A DNA stretch of 64,000 nt, taken from positions 4,216,001 to 4,280,000 of the forward strand of contig CM102288.1 in the NCBI GenBank assembly GCA_046563655.1, read 5' to 3'. Below are positions 1 to 64,000 of this stretch, piece by piece. Position numbers and translations under genes: made by a program. Positions within the stretch are counted from its first letter, which is position 1, and every line of letters starts with the position of its first letter. This DNA comes from Yuukianura sp. NJ FZ-2021 (taxonomy: Eukaryota). The notes under the pieces are model-generated. The model did not search any database and was not told where the DNA came from. It worked only from the letters and a program-made list of their open reading frames with translations.

Positions 1-639
1 AAGCCAGACAATGGGCAAGAGAAATGAATGGAGAGAGTACGTCGTAGTAAAATCCATATAACGGCTTCTCCACTCCACTACCCAAATACTACACGTACAC
101 ACCTAAACATATGATACACATAGACATTGTAGACAGAATTCGCAGAAACCAATTGGCCAAACTGCGTTCTTCCGTCGTATTCGCAAAAACCTTGAAATCA
201 TTTTTTGCGCCTCTTGAGTTCAACTGAACAAAAACTGTTGGTGACTCTTGGTACCTCTCATCATATGCACAAGGTAACTTTAATATCCGACAACTCCGTC
301 GTTATGTCTAATTTCGCATTCTTTCTGTTGTCTGTTTACATTTCTGCGTCGTAAATGTCCCCCAGAGCGTCATAAGATCAAAGTTCATCTTCCCAAACAC
401 TAAGCACTTTCATTGAAACGTGTTTAGGTACTCCTAGACAGGTCCGGCTCAGATTGGCTCTGCTGCCTTCTTGATTTATTACACTCGTCAATTGGGCTTT
501 GTTTGTTGACGTGGTCGGAAACTGAACTAGCGCCTTCAGTCAACAACTTATCACCCCCGTCCCCATCAAACTTTCATCCACCTCCAACACTAACGGAACA
601 ATCCACTAATTAATTGGACTCTTTTCTGTGTTTAGGAAG

Positions 640-2435
640 ATGTCACAAGACGTAATAGTGGCCGTGGACAAGGACAAAGTTCCGCAGACGTCTTCCCTTG
701 AAACTACTTCGTCACAACCACAGGAATCGCCAGCCTTGGAAAACGCTGCAAAAGATGGAGAGACCAAGTCCACGATTGACAACGTATTGACTGAGCAGGA
801 ATCCATGGTGCTCTCAAAGACTGAAACGCCGGATGTCGTTAATGGAACGTTTCCATTTCCACCTCCTTCGTCGGTGAATCCCCTGGAACCTGTTCCTCGG
901 TTTCTGCGAATTGTGGAAGGAATTGATAAGCTGAGAAGAGCAATTGGAAAAGAACTGACCAGTCCAACTTCCAATGAAAAGTGCAGTAACTTGCCCCATC
1001 TTCTATCGATTGTCCACATCCTCTTAAGGTCACACACTGAAGGACCACTGTTGGGATGTGGCGAAAACGGATCCGGAGACTTAGAAATTCCGTCGGCCGT
1101 TCTCAAACCATTTTACTACGTTCCGAAGAAGACGAAGAAGAGGACCCGATTTATTGTGGACATCGTCTCAGCTGATGGAGCTGAGTGGAGCAAGATCTCT
1201 GCTAGAAACCCACGGTCACTGTCTCTCCTAGCCTCGGGCGGTGGTGGATTTGGCCAAAAGTCTATGATTGATCATGCAAAGGATTACAAGCAATGTGCGC
1301 AACAACATCAACGATTCTTCAAGCCACCACTTGTGAGTTATAAAGTAACTCAGATTCAAAGTTTTTAGAAGTTCAATCAATATGTTTTTGTTTTTTGTTA
1401 GATCAAGTTTGTTTTTGCCAGTGGAATCGGAAGTGGCCTGGCAGTAAAACTGGAGAGCCTTGGAATTAAAGTAGAAGGAGAGCGAATAGCCGATGAGGAA
1501 CTGGCAATTCATCCAAGATTGAAGCCGTATAAGGAACTGCTCATGGAGTCTGATTCCAATTCTGAGAAATCGACTGAGTTGAGTGAAGACTCTGTGGATG
1601 GCCACTGCTCCGAAGAAACGACGACTAGCACCAAAGATGAAGGAGGTGGACAAAATGGAGACATGCTGTCTGTGCCCAGCAATACCAAACCATCCACCCT
1701 CATTCGGAATTCACGACTCGAGGGAATTGTGAAACTGAATTTGGATATTACTGCTCTTCTGGCCTATTGTTCAAATCTTACGAATGGACACACAAACGTA
1801 ACCTTCAAGTCACAGATCCTCACTCAACAATTACAAATGGAAAAACTTCGACCACAAAAACCAGTTCTGGAGTCCATTTTCCAAGGTAATGGAATCCGAA
1901 TGAGTTTTACATCAATTGGAACTAAAAGAATGGATTCATAATACTTGCAGGGCGTGACCTCTACTGTTGTGAGATGGCATACAAAGAGTTCAAGGCTATT
2001 TTGCAAACTGTCGGAGGTCTACAGGAACAACGTCGTGCAGCGGAATTCCTGCGACGAGTGACTGTCGTTCCAGATCAAATATCCGAAAGGTCCAGGAATC
2101 TTGCTGTTATCGGTTCAATCAAACTACGGTCTGTCACGATATTTGGAACAGGAGACTCAATTCAGGCTGTAACAGTTACAGCAAATTCAGGGTTCGTGCG
2201 TTCTGCCACGGCACAAGTAAGAGTTTCAGCTGAAAACGCAATTCAGGAAGACAAAAACGCAATTCAAGATGAAAAATTCATAACTTTTATTTACATGTGA
2301 AAAGTACTTTTCTTATTTTTGTTTTTGTTTTTGTAGGGTATTGACTATCCAGTTTTTCTACACGAGTCTCGTGCATTGACTGAGGAGAAGGAGAATTTGA
2401 ACTCATTTTTTGCGTCGCTCAAATTCAATTGCTGA
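640..2435 (+). CDS. UPF0415/C7orf25-like protein (DUF1308 family), 4 coding exons
   Basis: Exons 640-1332, 1402-1885, 1951-2216 and 2337-2435 splice in frame at GT-AG sites. Motifs CSNLPHL, VDIVSADGAEWSKISARNP, LNLDITALLAYCSNL, IFGTGD...TVTANSGFVRSA and terminal HESRALTEEKE match the family. Confidence 0.85.
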
Positions 2436-2547
2436 AATTAGAGAAGACAAGTGGGAATTACCTACTAAAATACGTAAATTGAAGAATGGACTGGTGCTGG
2501 TGCTTAAGAATTGCCATTTATCATCACAAGAACCTCAGCATATTTTC

Positions 2548-4175
2548 CTACCTTGAGGATTCAGGCAAGTCATCTGGGTCACTCACTTGACCTCTGGCTG
2601 CTCGTCGCCAAGTCATTTCTGGCTCAGTGATTTGTCGGTAGTGAGCCTTCTTCTCTTCCAAAGTGGGAGCTGAAGAGCCTTTCCCAGTCTTCCGCTTCTT
2701 CTTGTCATCTTGTTCGTTGTAAGCCTCGTTCAGTTCCATGTTCTCTTCAAACAGGTCATGTTCATACCCTAAACAAAACAATCATCACATTAACTTTAAT
2801 AATAACTTTGGAAGAGGTCAGAGGTCAAACTGTTCCTTTTTTACATAGATTAGTTTTATAGTGTCCAGTCAGGCAACGCGGCAGCTTTCTTTTCCTTCTT
2901 TTTTTTTTAAATTAGATTTTGTAGGAGTAGCACTTACTCTTCCCTCCATTCCAATGAACTTGGTTTTAATTAGACTAGTTTAAATTTTCAATTAATTAAC
3001 TTTTAGTTGAGTTTCCTCTTTGAGAAGACTGAAATTCTCCGGTTTTTGCCTTTTCTTGTCAAAACACAATTTTCCTCCATATCATATTCCTACTTAGGGT
3101 CAAAGGTCAAACTTATTTATAATATAGTTACTGTGTAGTGGGTTTTTATTTATTAATTAGCAAAACTTATACTTAATTAATTCCAGTTTGATTCAGGGTA
3201 TTCTGTTATGCTTTTGTAACTCGCTTCCGATTTAGCTTTACTTTTGTGTGGGTATTTTTTAATATTAGAGTTTAGAATGGGCGTTCCTGGTTGGTTGAAT
3301 TAAAACAATGGGTGGAAATGATTAAATTAAATGTCCATTAACTTATTGTTAATTGATTAATTGTGTTTACTTACTTTCAATCATAGGGAGGTTGTCTGGA
3401 TGGAGGTCCTTGGTTTGTTCCAACCAATCACGACACAGTTCCGGTTCAGAGAGGTTGAACAGTGCTCGAGCCTTGAGCAATTTTGCTTTGAGACTGCGCG
3501 GGTTGAGGTCAAGGGCTTGGTTGAGGTCCTCAATGGCTTTGGAGGGGATCCTGGATCGAATCCAGGTCAGAGCTCTGTTGGTATAGAGACAAGGACTGTC
3601 TTTCACTAGGTCAATTGCCTGGAACATCACAAGGTCATGAAAAGGTCAAAGGTCATCAATTCAAAGAACTAGTTATCCAGAACCTTGCTGTAGTTGTCCA
3701 GTGCTTGGGCGTATTCGCGCCGTTTGAATGCGTCGTTTCCTTTGGCACGGAATGCATCCGCTTTCTCCTTGCATTCGCGTCTTTGGCGCGCTCTTTCGGC
3801 GGCATCTTTTTCAACCATTCGCATAAACGCTTCTTGGTCCACAGAATCTCCAGCAGCACATTCCGAAGGATCGGAGGTCACTGGCTTGTTGATGACAGTT
3901 CGGTCACTTGTTACCTTTGTAGCCGATTCCCCATCAGGGTCACCTCTATCCCCTAAAAACAGAAATTGAAATGTTACTGATTCGTTCTGTATTTTTAAAA
4001 TGGAAATTGACCTTTGACCTTTATCGCACAGGAGAATGTCAGCTTGACGCAGTGCTTTTTCCTGTTCTTTTGAATCTTCTGATACAAGGCCTTCGACAAT
4101 TTTCGAAATTTCGTCAACTCGAGACAAGAAGTTCTCAAATTCAGGATCACTTGGATTTTTCAAAATGGCGTCCAT
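2548..4175 (-). CDS. TTC12: TTC12-like TPR protein (N-terminal plus TPR region only, about 300 aa)
   Basis: EFENFLSRVDEI, DRTVINK, QEAFMRMVEKDAAERA followed by three TPRs (GNDAFKRREYAQAL...LYTNRAL...LKAKLLKARAL); 4 exons in consistent phase. Confidence 0.75.
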
Positions 4176-4635
4176 TTTTGAAAAATCAACACGTTTTTTG
4201 ACAAATTTCAAAAATAGCAACTTTCTGCTAACGAAAACTTTACGCATTTATTGTGAACTTCAAAGCTTCTGTTTGCTTGTTTGTTCAATTTAGCAGGAAA
4301 CCATAGCAACCGTGTTTTTTGAATTTTAAAATATTCCATGATGCTGAAAATCAGTATTTTTCCATAATGTAGGAAGAAAAAAAAAGACAGAGTTTGTTGC
4401 AAAAACTGACCTCTGACCTTGTTGCCTGTCTTGATAAAGTCTTGCATGAAAATGACCTTCAAAAATTGAGGCGGACAACACGATATCAATTTTTCAAAAG
4501 CGTCACACATCCAGTTTCCACAAAGAATTTCTCAAGATCACGTCGCAGTTTCTTCCAAACTTTCTACCGAAGCGCAACTAAATAATCTAAAATTTCACTT
4601 CCAAATTTTACATTTCTAGAAGAAACATTTTGAAA

Positions 4636-6015
4636 ATGGCAAACTGGGTACCGACTCAAGTGATTCGTCCAACGGAAGAGCAAGCACTTCCAGACGAACT
4701 TACTTTCGTTGACACTGGTTATGGCAAGGACTATGTCAAGCTGCTCCACATTCGTCGTGATGGTCAAAAGCATTACATCAAAGAACTCGAGGTCAACACC
4801 CAGTTGACCTTGGACTCCAAAAAGGTCAGCACAAAATCCTGACCTTTACTGTTTAAAAATTTGAAATTTTGAAAAAAAAGTTTAAAAAATTGATTTTTTT
4901 CGTTTAGGACTACTTGTTTGGCGACAACTCTGACATCGTGGCGACTGATTCACAGAAGAACACTGTCTATGTGATGGCCAAGAACCACGGTGTCAAGTCC
5001 CTGGAAGAATTTGGACTGTTGTTGTGTTCTCATTTCCTGTCCAAGTACCCCCATGTCAACAAGGTTCGCATATGCATAGAAGAACATCCTTGGGATCGAC
5101 TCGTCTCGGACGGAATTCCGCACAACCACGCCTTCATCTCCACTCCAGTCGCCGTCCGCTTCTCTACAGTCACTTGTCGACGCGGAGGTAACTTTTCTAA
5201 CACAAAAATTGCTAAAAAGTCAGTTTTTTTTTCTGAAATTGCGAAGTTTTTAGCTTCTGATGGATAAGTTGAATGTCGAAACTTTTTGCACAACGTTGAC
5301 TTTCCCAATGCATGCCAAGTTGTTTGTGATAAGAGATGGAGTAATATTGGTTTCATAAGTTAACCTCAGAGGTCAAGCGCACTGTAGCCAAAAGGCGTTG
5401 CTCCAGGTCACTCTACTTTCTGACCTTACGTCATTTTTTTTTCAGCTCTGCCTGAAATTGTTTCTGGGCTGAAGAATTTACGCGTGATGAAGACGACCCA
5501 AAGTGCTTTTGAGCATTTCATCCACGACGAATTTGCTACGCTGCCGGATACGCCGGATCGGATTTTCAGCACAATTGTGTACTCCAAATGGCACTATGGA
5601 ACTACGAATGGAGTCGACTATGATTTGGCCTGGTACAGTTTCATCCAAATTTCAAATTTTCATTTTCATAAAAACCGTTTTTGAATTGAGTTTTTGGTAA
5701 CTTTTGTTCAGGAATACTGTGCGTGACTGCATTCTGGATGCCTTTGCTGGTCCGCCTGACACTGGAGTCTTTTCACCCTCAGTGCAGAACACTCTGTACA
5801 TTGCCGAGAAGAACGTCCTGGAACGCATTCCGCAAATGGCCAAGATCGAAGTTGTTCTGCCGAACAAGCACTACTACCCAATTGACTTTTCAAAGTTTAG
5901 CAAAGTCGGACTGAGATCAAACGATGACGTGTTCCTACCAGGGGACAAACCAGCGGGCTCAATTTCTGCTGTCCTGGGACGAAAAAGTCATTTGAATTTG
6001 AGCGCTAAATACTAA
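4636..6015 (+). CDS. Uro: Uricase (urate oxidase)
   Basis: [52 protein letters not shown] and PNKHY are uricase signature motifs; 4 exons. Confidence 0.97.
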
Positions 6016-6237
6016 AGTCATTGGCCAACCTTTTGCGAACAAACTAAAAAATTGTGAATATTTTACTCGAAATAAGGTTGCCTAGACAACTGCCCCCTAC
6101 TTAGCCTCATGTAAAACCAAATCAACGAATAAACAACTCCTTTCTGACTTTGACTTGCGCACAGTCCGAAGTTTCCGGAAACGTTAAAAAGTTTGTCACA
6201 GAGTCCAAACTTTGCCGAGAGAGTAGAATTGTTTCTG

Positions 6238-7771
6238 ATGATGGAATTCGTGTCGTATGTCACGGTAGTAGTGACATGCTTGGTCGTCCTGGGTGGTGTC
6301 CAGGAGACTTACTGTACTGGCCTGGGGCAAAATTGTCATAGTGACCCCAGTGGGTGTGGAAGGGACGTGCCCAACAGTGAGTGTCCAGATATGGGTGCAG
6401 CCAGTTCCTGTGAATGTAAAAAGGGCTTTGTTCAAGCCGGGAGTGCTTGCGTGACGCCAGACCAAGTGAAGCCACCACCAGGCCCACCAGGACCCGGAAA
6501 ACCGACTTCAGGCCCAGGAGGACCAACACTCCAAACATTCGGCGGCTCATGCACTTCCAATGGTTAGTTTATTAGGAAACAACTTCATTACTTTACCAAT
6601 TTTAACTTTTTACCAATTTAACTTTTAATTTTTAAAAACTTTCTTAGACAATTGCATGACCCAAGGTGGTTTGAAGTGTGTGAATAAGAAGTGCGCATGT
6701 AATGGAGGACTGGATTGGATTGATTCCCGCTGCCGGAAGCCAGTAAGCGACAAGAAATGCACTCCCGGTGCTATCCGTAAGTTCAGAAATTAAGTTAATC
6801 CAAATTACAAAAGCTCTTTTCTGAAAAATGACGAGTGTTTTGTATGAATTTGTGAACTAGCGGACGATTGCACGGCAGAAGCTGTTCGCAACATGGAGTG
6901 TAACAATGCGACTCTCAAATGCCAATGTCCACCGCATATGTCTTTTTCCGTGGAGGACGACGCTTGTAAACTGAAGGCAGGAGAGAATTGCGTGATCAAA
7001 GTGGACAATGGAACGGATGTATACGAACATGACAATTGTGCCAGTCACCACTGCCAAGATCAGAAAACTGACCCCGATACTTATCAAAAATGTGAATGCA
7101 AAGATGTCAACAACATGAAACAGATTTGGTCTTCTGAGCCTGGAGAAAACTGCGTTCCTAACTTTTACGACGTCGAATGCAAAGGTTCCAAAACACTGCA
7201 TGTAAAAGGTCAAAGGTCAAATTCTTACAATATGATTTGATATAGATAAGTCCGACTGTCGCTGGCCATTGTTCAACACAAGTCGCAAGGGGCTGGTATG
7301 CAAAAATGGACGTTGCGCCTGTGAAGAAGGTTTGACGTTCTCCCATGGCTTCTGCGTCGTTGCCAAAGCATTGTACAACGAAATGTGTGATCCTCGTAAG
7401 TGACCTTGCCCGTGACCTTTAGCCTCTTTCCTGAAATCTTTTCGTTTTTAGGTGGAATAGATGTTACCTGTAAGACTGATAATTTGACGATGCTGTCGTG
7501 CAAAGACATTGGGAAAGGGTCCTATCGCTGCGTGTGTCTTCTGAAGGAAATTACGCGTGGTAAAGGCAAACGTACAATCACTTTATTCTGGAATCATGAC
7601 TCGAAAATTTGCGATTTGAAACCGAATGGGGAGAGATGCAATGGAGCCTACGAATGCAGAAGTGGATACTGCCGGGAGAAATGCATGACCTACGCCCCTG
7701 GTAAAGCCAAAGGTCACCTCACAACTGCAAGTCTCTTCACGATTTGTCTCACTCTGCTAAACATGTTCTAA
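6238..7771 (+). CDS. Cysteine-rich secreted or surface-anchored protein with EB/EGF-like modules and a Pro/Gly linker
   Basis: Hydrophobic N-terminus MMEFVSYVTVVVTCLVVLGGVQE, repeated CxC modules (CECKKGF, CQCPPHM, CVCLLK) and a hydrophobic C-terminal tail (LTTASLFTICLTLLNMF, possible GPI signal); several short introns. Confidence 0.7.
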
Positions 7772-7912
7772 CTTCCTAAAAGCATCACGCATAAATAACA
7801 TAAGAACATTTATACAAACATTTTAAAACATTTGAAGATTCTTTTTCGAAAAAGTTGAAGTAAATGGCGACATTTGTTAAATTAGTTGCGATTTTCGTTT
7901 AGTTTGTGCATG

Positions 7913-8886
7913 TTAATCTGCCTTTTCTCCCTCTTCTTCATGCGTGACGTTCACTCCATTTACTTTCTTGATGTGCGGAATTCTCTTGCCAATTTCTTTC
8001 CCAAAATCCTTTTCAGTTATTCCAGCAGCAGTCAAGAAACGCTCATGAACTGGACATCCTAAAAGTGAAACCACAATTAAACTTAATTGTAATTAAGCAA
8101 GTAGGTTAAAATATGCAATGAAGTATTTCCATGTTTGACCTGTGAGCACGAGTTCCTCCAATTTCGGAAGTTCAACCAATCGATTCACTTCGGACAACTC
8201 GCGAACCTTTAAAAAAGTCAAATTCGAAATTAACTTTTTAGTTAATCAAGTCAATTCCACAATTAAGTTAAATGACTTACGGCATTGCAGGCGACATAGA
8301 GTGCCCGTAGTTTTTTGCAAGACAAAACTCCTCTGGTGGGTTTGTCAATTTGATTGTACGACGCCCAAATTTCTTCAAGTGTCTCCGCACAAACTTCCTT
8401 CAAAAATTAGCAACAATTGACATTAGATTGTAAATCTGTTCAAAAGTTCAATTTTTAAAGTGAATGGAATTTCTTACGACGCCCTGTAGAGACTTGATCA
8501 AATTTCGTCCAACAGACAGGATTTTGAGAAACTTCAGTGAATTGAGATTGCTGATTTTGTCAATCATGTTCGTATTCAGAGACAGAAGTTCGCACTTTGG
8601 AAAAAGTGAAGTCGAACCATCCATTTTCCTAAAAAGAGTGAAAAAAGTGAGACTTTGACCTTTGACCTCTAAATTGACCTTACTCGATTGGTGGAATCCA
8701 CATTTGAAACTTGACTTCCGTTTGATCCGCAAGTTTCTTCCCTTCTTTGTCCTCCCACATCTTTGTGGCTTCCTTCAAAGAAATTCTTTGCTTTCCCGGG
8801 AGCTGATACGCCTAAATCAATTAAAAATTAATCAATTAATCACAACTAACTAGACTTTTCAATTTAAAATCAATGTGTCTTACCAT
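7913..8886 (-). CDS. DNAL1: Axonemal dynein light chain 1 (LRR protein)
   Basis: An ATG-only first coding exon, then [14 protein letters not shown]...WIPPIEKMDG...[38 protein letters not shown]...[12 protein letters not shown]...[13 protein letters not shown], assembled from short exons. Confidence 0.85.
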
Positions 8887-9074
8887 TATGAGTAATCGTT
8901 GAATACGATGCACTAAACGAAGAAAAACTCAAAGTTTTTTGATTGAACTTGTCAACCCACCTTGAAAAAACTTTTGCAAATTGAAAAAAAGCGAGACTTT
9001 TAGCAGAATCACAACAAAAAAGAAGAATGTTTTATTTTACGAAATGTTGTCAAAAGTTTGTTTTGAGTTGGTTG

Positions 9075-9889
9075 TCATGACGACAAAGAAGATGACTGCT
9101 TCAAGTACATGGGTCCTTTGCGTTTCCGGAAGTGATCGTTCTTGACTTTTTCTGGAAGGAAACTTAGAAGTGTTTTGACTAGAAGAGAAAATCCAGATTG
9201 AGGACAGGAGCTGAATTCGGTAGCACAAAGGCCACGGTCATCGCCCAGGCCAATGACGATGGCTCGCTTGTACTCCAATGGCAAATCAACTAAGGTTCCA
9301 CTGTGAAAACAAAGCAATTTAAAGTTACAATTCTTAAGTTAAGTCCATAACTGTAAAAATAACCTGAAGATGCTGTAGATTTCATGAACTTTGGGTGGTA
9401 AGACTTGAAAAGCAGCGTGGGCATGACATAGAGCCAACAACTGGCAGTTAGCACCTAGGTCCTTGGCGTCCATCCAGAAGAAAAGTGAGTCCAGAGAGGA
9501 GGGAGGCTGGACAAAGTTTGAAAAGAGGCGGGGTGAGGCTGTCAACATGTCGTCACTGTTGCCCAGAACGTATTTCTTGGAGGGAATGCCAAAGAAGTAG
9601 CCAAAGGGAGACGTAATAACGCCAAAGAACAAGATGAACAGCAGCCCAACACTGATGGCCACACTCACAACTCCAGCGATTGGTCGAATGAACAAATTGG
9701 CAATGTCGTACGGAACGCCTGCAATTTCAAACCAAAATTCAAGGGTTAAAAAATAATTGTGGGAGTTAGTACATGAGTTAACTTACCCATTTTCATTCCC
9801 ATTGACATTGGCATGACATACTGTGACTTTCCTTTCACTTCGGTCGCACTGTAGCACAAAAGAACCAGGAACAACCAAACGCAGCCCAT
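9075..9889 (-). CDS. Uncharacterised protein with signal peptide, one TM segment and Cys-containing C-terminal domain
   Basis: Exon 1 MGCVWLFLVLLCYSATEVKG..., exon 2 hydrophobic AGVVSVAISVGLLFILFFGVI and CQLLALCHAH, exon 3 LCATEFSSCP; canonical splice sites. Confidence 0.6.
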
Positions 9890-10359
9890 TTTTTTTGAAA
9901 GTTTTACGAAATCCGTCCTGCAGAAAAAAACTGGACAGACGCAGTTATACAGTGGATAAAAGATTCAAACTTTTAGAAAAATGGTGGAACATGGTTAGGA
10001 AGTTCAACTTAAGCGGAAGCTCTCTAGAATGAGAAAGTGAAATGAATATGTTGAAGGGCCCTTGACCCTTGAAAACGAACTGTATTTGTGTGTTTCATCA
10101 CTAAATGAGCATTTAATGATCCTTGAACTTCACAACTTTCAAATAACTCCAAAATAGAAATCTCAAAATAAGAAAAGTTTGTCTCCATTTCGAAGTCACT
10201 CTGCCTCTCTTCTTTCACTCTATTTCGCATTCCGCATTAAACGCAACGACTAACAATTAAATTTCGAATATTTAAAAATGAAACGTCCCAAAACTTGCAT
10301 CGGTCTTACACTTCGTCTTGAACGTTCAGCGTTTGGATTGTGTTTGTCCTTGCGATGTT

Positions 10360-12419
10360 TTAGTGTTGGCTCCATTTGATACTTTTCAAGTCAACTCCTT
10401 CTTGCACCATTTCCCACAGAGGACTACAAAAATTAAAAAAACAAACAAACGAAAATTGAAATGCTGATCAATGTTTTTTGTTGAATTGATTGGTCGTAGT
10501 TACCTCATTTCTCTGAGTCGTTGTGCTTGCATGATGCATTTGTCTGCAGTGTAGTCCACTTCCTTTTCCGTCGTGAATCGCCCAATTCCAAACCGAATTG
10601 AAGAATGTGCCAAGTCCTCGTCAGCTCCAATTGCTCTAAGGACGTAGGAAGGTTCAAGGGATGCAGAAGTACAAGCACTTCCACTCGACAGAGCCACGTC
10701 CTTCAACGCCATCAACAAACTCTCACCTTTTCAAAAAGTTCACAAAAATTAAAAATCAAAACTCAGAGAGTTTGAAAGAAAAACTTTGTTTAGTTTTTAC
10801 CTTCAATGTAAGCAAAGGAAATGTTGACACAGCCAGGGTAGCACTCCTTCGCGTCTCCGTTTCGGATAATGTGAGTCAAGGATTTACTCAGTCTGTTGAT
10901 AAATCTCTCGGACAAATACTCCACCCTCCGAAGATCGTACTAAACAAACAGTACTTTTTGAAATTTTGACAAAGATTTTAAACTTCTTTGGTCAAACTTA
11001 CTTTCATTTCCTGTTTGGCAATTTCACAGGCAGCTCCAAAGCCAACGACCAGCGGAGTTGGAACTGTGCCACTCCGGAGTCCTCTCTCTTGCCCACCGCC
11101 ACTGAAAATCGGTTCGAGACGCACACGCGGCCTTCTCCTGGCAAACAGCGCTCCGATACCCTTCGGCCCATAGATTTTATGACCACTGGAAGAAATACAA
11201 TGCGACAACTGATGGAATGGAAGAGATTCAACTAACGTGTGTAATTTCGACGACTATTACCTGATTGACATTAGGTCAATATTCATGTCCTCCACGTCCA
11301 TATCGATCTTCCCTACAGCTTGAGCCGCATCCGTGTGAAAAAATATCTTCCTCTCTCGACAAAGTTTGCCAATCGTGGCAATTGGTTGTTTGACTCCAAT
11401 CTCATTGTTGACTGACATTATGGTGACAAGACTCGTCTCTGGAGTCATAGCCTCAATCAACTCATCCAGGTTGATGATTCCGTTCGTCTGAACTGGAAGA
11501 TATGTCACCTTGAATCCTTCTGCTTCTAGTGCTCGGCAAGAATCCAACACACATTTGTGTTCCTGTGGATAAACAGAATTTGTGTCACAAATCGACAAAT
11601 GAAAACTGATTACATCGGAATTTTAAACTTTACAAGCATCCTACGTATGATTGCAAGGGCTTTTCCCCCCTGGTCCATTCAATAGTTCTAATTTTTAGCC
11701 TGACCAAGACTTTTTCAAAACGTAATATGCTAGAAAGTTAGAAGGTTTTTTTTTATCTTACTGTTTGGGTTGTTATAATGTGATTTTTCTTCGATCGGTA
11801 AAAATGGGCAACTCCTTTGATGGCAATGTTGTTTGACTCTGTTGCTCCAGACGTAAAAATGATTTCCTTTGGATCAGCCCCGATTATATCTGCAACATGC
11901 TACGACAAAGATAAAAGATTTACGAAATACTTAGAAACCATGAATGGAAACAAATCCTGTTACCTTTCGAGCAGTTTCCACTGCTTTTTCACTTTCCCAT
12001 CCATATGCATGTGTCCTGGAGTGAGGATTGCCATAGAATGAAGTGAGGTATGGTAACATGGCGTCCAGAACACGAGGATCCAGAGGAGTAGTTGCTTGAG
12101 CATCCAAGTACAAAGGTCGCCCAACAACTCCGTCCACAGTGATTGTCATCCCATCTGAAAAATGAACAAGGTAATATTTTTCGCAACTCTCCAGTTGAAG
12201 TACTAAAGGAATACGGAACATACCTAGTTGTTCTACGATACGCCTAGCTTCAACGGTTTCTGATTCAACGATGTTGTGAAGAAATCGCGAATGAGCCAAT
12301 GGTGATACGAAGGCATTGGGATTTGACAGATGAAGGGATTGACATGGAGCAGTAGCGAGAGCCCTGCCACTCAACTTGGAGGCAATCCCATAAGCTTTCC
12401 TTGCAATATTCGCCGCCAT
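10360..12419 (-). CDS. NFS1: Mitochondrial cysteine desulfurase
   Basis: [56 protein letters not shown] (PLP lysine), [17 protein letters not shown] (catalytic Cys) and terminal IKWSQH. Confidence 0.98.
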
Positions 12420-12984
12420 CAAAAGACGACCGGGTCAGGTCAATATAATATGAATACAGTAGCTGTAAAGAAAAAAAACCAAAAGTGAATGATATTGACA
12501 GTTATTGTAAAGTTTAGAAGAACGTAAAGTAAGCTTATTACCGTATCAAGATTCCAACCCACGCAACTTCCTTCTTTTATCCGGTGTTCGCTCTATCAAC
12601 GCTATAATCAGTTAGTCTAAGTAAATTACTTTTCTCTAACTTACTAATTAATACGTGACGGACTAGCGATAAGTGACGACGTTCTAAAAAGTTTGTTGTA
12701 AAATTTTTTGAATTTCTGAAAAGAATTTCCGCAATTCTGTCTCACATACTAACGAGTTGTCTAATTATCAGATAACTGTGTCAGCATTTTCACTTTTTGC
12801 AGAGAATTGGCCTCTTTCACAACTTTGCGTTGAGACAAAAAGTGCGCCAACTCTTTTTGAAAAACATAAATAAAGTAAAAAAGAAACACAAAAATCAAAA
12901 CCAAAGTGCAGAAAATGAACATTTTTGTGAGAACTTCGGATTTCTTTCATTTGTCATTTCATTTCAGGTTACTAAAGTTAAGTC
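12420..12984. promoter_or_regulatory. Divergent (bidirectional) promoter and 5' UTR interval between NFS1 and mS38
   Basis: The two ATGs point away from each other 566 bp apart; each has a 5' UTR splice acceptor just upstream. Confidence 0.6.
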
Positions 12985-13750
12985 ATGGCAGCCAACATTG
13001 CACGGAGGGCTTGTGGAATCGCTTCCAAGTTAAGCAGTAGAGCTGTCGTTGCTGGGTCGTGTCAGCGGTTCATTCCCCAAATCCAAATACCTCTGGCTCA
13101 ATTTCGCTTTGTAAGTTCATACTGCTCAATTTACTAAAAGTTCATTCTAATGATTTTCATGCATGTTTTAGAACCTTCATTCAAAGGAATGTATTGAGCC
13201 GGTATCTGTTAAAAGTAGCTGGAACCTTGGTGTGGTCTCCCCTCTACTCCGACTTCCGATCACCATCACTGTTCCTCAAGCCCATATCATCCAGCCTCTC
13301 CAAAACCCTTCATTCAACGATTCTTGTATAGAAGATCCCAGGAAACCTCCAACAGTCACAGACAATCCGTCTCCATCTCATGTGAAGAAAGAAGCTGCAC
13401 GTCTAGTTGTCATTCGACGGAAGAAGATGAACAAACACAAGTTGAAGAAACTGCGGCGGAAGATGAAGTACGTCTGGGCTAAAGTTAAAATCCGTCGTGA
13501 AATCCGGAAGGAAAAGGAATTCCTCAACGCTCAAATGGCTAGAATTCGGGAAGCTCAGACGTTTGATGCCAAAGCATACGTCGCTGACATTCTAAGAAGA
13601 GCCAAGGAGGAGCCACTGCCAACAAGGTGGGAGGGAAAGTTTTTTCCGGAACCCATGATTCGACAGAAGATGGAAATCGATGCTAAACGAAAACAACAGG
13701 AGTATTTGAGCATTCTGGACAAACGGAGACATCGGCAGGACAAGAAATAA
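12985..13750 (+). CDS. AURKAIP1: Mitoribosomal protein mS38 (Aurora kinase A-interacting protein 1 homolog)
   Basis: Exons 12985-13110 and 13172-13750 in frame; diagnostic basic motif AARLVVIRRKKMNKHKLKKLRRKMK (DUF1713). Confidence 0.9.
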
Positions 13751-13980
13751 ACTGAAATGTAATTCGTAAGTAGACTTCCACAAAATATAGAATAAAATCT
13801 CAATTCTCTTCCAGAAACTGCTGTCATGGTGGTATCCAAAGCTAGTAACAACTTTAAAATTTAGTTACAACAATCTCCTAAAAGTTAAAATTTTCATTTT
13901 CAAACACTTTTTAGTGACTATGGACGTATGTTTAAAAGTTGATTATAGTAGTAGCCTTATACTTGGATGCGATTTGAGTA

Positions 13981-15969
13981 ATGAGTTTGAAGGAGAAGTT
14001 GGTGGACATTTTGAAGTTTATATTTGTGGCGGTGGTTGTGCTGATTGGAATGGTGTTCAACAAACGACTGCTCATTGGTGTGGGCAAAGTCACTTCTCTC
14101 TACCCTACGATTGTGTACAACTTCAACCTGTTCCTGGTCGTCGTGTTGTCATTGCCCTTCAGTGTCCACAAAAAGTTGTCCTTTGGACTTCCTGGGCCAC
14201 CGAGGGAGACACCGGCGACAGCAGACGAAGAACTAGTTCAAGAAGAAGATGTTGACGAACTCGTGAGTAACTGGGGAACGCTCAACGCCATCCAGCAGCC
14301 AGTCGCTTCTTCCTTGGCAGATATAACAACGGTACGACAACTAAAAATTATACAATTATGACATAATTGTATAAAACCAATATTCTAACTATAATGCTAC
14401 GTTTATAATGCTACGTTTTGTTTTGAATTTTAGCCTCAAGTGATTGAATTGTACGGATATACGTGTGAAACGCACAAAGTTCGGACAGAAGATGGATACA
14501 TACTAACGATGCATCGAATCCCGCATGGCAGGGGTCAAGGGTCAACGGTTGAAAGTCGTCGTCCAGTCGTTTTTATGCAGCATGGCCTCTTCGCTTCCTC
14601 CTTTGAATGGTTCATGAACTCTCCAGACAAACTTTTGGGTAACGCCATCACATTTTGAAAGAAAAACTTTTGTTTAACTTTGACTTGTGATTTTAAGGTC
14701 TGCAATTGGTGGAAGAAGGGTATGACGTTTGGTTTGGAAACATGCGTGGAAATACATACTCCCGAGAACATGTCACCCTCTCCCCAAAAACTTCCGAATT
14801 TTGGCAATTCAGGTGACAGTTTTTGAAAATGTGAAAAGTTGTAAATTTTGAAATTTTGATTTTGAGCAGCGTGCATGAGATGGGGAAATACGACCTTCCG
14901 GCGGAAATCGATCATGTGCTGGCCATAACTGGAGTCGAACAGATCCGCTACATTGGCTACTCCATGGGCAGCTCCATGTTCTGGATGTAAAAATAGTTTA
15001 GTTGTAGAAATATTAAGTTTAGAATAAGACATTGTTATGTTCTTAGCATGATGTCGCTTCGACCAGAGTACAATGAAAAAGTCAAGGTCATCATAGCACT
15101 GGCTCCTGTCGTTTACATCAACAATGTCAAGGGATTCCCTAAGCTCCTCTTTGCCCCATTTAGGAATCAGTTAGCCGTAAGTGATTTCCTAAGTTCAATT
15201 TGTTTTTCAAGTTCAAAAAATGTTGAAATGTTGAAAATCTTGAAAATTTCAGTTGCTGATTGACGTGTTCTTCCATAGTGAATGTATGCCACCGTTTCTT
15301 CTCAAGATTTGCAACTTTATTTTTTCCCACCTCAGTTCAAATCGCTTTGTGGCAGAAGCGTTTTGTGCAAACGTTAATTTCTTCTACCCAGGATGGGATT
15401 TGGCACAAACACAAATCGTAGTAACCAAAAAAAGTTCAGTTTTTGACTTTTCTAATACAGGTTTTCCTAAAATATTTTTGAAACGGACTTTTTAGAAGCA
15501 GCTTCCATTGTTCTACAGTCACACGCCTGCCCCCACTTCCGCCCGAACCCTGGTCCACATGGGCCAGTTGATGATGAAGGGAGTGTTTGCACAGTACGAC
15601 TGGGGAGTTACCAAGAATCTGGAAGTGTACGGTCAGCCAACACCCCCGAAGTACTTTCTATCTCGAACTAAAGTCCCAGTCGCTCTCATCTACGGCCTCA
15701 ACGACGCTGTTGTTGAACCTTCAGTAATTCAAAACAAAAATTATCACATCACATTTTGTACCACAGAATTCGAAAAGTTAAACTGATTCAAAATATTTTA
15801 CGTTTTCCAGGAAGTCCAGCGTTTGGCAGCAGAACTTCCGAATGTTATTTCCAATCGAGCAGTGAATTTCCCGCTCTGGAACCATTTTGACTTTCACTTG
15901 GCCAAAGACGTCAACATCCTTCTCAACGCTCCACTCATCCAAATACTCTCCAAGTTCAAATCGGACTAA
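13981..15969 (+). CDS. Acid lipase family member (lipase 3/LIPA-like, alpha/beta hydrolase)
   Basis: [50 protein letters not shown], nucleophile elbow YIGYSMG, Asp in GLNDAVV and His in NHFDF. Confidence 0.92.
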
Positions 15970-16601
15970 ATTTGACTCTAAATTAACAAAACTTTGACTA
16001 ATCCTGGCTACAAATCGATTAAAATTGACCTGTCTACACTACAAGACTTTCGATCGCATCAAATCCCGAGTTTCAGCATTTTCTGAAATTCTGAAACTAG
16101 ATTTCAGTTTCACAATTTTCTGAAATTCTGAAACTCTGGAAGCCACCCTTGCCACAACTGTTTGTAAACTGAAGTTGTGACGACCGATTTATTGTATAAA
16201 ATGAGTGGGATTAAATAAAATGTGTTTTAATTACAAGTTATAAGAAATCTACAAAGACTGCTCATAAAAATCTACTAAATAGGAACCTCCACTGCTTCTC
16301 CTTCGAAGTGTCACCAATTCACTCAAAATGTCTCATTGGACTCTAAAATGGCAATTTCTAAGAGGTCCTTGTCTGTTTGCGTAGAAATTAATTACATTTG
16401 ACCAACAAGAAAACTGAATACACTTTGTACATTGTCCTAGGATACTTGACCTCATAAAGAAAGAAATAGCGACACTCAACAGTGAATTGTGGCTAAACAC
16501 AGACTACAAGTTAAGTTAACTGTTAAATTAAGTCAAAGACGATTAAAATGGTAGAATGAAAGAATTGTTTGTAGAAGTATTTCGTACTATGCCTATAAGT
16601 T

Positions 16602-19600
16602 CTAGAGGTCTGTGTCGTACCAAGCTGCTTCTTGCTTTCCATCTGCTGATGGAGGTTGTGGAACATCTTCGTAACTCTCCATGTCCATTCCATCAAAGTT
16701 GAAATCCATTACTCCAGCATCCCCAAATCCTATAAAAACCAAAAATAAGTCAGTATTATAAACTGAAAACTTGAAACGCTAAAAGCACTTAAGATTAGCT
16801 TTTAGATTTAAGATTTAAGCTTAAGACAGCTTTTAGGACCTAAAGGAACTCCACATAATGTTACGATTAGGTAATTGCGTAAACTGCGCTGCTTTCGTTT
16901 GGAAGCACTTAAGAACTAAATGTTGACTTGATTATTAGTGTAGTTAGTGGGGTAACTGTTTCAGTAGACGATTGTTTTGTAGTTTCTACCTCTGTAAGGA
17001 TTTCCATTTGGTCCAGCAAACACAGAAGGATCAAATACTGTGTCAGGATTCAACATATCCTACAAAAAATTAAGCAAACAAAAACAAACATAACAAAATC
17101 AGAAAATAATCAATCAATAAACTAAATGAGACAGAAATAACGAAAGAAAATACGAATGGTAAAAGAATTGATTCGCTGCAGAAACTTTAAAACTAATGCA
17201 ATCGTCGGTTGTTGGCCACCTCATATTTTTTCCAAAGAAAACTGACCTGGAAATCTGGAGGTGGTCCACTCATTTCATGTGTCCAAATGGATTCTCTGTC
17301 GTAGAGAGAGTTGCTCAACTCCATGGATAGTCGCTTCTTATATTCTGGTGGTTTGTCCTGTGACATTGCGTACAGAACCGCAGCAGCATAAGTAGCTACG
17401 CCTTCATTCTGAGAATGTAAAAGTTCCGTCAAAGTTGCAGTGGCTCCCTCACGCTCAATCATATCAGCTCCCTCTTTATCCTGGGCCAGCTCACACAACA
17501 CTCCTGCTGCAACACGCTGTACATTCGCCAGTTCGTGGTATAGAAGCTACAAATTCACAAACATGAGTCAAACACAACAAACAATGCAAAACAAAACGAC
17601 AAAAAATTATGTTCTTATTTTTGCATGTCTAGGAAATACCTGAACAAAGACCGCAATCACTTGCATCCCTCTGATTTGAGCCCGGTTATGCGGGGAGTCC
17701 TTTGCCAATATTTGAAGGGCTCCCACGGCCCCTTCCACAATCTCCTCCATTTTGACTCCATCTGCATAAAGGGCTGAACTTCCTCCAGAGGAAACTGAAG
17801 TTCGTCGCTGTGAATCCTGGTAAGCTCGCATTAGAAGATGAACGAGGCGTGCAATTGCCCCATTCTCTCGCTAAAAACGTAAATCAAAACTTAGTTTTAC
17901 ATTTAAATGTCCAATTCAAAACAAGAACCTACCAATGGAGCGTGATTTGCAGGGCAGAGAGCAAGGTTGCGAATGAGACCAATTACGGCTTTGATGAGCG
18001 GCCAACGTGAAGGTGGCTGCATCAACTTCACCACAACTGGAATTCCATAGGACAAACCTACAACAACAAAGTTAAAATATAAATTTTGACATTCTAAAAA
18101 AAAAAGCCAAAAGGTCTATTTGCTTACGAATTGCATTTTGTCCCAACTCTGAAACTGGATGACGAGAAGTGAGATGGCGAAGTGCGCAAATAGCTGGTTC
18201 CGTAATCTCTTCACGATCTCCTGCAGCTCTCACGGTGCTCACGAGAGCTTCGATTCCATTGATTTGACACACGACCATTTTGTTGTGATGATTGTTGCAA
18301 GTGAGATTAGACAAAATCCCAGCAGCACACGTCACAATGTTGCCATCTCCTGAAGCAAGCAAATTCACCAGTTCCTGCAGCAGCAAATCCATTCCATCCT
18401 AAAAACATTTACAAGGAATCGTAAAATTAAGAATAAAAATAAAAAAGTCCATCTTTTGTCTATAATTTTGGAAATTGTTAAACTCACAACTTTGGTTGCA
18501 GCATCTGACAAATTGCGAAGAGTCCAAAGACAGTTCATGACAAGTCGTTGTGAGGGATGTCGAAGATGCTTCGCTAGAGCTTGCATTCCACCGGCATCAA
18601 CAATTGCAGGCTTATTACTTTGGCACACGCTCAGAACTGCAACAGACGATAAAAATAGACACAAACACTCAATTGTTAATTTTTTGACGAGATACCTTTG
18701 AGAACGCGTGAAGTTGTCCAGAGTAGTTTTTCGTAGTCATACAATCCCATTATGCGAACGAGTTCAATGGGTCCTTGCGAAGCGAGAATGATGAGCTTCG
18801 ACTCTTGATTTCCATACGTCAGAATCTGAAGACAATCCGTCACAATAGCCAGGAATTTGACATTGTTCTTGCAGAGAAGTGTCACCATCTTTTGCAATCC
18901 ACCGGCCAAGCGAACGGCCATTTTGGAACCTTCGAACAAAATAATAGGCAATTAACAAAACACTTAAACCAATCGTTAAACCAAACTTAACAATTGTTAT
19001 AGTCTGAAGAAGTCACGAACCTTCCTGGTGAAGCAGGAGGTTATGGAGCGTTGTGATGGCATAAAAGAGGACTGCTTCAACTGGGGAACTGAGTAGCTTC
19101 ACAAGAGCTGGAATTCCAGTGCTCTTGAAAATAGCCAAAAGTCCTTGACGATGATGTGACAAATTGTGAAGAGTCCCCACTGATCCTTTCGTCGTGTCCA
19201 GATCATTCGAGCTGGAAATGGCCCGTACAAGAGCTGCAACCTTTGATCGAAAAGGAATAATTGAAGTTAATTAAAGGATGGAGTAATTGGTTGATTGATG
19301 CATTGTTTCGTTTCCACTTACAAGTTGTGGGTTGCTCATGATGGCATGTCGAGCTGCTTCTTTCTTGCTCAATTGATGAACCATCATCGCTGCATTGGAA
19401 ACAATAACTTGATCTTCATCGTTTAGTAGCTTGATGAGCTCTGGAATTGCTCGAGTAGCAAGATCCGCATCATCTTGGTAGTTGATGATGTTTACGACAG
19501 CGTGTTTCAGCATCTGTGCTGGTTCGGCAAGGCGCTGAACAGCCGTTGGAACTGAAGGATCAAATTGTGTCGATGGAATTTCAACGCCCTCATCAAGAGT

Positions 19601-20023
19601 TTCCGGAAACATTGCTGCCCGTACCCGTTGAGAACGAGTAACGTTCAATTCCACGTTCATTTCTGGAATAACATTAAAATTATACACTGCTGGAGCTTTA
19701 TGGATTCGTCAACAAAATGATAAACTTACCGTCAACTTCTCCTGAAGTAAATCCCGAGTACCCCTGCGAATCCAAATCAAAGAGCAGTGACCCGTCGTCC
19801 ATTTCTTCATCGCCGCGTAGAGAATGTGCTCCAGTAGTGGCCCCTGAATGGACGCCAGAATCCAAAACTCCATACCCTCCTTGCTGCCACATTAGAGCCT
19901 CACTATTTTCTTGCTCTACAGTTTATCAAAAATTGAAATTCATCAGGATCTTCTTGAAATTGTAAATTTAGTTGTTAAGTTCTTACTTATTCGCTGAGGC
20001 CCAGATTGCATTTGATAAGCCAT
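16602..20023 (-). CDS. arm: Armadillo / beta-catenin
   Basis: Phosphodegron [24 protein letters not shown], armadillo repeats ([27 protein letters not shown]) and C-terminal AWYDTDL. Confidence 0.98.
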
Positions 20024-21180
20024 CCTTGGCTTCTTTCACTTGTCAGTTAGTGCACAATTTATCTATGATGAATTGATTTCTGTTTGAAATGTTCCAATGT
20101 GAATAGAATGTGGATCACTGGTATTGTGGTATTTGGAGTGGTGAAGTGGCCGGAACTTGTGTCACTCTTTGAAGATGAGTTAGTGGATGTGGAGTGTCCG
20201 TGACTGTGTCACTTAGTAGGAAGAGCTGTTGATTAGTAATCAAAGTTGACTAATTTCCTTATATCCTTCCACTTGTTTCTGATTTTGTTATGGCGGTGAA
20301 CAATGGATTGGAATGTGGGTGTCTCTGTCAACAAATTCACATAAGGTAGTTAGGAAGGGGTGAAGAGAAAAAAAGAGAAGACAGGGAGGAAGGGGAGGCA
20401 CTTTTTATTCCAAGGTTTCCAATCTACACGCTTTACGCAACCTTTTAGCATCGTCTACACAGGAAAGATGCGATCCTTATAAATTGTTCATTATCACAAT
20501 TATTTTGCGAACTTAACAAATAAAACTAAATAACGTAGTCATTTTATCACAAATTAATAAAATTCGACTCGACATTTTATGATTCAGATTCATTTTAGTA
20601 TGGGAAATGCGAGTAATGTCACTGCGTAGTTAACATTCCAATGTTCAACGATGATATAGGATCCAAAACGTTTCAATATTGTATTATTTTGTCGAATTAA
20701 TTTTAAATTAATTATAACCGACAGCATTAAACTAATTAGAAATATGCGTTACATCTACATGCTGTTGGTTTGAACTGTAATCTCCAAACAATTCTTTTAC
20801 GAGATGAAAACCGTTATCCTTATGCCTGTACCGCGTGCATTCTAGAATTTGGGCCGAGGGCAACGCCCGGAATTTGCAAACTAATTATCATGAATTTGAT
20901 ATATTTTAACGAATTTTATCGATTGTATACTCAAGATCGACGCGATCTTAATACTTTAGTAATAAATCCTAGTTGATACGTGAATTTCAGTACCAATTTA
21001 TTCATAAAACTAAAACAAAACGATATGTATTTTGGATTAATGCTCTCTTTTTATTGTAACTTTATATTTGAGGGTACTTCTGACTTGCGCAAAAGTGTTC
21101 GGAGCGCAGACTGGTGAGCCATCTCCATTTCATTTTAGAAGTGAATTGTATTCACAGTGAACAAACTTATTCGAGTACTG

Positions 21181-21229
21181 TATCTTTTACCTCGTGTACT
21201 CAATATCCGTCGTTGTCAACGCTAATTAG
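21181..21229 (+). promoter_or_regulatory. Probable TCT/5'TOP-like start and non-coding first exon of RpL27
   Basis: Pyrimidine-rich TATCTTTTACCTC followed by a strong donor TAG|GTAAGT at 21230, and acceptor TTTTAG at 21508 just before the ATG. Confidence 0.5.
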
Positions 21230-21513
21230 GTAAGTAATCGATTAATCCTCGTCTTTATTAGTTATCGTTTCAGGAAATAACCGTCTAGTGTTCCCATTTT
21301 CACTGCTTTGCTGTAAGTCCAAACGTATCTGCTAATCTGAAATTGTTTTGAGCGGATGCCGGTGTTTCTGTATTTGAATTAGTGTTAAAATATTCGAAAC
21401 AAAGTGGTATAAAAATACATGGAGTCTTAGTAGTGGTTTGCGTTAATTCCCAAGAACGCAGATACGTAGAGAAGGAAGGAAGTGCTAATTTGTTGAATTT
21501 GATTTTAGGCAAG

Positions 21514-21999
21514 ATGGTGAAGATTATGAAAGCTGGGAAGGTGGTGCTGGTGTTGAACGGGCGATACGCTGGTAGGAAAGCCATAGTCGTCAAGAACTTG
21601 GACGATGGATCAGCAGAGAGGCCCTACGGACACGCCATTGTCGCTGGAATCGACCGCTACCCACGCAAAATCGTGAAGAGGATGAGCAAAGACACCATCA
21701 AGAAGCGAAACAAGATCAAGGCTTTCATCAAGGTCAGTCATTCTAACAAACGTCTGGTACTACTATCACTGGCAGCATCAAATATCTAATGTACTGTTGA
21801 TTTGTAGGTCGTAAACTACAACCACCTCATGCCTACCCGCTACTCGGTGGACATTCCCTTTGAGAAACAGGCCCAAAATGTCAAGAGTCTAAGGGACCCC
21901 ATGAAGCGGAAGAAGGTTCGATACCAGATCAAGGCCAAGTTTGAAGAGAGGTACAAGAGTGGGAAAAACAAATGGTTCTTCCAGAAACTCAGATTCTAA
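21514..21999 (+). CDS. RpL27: 60S ribosomal protein L27 (eL27)
   Basis: [23 protein letters not shown]...[11 protein letters not shown]...[12 protein letters not shown]; one intron at 21733-21807. Confidence 0.98.
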
Positions 22000-22063
22000 T
22001 TTCTAACTCTCTTACAGAATGCTATTAAATTGTTTCTAATTTAACTTTTACTCAACTTTTGAT

Positions 22064-25000
22064 TCAACAGTAAGGACAGATTTGTCTTTTGAGTTGATCT
22101 AATACAAACGTTTTAGTGTCAACTTCCCATTGCCTGGAATTGAGAACCATGAGGTAGGGATTTTTAGCAGGATTTCCACCTTCTCGCAATTGAAGTGTCA
22201 TTGGTTGTGGCTGCAGCTTTTCCGTGGCAACTCCAGGCATCTAGAGTAATTAATTCATAATTAATCTGCATATCTTAAGTATCTTATATCTTAAGTTGTT
22301 TCAAATGGCTTACTTGACCCAGTGGAACCAATATTTCTCCCATGAAGTCATTGGCAGACAGGAGGTCAAAGTCTTTGATTGTGAAGCGAACGATGACATT
22401 CGTCCATGACTCCAGTCCAATCTTGTCCCAGTAGAATTCAAACGTTTCTCCAAAAGTGGGGTTGAGAGTGTGCTTGTGTGTCTTTGTTTTTCGGATTGAC
22501 CCCACAGTGTGACCTTCCACCAACAACTCAATTTCTACGAATGGGTCACTGGAACCAGATCTAACTTTGGAACAAACGTCCCAAAATGGGGAAGGGTGGT
22601 CCAGCGGCAGCAGATTCTTCCCTGAAATGACTTCGATTTGGAGTTTCCGTTCCACAGCAAATATTCGAAGTCGAAGTGTTCCGTACAATCCTCGACCTTT
22701 CAACTCCTAAAGTTAATTTCAAAGTTAAAAGTTATTGGTCATGCATAGTAAGTCAGAATTGTACTGACCAATTGTTCTGCAGCTCTATCATGGAAGTATT
22801 CTGCAATGAGCTGTTCAGAAGGTAGGACAAAGAGATGAAGAAGTTTTTGTGCAAACTTGAACTGTGGTAATTCAAGATGGTTGTCGTTGAGTCCTTCTCC
22901 ATTTCCTTTCAAGTACTCAACCAATAGCGGCACAAGATTCTGGAAATGGCCAAAGTACACTTGTTGGGCCACTGTTGATGTGACAGGCACATGGACCACA
23001 GCTTCCACCAGTTCGTCGCATGTGACCAACCAAATGACGTGGACCAATCGGACAAAGTTTGGATGAAGCAAGTATTGATGGAGGACACTTAGGTTGTTTT
23101 CCAAGTAAGTGACGAGTGGACCTAAGGGGTCATCGGATCCTGGATTGGATTCAAAGAAAAGAACAACGTCGTTCCATGCAGCCCGAATCTGAAATAAAAA
23201 ACGTTATAAACGTTTTTGGAAAAAGACAATTTTTTGTTCAAAAGTCTTACTTCTGGTCTGATACGATGAGCGATTCCGGCCATGATGATTTGAATTTCTG
23301 ATTCAATTTCATTCACTGCCGTAATAATGGACATGACGATTCTTCTGTGACAAGTATCCAGTGTTTCTGTTTTGTCACCGACAGACTGTTTGAGTCCTTC
23401 CAGAAGAGTGTCCATCAATAACTCGGTCGGCATCTTGCGAACGGTTTCCTGGACGTAGTGAATGTTGTTGAGTGAAGTACAAAGTCGTTCCGAAATGTCA
23501 AATTGCCCCACGGTGTCAAAATACCTTCACAACAAAGTTGACATTTCAATTGATGAATTGACAAATGATTAATTAATACTGCCAAAGTACTGAATACCCC
23601 TCTCTGTCTATCTTCCTTCTCTTGAGTTTTGCATACAAGATTGAAATGTAGGTCATGACCTCCAGTAGAAACATGTTGATGACCGAGTTCTCTGACGGAT
23701 CTGGCCAGTTCAACTCTTTAGCAAAGTTGGCCAGTTGATGAAAGACAAAGACAGTTTCCAGTGCAGAGTGGCTGATGAACTTCTTCCCATCAACGTCAAT
23801 CTCATCAGAGTCAATTGATACGGAGATCATTTGATGAGCCTTGATGAAAGCAAATCCCAGCCACAAGATGAGCACTGGACGAAACCACTCGTGGAAAGTG
23901 TCTAGATGGGGATAGAACTTGCGCATTCCGAGACTTTGGGCAAATACTTGATCCTGGAAGTAGACGAAGCGATGTGTCTCGGCATAAAGTTCAAAGAAAC
24001 AGACGCAGAGGGCCTTGTGTTCTGGACTTATGCGCAGAAGAATCTTGCGTTGGGCATCGTTGTCTCCAATTTCCTTGTCAAGTCCAGCAGTAGCTCCTTC
24101 GATGTCATTTACAACTGCCTTCTGGAATTCATCGTACAACAGAGGCAAGTAGTCCACGTTCCCTTCCATTGCAAAAACTCCATGCAGTGACTTTTGACCT
24201 TCGCTCAGTTTCCGGTTCACCACGCCCATCACCTATAACATTATAAAAAATTCGAATTTCAAAGTTTTGCAACTTTATATGTCGTGTTTTCTTATACTTG
24301 CGCAAGCCCACAAATGACTTGAGCGTGAGTTTGGTCCGGAGGTCCACGAACGAATTCCTTTCTTGTTTCTTGATACCACTGCTGGATTCCGAATCGGAGT
24401 GAAACTTTGACTTCAGTGTCAACTGCCTCCACTTGGTCCGTCGCTCCCATTCGATTCAGAATACTTTGAACATGACGAATTGTTCCGAGGGCTTGGTCCA
24501 CATTGGCCCGTTTTTCGTGAAAGTGGTTCCGGAGGACAAGATATGGGCCCTGGAGTGTCTTGAGAAGAGAAGACAGCATTTCTGTTCTGTCACAATGGTC
24601 TACCTTCCCTTGAACAGATTCTGGAGACCATCCTTCAAACTTTTGCATAGAACAATCCAGTTCCTTCAGTTCTGTTCCATGGATCTCCAAGTGACGTTTG
24701 GCATAAGCGTTGAACCGGATGATAGCCTGTAAGGAGCAGAAAAATGCACATTGACCTTGACCTTGTGTTTCCATATTCTTCAACTGACCTGAGAAGCTTC
24801 GCTGAGTCCAGTTTGGAGCCCATATTGGAAAAGTAAGCAACTAGCGGCTGCTGGAATCGTACTGTCCCAGGGTTCCCCTGCCACTGACTTCTTCTTCGCT
24901 TCAACGTCCAAAACGTAATCCCAAAGTTTTTCTAAAACGACGCGTGGATGGGCTTCCGGAGTCTGAAAATAACAATTTTGCAATTAGAATTCGCGAAAAT

Positions 25001-26401
25001 CGTCGTTTTCATTTATTTTTTTTTGAAAAGAGAATTTACGTAGTGAACACCGTGTCGGTAGCCGTGTGTGAGCCAGATTTGTGCCAGGATCTTCCCTTGT
25101 GCTTCCGCTCCACGGTGAGTTTTTCCTTCCAAGTAGAACCACTCTTCCTTCCCTTCCACTGGAATCTAAACAAAACATTCATTAATTGACACAATTCTTA
25201 ATTGATTTGACCAATTTATGTTAATTTTTACTTCGCTTATTTTGTGAGTTGCTTGTCCAATAAAATCATCTCTCTTTCCTCGTCGAAATCCTTCAGCCAA
25301 GATCTCCATTCCAGCTTCAACCTTTTCTGTTCTGCGAGAATCTGTAGCTACTTGGAGCGAATGGACAACTTCCTCTTCATCATCGTGATCCCACACCTAA
25401 AAGTGTTAATTACTCAAATTAATCAAAAATCATCAACTTTATAAGAATCCAATTGGAAAGTGGTCACTGCTTACCTCGATGTGCAGAATGTCCTGAGAAG
25501 GTCGAAGAGCCAGACACTGGAACCTCTCTTCCCAGACTGGATTGAGTGTCTGGTGCTGGATTGAGGTTCGGATGGACTTGGGCACAGTGCCATACACTTG
25601 GTCAAATCTTTTTTCAGCCACTGCTCTCTCCCGGTCCTTTGGAATCCTCACGATCTTCGGTTTCTGGGGACTTCCAAAGTCAACTTGTCTCCAGGCAGCC
25701 TTCGTCATCTGAAAAAGAACAATCTAACCTCCTTCATGACATTCCATCAGCTAAGAATTTCATCCTATAAATAGAAGAGCGATGGACACTCACCGATTCC
25801 TCAGTTTCCACTGAGATTAAGCAGTAGGGGTCAGAAAGTCCATTTTTGTCACGCGCAACCAAGTTCTCTGCTCGCACAATCCCAACATTCACAATCGTCA
25901 GGGGGAAGGGCTCTGCTGTCACTTGCTCAATGAACTGGATTTGTTCCTAAAAATCAACAATTAGATTAACAATTCGTTTCCTCGGTTAATGGTCAGTATT
26001 ATCTCGCCTATGATGATTTAACAATTAGTTGAGATTTTGATTTTAGTCAAAAGTACCTGAGCATCTTTGGCAAAGGTCACTTGGACATAGGTCAGAATGT
26101 CTTCCTGAGTCGCTGGAAATCTTGCACTTGGTTTGCCTAGCATGTGGGTTGCAGTGTACAGTGCTTCCTTGTACAGCGATTGGCGACTCAACTTGGAACA
26201 AAATAGTTGACGTTGTTTCCGCACATTTTCACACGATTTGGTTTCAAATACTTGAATTTCAATTCCACTGTCTCCAGCCACATGAGACTTCCGTTTGTAG
26301 CCAGCTGAAGGAGGTGTTGACCTCGAGCGTGACCTCAGCACAATCTCCTGACTACTACCAGGTATGCTCTCCCTATTTGATCTTGTCGAAGGTCGTGACA
26401 T
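22064..26401 (-). CDS. BAIAP3 / Munc13-4 (Unc-13D)-like protein, C2A-MUN-C2B
   Basis: C2A (AENLVARDKNGLSDPYC...TLNPVWEERF...WDHDDE...DDFIG), MUN region (FHEWFRP, LCTSLNNIHYV, YLENNLSVL) and C2B (SDPFVEIEL...TLNPTFGETFEF...DFDLLSANDFMGE). Start codon uncertain. Confidence 0.85.
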
Positions 26402-26789
26402 GTCAATGCGTTGACGAACGTCGTCGTGACATGCTGCAGTTATAAGATCTACAAGAAACGACTGCTATTCTTCGTGTTGATGAAGAGCAGCCCATCGTAG
26501 CGTTGCCTTGGAAACTGGTTTTGACCTCATGAGGTCATGGTCATGAGTACTTTATTATGGGGCCTAATTTTGAACGTTATTCCACTGCTTGTTGGACTCT
26601 TATCAAAATAAAGTTAAACATTTAGGATTTAAATATTTAAGTGTTTAAATAGAATTTCACGATATTTAACCCCCTCCATCTTCTTCCTCTTGAGGGTTTT
26701 CCATTCCGAGAGAAAGAGAAGTTCAAGTTGAAAAGTTTTTGATTGAAGTAGGCGAGAACAGAGAAGGTTTGACCTTTGCCCCTTCATTT

Positions 26790-29700
26790 CTACCGGAGTC
26801 TCCGCACTCCTCGTTTCACTGGCCTTCCTCCAGGTTGGGTGGCCGGTGACGCTCCTCTGCAAATAAAAAATCAAATCAGCAACCTCTAGATCTTCAATCC
26901 AAAAGTTAAAATGAAATTCTTACGCCGAGAAGAGGACGGGTGCAGTGGAAGCGGTTCCGGGGTTTTGACCGAATGAAAAATTGGGCACTAAGTTGGGCGT
27001 AAATTGTGGTTGCGGAGTGGCGGACCTATTTGAACACAAAAAAAAAGTTAAAGAAGAAGAAATTCATTATGGAAAAGTCCTTAACCAAAGTTGCATGTTA
27101 CTGAATATCCTTACGGTTGTGGTGATCCAAAACTAAAAACGTTATTGGTGTTTGTAGTTGTCGATGGAGTTCCACCAAAAGTAAATCCTGAAGAAGCGGG
27201 AGGTGGTGGTGGGAGCGTATTTGAGTTTAACGCTGTGAACTGGAATCCAGCATTCGGATTGCTAAATCCACCAGTTCCCAAACTGTTTCCAAAAGTGTTG
27301 CTACGTCCATCTGGTTTGTCTCCTCCCAGTCCAAATCCAGGTTGTTTCATAGCATCCAGAAAACTTCCAGTCTTCATTACTGGAACATCTCCAGTTCCAG
27401 CGACAGTATCTGACCTCATCTTGACTTTTGGTTCCATGGAGCCAAATTGGAATGGTCCATTTCCCTCTGAAGGTGGAGCTTTTCTCTTGTGACTCTCTCC
27501 AGTACCAAAGGAAATGACAGGTTGTGAAAGGCCAGTGTTTGAAATGGTACTTGGTGTGGCTGTTCCAAAAGAAAATGAAGGTGTAGTAGTAGTTGGAGGG
27601 AGCGTTGTACTCGGTAAGGTTCCAAAAGTAAATCCTTGTGCAGGAGTTGAAGTCGCGGTGGTCGTTGGTGGAGCCGCCGCGGTGTTGGAAAGACCGAAAC
27701 TGAAGCCGCTTGTTGGAGTTGGAGCCGGTACGGTTTCCTTTGCGTTGGATGTTATACTTGGTGTGCCAAAGGAAAAAGAAGGCGGAGCCACTGCTGCAGC
27801 GACAGGTTTTTTGAAAATGTCAATCCCATTGGCAATTGGAGGGGCGGAGGTCACGGTCGAAGCGGATGGGATTCCACTGAATGAAATTGGTGTCTGAGCA
27901 GACGAGACAGTAGTTGTGGTGGCCACACTTGGAAAATTAGTCGCAGCTTTCGTTGGTTGAGATGATGTACCGGATCCTACAGTTGAACTAAATGCTGGTT
28001 TGGGTCCACCAGAAAACAGTGGAAACTTGTACTTTGCAATGTCAGCATCTAAGTCTTTGTTTTCAGCTTTCGACACTGGAAATGCTGGAAATTTAATAGT
28101 TGATGCGGGCTTGGTTCCATTTTCGTTCAGCGTAGTGTGTGGACCGGTCACTCCTTCGGATGATTCCGTAAGTCCGAATCCCTTTCGGAATGCATTTGCA
28201 GACAAGGGAGTGTTTGTAGATGTTGGTTTATCACTTGAAGCATCAGACGTTTTGAATTTGAAATCTGACGACGTTCCTCCGTCGGTAGTGTTTGTCGCTG
28301 AAACAGCGGGAGTTTTAATTCCGAAGGTAAATGCACCCGAATTACTACTGGGAGTTGTTGATGGAATTCCAAATTGAAATGGGGCTGAGGTGCTAGGAGA
28401 AGGATTGCTCGTTCCGAATTTGAATGCTGAAGGTACAGAATCACTGGCAGAAGACGAAGAAGTAGATATTCCGAATTTAAAATTGCTTGAAGCCGAACTC
28501 AGCTCCGAAGTTGTAGCTTTCGGTGCAGCAAAGGAAAAACCGGGTAGAGAATCACTTGATTTTGAAGTGCCAACGGCACTTGGAGTTGTAGAACTGAAAC
28601 CGAATTTAAATGCTGGCGGTTCTGGTTTAGGTGCTTGTGTTATATTCCCACCTCCAGTTGTTCCAAGCATAGATGTGTATTTCGTTGGACGTGGTTCTGT
28701 ACAACAGACGCACGAGGGATCACTTATTTTGTTGTCTACCATACATGTGGGACAAGGCCATCTAAAAGTAACAAAAAAACGGATATTTTTTAAAATAGGA
28801 AATTGGAATTTGTCAATTTGTTTCGGTGAAATAACTGGGTTGCTTATTACTTGGATGGTAATATTTCAGGCTTCTTTGTTACAGTTTCTGCAGCGGAACT
28901 GTATTTGGCGGGGCGTGGCTCCGTACAGCAAACACAATTCGAATCACCTAACTTGTTGTGGATCAAGCACGTGGGACACGGCCATCTGAAATTCAGCAAA
29001 TGATGATCAAACTTTCAAAATTACGAATTTAGACAAACAAGATTTTAAATCCAAATCGACAAACATAACATTTTAAATCCTTACGTTGAAGTTTGTGTTT
29101 GTATTGGGATTGACATTGAAGATGGTGTTGGAGTCGGCAATGATGCTTTTGTTACGAGAGGTGGAGCAGCACATGGTTTGATGGGGTGGGATTTGACCAC
29201 TTGAAACAGTTCCTTCCAGAAAGGAGTTTCCTCTGGGAGTCCATTTGGAAGCGATTTGCCTTTGGGTTTGAGTGACAATGCTGGACTGAATGAAAACTTG
29301 GCTTGAATGGGTGGGAGAGGCGATGGTGGTTTAGTTTGGACCACTGGAGCAGTGGATGCTTGTGATTCCATTGGAAGTGGTTTGAGTTCCCTTGGAACGA
29401 AGGATGTGGGTCCTTGGGTGGGACGAACAACTGAATCATGGACACGAGTTGTCTTCCCTTTAAGTTTTCCACCACCCACACTTTTCGTTTGTCCGTCATA
29501 ATTAAAGTCCACATGGGTGGACGGCATTCCAAATGTGGGGAGTTGGCTATACGGAGACCTGAACAAGACGAAATCATAATTTCAATATGTAATGTTACTG
29601 TTCACGTTATTTGGCAAAGTACTCAAGGAGTCTTACGTGTTCACAAGAGGCGGGGGGAGTTGTTGAATTGTGTTTGAAGTGGATGGACTCGACGTAGGAA

Positions 29701-30565
29701 CCTTCTTCGCTAAAAGGTACGCTGGTACAACTGGAGAAGTCAAAGCACTTGGAGTTGCATCCAATGCCAAAGGACTGCGAGTTATTGGAGGTCCACTCCT
29801 TACATTACTCATCATTGGCTTTACAGTTTCTACAAATAATCGCTTCAATTAGGAATGGTCTAGTCTATGTAAAATGATTGTGATTGTTGAGTGTTACTTA
29901 TAGCAGAAGTATGGAGGGGGACTTTTCTAAGACCCTCTACAGTAGGCGTTGTGTTCCTTTGCAGAATTTCAATCATCCTTTGAGCCGTTGATGTCAAGTG
30001 AGGTTCCAATGACTCCTGTTATTGGATAATCAACATCACCAGTTAAGTTAGTTTCATAGTTTAGAGAAGAGAACTTAGGGACTTACCTCATCAGTTACTT
30101 TTCGTGCTCGTACGCATATTGGTTTACGTATAGTATAAGGTCTGTTAGTTGGAGGACGCAGGTCAAGGAGAGCTGGTTTCGAATATGGACCTCGATGTGC
30201 CCTAGCAGAGGACGGTGACCATGGCGTAGTTTGGGGAAAGGAGCTGGAACTTGCTCCAGAACTTGAGGCTGGAGTGGGAATCAAAGGCCCATTCATGGAA
30301 CTCCCCGACCCGGATGTATTCATTCCAACTCTTGGATCAATTTCAGAAGTCACTAAGTGAAACAAGAGTAGCGGTTTTAAATAAATGAAGTTAATCAAGA
30401 ACGTGTTAGAAGTTGTATGGGAATGGATGTCTTACGTCGTCCTTTTAGCAGAGATGTTGTGGGTGTAGCTGCACTTCCTCCGCCTGATTCTGCTAAGCCT
30501 GGGCTACTGCTACTACCATCACGCCTCCTCGACGTATCTGCACCAAGTCGATTGAATCTGTACAT
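26790..30565 (-). CDS. Nup153: Nuclear pore basket protein Nup153-like
   Basis: Two RanBP2-type zinc fingers (WPCPTC...CVCCTEPRP), a long FxFG repeat region and a basic C-terminus GRPVKRGVRRLR. Confidence 0.85.
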
Positions 30566-31665
30566 CTTGTTGACCTGATACAAGTAAATTGACTTAAATT
30601 CCAACGAGAAACAACCGTAGAATGAGCAATGACCTCCTTACCACTTATAGTTATCTCCGAATTCACTCCAGTACTACGCTCCAACTTAGAGACGAAAGAG
30701 TAGAGACACTGGTCACTACCACCCAGTGGTATCTCAATTCAATTCCTATCAACCAACTAATTAACCCACTTTTGCTTGATTTCAATTACACAAACTTGTA
30801 AGTTAGTTACTGAAAAGTTTTTCAGTTCACTTTCCAAAATTTCTAACGAAGTAAAAAGTTTTTTTCTTTTGGGGAAAAGAACAACGCGGTTTCTGAAATT
30901 CCACTTTTGTGACGATCGAAACCTCCCGCCTGCGCATATCCGCATCTCTGCCCAACTTATCCAATACGAATAACATTATAAACTCATATGCCACAAGTCA
31001 CAATAAACCCCTTTTAAAAATTTAACTGTTAATTAAGTTTCAATTGCGTTGCAAGTAATTAGAGTAAGGTATTTGGTAGTTTTAAATAAGGAGATATACT
31101 TTTAGTAATTATCAATTCCCAATTTCTTGTACTAATAGCTATGAAACCCCATTCCACTTTCAGTTTTGTAATGAGACTTTTGATTTGTTTTGAAAATGAA
31201 AAGGCGGTACTTGAATTTCTTAACATTTTTTGAATTCCGGGTATTTATTGCGAAAATTCGGGCGCAGTAGAGATTTCGAACCGTCATTGTAGCCGTACTT
31301 TCGCTACTCCGCCATTTCACAATGCAAAATCTTCCAAAATTTCGTGTCAAAAAATTTTTTTATCCGTTTTTTTTACGGAACACTCATGATTGACTACACA
31401 TAGTCCAAATCCGAAATACCGAAAAAAATCCATTTCTTCTACAAATTAATTTAATCACAATGCATTTTTTCGAGTTTTCTAAAGTTCTAAAACTTATTCT
31501 GAAATACTAGAATTTATCCTAAAATTTCAGTCAATCAAAATACTGCTGCTGACATTTACGAAATTAATTCTTTGAAATTTCAAACTCAAGTTATCGAGTT
31601 CGAGAAAAATGAATTTAAAAAAAACTAATTCTGCGAGTCTCATATTGGCAACATTCCGATTTGCT

Positions 31666-34600
31666 CTACCTAAATTCTGGTCTTAGTCGCCAAACCTTAC
31701 GACCTTGAACTTGACGTGAAGTGCAAAGCTCAAGTAACATGTGTTTGAAAAGAGCAGAGTTCCCTGGAGGTAATTTCGAACCAAATTCAGCCACAACTTC
31801 GTCAGTTGTCACCTCGCCATCAACTGTTCCCCGAAAAGCAACAAACGATCGAATGTCTGCCAACAGTTCCATTTTAGACGACTCGACATCCCCAACTTCG
31901 ATATCGACGTTCCTCTCTGTGCTGCCTTCTTCTCCATTCGTCGGTTTCGACACAACTAGGTTTCGGCGTTTACGAGCTCGAATCATTGCAAAAAGATCAG
32001 CGGCTGAAGTCGGTCCACTTTGAGCAGTAGACGCTACTGGAGTAGTGAACAGCGAGGCGTTGAGGTTCTGCTCTTCGTTGGCAACACTTTTAGCTTCAGT
32101 ATCTGCAGTTGGTTTCACTGGTTTTTCCGGTTTTCTATCAAAACACAAAAGTTACCAAAAATATGAATCAAACCAAACACAAAAATGAAAGATTCAGCTG
32201 AGAGCTGAAATATTGCTTGATTTGGTACTTGGGTCGTCGAATGCTTCCGTGGGTTCCAGTCCAAGTCACTTTCCCAGTAGTAGCGTCCCAACATTGTTCT
32301 CGTGATTTCTTCAGTACTCGAACTGCATCTTTTGCTACCATCTCAGCCTCTTTTTCAATAATAGCATAATCTGGTTGTTCAGCATCAACAATTCGGTCAT
32401 GTTTCAAGGCCACGTCAACTACTGACTTCTTGAACAGTTTCCGAAGAACATATTCGTCTTGAGAGAGAACTTGTTTGTCTTCAACTTCTAAAATATACAA
32501 AGAAAAAAATAGTGAAATAATTTAAATAATAAATATAAATTATAGTAAAATACTTTTGGATTCCGGTTCTGGTTCTTTTTCGACATTAGCCGGTTTCTGT
32601 TTCACAAGGTTCGGAACACCGCGAAACTTTCCTTTTGAGTTCTCCCGCGGTTCTGCAACTGTCGCCGTGGTCGATCTTCCTCTCTTCCTTGGCCTCGGTA
32701 CAGTGGAATCCGTTCCCTCAAATATCAGTTCCGTCTCAGTCTCTCCCGTTCCGTCATTAAAACTGAACAGTTCCAGAAGTTGATTTTGTTTGAAAAATCG
32801 CTTTTGACGTGGATCTTTCAGAATCCGATTTGTTAGAAACTGTTTGAATATTTGACGGTGGTAGATTTTTTCCTCAATGGTTCCAGAGGAAATCAGCCGG
32901 TAAATTGTGACTTCCCTTCCTTGTCCAATACGCCAAGCTCTCTCTCGTGCCTGAAGATCCGTCGATGGATTCCAATCTGAGGATACAGAAATTAACTTTT
33001 TTAAAATATGAAATGATGTCAATGTTGTCATTTCTGAAAAAAATATTTACCTGGATCAAAAATAATCACACGATTTGCACCCGTAAGGTTCACGCCGAGT
33101 CCACCGACACGAGTTGTCAACAAAAACACAAAAATGGACGGGTCCTGAAATTTTTTGAAAAGTTGATAGTCTAAAATTCGAAAACAACAGAATTGTACTA
33201 CATATTCCATAATTTCAACCTACCTTGTTAAACTTGTCAATAACAATTTGTCGAGATCCAATTGATGTTCCACCGTCGAGGCGAAGGTAAGCGTAGTTTT
33301 CTTGTTGAACGAATTTCTCCAAAATACATAACATCTAAAACAAAAAATCAAGTTTATGAAAAATCTAATTCAAAATACTAAAATTCCTGTGTAATCAGCA
33401 CTCACCTGACGACTTTGTGTAAAAAGCAGAACTTTCTGATTTTGTTTCTGCCAGACTTGTAGCAGCGTCCTTACAACAATCATTTTTCCAGAGAAGCGCC
33501 AATGACCAAATTCAGAACTGCTGTCAGCTTCTTGTCCATTGTCAATAACATCTTCTGCTTCCAACACTTTTCCTCCAGAAGCGCGATACTTCGGCGTACG
33601 CCTGTCTGACAGTGCTTTCTTCGACGCTTTCTCTTGATTCGGTCCCCCATCAAAGAGGTGTGGATGGTTACAGATTTTCCGAAGATTAATCAGTGACACA
33701 AACATACTGTGCTCCCCATTGTTGACAATACCCTGAATTTGATCCGACCTTAGATAAGCTTTGTACACATTCTTCTGTTCTTCTGTCACTTTGCAAAAGA
33801 GAACTTGCTCGTTCTTCACGGGAAGTTTCAAGTGATCTCTCACATCAGACTTCATGCGACGAAGAAGATAGGGATTGATGATATCTCGGAGTGTTATGGC
33901 ACATTTGTAGGCCGTTGCAACTTGCAAGTCACTGGCATTAGAGTAGCCCCCTTGAGTAATCGGCACTGCAAACTTTTCTAAGAATGTTGGCAGTGTTCCT
34001 AGACGACCAGGCGTAACAAAGTCAAAGAGTGACCAAAGTTCCTTCAAGTTATTTTGCAGAGGACTTCCAGACAGGATGATTCTGTGTGGTGTCGGAATCC
34101 TTTTTACGGCAATCGTCACCTATGAAGAATTAACAACATTTCATTTAGCACTTCTTTACACAATTTACACTAACGTAAGTACTCTATATTTTAGTTTAAA
34201 CTTTGTGTGACCTGTGCATCGGGGTTACGGATTTTGTGACCTTCGTCTAAAATGACATAATCCCAGTTGAACTTGAGTAATTCTTCCTGGTTCTGAACCA
34301 CACCCATGTATGTTGTGACTATAAACCCTCGACTCTCGTGCATCGATCGAATGAATCCCTCCTTTCGACCTTAAAACACCGAATTCTTGAATTTTTGAAA
34401 TCAATTAACATTGTAGTATGGTAGTGTAGAGAGTTCAAACGGAACTTACCAGTGTAGGATCCAGACTCATGAAGCAGTCCGACACGAAACGGCGGCCACC
34501 AGCGATGGAATTCTTGAACCCATTGGTTCATCACTGTCGCTGGACAAACGATCAGACTAGGACCAACGCCTCGAAACCTATTTTCCGGAGATTATAGATT

Positions 34601-36536
34601 TTGTACTCAACGATTTGTAATCGTATTTCATTTTTCGTAATCGTAATACTCTGAGAAGCGAAACAGCACATCCGAACAAGAAACGCCCGCGAGGAAACAA
34701 ATTACTTGAATTGTTTTCCCAAGCCCCATTTCATCTAATTGAAATAAAAAAAAAATTAAATTAGTAATTATACTTAACTACGTTTTGACAATGTAAATGT
34801 CAAATTGAAACAGTTTTTAATCGATGTACCTGACAGAATTCCCCCTGTACGCTGCTGGTGAAGTTCCCACAGCCATTTCACTCCAACTTTTTGATATCTG
34901 TAAACGATTTTCAATGATAAAGTTTAACAACTATTCAATCTCTCGCTAGCCAAAAAAAAATCTCACTTGTAAAGGGAGTCCCAGATGTATTTTGGCAATT
35001 TGAATCCTCCGTCCATTCTATGTACGTCACTGTTGAATCTCGTTTCGGTTTCTTTCCAGTTCTGAACACGTTGTTGGTAAAACTTGACATTTCCATCATC
35101 AGTATACTCTCCCACTGGGAACAGTGAATAAAGAAACATGTTATGGCAATTCATTTCTATTTCAATTTCACACAAATCAACCAAATAGAAATAATACCTT
35201 TCCGGGTTCGAATTGACTTTTCTTCATCATCGTCGGTATAATAGTCTGAAGATTCGGCAGATGATATGGAATGTGATACTCTAGATTTTCTGGTGACTGC
35301 TTTTCCTTTTGGTGACTTCTTAGCAGTTTTAGATTTTCCCTTCTTATGGCTAAAATCATGTTCGGAATCGGAAGACGAGTAGACTTCTGGAAGGAAGTCA
35401 CTGTCTTCATTTTCATCAAGGTACATCGCCGTCTCTTCTGACGGAACAAGGCCAGAGCTTCTTCTGGCATCTCTAACATATTCGGGAAAGTTGTAGAGTT
35501 AGCAGAACTTTTAAGAAAAATGTTTATGATTCCAACTCACGCTTTGTTTCTACTGGATTTGGTTCCGAGTTTCATCTTCTTGGCTCTTTGTTTTGGAAAA
35601 ATGATGTTCATCTTAAGAGGATCCCTCGATGGCTTGGAAGAGCGAGTGCTCAATTTTTCCGGGGATTTTGGAATGCCATCGCTATGTTCATCATCAGAGC
35701 TAGGAATTATCATTCGCTTCCTCTTCTGCTGCGCTGTTTTCTTACGTTGTTCATGTTTGAATTGCTTTTGTAACGCTTGTTGATTCAAGAGATAGCTGCC
35801 GACATCCAATTCTTCTTTAGCATACCTAAGCAAAACAACTTCAAGCGTCTAAATTCAAAGATAAATAAGAAAAAAAGCTACGAATGCTTCGTATTTCAGC
35901 TTACGATGCTTCCTGCTGAAGTACGTCGGTTTCCAGTACAGTTCCAAACGGAGTCATTTCTCCATTACGAATTCTAACTTCCGACTCAGTTTCGGTATGT
36001 GTCGAGAGTAATTCATTGGTCAAATGGACTCTAGTTCCTCTTTCTTCAGTTGCTCCAGCAGATCCTCTATCTTCCAGCAGCAAAGAATGTAGTATTGATT
36101 TCGGAGAATCCTTCTTTTCTTGGGAGTGAGCATCAGCAGTTGCAACAATGGAGTTGGAAGCAGGTTGACCCGCAACAGCATTGTTCGCAAGCCTAGCATC
36201 AGCATCATCCACGGTTTCTTGAACATGACAATCCTGTTGAACGTCAATAAGGACCTGCTCAATATATTTGGCATTGTCCACGGCGACGGCACCCAAGGAT
36301 ACTAACAGCAACTTCGTAGGATCTGCATCGTCGTCATCCAGACTGGCACTCGTCCCCTTAAAAAAACGTTACTTCCAGTTATAATAGCGATGTACTATGG
36401 TGGGTGAATATGCGGTGTACTATGTATTTCATATTGCTCATGGTGGTGTCATAGTTAAAGTTGTACTGGCAATTGCCTTATCACTTACCCGACCAGTACA
36501 ATCAAGCGCTGGCTCGACTTCGTCCGGATTCATCAT
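31666..36536 (-). CDS. ERCC6: Cockayne syndrome B SNF2-family ATPase
   Basis: [87 protein letters not shown] and a C-terminal winged helix ending VWRLRPEFR. Confidence 0.93.
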
Positions 36537-37611
36537 GCCTATTTAGTATTACATAGTAAGTATTTAAAAGTTATTCAAATTCAATTTTGAAAGGTCAAAT
36601 TTACTCAGTAATAAATATTAGCCTGATGAGTTACCAAATGATGAAAATCGTCGTCGCAATTCAGTTTTGACCTGCTAAGCAGTTGACTGTGACATCTGAC
36701 ATGTGATGTGACAAGTGACAGTCTCAGACACAACGACACAAGGTCTGACTTCGAATTTATCTCGAAAATGTCTAACTTCGAATTTATCTTTTACAGTAAA
36801 CATCGAAATTTTGGTTCCCGCCAATTGCATAAAAGGTCACTTTTAATTGTCAAAATTAAGAATCAAAGTAACAACAATAACGCACACCGCAGCATACACC
36901 GCAAGCATTTTTGTTATGGTTAATCGTACTGCAAAAATTAAAGAACGAATTAAAAAAAAACAATCTCTAATTAATCCCGAAAAAATCAAAAAACGAAGTT
37001 AAAAACTCGAACAGCGTTGAATTCGATAGTAACTAATCACTCAAGGCTTTATTAGTTAAAACCTCAATTCTTTTTCAAAATAAAACAATTTAGTTAACTA
37101 CCATTGCGTCAATGCAAACTAAATAGTCTAGTTATAATTTACAAGTTATGTAAATTAGTCAGTGAAAACGTTTAAAATTTGATGAGACAACTGTCTCATT
37201 TTGTTTTATCACCTAACTTAACCTAACATTGTCCTATCCACCCAAAGCATATTTGACCTTGCTTTTTAGTGTCATTCGAAAAACAAATGTATAAGTTTCG
37301 TAGCAAACTGGACGGAGCTTCTTGAAATAAGGCCACGAGCAGGATGGACTCTTGCTAACACGAATGAGATTACGTTTATAATTTTAAACTTATCAAAACT
37401 AATTAAATACTTTTAGTTACTCCCGCTTGCTTTTAGGAGTGCTGTCGTAGTACTTTAGGAAAAACTTAAGATGCTGTTTGTATTCTTTTAGAAAGTCGTG
37501 GCGCTTGAACGTCCGAAGACGGATACCATGGACAGGATGGATGGACGGACGAAACTACGTTTCCAAATTGGTCGTGTGGCCCACTTCTCTATTAATTGGC
37601 ATTTTAAAATC

Positions 37612-40600
37612 CTATGACTGGATGTGGCGCTTGGACTCGGTTGAATTTGGACACCTATTTTTGACTTCCAGTAATTGCGGGTAGTTTTCAACAATGCTGA
37701 GCAGGATAGTGTCAATGTAGGTCTTGAGCTGGTCGTTTACTTCCTTTTGCTCCTTGAGTGCCGACTTTATCTGAAATTCAAAAAAGAGTTTTAAACTCCA
37801 GTATTTTGACATAAGTACGTTTAAAAGTAAGGTTAAAACAGATCAATGTCAAGAAGTAAAACTAAAGTCAGCATCAGCAACATATTCACAGCGCAAACCA
37901 TAAAATTCCATTTCCAATGTATAGTTTTCTCCAAACAGGCATCGCAAAGAAGTTTTAGCAAAATTGAAGGAGTCGAATTGATTTTGATTTATACAAAACT
38001 TATTTTGAAATTCTGTATTTTCTTAACAACCTGCTCTAATTCGCTGTTTTTCGATTCTCCATTCACTGTTGACGCCAATGATCTACGGGGCTGAAATTTT
38101 GTAAACGCTTAACATCGATGCACTCAATTGAACTTGTCGGGAAGCTAATTCGGTTTTGATTAATCGCGCTTCGATTTCAAGTTGATTCAATTACCTGATC
38201 CTGCGACATGGCTTCAAATTCTGCTGCCAAACTATTCTCCATTCCATTTGTCTGACTCATTGTCAACAGTTGACGACCTTCTTCCAGGCCGTGGTTCAAA
38301 ATTTGGGCCATCAGGTCATCGTTTGACTCCCGGAGTTCTGGAATCCACAAAAATTTCAAGGTCAAAGGTCAAGATTTATGTAATTCCGATAACTGATGTC
38401 ACTCACCTCTATTTTCATTCTTAATTCGTTTATTCTCGGCCTCCAATTCAGTCAGTCTTGAGTACAGTTCGTTGACGTCGCCGTCAATGCTCTCACGGTG
38501 AGCAAGACTCGTTGGCGGTGACGTCCGTTGCATCTGATACTTCCGTAGACTATCAAATTCGTGTTTGAGATCAATGAGGGCCTGGAACAAACAAAAATTC
38601 TTAGATTTCAAAAAAACTTGCTGTTTTTCAAAAAATTACCTGCTGTGATCCAATAGTTTCCAGCGTCAGGGCATCTCTATCTGCTCTGGCTTGTTCTACT
38701 AACTTCCGATTATCGTCCCGAACTATTCCGAGTTGTCGTTCAGTCTCTTGTAACTTGTCACTCAAGGAAGAATTCTCTGACCTCTCTCGTTCTACTTGAC
38801 CTTTGAGTCGTGCGATTTCAGATTTGGCTCCTTCAAGCTCCTTTTGATTTCCTTGAAGGCGTATTTCATAATTGGCAAGTTGAAGCTCTCTTTCACGTTC
38901 AATACGAGACAGTGATTCTTTGAACCGTCGCTGTTCATCTCGTAAGCGTTCCTCTCCACGCTGCTCAACGTCACGCATTTGCTCTTCTACCATGAACAGT
39001 TTTGTTGCTAGTTCCGTATTCTCTTGTTTGACTCGAGCGTAACGATCGTCCACTGTTGACTGATTTTCGGCTAAAACTGTAAACTTTTCTTCCAAGTGGT
39101 GATACTGGAACAAAAGAAAATTTCAACATTTCATTAAAAAGTTGTCCCATTTTGTCTTTGTTGTGAATTTTCACCTTCTGCGTGAGATCAATGACTTCAT
39201 CTTCCAGTGATCCATCAGAGTACATCTCCTCTGGATCTCCAGCTGAACTTCGACCTGACGAATTGAAACTGGAAGTTCGATACAACTGTGACGCTGTAAG
39301 TGCACTGGAAGACGTCACGGGCGTTATCGTCTGTGGTCGCTTCGTTCCAGACCTGAAGAAAAGTCGATAGTTTTTCATAAATAACACCATTGTGATAAAT
39401 ACTATAAGCTCCAAATCGCTTACGACCAAGGACATTACTGTTCAAAATTTTGAAAAACTTAGAAAATAAAATTACAAAACTGAAAAAAAGATTCAAATTA
39501 TTTAGAAACATGCCCCGATTTTTAGTTGCTTGGAGGATAAACCGCCAGAACCAGAAAAAAACGATATTCTTTCCTCATTTTGGAATCCAAGCTTCGATTT
39601 TCCATTCTTTAAACTTTAGCAAATCTTTAAAAATCGCTTTCCGCAGAAACCACTACCACTACTGACTTTTTTGTACGTACGCATGAACTCCTCTTATTTG
39701 CAAAATTTCTTGCAATTTGCAACTTTTGAACGTTTTGTTAAATTTCAAAGTAAAACCAAAAAACTTACGTGTTTCTAAAGGATCCTACTCGCCTGTGGAG
39801 CCCCATTCCTTCTCCGTTGTTGTTACTAAATTAAAGTAAAAACCACTAAAAATTTCCGCAACTTTTGACTAATTTTGCACAATTGGCAAAAGGTTCCTTG
39901 TTTAGTTACATACTTTTGTGGTGACTTCCGTAGACTTGAACGTAATAAACTGTTTCTTCGAAATGGTAAGCTACTTGTACTTCCAGCACTCAAATTGCTC
40001 CACTCATTTGCGTCTCTGTAATCACCGCAAAAGAAAAAAAACATATAACAATTAGTAAATTTCACACGTCATTTCACGATTAGTCACCTTCCAACTTTGA
40101 ACTTAGAGTTCAAGTTTAACACTTTAGCAACTAAAACACTTAAAAATATTTTTGGCACTTCTTAAGAAAACTCGTAAAAATTTATACGCTAAACTCTTCC
40201 CGTCTTCCCAAATTTAAATTCGCAAAACTGTTTCCGCCTACACTTGATGAATTGCAAATAATTTCCCAAATTCCCACTTTAGAAACTTAAACTGCGAATA
40301 AAGACTCATTCTGCGTCACCCACCACCAGCATCTGTCACCATCACCAACAATAACCATAACCAAAATAGTATCTGACCGAATCCACTTGAAATGCAAATT
40401 TTCCCTAGTAAAGAAAATTTTTTTTGCAAAATTTTTAATATTCTACCCGCAACTTCAAAAAATCTTAAATTATTCCCAACTTTCCAACTTTTGCTAAATT
40501 TTCGGTTTTCAAAACCCATATTTTTTAGTCCAAAAAGCCTTGACTAAAATTTAAAAATAGTTCCATGGTAAGAAACTAATGTATTTTTAATTGAACCACC

Positions 40601-43600
40601 ATGATTGACACTTAAATTACAAAATTAGGAGCGTCAATGACTAAAAAATTGGTATTAAAGTGACATGGTGTCGTTCTTCACGAATTCTCCGTTATGATTT
40701 ATATCCCCAACGGTGAAAATCTATTGAAATCGTGTTCAACCAACCGTTGACGCAACACTGCCTTTAGGATACTAATTATAAACGTCGATTCATCTTCCCT
40801 CGTAAAACCGTAACATTTGCATTCCAAAAATACTAAATCCAAAAATAAAATTTGGAAGTTGCATTCCTACTGTACACCTACAAATCATGTTCAACTTTTG
40901 GCTTACACAGTACATTCCAAAAGATGCAAAGTTAATTTTTGAAAAACTTTCTTGCTAAAAACCAAATCAGATTCAGACCAACTTTCACTTTCACTTTAAC
41001 TCACAGTAGCATAACATCACGTTAACTTTTGACAAAAAAAGCAACAAAAATAAAACCAATCCTTCTCAGTCTACCAAAAATTGGCGAAAAATTGGCTCCA
41101 AAAACCTCAAAAAAATGAAACACACTTTTGGCTTTATAAGGAACTTTGAAACTTGCTTCACCAACTTTCAAAAGACGACTAAAAAGCAAACTGCTTTGAA
41201 AGTGTTTCCACTGTGTTACTCCCTCAAGTAATTCGCAATTTGCAGAAAAGTTAAGCTACGCAGGCACACTGAAAAGCCTGTTTCTGAAGGACATTCTTTA
41301 CCTGTCAAGTGGAATTACATTAAAAGGTTTAACACAAGAACACATTAACACAAAGCCACTAAAGCAAGGCAGAAGGACTAAAGGGAAACAGGACTAGCAG
41401 AAATTGGTGTATAGCTTTACCTTGGAGGCTACTGCAAAAAATATTACAACTTTTGAAAAATTTAATACATAGCCTTAACAAGTCCAACAATGGTCCACTA
41501 CTACAAATGACAAAAGAAAATTCTAAACAATCCATCATCATCCTTTTCCTTTTTGCAAAAACATGCAACATATTCAATCACTTTCTCAGAACAAACGTGT
41601 CATAACTTTTTTTTGCTAATACTATACAGAATATGCTAAGCTCATTTGCAAAAAAAAGTACTGCTTTCCAAGAAAGTGTGAACGTTTTTGGAAAAAAAGA
41701 TTTTGTGAAACTTTTTTTTTGTAAGGTTTTATAAAAGCAAGTTCGTGCAACCCTGTCCGTCCGCCTGTCTGTTCTTACAATATTTTTATAACATATAACA
41801 TAATATTTTCATAATAAAAAAATAGTACGCTCGGCTCATTTGAAAAAATGCCACTTTTCCAAGAAAGTGTGAACTCTTTTTTTTAAGTTTTAATAAAACC
41901 TATTTTGTGTAACTCTACCCGTCTGTCTGTCCGTCCGTCCAATACCCATGTTTTAATTCAGTAATTAAATTAAATTTAATCAATTGAGGGTAAACTGTTC
42001 ATAAAATTCACAACTACTTTATCAAAATCCGAAAGTTGACTTGTCACATCACGGTGTGGTAAAGAATGACGAAGATACATCTAAAATGTTCAATTGTCAC
42101 ATGGAATTGGACCACTGGGTCACTCTTTCATTTCATTTTAAAACCCTAATTTTCAAACAATCAATTTCTCGCTTTCTTTCAATTTCATTCTCCTTTTGTA
42201 CATCAGAAAAAGTTGAGGCGCGGAGAGCTTGCAAAAAAGCTGCCGTAGAAATGTTTACACATAAGAATTTTAGCAATTTAGCAAAAAGCCACTTTTGGGG
42301 GCAACTTTTTGCCTATTTTGCAAAGGCTTGATTGTTTTTTAGTAAATTATGCACAAGACTTCTTCCTCACCTCGACTCTTCAAGGTCAACGTTGAGAGCC
42401 AAAAATCAATTGTTGCAGAAAACAATGATTACGTTATGCCAAAAAATGTCGAATTAGACTCACTCTAAAAAGTACAATAGAAATGGGAAAAACTTTTTGT
42501 GAAATTTTGAATTTCTCTATACAAAACACACGAATAACACATAAACACGTACATGCATAGTTGATGTATTGTTATTTCTCTTCCGTCCACTTTTATCGTT
42601 AATCGCTTGAGCAAACACATAAACTGTTGCTGTAAATTTAAAAGTTATTAAAAGATTTCTATAACTCTTGCGTATTTCCATTTGACATAAAACAAATCCC
42701 ACACACTGTGTAACTTTACCACACACTCAACACAAAATCAAAAACTCACCCCAGAAAATACAAAACTCGCACTTTCATTTCTAATCACAAATCTAGATAT
42801 AAACTGTAAAAGAAATCAAGATTGAGTACGTAAGTTTTCAATTTCGATTGTAAATTCAATTACTTTTCCAATTACTTGCTGGTTTTTTCTACTTTTGCGC
42901 AAAAATCAACTTCCAACTTCAAAAACGATTGTAAAACCAGATTATTCCTTCACTATTTTTTGTAAGTTTAGTTCAGTTTCCTGAAGTTTTTGAGGCTTTC
43001 GTCTTTCTTTTTCCGAAAATGAGTACAAGCTAACATGAACATCAAAGATTTCGAAAAAACCAAACAGATTATTAGTATTTCTATGCGTGCAGAAAAGTTC
43101 TCATGCTCCATAAAACTGACAAAAATGGAACATCCCTTGTCAAAACTGAAAACACTAAACTTTGACCCAGGAAACGTTAGCATGTAACCTCATTTGAGAG
43201 GAATTTTCCAAAAAGAAAAAACTACCATTGTTTTCAAATTCACCCAGAAAATTAAGTTGGTCTCAATTTAATTTTAAATTAGAAAAAAAAACAAAATCAA
43301 CAAAAAGAAAATTACAAACAAAAGAAATTTTTGCAATTAAAACTTTTTTTTCGAGTTTTTTCACACTCCCTCTTGACCTTTTCATAAAACACTTCTCACC
43401 TTTCCTAAGTTGGGAACAACTTTTTTTAAAGTACAAAAAAAAGTCCATTGCTCTCAAAATCGCGTATCTAAAAGTGAAAAAATTCCGAAAGCAGGAAAGG
43501 ATTCAGAGAAAGAAAAAATCAATCTTTTGTGTCAGAATTTTAATGACTCCGCACTGCCTTGTTCTACTTCAAAACCAGAGCAGGGTAAACTACCTTTTCA

Positions 43601-44635
43601 AAAAAAATATATTTTTGGAACGTTTTAAAAAATTCTAAAACTCTGCACTTGGAATGCCATTGTCTAAACAAAATTTGAACAAAAAGAGAATCAACATTCG
43701 ATTCAACCTGCAGGATTTAACTTTTCAGCTTACAAAACACACCTAGCACGAAGATTCTTTAAGTAAAGCTGGCGTTTAACTTGAACTTTAACTTAAACCT
43801 TTGAACAAACAATTAAATTAAACACACAATTAAATCTGTGTTTAAATACACAATTAAATAAGTACCAAATTAAAATCAAATCGTGTTTAACTAACCACAC
43901 ATCACACAGCAAACAATGAAATTAAAAAAACACATTGTCTTCTGCCCTATTTTCCACAAGAGCAAATCCACGATCCCACCTTATTCTCTACTTCCCAAAT
44001 TACTTAAAATGTAATAAAATATTATAAATATCATATAAAATAAAAATATATTTTACTAACCTGGAATACTGAAGTGAAGTATTTTCATTGGCTGAGTCGA
44101 AGAATGATTCAGATCCATCAGCCAAGCACTCGTAGTTCTCCTCCTTGGATCTACACAAGACTGGGGACGCATAAGTTGGCTCGTGTTTGTGACGAATGGA
44201 GGCGGAATTAGTGTTTGAGAGAGGCATCGTTCCACACTTGTCGCTTTCGTCAGCCCCCGGGGGGTTCTGGGGATGGTGGCCCATGCCTCCTGCCTCCCCC
44301 TGAATGCCGTTGACCTTTGACCTCCCAGGGGAAGTACCTAGTAAGAATTGAGCTTTCTTCCCGCCTTCAAGCGGAGTCGACGAGGTCTGGACGGTGACTG
44401 AAGAGTTGTTGAGCAGAGGGGAGCCTGGAGAAGTGAGAGGAGTGCTCAAGTTGGCGGTGGGACTGGTGGGGCTGCTGTTGAAGTTATTTTTGGCAGAAGG
44501 TTGTTGTGGAGTCCCACTTCCAAAATAATTAAACTTTTCATTGTTATTGTTGTTGTTGAACCTTGATGGATGAGGATTATTGTCATCTTTGAACGTGTGT
44601 CGAGTAGAGTCAGCAGAAGAGTTGGATAAATTCAT
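37612..44635 (-). CDS. nuf: Rab11 family-interacting protein 3/4 (nuclear fallout-like)
   Basis: Long coiled coil ([12 protein letters not shown]), [10 protein letters not shown] and the C-terminal Rab11-binding domain [26 protein letters not shown]. The start at 44635 is inferred; probable 5' UTR exons extend to about 47640. Confidence 0.85.
41632..41940. repeat. Two diverged tandem copies of a 120-140 bp unit ending in a GTCY microsatellite (DINE-1/Helentron-like relic)
   Basis: GCTCATTTG...TTTCCAAGAAAGTGTGAAC...CTGTCCGTCCG occurs at about 41640-41771 and 41834-41940. Confidence 0.5.
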
Positions 44636-45588
44636 TTCCTATTTCAAATGAAACTTTTTCTTTCGATATGTTCAGCAAACGGCAAATTACAACGTCAAAA
44701 GCTTCCAAATTTGTTGTGAAGCGATGTAGAGTATTTCTGTGAAGCGTAATCCTCTTGATCCAAGCTCGTTCGAAATCCGGAAGTCAAAATCGATTACTGT
44801 CAAATAGTCATCAAATTCTGAGAAGCCAAATTGATTACTCCGTCCGTCAAAATTGTCTTGATAGTCTTCGCTTCATAGAGAAAGTTCATTCAAAGTTATT
44901 TTTGAAGAGCGACAATCAATCCGAAAAGTTTAAAAATTCAAGATGTCTTCTGCTGAATCATAAAGTTGGACTTGAGAAAAATTGTATGTTCCAAGAGTTC
45001 CGATTTCACCTGTACAAAAACATAAAAAATAAATAAAATTTGAAATTCTTAGCAACAACGTGCGCTGAATAAAAATGGCCCAGAGCCAGTACCAGACGCC
45101 CAATGAATAATAGATGAACTTATCTACTACGCCGCTAAAAATAAGCAGAATGTGACCGGTGAATTATAATTGTAAAGAGAAAAACTCAACGTTTGTATAG
45201 TTGCTTTTAAATACAATTGAAAGTAAATGGAAACGTGTTTGGCCAGTTCTGCAATTCCGTGTTCATCCTATAATTTAATTCTTTTCCTTTACTTTAATGT
45301 TTTTAAAGCCCAAACTGTTTAGCTGAGGAGCTGAGTGCTTTCAAAATTTCAAATTACGTAATGAGCCTCGAGTATTATTGGACAGGTTTCCCTGTGTCGA
45401 TTTTTCATTTTGTTTTCACATTTTCAAAAAAAAAAAAGAAGAGAACACGACATGAAATTGAATTTTGTCGCGTCTTGATTAAAAAAAACAGCAATTAATT
45501 CAACCTCTCTCTGTGTATAGCAAGCAAACTTCCATACGACTGTAGCGTAGTACCGAGCCGTACCGTAGTATTGTATCGTGTTGGTTCG

Positions 45589-45647
45589 CGGTACTAGTAC
45601 ACGCACTTCGCCGAAGTACATGTACTAGTACCGAAGTAACTTCGGTA
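45589..45647. repeat. Overlapping near-perfect palindromes rich in GTAC
   Basis: CGGTACTAGTACACGCACTTCG-C-CGAAGTACATGTACTAGTACCG (2 mismatches) overlaps TACCGAAGT-A-ACTTCGGTA. Confidence 0.85.
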
Positions 45648-48600
45648 TCATGAGGTACATGATGTACGTGATCTTTGACCTGTGTGGATTCATCTGCATT
45701 TTCGCATCTGCTTTCCACTTCCTGGAAGTAGAAATTAGGCAGAACGGAAATGCAAGTGGATCAGCGGAGGCCTTAAGGAGTTAAGTCCCTGCTGGACTTC
45801 CGGTTTCAAAGGCAGATGTTGAAGCGGCATATTCTGAACATGTTTTTCAAAATCTTGTTCAAAATGTTTTAAAAAGCATGTTTCACAACAGCCGCAAGTT
45901 CTGTGTTTTAGAAAAGAGTGTCAAGATTACAATTCCACCGAGACTTCCGATAACTCCGTGCTTTCAGAATTGTTGACGTAAGGAAGCAGATGCTTTTCTG
46001 GCACCTGACCCTTAACTTAAGGAACCTTAGGAAGCTAAGGGCTCTTGGCTCTAACACAGAGTCAAGGGAGGATTAAGGGCCTCTGCTTCCAAACTTCACT
46101 TCAACTGGAACTGAAACTACGATTCCACTCATGTGGGGGGAGTTTTTAGAAAAGATGCAGAGCGTGGAATAGTGGAATCTGGCAGAAAGATCGGATTTCA
46201 TCATGAAATCGAACCTTCAATCGAAGTGCGATGGGTGGAAGTTTTAGAAAAAGCTTGAAAGTTAAAACGAATCAAGATGGTCCCAGGGATCAAATGTCGC
46301 GATTTTGAAGATGACGCCCACAATAGGCGCTGAGTGTTTTGGAAATCAGCTTTAAAACGAACCTGTTTCCTGTTACGGGTAAATTCAATAGAGTTTTAAA
46401 GTTAAAAACATAAAAGAATTGGAAAATGATTGTCTAATTCGATGTACCTGGAAGGATATGGAATGATAAACTTCGCGCAGTGCAGACTTCACTTCGTGCT
46501 TCCAAGGTTCTGGACAAGGTTATAGATGACACCAAGTCAAAAGTAAACTCCAAGGTTCAACACCTGAAAAAGAAATGAAAATGAAAGTTAAATTACAACT
46601 TCTATCAACCGCAGTTTTGCGACTCATCGGGTCCATTATAAAACAATCCTGCAAACACGGTATTTAGCAGCGTGACCTAGGGCAAGAGTCAAGGACGTTT
46701 AGTAGACGATTTTCTAACATAACATATACATAACTGGGGTGTGAAGTCCCTAAAATGATATTATTGACATAAGCAATTCAACGATAAGATTAGCAACAAA
46801 AACACATTAAAAACGACAGGTTTTAGGACACTAGATTTCGTTTTCCGCTAGAACACGAAACTTCATTTGTCATTTCGACATTTAAGTTACTCCATTTACC
46901 TCAAACTTCACGTTCGTAGGTCAAGGTCAATTATTTAGATTCACGGTCCCGCTTAAAGGTCGCTCTGGCATCCAACGTTTTCCACGTCCAAACCTAATAG
47001 ACAATGAGATTCTTGAATTGAATCTGCTGTCTAAATCTGGAAGTGTCTGCAGTCTTCGTTATCGTTTGTAGCAATTCGAAAACTAAGGCTGCGGCCCTCA
47101 GGATTGTTGACACGAAAGGCCAGTACTTCCTTCACTGAAAACAGCTACCGAGGTCGTTTATATCCTGACCTTTACGAGGTTGGTCCACAGCTTACTAAAG
47201 GCCACGGTGTCCAAAAAGATAAAAGGAGCTCACACTAAGGTCACAGTTACTGAATTCGCCAACTTGTTGGAGTTAAGGCTTAAGGGTACAGTAAGTTTCG
47301 TATCACAGCTCCTCGTTATATCTATAAAAGCAAAAAAATAACAGTAAAACGACGGAATTTCTCACTTACGAATCTGTGAAACTGAAGAGTCTACTTACCT
47401 AAGGTTAGGGAGAATCAGAATGTGTCAAAGTTAATAAGAAAAGAACAATGAATTTACCTTGATTACTGTTGGACTCACCTGGTGTAAGTGTAAATGGCTC
47501 TTTGCAATGCAACAGCACAGGTAGAATCTTCGTTCCTTCTTTTGTGTATTGTGTTTTGTGTAGTTGTTGGGTATCCACGTAAACCGTACCTCTCGGATCA
47601 AGGAACCAACCAGTGACGTCAGGCTTAAACGTCACACTTCTCTTCTGTTATTCTGTCCTTAGCCAAACAGGATTAATTAAAACTTAATCTAATAGCTTTT
47701 CACACCAAGAGTACTAACAATGTCAACAGTTAATTAATCCTAGATTTTAGAGGAAGCGGTTGTTCCAGGATGAAATGCTTCCTGGCTAAGGAATGATGAG
47801 CCAAAACGTCAACTGATCAAGTTAACGTTACTGTTTTTGAATTGAAATTTTTCCACTGCTTGTTGCTTATGCTTGCGTGTCAAATTCTGTCAAAAGGAAA
47901 GAGAGCATATCCTCAACAGTTAACCTAACAATAAACACTTCCATTGTAAATTGACAGTTTTAAATTGTTTAGAAAGCGAAGGTTAGGCAGTAACATCCAA
48001 CGTCAGGAATATTTGCAAACGTGCTCTGCATTCCGCTTTTGCAATTTTTTTTGCAAACTAAACTGCAGACTCTGTAGCATCTAGTGTAGTGTTCTGGGGA
48101 TCCCCATCATCCCCCGACGATGAAGATGACTTCGTTTTAGCTTTACTGATTCGAAGTACAGGAGTTTTAGATGTTGTCGTGAATTGGCTTTAAATTGAAC
48201 ACAATTAAATCCCAAGGTTAACTCTGTACAACGTGCCGCCAACTTAACTAATAAGTGGGACGCTTGCTTTGCCGAAAAATTAGACTGAACAGTGCCATTT
48301 CTGCATAAAGGATTTATTATTATTACTTCAGTTGGTTCTTCAGGAAGGGAGGAGACCGCTGGGAATCCGGAATAACAAAAAATTTTGTAGCAGAATTTGT
48401 TTATATTTGTAATTCCAAACGTAATTTTACATTACATAATCTAATTTAAAAATCGGTTTTTGCACGCTATTGTTCTTAGACGTACTTTAGTTGGTGTAGT
48501 GGAGTATTTTGAGAGACGTTAAGCGTTCAAAAATGGCGCGAAAATATTTTTGAAAAATGAACTTGCTGTTGTTTTGTTTTTTTTACCTGTTATCTTACAC

Positions 48601-48735
48601 CTGTCGACCTGCTATCAGCTGTTGAGTCAAATGTCAAAAGACTATTGTTTACATTTAGTTATTTTGTTTAATTAATTAGTTAACTTTGCTAATTACAGGA
48701 AAGGGGACACCATATAAAGTCCAAGGACTCGGAAA

Positions 48736-49638
48736 ATGGCATACATTCGGAACTTATCCAGCCACTTATTCAAGAAGTATCCGTTAGTTTCAAATGCCTT
48801 AATTTACGGAGGGTTGTACATGACTGCGGAATTTATGCAACAAACGGTCCTCAAAAAAGTGTTGGTAAGGTTGTTTATTTTAAAGAGTCTTGAATGAAGT
48901 CAATTAGTGAGTCAATTAATTATGTTTATAGGTTGATCCTGCTAAGCCAGAACCAGAGTACAACTTCGAGATAGTTCGGAATTACGGAATCGTGGGCACT
49001 GGTGCTATATCACCATCACTCTATTACTGGTAAAGACAGGTACTTTTCTTTTAGCAGTACCACTGAAGCTGGAATTTGTAAAAATTTGAATCCTAAAGTG
49101 ATCCAGCTTTGGTAGATGGAATGCTATTTCCCGAAATAACTTTGAATTACGATTACACATAACAGGTACCGCTGGCTGGACGGGAGGTATACTGGAACAG
49201 CAGTTAAAACGGTTGTCCGAAAATGTCTCATGGACCAGTTTCTGATGACTCCGCAAATCCTGGTATTTCTTTCAGATTATTGAGTATGAGAAGCTTTCAT
49301 TACTTAAAAATTCAACAATACAATTTGGATGATCGATTAGGTGATGTTTTACGTGGGAATGAGTCTACTCGAAGGAAGGGACGACGTTTTTGCAGAACTA
49401 AAACAAAAGTTCATTCCAACATTTACTGTAAGTGTACCACTTTTCAGTAGAAACTTACTCATGAACGATTTCTTAGAATCTAAATATTTTGGTTATCTTC
49501 CAGGCCAACATGTGTTTTTGGCTGCCCACTCAAGCAATTAACTTCACGTATATACCACCGCAGTTCCGTATAGTTTACATCGGACTCTGTACACTCATCT
49601 GGGTCAACATTCTCTGTTACTTCAAACGCAAAGCTTAG
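48736..49638 (+). CDS. Mpv17/PMP22 family membrane protein (MPV17L-like)
   Basis: Five short exons give YPLVSNALIYGGLYMTAEFMQQ...YYWYRWLD...KCLMDQF...FYVGMSLLEG...FWLPTQAINFTYIPPQFRIVYIG...WVNILCYFKR. Confidence 0.9.
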
Positions 49639-52404
49639 GTCAACCAATGGAAAATGGACGCATTTTAAGCAACAGGCGACGAGCATTTTAGATTAAGGGG
49701 GTCGACAGAGGTTTATCTACGTGCCTTTTCTGAAATTTTCAACATATCAATCAGTACGCGAGGTATGAGTAGTCCAGTTTTTAAAAAATTTTAACCTCGC
49801 AAGCGACATTTAGGCTCCCGCTTTTTAAAATCTCTGCAAACTCTTCACTTTTTACTCATAAGTCAAGTGACACTGAATCATGTAGTCTTATAATTGTGAT
49901 ACAAGCACAAACAGTTACCAAAAACTAAACGCTTCCAGGAACTATTTGTATATTCCATGTCAAACTTCCTCTTTGGTGTCTAATTACTTTACTATTTACA
50001 AAATACTAGGTTAGCATGTGATTGTAACGCAAAGGGATTTGACCAAACATGACGAAAAGTGCTTTTACAATTTTCCGTAGTGCTATAACGTTACAATCAA
50101 AATATCAAAATCAGCGGGAACTTTTCAATATAAAATGAGTTCAGGGAATATATGTTCGCGTTGCTGAATTTTCAGAGTACAACCCAAGTAGCACGCTTTG
50201 TCTAATTTGAGGATATTTAAGAAAACTATTCAAATTTAAAATGTCAAAATTTAAAATTTAAGTAAAATAGTAGTCCAGAATGGTTCCTAACTTTTTTTTC
50301 CACTTAGCATAGGAAATATGGTTAGAGTGATGTAGGGTAATTGATTAATTTCTTTTTGTAAGTTATAGCATGAGAATGTTAATGAACGAACTGAACTTTG
50401 AGTCATTCAACTTTTGGCTTCTCGGTTCGGAGACTCATCTCTCAGGTTTTTACAAGCGGAAGAAGTGTTGTTAACCCATCACCGCATCAATCATCAAGCA
50501 AACGAAAAAAGTTTTTTGTTGATAGATCACTTTAACTTTTTAAAAAATTTAGAAATTCTGTCCGTTCTACTTTTGAAATTTCTCGTAAAAAGTTTTAATG
50601 AAAAATAGAAAGTTTGACGATTAGGTCCTCATTGACCTCAAAAGGGAGTTGGTCTGTTCTGGTTTTTATCGAAAAGTGAGACCTGCAAATTATTTCCGCT
50701 GCTAAGCATTAAGGATTTTACGGGTAAACCAATTTGCTAATTTGCTGTTAACCTTGATTGAGGGAACATGCTACACGGACGCACGTTTTGCAATTTGCAA
50801 ATTCGCAAAAAAAGAGGAAATGCAAAAAATTAAATAGCTCAAACTCAAGTGATTTTACGGGGAGATCAACGGGATAATTTGCAAATTGAAAAAGCGAGAC
50901 GAAAATAGTATGAGCAGAAGAATTTGCAACGGAACTTGATCAAGTCGAAGTACAAATTCCCTGCTGTTCTGCAAGTAACGAGTAGATGACAAAATATTTT
51001 TAGCAGCAGGTCAATGGCTCCGAAATTTTGCAAATTGCTCAAATATGCAAAAACGAAAAAGTAACTGCTCCTGCTTGACAGGAATTGATTCTTTTTGGGA
51101 GGGAAGACTTTGAAGATGATGCTCAGAGGTCACTAAACTTCCCAGTTTCTTTCTTTGCGAAAACTCCCTCCTATTCGCCTTCATCTCGCAACCAGCATCT
51201 TCTGCTGCTATTGGATTTCGTTTTTTCGAGGCTTCAAAGCATCACTGGGCGAACTGCCCTCTCTTTCCCGCCATTTTATTATTTTTTAAGACAATTTTAC
51301 TTTATAGGCTGCGTATAATTTCAAAAGTTGCTTGTTGATGTCAAGTCGTTTGCTGCTTTGTCTTATCTGAATTAATTTTTCAAATTAAATTAAATTTTGA
51401 ATTAATTATTTGTGTTCTACCCGTAAGTAAATTTTGAAATTTTACACAGTTTTTCTTTAATTTTAGTTTTTTTGAAATTATATCCTCTCATTCTGCTATT
51501 AAAAAAAATTCGTTTTTGCTTTGTTAAAAGTAAACTTTTTTTAAATTCTAATTTCGGAAACTTCTAGCTCAAAAATTTATGTCTTAAAATCGAAAATGCA
51601 ACAAGCACTTTTTACCTAGTTTGGAACAGGGCGGTTTGCCCGCGTTTGCTCAGGAGCACATCCGCTCTCATACACTCAAGCAACCACAACATTTGCGAAA
51701 ATTCTTTGTGCCTCTTTGCGAATTTGATACTGCGAAAAGAGGCATTCTCGCGAAGGATGTTAGGAGAGAGTTTTGGAGATTCTTTTGGTAGAGCCCAGTG
51801 TTACTTTCCATCTCGCTACCATAACGAACGAAGGCTTCAGAACGGGATCTCCCTCATTCTCGCAGAGTCTGTCACCTCTCTCTCTTTGCTCAGAGTTCAA
51901 TTTTTAGTAACAACAAAAGTTCATTCCTTCCAAGGAAGTGGGGGTGAACAGACACAAGAAGAGCAAGAGTTCGCGCTCCGTCAAGTGGGAAGTGGGTGAA
52001 AGGTTTTTGACTTTTTATTGCAAATTCACAAAAAATTTGCACAAGAGAAATAAGTGCAAAGCGGAGAATAACTCACTCCAAGTGGTTTCTATCATCAGTT
52101 GACTTCGTTCCCTCGTCCTGGAAAGTGTAACAAAGGAAACCGGTTCTCTGCTGGACATTTGGTTGATGTTACAACAAACAAAGTGTGGAGTAGTGTTTGG
52201 ACGTGAACAAAGTACAAATCAAAAACGGTCAACAGTTTAGTCCATAGTCAAGAACCGGTCAACAACGGTCAAGAAGTGCAAAAGTTCATAGGGTATTTCC
52301 CAACTAATAACACGGAATACAGAATCAATCAATTTCTAATCCCTGGATAATAGTATATCTTCGCATTGGACACAAGAACGACCGTGGGAAAGTTGTGGAT
52401 CGAG

Positions 52405-52417
52405 AGGTCAATGACCT
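52405..52417. promoter_or_regulatory. Perfect IR1 nuclear-receptor element (ecdysone response element consensus)
   Basis: AGGTCA-A-TGACCT, about 20 nt upstream of a GTGAGT splice donor at 52438. Confidence 0.5.
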
Positions 52418-54781
52418 TTGAAGAAAATCAGAAACTCGTGAGTGAACTTTCTCTTTTTACTTTTTTAATGAAAAAGAAAACAGTTAACGTTTTTTGTTCC
52501 AAAATCGATTGCTGAACGTTTGATTTTTCGAAACGATTTTGGCGGGAATTTAGGCTCCATAAGTTTAACCTGTATAGGAGTAAAGACCGAATCGTTTTTT
52601 AATCGTTTCTTGGTTTAATTTGAAACTTAAAGCTAAGTATTATGTGTGTGGATTTAAAATCTTAGTTTTCATATGGACCATAAGTAAAGTACACGGAAAA
52701 GTTTTGGATCGATTTGAGTTCAAGTGAGTTCAAGGCCTTTTGAGGGCATTGATTCCACTACTTTACCAAGCAAAGAGAGAGAGTGAGTTTGAGTTCATGA
52801 GTTTGTTCCTCCCAACTTATACTTTGAAGAGTTTACAGTTCATAGTAAAAATCAAAAGGGAAAAATACATTTCTTTGAAACCTAAAATTAGTCACTATGT
52901 TTTAGGACTAACTTCGGTTTAAGTCATTAGTCCCAACGCTCAAGGTTTGCTAAAACCTAATGACAACGTCCTCTTTTCTGCTATAGTCCAAACTTTAAAA
53001 GTTTGTTATGCTTTTGGAGTCTATTGTCCTCTTTGGATTTTTATCTTTTGTTTGTGGCAGAAGAGAGAGATGGGCCAAGAGAGTTCATTGCTTTGTGTCC
53101 TGGCTCAGAGCAGGCGCCGAACCACAAGATTCGCACTTTTGGCGAACTGAAAATGTGCAAAAGAGGAGAAAGATCCCGGTGCGAAGCGGGGGGCTCCGGG
53201 ATCGAGTCAAGGTGAATGACCGACCTGGATTCTCCACCTAAATGCTACACGGGTTCAACATCACTTTTACCGTACTCGTTCTCGTTTTATGCTCAATTTA
53301 GTCATGGAGGTTTAATGTTGGATAGGACAGGAAGGAATTGGGACAATAAGGAAGCGAATGGAATCACAGGAAAGGACATTGACTCCAGTTCAAGCACTTC
53401 TTTTTCGGCTCAGTACAAATGAAACCGGAAGTTTAATTTTCAAAATTAGAAAAGTTCAAATCCCTTCTTTTTTCAAAATGATCTCACTTTCGGAAATTGG
53501 AAACTTTTTAAACTTTATTTCCCAGCTTAATGACTTTCTTCCACTTTACTTTTTCCGCACAATCAACAAAAGTGAAGAGTTGATGACTTCAGGTCAACAT
53601 TTTTTTTAACTAAAACTTGATTTACAATGTGACCCTAAGCCTTTTTTCCATTTACGATTTTCAACTCGTGCAAAGTAAGAAAAAACACGTTTGAGGCGTA
53701 GGGTCACTTGCACTTTTCAAAGTGCCTTAAGTTCGAACCCCACACACTTCGAAAGTGAAAACTTGTTCAATTTAAGTTAGTACGGATTCCCTATTGGAAA
53801 AATTGGCACTTTGACAGAACTTGGTCATGTCAAGGAGCGTCTTTTAAAGGAGCCACGGGATCAGAAGAGGTCAAAAAGTATGTTTTGAGTTCAAAAACTC
53901 AATTAGTTCTTTAAGTTTCAGAAACTCTCCAAAGTGTAAATTTTCCAACTTAAAAACTGTAGTACAAAGGTTTAAACATTTTGTCGAAATTATTGTTGGA
54001 AAAAGTCAGGCTATGGGGAGGCATGAGGTACCTTTAAAAAATACTATGAGGGGGTAAGGGGTGCGTGAAAGTGTGAAATTGGGCTCATGAAAATAAAACC
54101 AAACATATCCCCACCCTTAATTTTGTATTGTGAGGCTCTTTTTTCAAATGTTGATTGTTGGGGGCGGTGTGATTTATTTGGGCCAGGAGAGCAGTAAATT
54201 ACTGTATGAGGGGGTAGGACATGATGAGAACTTTTGAAAAAATGGAAAGTTAAATTGAATTATAAGGGGAAATGAAAATGAGAGTTTGAAAGATGAAGAT
54301 GATTAATGAATTTAAAATTTCCCGCAATGGAAAAAAATTACTAAAGTGACTACCGGTGACCTCTTTCCCTCCCCATGGTCCTCTTCATTTAAAAAAGAAA
54401 AGAGACTCAAGGACATTAATTTAGACTTTGTATGCGCTGGATTCTTGACCTTCTTCCCTACTAAAAAAATTCACTTCCTGCTTCGAAAATTTAAAATTTT
54501 TAAAACTTAAAATTATAAAATTAAAAATTTAACTTTAAGGACGTGTGTTATGCGTCTAATAAACAACAATCGTTAAATTTAGTAACCACGATAACGGAGC
54601 TTGTGCAGTTAGTAAAACATGCAGACATCGACAAAAAGAAACACCCTTAGTGAGTGGTGAAAAAGGATCAGTGGAAAGATGATCAAAAAAAGTATGCACT
54701 TTCAAACAAACAAACTACTGACACAAGTTCGGTTGCCGTCGTCTGGGTTTTAAAATAACTTTTCTGAGACCGCGACATTGA

Positions 54782-55067
54782 AATTGAAAAATGGTCTGGA
54801 TCAGCGTAGGAAGGTTGTACAATGACCCACAATATATCAAACTTTAGGAAAAGACTTGATCTAGTACCCTGTCGGAGCAAATTACAAAATTTTAGTTCTA
54901 ACTGTGAAAAAAATTGACGCATACATTCCTCCTCCATATTTACATAGATAGAACTAAAATTTTGTAATTTGCTCCGACAGGGTACTAGATCAAGTCTTTT
55001 CCTAAAGTTTGATATATTGTGGGTCATTGTACGACCTTCCTACACTGATCCAGACCATTTTTCAATT
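54782..55067. repeat. Long inverted repeat (119-bp arms, 48-bp spacer)
   Basis: 54782-54900 is the reverse complement of 54949-55067 with 2 mismatches. Confidence 0.95.
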
Positions 55068-57186
55068 CATGAGTTACAGCCGCATTTTGACCCCCAGTTT
55101 CCAGGGTAGTCGCACACCTTAAATAGTTTCTATTAGAGAGTTTGCGCTAAGTAGTTACAAATTAGGGTTTGAAGAACCAAGGTACCTAAAAAAAAAACTA
55201 ATAGACTTTTTCTCCTTTATTCCTAAAAATCCGAATGACACCCTAACCTAACTGTGAATTTGACATTGTGCATTTGTTTTGTGTGAGTTGACCTGTTGAC
55301 CTCTTAGTGTCTAGCTTGTGACTGATTTGGCGTGACTGTTTACCTTTAAATTTTCCCTCTATTTTAAGGCCTTATGTGATACTTTCCAAGTCTAATTGGG
55401 ATGTGGACTAGGTTTCTAGAGCACCAAAGTCATCCTTCGCACTCTCTCACTCCCCACCTCCGTCCAACAATGTACCTAATAACAATGACTCGTGCCACAT
55501 CCAAATCATAACAATCACACCAATTACACTTAAGTTAACACGAATCGATCTAATTGTTAAACTGCAATTAATCCTAACAATAATCCAATATCTTTCTATT
55601 GACAAATGAGGATCCAATCCGTGACCCCCTTAACTCACTCGCCGCAAACTCCCTAAAGTAAAGATTTCAAAAACTTTCAAGATTTGATTAAAACTTTGTT
55701 GAAATTGAAAAGTTGGTGAAATTTTGGTTAAAAGTAGAGTTGGAGGGTGTGTGACCCTGAAATTATCCGATGATTGTGTGTGTGCGAATTTTGCAATTCG
55801 CAGATTTCAGAATTCTCTTCTATCCTCTAATGATAATAGGTGAGCTTGGTTTTCTACTTTTTTGCAATGACGTTTATTTTTTGCAATAAGTTGACATTGG
55901 CCTTGGAAAAAAGTAGGGAGAGAGAGAGTGAAGGAGGGAAGTGGGATACATAAGTGATTTGTGTGAATTTGCGAATTTGTTTTAATTTTTGCAAAAGTGA
56001 CTTCACCTGCTCGTGTCGTGTATTTTAATGTAGAATGTTTCGGAGTGACGTTAAGTAATGATTGGAGAATGACCCTGAGAAACTCCGTTGATCGCTTTTT
56101 TATCTAAGCTCTTTTTGGGGAAAAAATTGGCAAATTTGGATTTAGTCCATTTTTTGCACTGGAACGTGTCGGAAGCACCAAAAATTTCATTTGCAAAAAA
56201 CGTTGACCGTTGACCGCGTCCTCTCCAAAAAGTAATTTTAAAAAAGTTCCAGGAGAAAGAGACCACAAAAGACCTTGAGACTCGGCATTTTTTGCACAAC
56301 TTTTCATTTTGCCAAGTTTCGCGAATTTGATCCAAAAAAAATTGTCTGAAGCTTCTCTTTCCATCAACCCACGCTTTGGTTTTGGCGAATCAATTTTTTG
56401 GCGGGTAAGGTTGAAGGCCTTTTACTCTGCATTTTTGCAAACATTTTTTTGCAAACAAGTTGACCTTGCTACCCTCTTTTCTCTTCACGATTCTGTCTAG
56501 TACATGCGAATTCTTAGTAACAGCAGTCTCGTCGAATGGACTTGAAATAGACAAGCGCCAAGCACTACTATTAGTGCAAATTTGCGAAAATTTTCTCTTT
56601 GCACGAGACCTTGGGTTTTGCACTTTCCTGGCTTTGAAGTGCCAAACGACCAGTCTTTGGGGCCTCTTTTCTGCAACTTTTTCGCAATTTGATTCGGAGA
56701 GGACATTGACTCACTTTGTGGCCTTCAAACTCAAAATCCCTTTTTATCACAATTCAGGAGACCAACGTTACATTTTGGCATGGACGAGACGATAAAAAGA
56801 TTTTTTTTTGCACATTTTGGCAAGCTACACAGGAAGGTTAAAGCGATTTGGAAAATTATTGTCGCTTTTAGCCTCAAAATTTTTCCGTATCTTTTAATTT
56901 ACTTGCAGCCAAGTAGCATGTTGAAAAAGAATAAATTGACAATCGATTTTTAACTTATGCAAATTTCAATTTCAAAAACGCTAACATTTTTTGGAAATCA
57001 AATACAAAATTTTGAAATAACTGAAAAATCATGAACTTTTGTTTCATTTTCAGGTTTCGGTGAAGTATGCAAGTGAATGCCTTTGACGCCAAGGAGAAAT
57101 ACCGATAGAGACAAGAGCTAAAAATCCCGGGAGAATTTGTTGACCTGTGACCTTTTGACCTCTGAATTTTTGTTGTATCAAGTACA

Positions 57187-58598
57187 ATGGATTTGGAACC
57201 GAGTGAAGAATTCCCCATTTTGTTTGGCTTGCTAACAGAACGGAAGAAGGGGACGGTGCGGACACCTATTCGAGCTTTTCAGAACCCGTTTAGGCGCCCA
57301 ATTGCTCTTTTGGCACAAAATATTGCTGAACCGGATAGCTCAACATCGGAGGACTCCGGACAAGACAAAGTTGACGTTCCTAAACATGGAGTTGAGGGCA
57401 ATGACCCAGGTCAAGGTCAATCTCCACTACTCATTCTTCGTCTTAGCTCTACAGAAACGAATCGTCGATACTCAAGAAACAGGAGACAAACCAGTTGTGG
57501 GTCACATGAATTTCAAGTGCTCCAAAGAAGGCCACCACCGATTCGAAATTGTTCCTCCAAGGTAAGGTGTTCGGTATCGGTTAGAACTAGAAGATAACTA
57601 AATAGTTAAATATAAACATTATTTAAAGTTCTCTTACAATTGAATGTTATGGTTAACATTGTTAATTTGTTTAATTGTAGGTGATCTCGGAAGACGATGA
57701 TTGTGCTCCTTCCTCCACAACATCTGATGCTGAGGAAGTTCCATCAAAGCGGTCACGCTCCACTTCTGCAACACTGCCAAGTACAAGGACCAGTAATGGT
57801 GAATTGCCACATTTCGAATCAATGGTCTCAACCACGTCATCTTTCACAGTCTCTCGACCTGTAACCCCTCCGCCGCCAAATGGATCAGGTCAAGAAGACA
57901 ATGGTGCTCAAGGAGACGACTCAAACAATAATAGCAGCGGCAGTTCGTCGTCGTCAGTATTCTACTCTCCAGAGGCACGATACAATTGCAACTACTGTGA
58001 TCTCAAGTTTAAGCGACAGTTTCATCTCCTCCGGCACGTCGCCAGTCACGAAGAGAAACGAGAAGTTTGTTGTCACTGCAATACTGCTTTTTATAGAAAA
58101 GATAACCTACTTGTACATCAATCCAAGTGTCAACAACGACTAGGAGAACAAGGTCAAAGGCCACTGAGACCCAAACCGACGTTTAGAGCCGCTAGACCGC
58201 CGCCTCGAACTCTAGCGGATCTTCTAGATCGGGATTACGATGGCGGGCGCGCGGAGTGTGACGATAACCTGCTTGGTGGAAACAGCAACAGTCTCATTCA
58301 TCTGCCCAGTGGACTCGAAATTAGTGAAGTTCCGAATGAAACGGAAGGTCAACTGCCAAATAATCCAAATGTACTGCCGAACCGACGTCGAAAAGTTGTT
58401 GAAGAACCGGAAGTTTTAGTTGAGTCGGAAGAAGAAGAGCCGACTGAAGACAATGTCGTTGAAATTTTTCCTTGCGGTCACTGCCGAGAAGTTTTTGAAA
58501 CTTTTAGTCGTCTTTTGAAACACACTGCCTCAAGGCATATCAAAAATCCTACCGATGGTACTTTCCATTTTGAAATTGAAACGGTACTGGATGAGTAA
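57187..58598 (+). CDS. Zinc-finger protein (two C2H2 plus one C2HC finger)
   Basis: Exons 57187-57561 and 57681-58598 join in phase 0; fingers CNYCDLKFKRQFHLLRHVASH, CCHCNTAFYRKDNLLVHQSKC and CGHCREVFETFSRLLKHTASRH. Confidence 0.8.
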
Positions 58599-61500
58599 AA
58601 TTTTGATTTTGTTTAAAATTTTAGTTGTAGAGGGCAAGAAAACAATATTGATTTGAAACGTTTTTTTTCGTTTGTTAGTGAATTGTGATTGAAAAAGAAA
58701 TCAAGGTTTGAAGAATAGACTTAAATTCTTGGTAACTTGATTTGTGATATCGTTTTTACTTAAAAAAAATCAATATGTATCTGTGTAATTAATAACGTCA
58801 AGTAATTAGGTTAATATTAGGAACACGAATTCAGTTAGTAGGTTCGCTTTATAATTTATGCTAAAAGTTAAATTCGTGCATAAACTTTCAACATTTGACG
58901 AAAGTTGTAATGAATTGTAATAAGTTTTATACAGTAATGTTTAGAATTAATTAAGTAATGGTTAATTAGTTAAAGACAAGATGTTTAGAAGGGCTTCCCA
59001 CCTTGTTTATAAATTGTTAATTACCGTTAAACAATTCACCACCGACTTTTCGTTTGATCGTTAAGAAATTGTGCATATTATTTTTCTAATTTTTACCAAA
59101 AATATTTTTCATTTTACAAGTTTTAGGTTTTTAGCAAAAATAGGATTAAACTCGCCTGTAAATTTTCGTTTGTTTGGTGAAAACTTAATTTGGAATTTAG
59201 TTGAATTAAGTTAATTTTGTTTTCAAATTTTCTGCTGGACAGACGATTATTGTAATACCCTACCTTGATATTGAAGTTAGTTAATAATTAATTTTAGATT
59301 TATTTAGGATTAGTTAAGTTAAAAGTACACTGTGGTGAATGTTTGTTACTCAACTACTACAACGCTATATGAAGGAATCAAGAAATCGGGAATTCTCTGC
59401 AGTAATCGGTTTGTACTGGACTTGGAGCTTACTGGATTACTTCAACTTGCACAGGTAAAGGAATATTTTTGAATTTAAATGTAATTTTTAAATAGAGTGA
59501 TGAAAAAAGGCCGAGTTTGAGCTTTTCTGTTAACCTTCTTGACCTCTGGCCGCAAATAACCCAGTTTTCCTGGACTTTGTGACCAGAGCGATTGTTGGTC
59601 AGATTTGAAATGATTATTTGCGAAATGCGAATCCTGACTTTTGAAAAAATGAAGAGGAATTAGCTACCGGTTAATTAAATTTTAGGATGGGAAATGCTAA
59701 TTTTTTATTTCTGTTTTCAGTTTCTTCTTACTCGTTCTCTTCAGCACGGGCAGATTCGTCCATCATCTCATCAAAATGCTCCAAAGTGCAAGAGTTCAAC
59801 TGCTTGAAGATGTCGCTGATCAGCGATCAGTACTCACTGCTGCAGGTATAATCATTTCAATATGAAATTGAGTACCCTAAAGTAATTAAAGTAACGAATT
59901 GCTTGAATTACTTTTGGGTTAGTTAATTATGCTTAAGCAATTGATTAGAACCGAGAAGGTTGACTGGAAGGAAGTTGCTGGAAAGGCCATGCTGTACAGT
60001 AGGACGCCATTTATATTTTGGATGTTATTATTTTATTTTTTTCATTTCATTAATATTTTTAATAGTTTAAATCAGTATTTTGTAACTTCTGATAATCCAT
60101 AATCCAAAATGTGTTTCGGTGACCACTATCCAGCTTGACTGTCCAGCAAAACCAGAATGACAATTTTGATCTTATCTGATGCACACATCCAATGTTTTCT
60201 TCGAACTTAAACATTTGCTGATGATTTTTTACAGTTTTTTTAAGTTTATTCCTATAATTTCAGAAGGAGAACAGAGAGCAGTGGCGCTTTAATCGGCCGA
60301 ACAAACTGAAAAGACGCGATTCAGAAATATCACTGACCAGAATCACATACCATTTGAATTTGAATTTAACGCATGCAGTGCTAATGCTGTGTATTTGATT
60401 AGGTTTTGTGAAGCTATCAAATGTTGTGCTTGTGTTAAAGCTTTAACGTTAACTTTGTTGTGTAATTTAAACCTTAGTTATTATGTTCGCAATTAGTCTT
60501 AAATTGTGGTCTTAAAAATAATGTAATTAATGTAGTGTTAATATAATCTAAATTATGAAAAGTAATAAACTCGAAATCGTTCCAATACTTTTTTGAAGAG
60601 TTCATGAACTTTGACCTGGTTCGAATAACTGTGGACCAACAGCGTCCTATTTTGTAAGGCGCGAATTTCATAAAGTAAACAATCCCAGATGATCGACGAC
60701 GAGAAGACGGACACGCAGCTGGCTGAGACAAGAGAGAGAAGGAGACGGGGGATCGGTCATTTAATTTGTCAATTAGTAATTGAGATTTACATACCTATTG
60801 GTTTCAGTTGTATTCTAACTGCTAGGAGCGATATACTGGCTCTGGGACATCGGTGTTCTGTGTCGCTAAACAAAATCGGACTACCGGACACGGGTAATGT
60901 TCTAATTTTGAGCTAAAATTTACAAAATTGTTTTGAATTAAGTTTTGAAGTAATAGCAATGAATGATTATCAATCTAATGAAATCGAACGATGACACCTC
61001 AAATGGGTTTTCGATGGACGCAGCTGCTGGCAGATTAGAGTAAGCAGTGATGTGACCTCTTAGATCCACTTGTCACTGCATGGGTCATTTGAATGTCGAA
61101 AAAGTTGCGATCTGACATTTGCCTTAACACTTCCATTTTTGAGGAGTGAATGGCACTTAAAGCGTGGGAATATCAATTAATCTTGTGTCTTTTGTTTTGT
61201 CTATCTGTCAGGGTAAAGTTGAAGCGGAAACAATGCAATCTCTGGTTGAAAAGTGATGTAGGAACTTTCATCTTCGTCAAAATCAGCATCCTCATCACTC
61301 AGGGATTGATCAAAAATGAAGATCGGATCTCGGGTGTGTACAATTTTTATGAATGATTGTGGGTCCAGACTCCAGAGTGAGTGCAATTATGTGGTCAACA
61401 GGGTGGAGTTGGTTTTTGGTGAAATTACCAGGGTGGAAATCTGATCTGATTATTTCTCATATTTCTATTGTTTGATTAGGGTTCATCGGTTCACTCTACT

Positions 61501-61894
61501 TCATGCTGAATCTGATGAGACCTGCTGTGGAAGGAAGTAATGACGGGTTCTGAGTCTCTGACTTTCTGCATTGTTGGTAGAGACAACAATGGAATACACA
61601 ATTGAAATGGATATAAAGCATATCAAAGGCACGCGTGACTCTGCACAACTACTACCACCAAGAATGTGATGATATTGAAGAACACAGAGGCCCCGAGGCT
61701 TCCTATGCCTACAAAAAATGAAAGTGGGTACGAAAAAGTAATTTTTATATGGATATCGCAGTCTAAATCTTCCATTTGTTTGGTTTCTTCCTAGTTTCAC
61801 AGTTTTTAATTGTTTTCGTGCCAGTCGATGACTTGAATTCAGCGTGGATTGTGCAGTTTTTAGTGTAGCTCTCCTGTGAGATAGCATATGTTTT

Positions 61895-64000
61895 ATGGAA
61901 AGGTGTCCTACTACTAATGGAGGACAAGAACAGGATGTGGATGGGACTCAGTTGTCTGCATCGACACAGGTAATCTTGTAATTGATTTCACTTTGGAAGT
62001 ACTTGTAATTTGACAATGTTAATTTATGTTTTTTCTGAAGATGAGACCCCCATTACATGACGCTGCCTTGTTGGGGGATGAAGGCAAAGTGAAGAGGCTA
62101 ATCGCATCGGGGAGTGATTTGAATGAATTGGATTTTGTAAGATTCGTAATTCTAATTGTAAATTAAAATTAGCAATAATTTCAGTAAAAAGTAAAAGTTT
62201 TGACTAACTTTTAAAAAAATTTCTCCAGGCGGGATGTACCTGTGTTCAGTTGGGGGCTGCTGCAGGTCACCACGACTTGGTTCAACTTCTGGTCGCTGCT
62301 GGAGCTTCAGTTACAAACAAAGATGTATCTGTAAGTTTTATGTTCAAAGCTAATTTAGGTAGTGCTGGCTAATGGACGTCGGATTTTTGTACTTTTTAAG
62401 CACGGGAATACTGCTCTACATGAAGCGTCGTGGAGAGGCTACTCAAAGCTAGTAAAATTTCTTTCAAACCCTCAAACGGTCAATGTACAAAACAAAGGTA
62501 AATTGTGAGGTCAAGTTTTCTGAAATTCCAGCCACTAAAACGTCAACTTTTGAATTTAGGCGGGTTCACACCAGCACATTTAGCAAGTCAAGCTGGCCAT
62601 AACCAATCCATTCGAGAACTGCTTCTTGCCGAAGCGGATCCAAATATTGCCAACACTTATGGCGACACTGCTCTCCACACAGCCGTCCGATACGGTCATG
62701 CGGGTGTTACCCGAATTTTGCTCAGCGCTCGTGCTGTTACAGATATCCGTAACAAGGTAATGAGACAAAGTACTATTTTAATCTACAACCGTTGCTAAAC
62801 GTTCATCTGAATTTTTTTTTTCATGCAGAATGGCGACACACCTCTTCACATTTCTTCTGCGATGGGTAGGAAAAAATTAACCAAAATCCTTCTGTCGGCT
62901 GGATGTCTCCCGCACGTCCAAAATAATCAAAACGAAAGTGCCTTGGATATCAGCATTCGAAAAGGATTTGAAGACGTCACTTCCGTACTTCAAAATCCAC
63001 CCGCCGTCGTTACTCCAATAGAAAGAGATGCAATACGAGCCTCAAAGTACAAATATGGAGCAGGTCCCAGTACTGCAGCGACGGTTACGAATTTAGCAAG
63101 TTCCAACAGAACTGGCAGTGGTGGAAGTCATCACGTCCTAGTCGAAGCCGGTCCACCGACAAGATCCAGTAAACGTTCAAATGAATCAAGTAAAACTGGA
63201 TCGAAGTCTAAAAGTACTTCGAGTATCAACCGTGGACAAGATGTGAGAATGTCAATTTCAAACAATACTGCCGCTGGAATTACGTCAAGCCGAACTACGC
63301 TGCAAGAAGTGCCAAAATGGTCTCCTTATGGATGCCATAACCAACCGAATCCTGGTGCGTTCCCGCCACCCAACATTGATTCTCTTCCGAGTGACCCACT
63401 GAGGACTGGAGAACTTTACTACTTAGACTTGGCTGGAAATATCCATAAGGTAAAGTTAATATAATTTAAAACATATTATTATAATAATTTAAAACACTAT
63501 CACAAAATAATATTAATACTTTAAACCGTAGCACTACGTCCTAGTTGTAAAATTGGAATGGGGTATGTAAAAAGTTGCTTCTTGGCAAAGTGGTATTGTT
63601 CCCGGCGTGTCTTTTACGAGACGCGGGTTCGAATCTCGCACGAGTTTCTGCTGATGATTACAATTTGCGGCTGATTATGGTTGATGAAACTTCAAGCCTG
63701 CTAAAAATTTCTTGTGTCTGAAGAAACTCGTGTTCGATTTTTATATTTACTTTTAAAAATCCAAATTTTAATAACCGTTTCTAAAAATTACTTTCTTGAA
63801 ATCTATTTTGGTTTTCAGGGTCCGATGGGCGTTTCCGAAGGATGCTACTGTGGCCCCACTGTACTTTTGAGTCAAGCCAGAAGTAGTCAGTCGTTGATGG
63901 GCCTGGATGGACCAGCACTGCAAGTATTTGAGGTCAAAGGTCAAGATGAAAGTAGTGTTGATAAACGAATGAACAAGAGGAGTCAACGGAATAGAGTGAG
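61895..64000 (+). CDS. ANKRD6: Ankyrin repeat domain protein 6 (Diversin/Diego-like), 3' incomplete
   Basis: Ankyrin repeats HGNTALHEASWRGYS, GFTPAHLASQAGHNQSIRELL, YGDTALHTAVRYGHAGVTRILL and NGDTPLHISSAMGRKKLTKILL, followed by GELYYLDLAGNIHKGP...CYC. Confidence 0.85.
63576..63647 (+). pseudogene. tRNA-like relic (pseudo-tRNA or tRNA-derived SINE head) in an ANKRD6 intron
   Basis: A box TGGCAAAGTGG, D stem GCAA/TTGT, T arm GCGGG-TTCGAAT-CTCGC; acceptor and anticodon stems do not pair properly. Confidence 0.6.

Follow-up and report, generated by a model that had tools for sequence, protein, structure and literature searches.

The 64-kb window, i.e. the whole stretch of DNA analysed here, contains genes for TPR, uricase, EB-module, LRR, Rab11-FIP3, zinc-finger, and ankyrin-repeat proteins, which share no evident common function, together with NFS1, arm (beta-catenin), RpL27, and ERCC6. 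No nuclear receptor gene was found in the 64 kb. A direct sequence scan of both strands identified ten exact copies of AGGTCAnAGGTCA, each a DR1 element in which two directly oriented RGKTCA half-sites are separated by one nucleotide, at the coordinates and on the strands given in the first-pass annotation of this DNA (Table 1). Perfect DR1s occur at a density of one in 6.4 kb, and the spacer base is A in seven of the ten copies. The GGGTCA forms at 3097 and 14532, three DR0s, and the DR2 at 55289 were likewise confirmed, and a second DR2, absent from the earlier list, was identified at 57148.

Table 1. DR1 copies and related half-site arrangements in the 64-kb window. A slash marks the splice junction.
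Feature	Position	Strand	Repeat structure	Location
Perfect DR1	2815..2827	+	Period-7 tract 2813-2827	Third intron of minus-strand TPR gene, ~606 nt (3374 to 2769), antisense; acceptor ~45 nt away
GGGTCAAAGGTCA variant	3097..3109	+	Period-7 tract 3098-3111	Third TPR intron, antisense
Perfect DR1	3643..3655	+	Third half-site at 3632	65-nt second TPR-gene intron (3683 to 3619), which splits a TPR motif; antisense
Perfect DR1	4008..4020	-		5' end of putative 66-nt first TPR intron (4018 to 3953), sense; first AG/GT would serve as donor
Perfect DR1	4407..4419	-	Further half-site at 4453	460-nt divergent intergenic region, TPR (ATG 4175, minus) / uricase (ATG 4636, plus)
Four half-sites, alternating orientation	4787..4847	+		Uricase exon 1 / intron 1 boundary; half-site 4823 is the real splice donor
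Perfect DR1	7207..7219	+	17-nt tract 7205-7221	Intron of 37-49 nt flanked by two cysteine-rich (EB-module) exons, sense
Perfect DR1	8656..8668	-	Third half-site at 8675; three half-sites make up 18 of 55 nt	55-nt intron (8683 to 8629) of LRR gene, sense
GGGTCAA period-7 tract, 14 nt	10059..10072	-	CCCTTGA twice in plus-strand reading	
(GGGTCAA)2	14532..14545	+	Same variant base in both halves	
DR0 AGGTCAAGGTCA	24752..24763	-		Possible 36-nt in-frame mini-intron, or coding sequence
Perfect DR1	38359..38371	+		69-nt intron (38406 to 38338) of Rab11-FIP3 (nuf-like) gene, antisense; acceptor ~25 nt away
Perfect DR1	44311..44323	-		Probably coding, in a low-complexity, poorly conserved part of minus-strand open frame 44003-44638; a block conserved in one relative lies ~30 codons downstream
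DR0	46918..46929	+		Non-coding; each of the three plus-strand frames shown contains stops
DR2	55289..55302	-	Period-8 tract 55287-55302	
(CGGTCAA)2.3	56201..56216	-	Same variant base in both halves	
DR2 then perfect DR1	57141..57161	-	Three half-sites	5' UTR or core promoter, 37-57 nt upstream of ATG 57198 (plus-strand gene, C2H2 zinc finger in later exon)
DR0	57408..57419	+	In-frame 6-nt duplication	Coding exon, Gly-Gln-Gly-Gln
Perfect DR1	63931..63943	+		Ankyrin-repeat gene, either in frame or 7 nt past a possible GTATTT donor; window ends at 64000

Of all hexamers in the window, AGGTCA shows the strongest over-representation, with 112 copies compared with 31.7 expected under a first-order Markov model and 31.5 +/- 5.7 (maximum 47) in 300 simulations. 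Given this abundance, the chance expectation for a perfect DR1 is ~0.1 (112 x 112 / 128000), and none of 100 dinucleotide shuffles yielded any copy of AGGTCAnAGGTCA. The top-ranked 11- to 14-mers in a prior-free search of the window also correspond to the canonical DR1. The ten perfect copies are accompanied by only five with one mismatch, about one of which is expected by chance. The enrichment is real, extreme, and specific, and no published description of such DR1 abundance was found in a literature search.

The enrichment depends on both spacing and orientation. Perfect direct AGGTCA pairs occur as DR1 (10), DR0 (3), DR2 (2), DR5 (1), and DR6 (3), and none was found in the window as DR3, DR4, DR7, or DR8; at spacings of 0-2 nt, 15 pairs are direct, 2 are inverted, and none is everted. 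The half-site itself is sharply defined: AGGTCA is enriched 3.5-fold, compared with 1.5-fold for GGGTCA and 1.2-fold for AGTTCA, and the tolerance of these two variants that is expected of selected sites was not observed. The DR1-type pairings include ten of two AGGTCA half-sites, one of two GGGTCA half-sites, and one mixed pair. The flanks of the 83 single sites add next to nothing, with no position exceeding 0.21 bit.

At least eight of the ten perfect DR1s are non-coding. At least six are intronic, five of them in introns of 37-69 nt, one of which, the first TPR intron, is putative because the frame remains open across that stretch; two lie within 60-230 nt on the 5' side of start codons, one (44311) probably belongs to coding sequence, and the last is the copy at 63931. 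The first-pass annotation had placed three DR1s in coding exons of lipase, nuf, and ANKRD6 genes, and most of these placements are not borne out. The nuf copy is intronic and the copy at 63931 is coding or intronic. No lipase gene was found; the copies at 7207 and 8656 lie in introns of the EB-module and LRR genes. The reported cluster of seven between 2.8 and 8.7 kb consists of six perfect copies, the seventh being the variant at 3097. The observation as a whole is partly confirmed.

The sites are patchily distributed, with four perfect DR1s and one variant within one 2-kb gene. After merging, 94 sites were counted in the 64 kb (1.5 per kb), with over-dispersion of the counts in 2-kb blocks (chi2 65.3, 31 df, p 3e-4). 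Two blocks picked post hoc, at 10-22 kb and 28-36 kb, contain 12 sites in 20 kb, compared with 82 in the other 44 kb. The proposed dependence on gene neighbourhood was borne out: density is near chance in the blocks of NFS1, beta-catenin, RpL27, and ERCC6, where no perfect DR1 is present and single AGGTCA words occur at about chance level. For methylation state, the mapping of which had been suggested, CpG o/e as a proxy showed no relation with site density (Spearman -0.11, p 0.55).

The copies bear a tandem-duplication signature, which the first-pass annotation did not consider. All ten span 13-17 nt, and nine are perfect period-7 tracts of 14-17 nt, i.e. exact 7 + 7 duplications, with 2.1-2.4 copies in TRF. 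A transposon excision footprint would be an exact duplication of one fixed length, but periods of 6 (three cases) and 8 (two cases) are found as well. Variant units come as matched pairs, namely (GGGTCAA)2 and (CGGTCAA)2, and the variable base of NGGTCAnNGGTCA is the same in both halves in 12 of 13 cases (AA 10, GG 1, CC 1, GA 1; permutation P = 0.013). Perfect period-7 tracts and matched variant pairs together indicate tandem duplication of one heptamer. The window contains 13 period-7 tracts of at least 14 nt with GGTCA and 12 other such tracts; in 300 simulations under a block-wise Markov model, the former numbered 0.03 (maximum 1) and all tracts together 4.4. Other 7-mer tandem duplications might have been equally common, but AGGTCA is duplicated at offset 7 ten times and unrelated words at most four times. 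Ten two-unit heptamer arrays are present and none of three or more units was found in the window, where ~1.2 are expected at a step ratio near 0.12. Among all 112 hexamers, 46 degenerate partners (4-5 of 6 matches) were counted at offsets 6-8, compared with ~3 per control offset.

The motif is also present on other contigs of the same organism. Seven such contigs pile up on the DR1 at 7207 (depth 606, compared with ~230 nearby), some with three or four consecutive half-sites. Contigs of a second organism, ~3% diverged, covered positions 1-20000 with 1,089 difference rows and 275 indel rows, and no DR1 change was found among the 40 and 12 of these, respectively, that were listed. Metagenome contigs of other organisms contain pure (AGGTCAA)n arrays with n of at least 4, in a scan that lacked a control heptamer, and arrays of any heptamer may occur in this set because it holds 241 million records. 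A dispersed repeat with a GGTCA-rich core was also found in another organism's contigs (eight loci aligned).

We tentatively interpret the copies as high-affinity nuclear-receptor DR1 docking sites born by half-site duplication, a reading to which we assign a probability of roughly 0.4. The genome would be a compact, short-intron, springtail-like hexapod genome in which the receptor half-site word (R)AGGTCA(A) has been multiplied, and the functional unit would be a pair of half-sites repeated in the same direction, in most cases at a distance of 7 nt. Single half-sites would become DR1s by tandem duplication of 6-8 nt, and the duplicated sites would be retained as a high-affinity dock for a receptor dimer. 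In such a gene-dense genome, the regulatory room would be limited to 5' regions and short introns, where the sites lie in a subset of genes. A receptor may bind the sites, and binding would explain their persistence. The earlier interpretation, a receptor-controlled domain or a code marking non-housekeeping chromatin, is partly supported, namely in the specific enrichment, the DR1 spacing, and the difference between gene neighbourhoods, with receptor binding and a genome-wide code as proposals.

Several results favour docking sites. Roughly 1,170 heptamer repeat classes are estimated to be possible, so a random repeat that matches the best-known receptor dimer site would be an unlikely coincidence. 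The DR1 spacing preference, the patchy distribution, the non-coding location, the restriction to exactly two heptamer units per array, and the excess of perfect over one-mismatch copies are also counted in favour. Against this reading, the DR1 density far exceeds that of every receptor regulon known to us, and the duplication signature includes a pair of CGGTCA, a poor receptor half-site. The word enrichment is sharper than known receptor tolerance and resembles copying more than convergent selection. The degenerate partners, the lack of evident shared function among the site-bearing genes, and the position of several copies abutting splice sites of 37-69-nt introns, which is odd for enhancers, are likewise counted against it.

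Canonical DR1 elements are bound by HNF4, RXR/USP, COUP-TF/Seven-up, PPAR-RXR, and TR2/TR4/HR78. The exact 13-mer serves as a PPAR/HNF4 probe in published work, and DR0 and DR2 relatives are also present here, but the density is orders of magnitude above any described regulon and the copies, as candidate binding sites, are perfect rather than degenerate, carry the duplication signature, and in many cases lie within 37-69-nt introns. The GAGA factor/CLAMP (GA)n elements and plant telo-boxes are short, slippage-prone words that dock a general factor. They resemble the present motif as short repeat-like words abundant in promoters and introns, but other sequences and proteins are involved, and a function for the present motif is a proposal. 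Sinha and Siggia reportedly proposed in 2005 that short local tandem duplications are a main source of new binding sites in fly enhancers; unlike that general excess, the present one is ~400-fold and restricted to one word. HNF4alpha binding sites have reportedly been spread by Alu repeats (PMC3252374), and there too a receptor DR-type motif has been multiplied by copying rather than by site-by-site evolution, but within a 300-nt element with shared flanks, which are lacking here. The 7-nt satellites of Drosophila virilis (PMC6922343) similarly have head-to-tail units with variants homogenized within an array; unlike them, the present arrays are nearly all of two units, dispersed in genic euchromatin, patchy between genes, and never long in the 64-kb window.

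A real possibility, which we hold with some reserve, is that the copies are neutral or selfish short tandem repeats specific to this motif, either because the heptamer (AAAGGTC)n is the favoured simple repeat of the genome or because 6-8 nt are duplicated, as a footprint, when some process cuts or stalls at GGTCA (filled-in staggered breaks, target-site duplications of excised elements, or slippage). Arrays of two copies would start out perfect and decay thereafter, and the likeness to a receptor site would be coincidental or secondary. The period-7 tracts, the matched variant pairs, and the excess of GGTCA tracts over simulation all agree with this, as do the lack of enrichment of the hexamer's one-mismatch neighbours, the contigs with three or four half-sites at the 7207 DR1, and the arrays and GGTCA-core repeat in other organisms, although arrays of any heptamer may occur among so many records. 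The continuum from perfect to degenerate partners fits neutral birth and decay. To our knowledge, however, neither a mechanism for 7-nt duplication confined to a single word nor an element with such a target has been described. No filled site or terminal inverted repeat was found beside any half-site in the window, and no filled transposon site with the same duplication was found among AGGTCA pairs up to 8 kb apart; one pair, 6.4 kb apart with 10 of 14 matches, is a weak candidate. The absence of longer arrays argues weakly in the same direction. Density is near chance across ~20 kb of other genes, their introns and spacers included, which is not expected of a uniform neutral process, and the coincidence with the canonical DR1 would be unexplained.

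Rather unlikely, in our view, is a self-propagating receptor-word system. In its architectural form, a nuclear receptor or another GGTCA-binding protein would act genome-wide at tens of thousands of perfect DR1 sites; extrapolation of the window density gives ~36,000 in a genome of ~230 Mb. In its enzyme form, a protein that cuts or stalls at GGTCA would thereby duplicate its own recognition site. Such a system, if true, would be a sequence drive not described in animals.

The proximity of several copies to splice sites raises an RNA-level explanation that we consider improbable, namely that the repeats help to delimit introns of very small size or modulate how these are spliced. Sense AGGUCA mimics the 5' splice site AG/GU, and antisense UGACCU offers a branch-point-like UGAC followed by pyrimidines. 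Two donors with C at +3 are in use: AAG/GTCAGC at 4825 in uricase, with DSKK at the end of exon 1 and DYLFGDNSD at the start of exon 2, and CAG/GTCACA at 34211 in ERCC6, a junction confirmed when a springtail homologue was aligned with splicing. The three sense short-intron DR1s (4008, 7207, and 8656) lie at the donor or within ~25 nt of it, the three antisense intronic DR1s (3643, 38359, and 2815) lie 25-60 nt from the acceptor, and the motif at the uricase donor forms two hairpins (z = -5.2), one containing the donor. However, this six-of-six orientation pattern can be explained by the ban on AG near acceptors, and GC content does not drop from exon to intron at AGGTCA as it does at AGGTAA, so most copies are not donors. 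Copies are also found in intergenic, 5', and coding DNA, the motif is absent from the splicing of five of the six ERCC6 introns that are well supported, and 79 candidate introns from a crude predictor contain 2.2 hexamers per kb, compared with 1.75 in the whole window.

Docking of an abundant sequence-specific protein other than a receptor, i.e. an architectural, insulator, or chromosome-marking factor akin to those that mark chromatin through GAGA-factor or dosage-compensation motifs, likewise has little probability. The density of merged sites, the very sharp word specificity, the patchy, domain-like distribution, and the absence of a functional theme among the genes are compatible with such a factor, but a candidate protein is not known, single-site flanks are nearly uninformative, CpG o/e shows no link, and the DR1 geometry is a hallmark of receptor dimers.

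That the copies are relics of one dispersed repeat family (MITE, SINE, or satellite) decayed to its core is very improbable and largely refuted within the window, despite the GGTCA-rich element in another organism's contigs, since the ten copies are alike only in the motif, as had been noted (apart from motif-adjacent positions, every flank column stays below 7 of 10), inverted termini are absent, a repeat finder joins only 38359 and 63931 (79% over 34 nt), and old relics would not retain ten perfect cores against five with one mismatch.

Should the sites be bound, a nuclear receptor in this animal genome would have an extraordinarily dense set of duplication-born perfect sites, and the genome would offer a natural system for studying the origin of binding sites and a receptor as a general chromatin organizer. 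If they are unbound, a new mutational process would be copying one 7-nt word hundreds of times above chance, a warning against taking perfect consensus motifs as regulatory. In either case, most copies are intronic rather than coding, and AG/GTCA is a real splice donor in this organism.

All ten perfect copies of AGGTCAnAGGTCA listed in the first-pass annotation, i.e. two direct AGGTCA half-sites separated by one nucleotide (DR1), were recovered with identical coordinates and strands by a pattern search of the window, compared with none in 100 dinucleotide-preserving shuffles. The half-site itself was found 112 times on both strands, and the heptamer AGGTCAA 65 times, against 27 and 8.3 occurrences, respectively, expected from base composition. 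AGGTCA heads the list of all hexamers when counts are judged by a first-order Markov model (112 versus 31.7, 3.5x); its 18 one-mismatch neighbours range from 0.5x to 1.5x. Sequences simulated with the dinucleotide composition of every 2-kb block preserved (n = 300) held 31.5 +/- 5.7 copies of AGGTCA and never more than 47. Parts of AGGTCAAAGGTCAA make up the most frequent 11- to 14-mers of the window in a word count free of any prior. Even given 112 half-sites, simple arithmetic predicts only ~0.1 DR1 by chance, and duplications of other 7-mers are not equally common, since no other word has more than four duplicates at offset 7, compared with 10 for AGGTCA. Two further words are over-represented by composition in the whole window, namely the palindrome TTTGCAAA (36 versus 3.8) and AAAAGTT/AACTTTT (97 versus 19.5). 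Among the papers listed by full-text literature searches, the motif appeared only in receptor-biology uses; none concerned Collembola, invertebrate genome-wide enrichment, or an enrichment of this sort.

The pair spacing of the half-sites is selective: perfect pairs comprise 10 DR1s, 3 DR0s, 2 DR2s, 1 DR5, and 3 DR6s, and none with spacers of 3, 4, 7, or 8 nt. Among half-site pairs no more than 60 nt apart, 39 are direct (a count inflated by clusters), 7 inverted, and 3 everted. Nine of the ten DR1s form perfect period-7 tracts of 14-17 nt, and the remaining one a tract of 13 nt. The window contains 25 non-trivial period-7 tracts of at least 14 nt, 13 of which include GGTCA, whereas simulations yielded 4.4 tracts in all and 0.03 bearing GGTCA. 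Three of the GGTCA-type tracts are duplicated variant units, i.e. (GGGTCAA)2 at 14532, a GGGTCAA unit at 10059, and (CGGTCAA)2 at 56201, and in 12 of 13 cases the two halves have the same variable base of NGGTCAnNGGTCA (permutation P = 0.013). Duplication of whole variant units, together with this agreement, is the signature of one heptamer having been copied rather than of two half-sites having evolved separately. Around all 112 hexamers, 46 degenerate partners (4-5 of 6 matches) were identified at offsets 6-8 on both sides, versus ~3 per control offset, indicating that many apparently single hexamers are decayed pairs; these partners show no upstream/downstream asymmetry (25 versus 21). A telomere-like origin was rejected, as TTAGG is not enriched (94 copies versus ~138 expected by arithmetic) and TTAGGTTAGG is present once; such a fixed template is also disfavoured by the matched variant pairs.

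The neighbourhoods of the copies were annotated by three-frame reading, Pfam searches, and spliced alignment; codon-usage scoring of coding versus non-coding sequence was not used because it rated antisense frames as highly as sense ones. No homologue of the TPR protein suitable for spliced alignment was found among longer proteins. The window is gene-dense according to Pfam matches and contains no structured RNA or tRNA genes. The ERCC6 exon is closest to springtail proteins (Orchesella, 63-66%; Allacma, 60%; other arthropods, 54-58%), and the six ERCC6 introns that spliced alignment supports span 71-95 nt.

Locations of AGGTCA repeats and AGGTCA splice donors (window positions)
Feature	Position	Strand	Setting
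DR1 and GGGTCA variant	2815 and 3097		~606-nt intron, TPR gene
DR1	3643		65-nt intron of TPR gene, dividing a TPR motif
DR1	4008		Start of putative 66-nt intron, TPR gene
DR1	4407		460-nt divergent spacer, TPR gene/uricase (uricase ATG 4636)
DR1	7207		37-49-nt intron between two exons of cysteine-rich EB-module gene (region 6848-7394)
DR1 and third half-site	8656		55-nt intron of LRR gene (region 8478-8799)
DR1	38359		69-nt intron, Rab11-FIP3 gene
DR1	44311		Open frame, downstream part 64% identical to one relative
DR1 and third half-site	57141		37-57 nt upstream of an ATG
DR1	63931		Ankyrin-repeat gene at window end
DR0	57408		Coding exon, in-frame Gly-Gln-Gly-Gln duplication
Uricase donor AAG/GTCAGC	4825 (4820-4831)	plus	Exon 1 ends ...DSKK
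ERCC6 donor CAG/GTCACA	34211 (34206-34217)	minus	Spliced alignment

At least eight of the ten DR1s are non-coding; the copy at 44311 is probably coding, given the similarity of the downstream part of its frame to a relative, and that at 63931 was counted neither way. The earlier placement of DR1s in coding exons of lipase, nuf, and ANKRD6 genes is thus corrected: the 'nuf' copy (38359) is intronic, and the lipase gene was not found, the genes at 7207 and 8656 being the EB-module gene and the LRR gene, the latter of which we take to resemble axonemal dynein light chain. Four DR1s and the variant, all non-coding, belong to the minus-strand TPR gene (ATG 4175); at the intron containing 3643, exon 2 ends with positions 1-26 of the TPR_1 profile and exon 3 scores as TPR (E = 2e-6). 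Hexamer enrichment in confident coding sequence is modest, i.e. 6 hexamers versus 2.4-2.7 expected (2.3x, P 0.03-0.04) in 21 segments totalling 4,725 nt, which remained after 3 out-of-frame segments had been dropped from 24.

When tandem pairs are counted once, the merged sites are over-dispersed among 2-kb intervals (chi2 65.3, 31 df, p 3e-4), reaching ~14x the local expectation at 2-6 kb. They are near chance at 10-22 kb and 28-36 kb, which contain NFS1, beta-catenin, RpL27, and ERCC6 (12 sites in 20 kb versus 82 in 44 kb elsewhere, the blocks having been picked after the counts were known). Site density is not correlated with CpG o/e (rho -0.11), providing no link to methylation in the window, and a runs test revealed no significant long-range coherence of orientation (z about -0.8 after merging tandem pairs).

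The tentative reading ranked first, with a probability of about 0.40, is that the DR1s may be nuclear-receptor docking sites born by half-site duplication. It was placed first because the sequence produced matches the optimal DR1 at every letter and avoids ~20 kb of neighbouring genes, as would be expected of a docking site. Ranked a close second is the possibility of a neutral or selfish tandem repeat specific to this motif. The signature of duplication, the narrow specificity for one word, and the continuum of decay fit a copying process in general. However, the excess of 7-nt duplications is mild for general ones (12 versus ~4) and ~400-fold for those of GGTCA, which implies either a motif-specific mechanism or selection on the product; we know of no motif-specific duplication mechanism of this sort.

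A role in splicing is unlikely. Two AGGTCA words are genuine donors of the form AG/GTCA, one each in ERCC6 and uricase, with C at intron position +3, which is rare in most animals, but the GC profile indicates that the bulk of AGGTCA words are not donors. All six well-placed intronic DR1s follow one orientation rule, the sense ones lying close to a donor and the antisense ones close to an acceptor, a pattern that could be explained by a ban on AG upstream of acceptors alone. An exception to the antisense pattern is the stretch 7396-7420 (plus), where a GTAAGT donor immediately precedes a DR6 pair of antisense half-sites (TGACCT at 7401 and 7413). A crude short-intron predictor recovered three of six known ERCC6 donors, and its GTCA donors (14 of 79) were discounted as evidence because the word is so common that it biases them. 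At the boundary of uricase exon 1 and intron 1 (4787-4847, plus), AGGTCA/TGACCT inverted pairs form two adjoining predicted RNA hairpins (-26.5 kcal/mol, z = -5.2, none of 200 shuffles as stable), with the splice donor inside the second stem.

Recognition by a binding protein other than a nuclear receptor is also improbable. The 83 hexamers without a perfect partner at offsets 6-8 have almost no flank preference (only 'not T' before and A after, each at most 0.21 bit). Descent from a decayed dispersed repeat is the least credible origin: the ten DR1s have no shared flanks, and no inverted termini bracketed by half-site pairs were found in the window.

Contigs of public runs matching the stretch, including those of a second organism ~3% diverged, were aligned over positions 1-20000. 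At DR1 7207, seven contigs overlap with a summed depth of 606, versus ~230 for single-copy sequence, contig joints connect different DR1 sites, and some contigs bear two DR1s 2-11 letters apart; together, these observations indicate that the motif is multi-copy in the organism. At 4339-4348, contigs from runs X1 and X3 have 36 inserted letters, mostly palindromic, and a repeat of these 10 nt, resembling a minor insertion polymorphism with target duplication. In metagenomes, at least 120 loci have two DR1s within 30 nt, although the motif was scanned alone and this shows only that arrays of this kind occur elsewhere. Among the loci listed are pure (AGGTCAA)n arrays, on contigs with a GC content of 0.36-0.68, and one contig set with a dispersed repeat having a GGTCA-rich core. 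This family, from another organism (loci L012, L014, L040, L057, L065, L068, L109, and L112), has inverted GAGCCCACCTG / CAGGTGGGCTC blocks and a conserved 3' part of ~130 nt, which terminates at a common boundary and whose core comprises six or seven variably spaced GGTCA units. The window itself contains a MITE-like foldback at 54782-55067, unrelated to the GGTCA motif, with two 129-nt arms (96% complementary) and a 28-nt loop.

Follow-up and report, generated by a model that had tools for sequence, protein, structure and literature searches.

Shared presequence exon in the head-to-head mitochondrial genes NFS1 and mS38 of a likely springtail: a probable local inverted duplication

Targeting leaders copied from one gene to another have been documented mainly for plant genes newly moved from organelles. 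Rice rps11 took its leaders as copies from further mitochondrial genes (Kadowaki et al. 1996), and exon shuffling was described for cytochrome c1 (Long et al. 1996), both as cited in PMC2031878; in Cupressaceae and Cephalotaxaceae, the presequence of sdh3 derived from a mitochondrial heat-shock chaperonin gene (PMC8317393). The presequences of different proteins normally have almost no common sequence (PMC3692466).

We analysed a 64-kb stretch of DNA (the window), in which two divergent neighbours begin with a common leader. One is NFS1, the mitochondrial cysteine desulfurase; the other is mS38, a mitoribosomal small-subunit protein of the AURKAIP1/COX24 family; both are essential to mitochondrial function. 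The locus is like rps11 and cytochrome c1, as PMC2031878 presents them, in that a targeting peptide is common to unrelated mature proteins through duplicated DNA, with the recipient leader in its own exon, and like sdh3 in that the source of the leader was a second nuclear gene whose product is mitochondrial. Unlike in the classic plant cases, the recipient, mS38, is not newly transferred from the organelle: NFS1 and mS38 have both long been nuclear genes and depended on a presequence before, which points to replacement rather than activation of a transferred organelle gene. Moreover, the two genes are adjacent and head-to-head, the copy is inverted, the host is an animal, and exchange seems recurrent and perhaps two-way, whereas sdh3 is a plant gene that acquired its leader after organelle-to-nucleus transfer, in an account (the relevant passages of PMC8317393) that mentions no adjacency or inverted repeat. 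At the level of titles, a literature search returned no relevant paper joining NFS1 and AURKAIP1; by titles and passages, no such case was found among the matches listed for shared or identical presequences, and by title and abstract opening, no animal presequence swap among those listed for chimeric genes or first exons. Plants are known to gain presequences when a signal that already exists is duplicated; the NFS1/mS38 case belongs to this kind and differs in that it concerns neighbouring old animal genes.

The minus-strand ORF of NFS1 was matched by the Pfam family Aminotran_5 (1.7e-10), and a tblastn comparison of the Orchesella cincta NFS1 (P0035) with the window gave six segments (67-95% identity) covering residues 65-477. 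Exon 2 joins exon 1 in frame, and the joined peptide is 91% identical to Orchesella NFS1 residues 65-128. The gene thus has the Aminotran_5 fold and the close identity along its length by which a class-V aminotransferase cysteine desulfurase is recognized; a motif in the window ORF 10978-11253 presumably carries the PLP lysine. On the plus strand, COX24_C matched 13172-13750 (4.6e-7; 30.1 bits, above the cutoff of 23). For this exon, 28 homologues were found, and a profile of 17 mS38 relatives matched the human mS38/AURKAIP1 chain 3j9m_A3 (E 3e-7) and yeast COX24/mS38 8om2_1 (E 9e-4), whereas the single-sequence PDB search with mS38 gave 0 matches. From its conserved basic C-terminal core and its likeness to mitoribosomal chains, the gene at 13172..13750 can be assigned to mS38 (AURKAIP1/COX24). 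The coordinates are given in Table 1.

Table 1. Features of the NFS1/mS38 locus, in window positions
Feature	Position	Strand	Description
Other NFS1 exons and introns	10363..12154	-	to the C-terminal ...WSQH; from tblastn segments and Aminotran_5
NFS1 intron 1	12155..12223	-	69 nt, GT...AG; read from the sequence, frame restored
NFS1 first coding exon	12224..12419	-	196 nt, phase 1, donor GT 12223-12222; from ORF and sequence
Inverted-repeat arm inside NFS1	12282..12419	-	shared leader, residues 1-46
Region between the start codons	12420..12984	.	565 nt; 5' UTRs of the two genes, with a presumed bidirectional promoter
mS38 first coding exon	12985..13110	+	126 nt, 42 codons, phase 0; the NFS1 leader in inverted copy
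mS38 intron 1	13111..13171	+	61 nt, gtaagt...tgcatgttttag; from the sequence, predicted
mS38 second and last coding exon	13172..13750	+	192 codons and stop; conserved mS38/COX24_C core

NFS1 (-) and mS38 (+) are divergent, head-to-head neighbours with 565 nt between the ATGs at 12419 and 12985; in the genomic contig of a relative, L002, in which the same two genes also lie head-to-head on these strands, the distance is 792 nt by exon reading. Bidirectional head-to-head gene pairs share a promoter, and the NFS1/mS38 pair is like them in its divergent orientation and in the less than 1 kb between the starts; a bidirectional promoter is presumed in the intergenic region; to our knowledge, such pairs do not exchange coding first exons. 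The motif TTAYRTAA, which belongs to insect nuclear respiratory genes, occurred 4 times in the window, where 4.25 occurrences would be expected, and never in the intergenic region. From its ATG, the NFS1 ORF runs on through the leader to ...PLAHSRFLH, and exon 1 codes for the presequence and the beginning of the NFS1-specific N-terminal region. The ORF on the mS38 side, from ATG 12985, reads MAANIARRACGIASKLSSRAVVAGSCQRFIPQIQIPLAQFRF and then reaches gtaagt at 13111.

The second exon of mS38 cannot start alone, because an in-frame TAG (13169-13171) stands directly upstream of it and its first in-frame ATG (13427) lies within the conserved core. Mechanically, 51 in-frame GT-AG pairs are possible; the 13110/13172 pair has the only gtaagt donor, retains the entire leader, and its product, at 234 aa, is the longest. 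This splice and the use of both ATGs are predicted from the sequence. In an environmental RNA library (6% of sampled words), 4 contig pieces were found, none over the leader exons and none with joints; one contig covers 12447-12574 with 1 mismatch and then departs from the window, and a 16-nt piece from its loose end was absent from the window. With 51 combinations at hand, the plus-strand copy might instead be what is left, in decay, of a partial duplication of NFS1, with mS38 starting from another, unseen exon, as may be so in the closest available mS38 relative (L001, 69%), where a different, unrelated first exon may be used; against this, the ORF is intact from the ATG to the consensus donor and in phase with exon 2.

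The two leaders are homologous. As the earlier note had read, both starts are followed by a common peptide, and the aligned residues are identical at 17/20, 19/27 and 25/42 positions; BLASTP of the two exon translations gave 25/46 identical residues (E 4e-12). At the DNA level, the arms at 12340-12419 and 12985-13064 form an inverted repeat of 80 nt, 73% complementary, and collinear repeat pieces extend it to 12282 and 13110. The local DNA alignment begins precisely at both ATGs; in the 150 nt upstream of each ATG no similarity was found by the same means, nor is mutual similarity detectable between the two sides of the intergenic region. On the other flank, the homology stops at the last codons of mS38 exon 1, at the donor 13111, so that an intron, as predicted, bounds the leader in the recipient. 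Homologous leaders on unrelated mature parts, with duplicated DNA underneath, are the mark of exon duplication. Presequences have a common composition, by which two independent ones might come to look alike by chance or convergence, and the earlier note had asked whether random presequences of the genome would be as similar. In the window, 772 open stretches of 20 codons start with ATG, and the one next closest to the NFS1 leader in anchored alignment was identical at 7/20 positions; the pair scored z 16 against shuffles, and tblastn of the leader over the 64-kb window gave the pair at E 5e-9 and no third copy (next best E 0.68). We therefore reject chance similarity as having a negligible probability, given also the BLASTP value and the collinear DNA.

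Both leaders have the character of matrix presequences: they are N-terminal, positively charged (net +4 in the first 20 residues of each), devoid of Asp and Glu (0 in 48 and 42 residues) and able to form an amphipathic helix (maximum hydrophobic moment over 18 residues, 0.45 and 0.52), in agreement with the acid-free, presequence-like peptide first noticed here. From the position of Arg, cleavage is expected near the conserved PLA..RF.

The substitution pattern points to selection on the peptide. Of the 17 identical residues among the first 20, 7 have the same codon and 10 differ synonymously, just as the earlier note had counted; a codon is shared at 7/18 of the non-Met identical residues, and identity by codon position over 27 codons is 22/27, 23/27 and 13/27. 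Over the first 20 codons, synonymous changes fall on 12 of 14.2 sites against 3 of 45.8 for replacement changes (Fisher p 3e-8). The pS/pN values were 0.85/0.065 (20 codons), 0.76/0.13 (27 codons) and 0.67/0.23 (42 codons), with Fisher p from 3e-8 to 1e-5, and the JC-corrected dN/dS over all 42 aligned codons was about 0.16. Synonymous sites are near saturation and replacement sites are not, which bears out the purifying selection proposed for the peptide in both copies. Constraint at the protein level (pS much greater than pN) is not what a dead relic would show, and we regard the relic explanation as highly unlikely.

The earlier note had gone further and suggested that the conserved peptide may act through its particular sequence, by a common route of import or processing or by control of the nascent chain, and so link the supply of Fe-S to the mitoribosome; under such a reading, selection would favour matching leaders. 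Such a role appears unneeded. The pN of the whole leader (0.233) equals that of the mS38 body compared with L001 (0.234, pS 0.81), and in the NFS1 of two congeneric Orchesella species strong conservation is likewise limited to the first ~16-20 residues, so that the pattern looks like the ordinary constraint on the N-terminal part of a presequence, which we take to be its helix. Recent papers, by title and abstract opening, report an import efficiency that is specific to the protein and set by its presequence (PMC12306757, PMC12154679), and sharing occurs in two lineages with different sequences (see below), as if matching outweighed sequence. On the other side, the L002 pair has unlike leaders, L001 shows no such leader upstream of mS38, and neutral tolerance of the swap explains the data; together with the ordinary divergence of the leaders, this makes the coupling role improbable.

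Relatives of the locus were compared with regard to synteny and leaders. In L002, mS38 was read as a leader exon, an 86-nt intron and a body, and its leader is unlike that of the neighbouring NFS1 (z 0.1). Of the survey suggested earlier, synteny was thus recovered in L002 and common leaders were not, which makes the head-to-head arrangement older than the leader sharing; NFS1-mS38 adjacency is old in the likely springtail clade. In the 451 bases upstream of the L001 mS38 no such leader was found, so that the sharing is lineage-restricted or was lost in L001. Nuclear mS38 has its own, different leaders in the relatives L002, L005, L007, P0009, P0011 and P0016. A tblastn search with both leaders against 14 related loci gave nothing below E 0.16, and upstream inverted repeats in L002, L005 and L001 included none matching the leader exons. 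A word-index search of longer proteins for the leader yielded 78 candidates, none at E<=10; a scan of JGI contigs with leader alignment yielded 337 pattern matches, 0 of them confirmed; and a leader profile against 1.84 billion representatives gave 1 match, a repetitive 660-aa protein, which was judged irrelevant.

A different common leader was found in environmental sequences. L003 is a 1250-nt contig in whose uninterrupted ORF a COX24_C protein follows immediately on an NFS1-like leader, and this leader is shared with the NFS1 of P0061 (23/32 identical, E 2e-13). That such a leader stands before mS38 in one ORF in another lineage is a further point against a relic. In an all-against-all comparison of 42 mS38 N-terminal regions with 78 NFS1 leaders, only two pairs fell below E 0.01, namely the window pair (7e-10) and L003/P0061 (1.7e-14, both from residue 1). 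In addition, Aminotran_5 (3.5e-5) and COX24_C (9e-8) match one ORF of P0014, a decayed internal NFS1 fragment lying in frame before mS38; with Orchesella NFS1 this part has an identity of 52%, where the NFS1 matches listed have 71-84% (in the same listing, most are at 76-84% and three odd rows at 63-65%). P0061 and P0014 may each be an assembly chimera. L003 and P0061 may come from different genomes, and recurrence within single genomes is presumed. From the second common leader and the P0014 fragment, it appears that in the likely springtail clade these neighbours have made such exchanges repeatedly.

As for the direction of transfer, the Orchesella NFS1 start, MAFRIARGAW, matches the window leader at 6/10 anchored positions, the best of 143 M-started proteins (next, 4/10), and the O. 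dallaii NFS1 begins in the same way. By local alignment with shuffles, the window leader gave p 0.24 against Orchesella NFS1 and p 0.12 against L002 NFS1. The anchored match suggests NFS1 as donor and mS38 as recipient in the window lineage, if faintly in view of these p values. The L003/P0061 leader is similar to that of mS38 in L007 (z 5.1) and in L002 (z 3.9) and shows no likeness to the L002 NFS1 leader (z 0.4 and 0.0), so that it looks mS38-derived. Exchange has possibly gone in both directions.

The recurrence might also be explained by a single inverted duplication of great age and later episodes of gene conversion between the leader exons (concerted evolution), the exchanges not being independent duplications. 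Inverted repeats are natural substrates for gene conversion; two lineages share leaders within the pair, yet the leaders differ completely between lineages; and the L003 mS38 leader is nearer to the P0061 NFS1 leader (72%, z 22) than to the L007 mS38 leader. Conversion makes silent sites and the non-coding DNA alongside more alike, and the window pair shows neither effect: its silent sites are near random in codon sharing and third-position identity, with no sign of recent conversion, and no similarity exists outside the coding part. The unlike leaders of L002 also speak against it, and the common leaders of the two lineages seem to come from different genes, which a single founding duplication does not predict. 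We consider conversion unlikely.

The explanation that we hold to be probable is that a local inverted duplication put the NFS1 presequence exon before mS38, both leaders being ordinary matrix-targeting signals, with exchange apparently recurrent in the clade; the inverted repeat that starts from both ATGs supports the duplication of a targeting exon as originally proposed. About 138 nt of the 5' coding part of NFS1 exon 1, encoding the presequence, would have been copied across the shared promoter region, where the copy turned into the first coding exon of mS38 or took the place of an earlier one, with a GT donor at its end and splicing in phase to the mS38 body. The basic, acid-free and amphipathic leaders would presumably be recognised by TOM/TIM23 and removed near PLA..RF. 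The swap would be tolerated because such a leader, an address tag that can be removed, serves on one protein or the other, and selection on targeting would have kept the peptide while silent sites were randomised. In a bolder version, the first exons of NFS1 and mS38 in springtails are an evolving palindrome around the shared promoter, re-made either way, and selection favours the same import signal, and hence the same priority and processing, for both; this is quite unlikely, and if true, two pathways of mitochondrial biogenesis would be coupled, naturally and heritably, through an address tag.

For annotation, caution is advisable, since a leader exon as short as that of mS38 is easily missed and assemblers or gene callers may be led astray by the repeat. 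Two old animal genes, being head-to-head neighbours, appear to have exchanged leaders, seemingly more than once. Inverted duplication across a bidirectional promoter would offer a simple structural route for presequence turnover, and such loci would be natural swap experiments, useful on the question of whether presequences carry protein-specific import information.

Two short coding stretches in the window, at the 5' ends of the divergently oriented genes for NFS1 (mitochondrial cysteine desulfurase) and the mitoribosomal small-subunit protein mS38 (AURKAIP1, COX24 family), form an inverted repeat, of which further collinear pieces reach 12282 and 13110. The earlier note's description of this region (both open reading frames, the positions of both ATGs, and both gene identities) was confirmed. 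When the leader DNAs were aligned locally with 150 nt of extra flank, the similarity began exactly at both ATGs and stopped at the last codons of the plus-strand mS38 exon, and the 5' flanks were without similarity. Chance similarity is ruled out by the match between the two leader translations (25/46 identities, E 4e-12 with BLASTP), by the lack of a third copy within the 64-kb window, and by the runner-up among its 772 ATG-started open stretches, which matched at 7 of 20 positions.

Coordinates of the NFS1-mS38 pair in the window and at L002, a related mS38 locus on another contig
Feature	Position or length	Strand	Remarks
Window NFS1 ORF	start 12419	-	leader runs on into class-V aminotransferase core; Pfam Aminotran_5
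Window NFS1 exon 1	12419-12224	-	GT donor
Window NFS1 intron 1	69 nt	-	exon 2 begins 12154
Window mS38 leader ORF	start 12985	+	begins MAANIARRACGIASKLSSRAVVAGSCQRFIPQIQIPLAQFRF; gtaagt at 13111
Window mS38 leader exon	126 nt	+	phase 0 end; consensus donor; pyrimidine-rich acceptor 61 nt downstream
Window mS38 exon 2	13172-13750	+	Pfam COX24_C
Window inverted-repeat arms	12340-12419 and 12985-13064		80 nt, 73% complementary
L002 NFS1	3573-5260 and first exon with ATG 5575	-	contig of 10.6 kb
L002 mS38	exon 1 from ATG 6368 to 6533; body 6620-7230	+	86-nt intron; hand reading

The remainder of NFS1 was alignable to Orchesella cincta NFS1 as far as 10363, and a profile of mS38 relatives matched the human mS38/AURKAIP1 and yeast COX24 chains in PDB. 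Since an in-frame TAG lies immediately 5' of mS38 exon 2 and its first ATG falls within the conserved KMNKHKL core, an upstream start exon is required. The predicted splice, by which the leader exon would be joined to the body, was chosen from 51 mechanically possible in-frame GT-AG pairs; it has the sole gtaagt donor, leaves the leader complete, and yields the longest protein (234 aa). One environmental RNA library contained 6% of the words sampled from the window, and its contigs touched no leader exon. A 200-nt environmental RNA contig aligned, with 1 mismatch, to 128 bases a short distance 5' of the NFS1 ATG (12447-12574); its 72 further letters were unlike the window, the break was without a canonical splice site, and no match in the window was found for a 16-nt stretch of the unmatched end. 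This contig may reflect structural variation or be chimeric.

The synonymous differences described previously were also recovered: 10 of the 17 identical residues among the first 20 are encoded by unlike codons. The values of pS and pN were 0.85 (12/14.2 sites) and 0.065 (3/45.8 sites) for the first 20 codons (residue identity, 17/20), 0.76 and 0.13 for the first 27 codons (19/27), and 0.67 and 0.23 for all 42 aligned codons (25/42); identity by codon position in codons 1-27 was 22/27, 23/27, and 13/27. Purifying selection, as had been proposed, was borne out by a Jukes-Cantor (JC)-corrected dN/dS ratio of ~0.16 across the 42 codons and by the comparison of synonymous with replacement changes (Fisher p, 3e-8 to 1e-5). 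It follows from this pattern that the plus-strand copy has long been read as protein and that the duplication is old. Judged by sequence comparison, however, the conservation is nothing extraordinary, because the mS38 body of the window has diverged from that of L001, the closest available relative, as much at replacement sites as the two leaders have over their full length (pN 0.234, pS 0.81 for the body), and because NFS1 of two Orchesella species has the same N-terminal-heavy pattern (15 of the first 16 residues agree, with divergence beyond).

The best named match of a 101-residue window NFS1 exon was the springtail Orchesella cincta (84%). The short TIT[IV]DG segment before the NFS1 catalytic core was shared by the window, L002, and 3 of the 120 NFS1 matches listed (Orchesella and two JGI proteins). 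The source of the window is therefore likely to be a springtail or something closely related. Both top-scoring NFS1 matches were odd: P0031, an NCBI protein of 655 aa, has a tandem duplication of the NFS1 middle region, and P0032, a 319-aa record labelled 'UNVERIFIED_CONTAM' and assigned to a quail, contains an internal repeat. With mS38 exon 2 as the query, 28 homologous proteins were obtained, and scanned JGI contigs yielded 14 mS38 loci; the exon models of L001, L002, and L005 are hand readings. As so read, the window and L002 have in common the head-to-head NFS1-mS38 arrangement and an mS38 leader exon with a short intron after it; the two L002 leaders are unlike each other (z 0.1). No window-type leader was present in the 451 upstream bases of L001 (69% to the window mS38), of which mS38 may have a short first exon unrelated to the window leader. 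A candidate short ATG exon of L001, MSSTRAPWKRKCRSHS (110-159, gtaagg donor), is spliceable in phase 2 to the mS38 body from 406 (acceptor, ctctgcag). Downstream synteny is not kept, because the next gene after mS38 carries long repeats rich in Pro and Gln in L001 (NSPQPGPSWQAQPPPPQSFPSPPQD; 1681-2751) and is lipase-like, as read from its ORFs, in the window; one window ORF tested there (15496-15786) had no Pfam match. Other window neighbours identified with Pfam (4908-6015, 19271-19708, 21352-21789, 22284-22706) were uricase (2e-21), a ribosomal protein L27e gene (KOW, 4e-6; L27e, 1e-4, 22.4 bits, slightly below the 24-bit cutoff), and a C2-domain protein (6e-18); an armadillo/HEAT-repeat protein was beta-catenin-like by ORF reading, with weak HEAT-type matches below the cutoff.

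When 42 mS38 N-terminal regions were compared with 78 NFS1 leaders, all against all, E values below 0.01 were obtained only for the window pair and for L003 with P0061; thus, the NFS1 and mS38 families have a second, quite different leader in common. The L003 contig (1250 nt) contains a single uninterrupted ORF that begins MIRKPVERTLSLTALCSKMCNISIRSNSTIG and continues as a COX24_C protein, and P0061 is a complete NFS1 of 463 residues that begins MFKKPLEKTLSLTALCSRMCNVAIRSNSTFG; 23 of 32 positions agree from residue 1 (E 2e-13). These two and the JGI protein P0014 are environmental sequences, which may stem from different genomes and are possibly assembly chimeras. P0014, a 291-residue 5'-open ORF on a 1077-nt contig, carries a decayed internal NFS1 fragment (residues 9-100, 52% identical to Orchesella NFS1; 51/98 identical, E 5e-22; Aminotran_5 at 23.4 bits, exceeding the Pfam cutoff) in frame before a complete mS38 core (COX24_C, 9e-8), of which the nearest bodies are those of L002 and L007 (63-65%).

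Regarding the direction of transfer, the window leader matched the Orchesella NFS1 start at 6 of 10 anchored positions, the top value among 143 M-started proteins (runner-up, 4/10), which points modestly to NFS1 as the donor in the window lineage; local alignment of the same pair with shuffles gave no significance (p 0.24). For the L003/P0061 lineage, mS38 is modestly indicated as the donor, because the shared leader is similar to those of mS38 from L007 (z 5.1) and from L002 (z 3.9) but not to that of NFS1 from L002 (z 0.4 and 0.0); the presumed mS38 leader of L005 likewise begins MI-. If both donor readings hold, exchange would have occurred in both directions.

In the simplest account, inverted duplication would have carried a copy of one gene's leader exon across the short promoter region that separates the divergent pair, and this copy would have replaced the leader exon of the other gene. 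Recurrence via gene conversion between the repeat arms is a live alternative, but the window bears no mark of recent conversion. Under inverted duplication, the replacement would be tolerated, since a removable tag such as a matrix presequence can serve either cargo. Each leader carries a net charge of +4 in its first 20 residues and is free of acidic residues; the hydrophobic moments are 0.45-0.52, and cleavage is predicted near the conserved PLA..RF. The sequence-specific role that the earlier note had derived from the conservation is not needed, given the ordinary conservation and the unlike leaders of L002. Its idea that the shared peptide couples NFS1 and mS38 is possible, and recent papers on presequence-specific import efficiency appear to add some interest to it, but the data do not require such coupling, and L002 counts against matching leaders being strictly necessary.

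In plants, existing mitochondrial targeting signals are known to have been copied onto other genes, according to accounts of rice rps11 and cytochrome c1 (PMC2031878) and of the sdh3 leader, which came from a chaperonin gene (PMC8317393), and the present case is alike in this respect. The literature on NFS1 with AURKAIP1, on shared or identical presequences, and on chimeric first exons with mitochondrial targeting gave no report of an NFS1-mS38 leader exchange. Unlike in the plant cases, the host is an animal, the partners are two old nuclear genes with leaders already present, the genes adjoin and the copy is inverted, and the exchange has, as far as these sequences indicate, apparently been recurrent.
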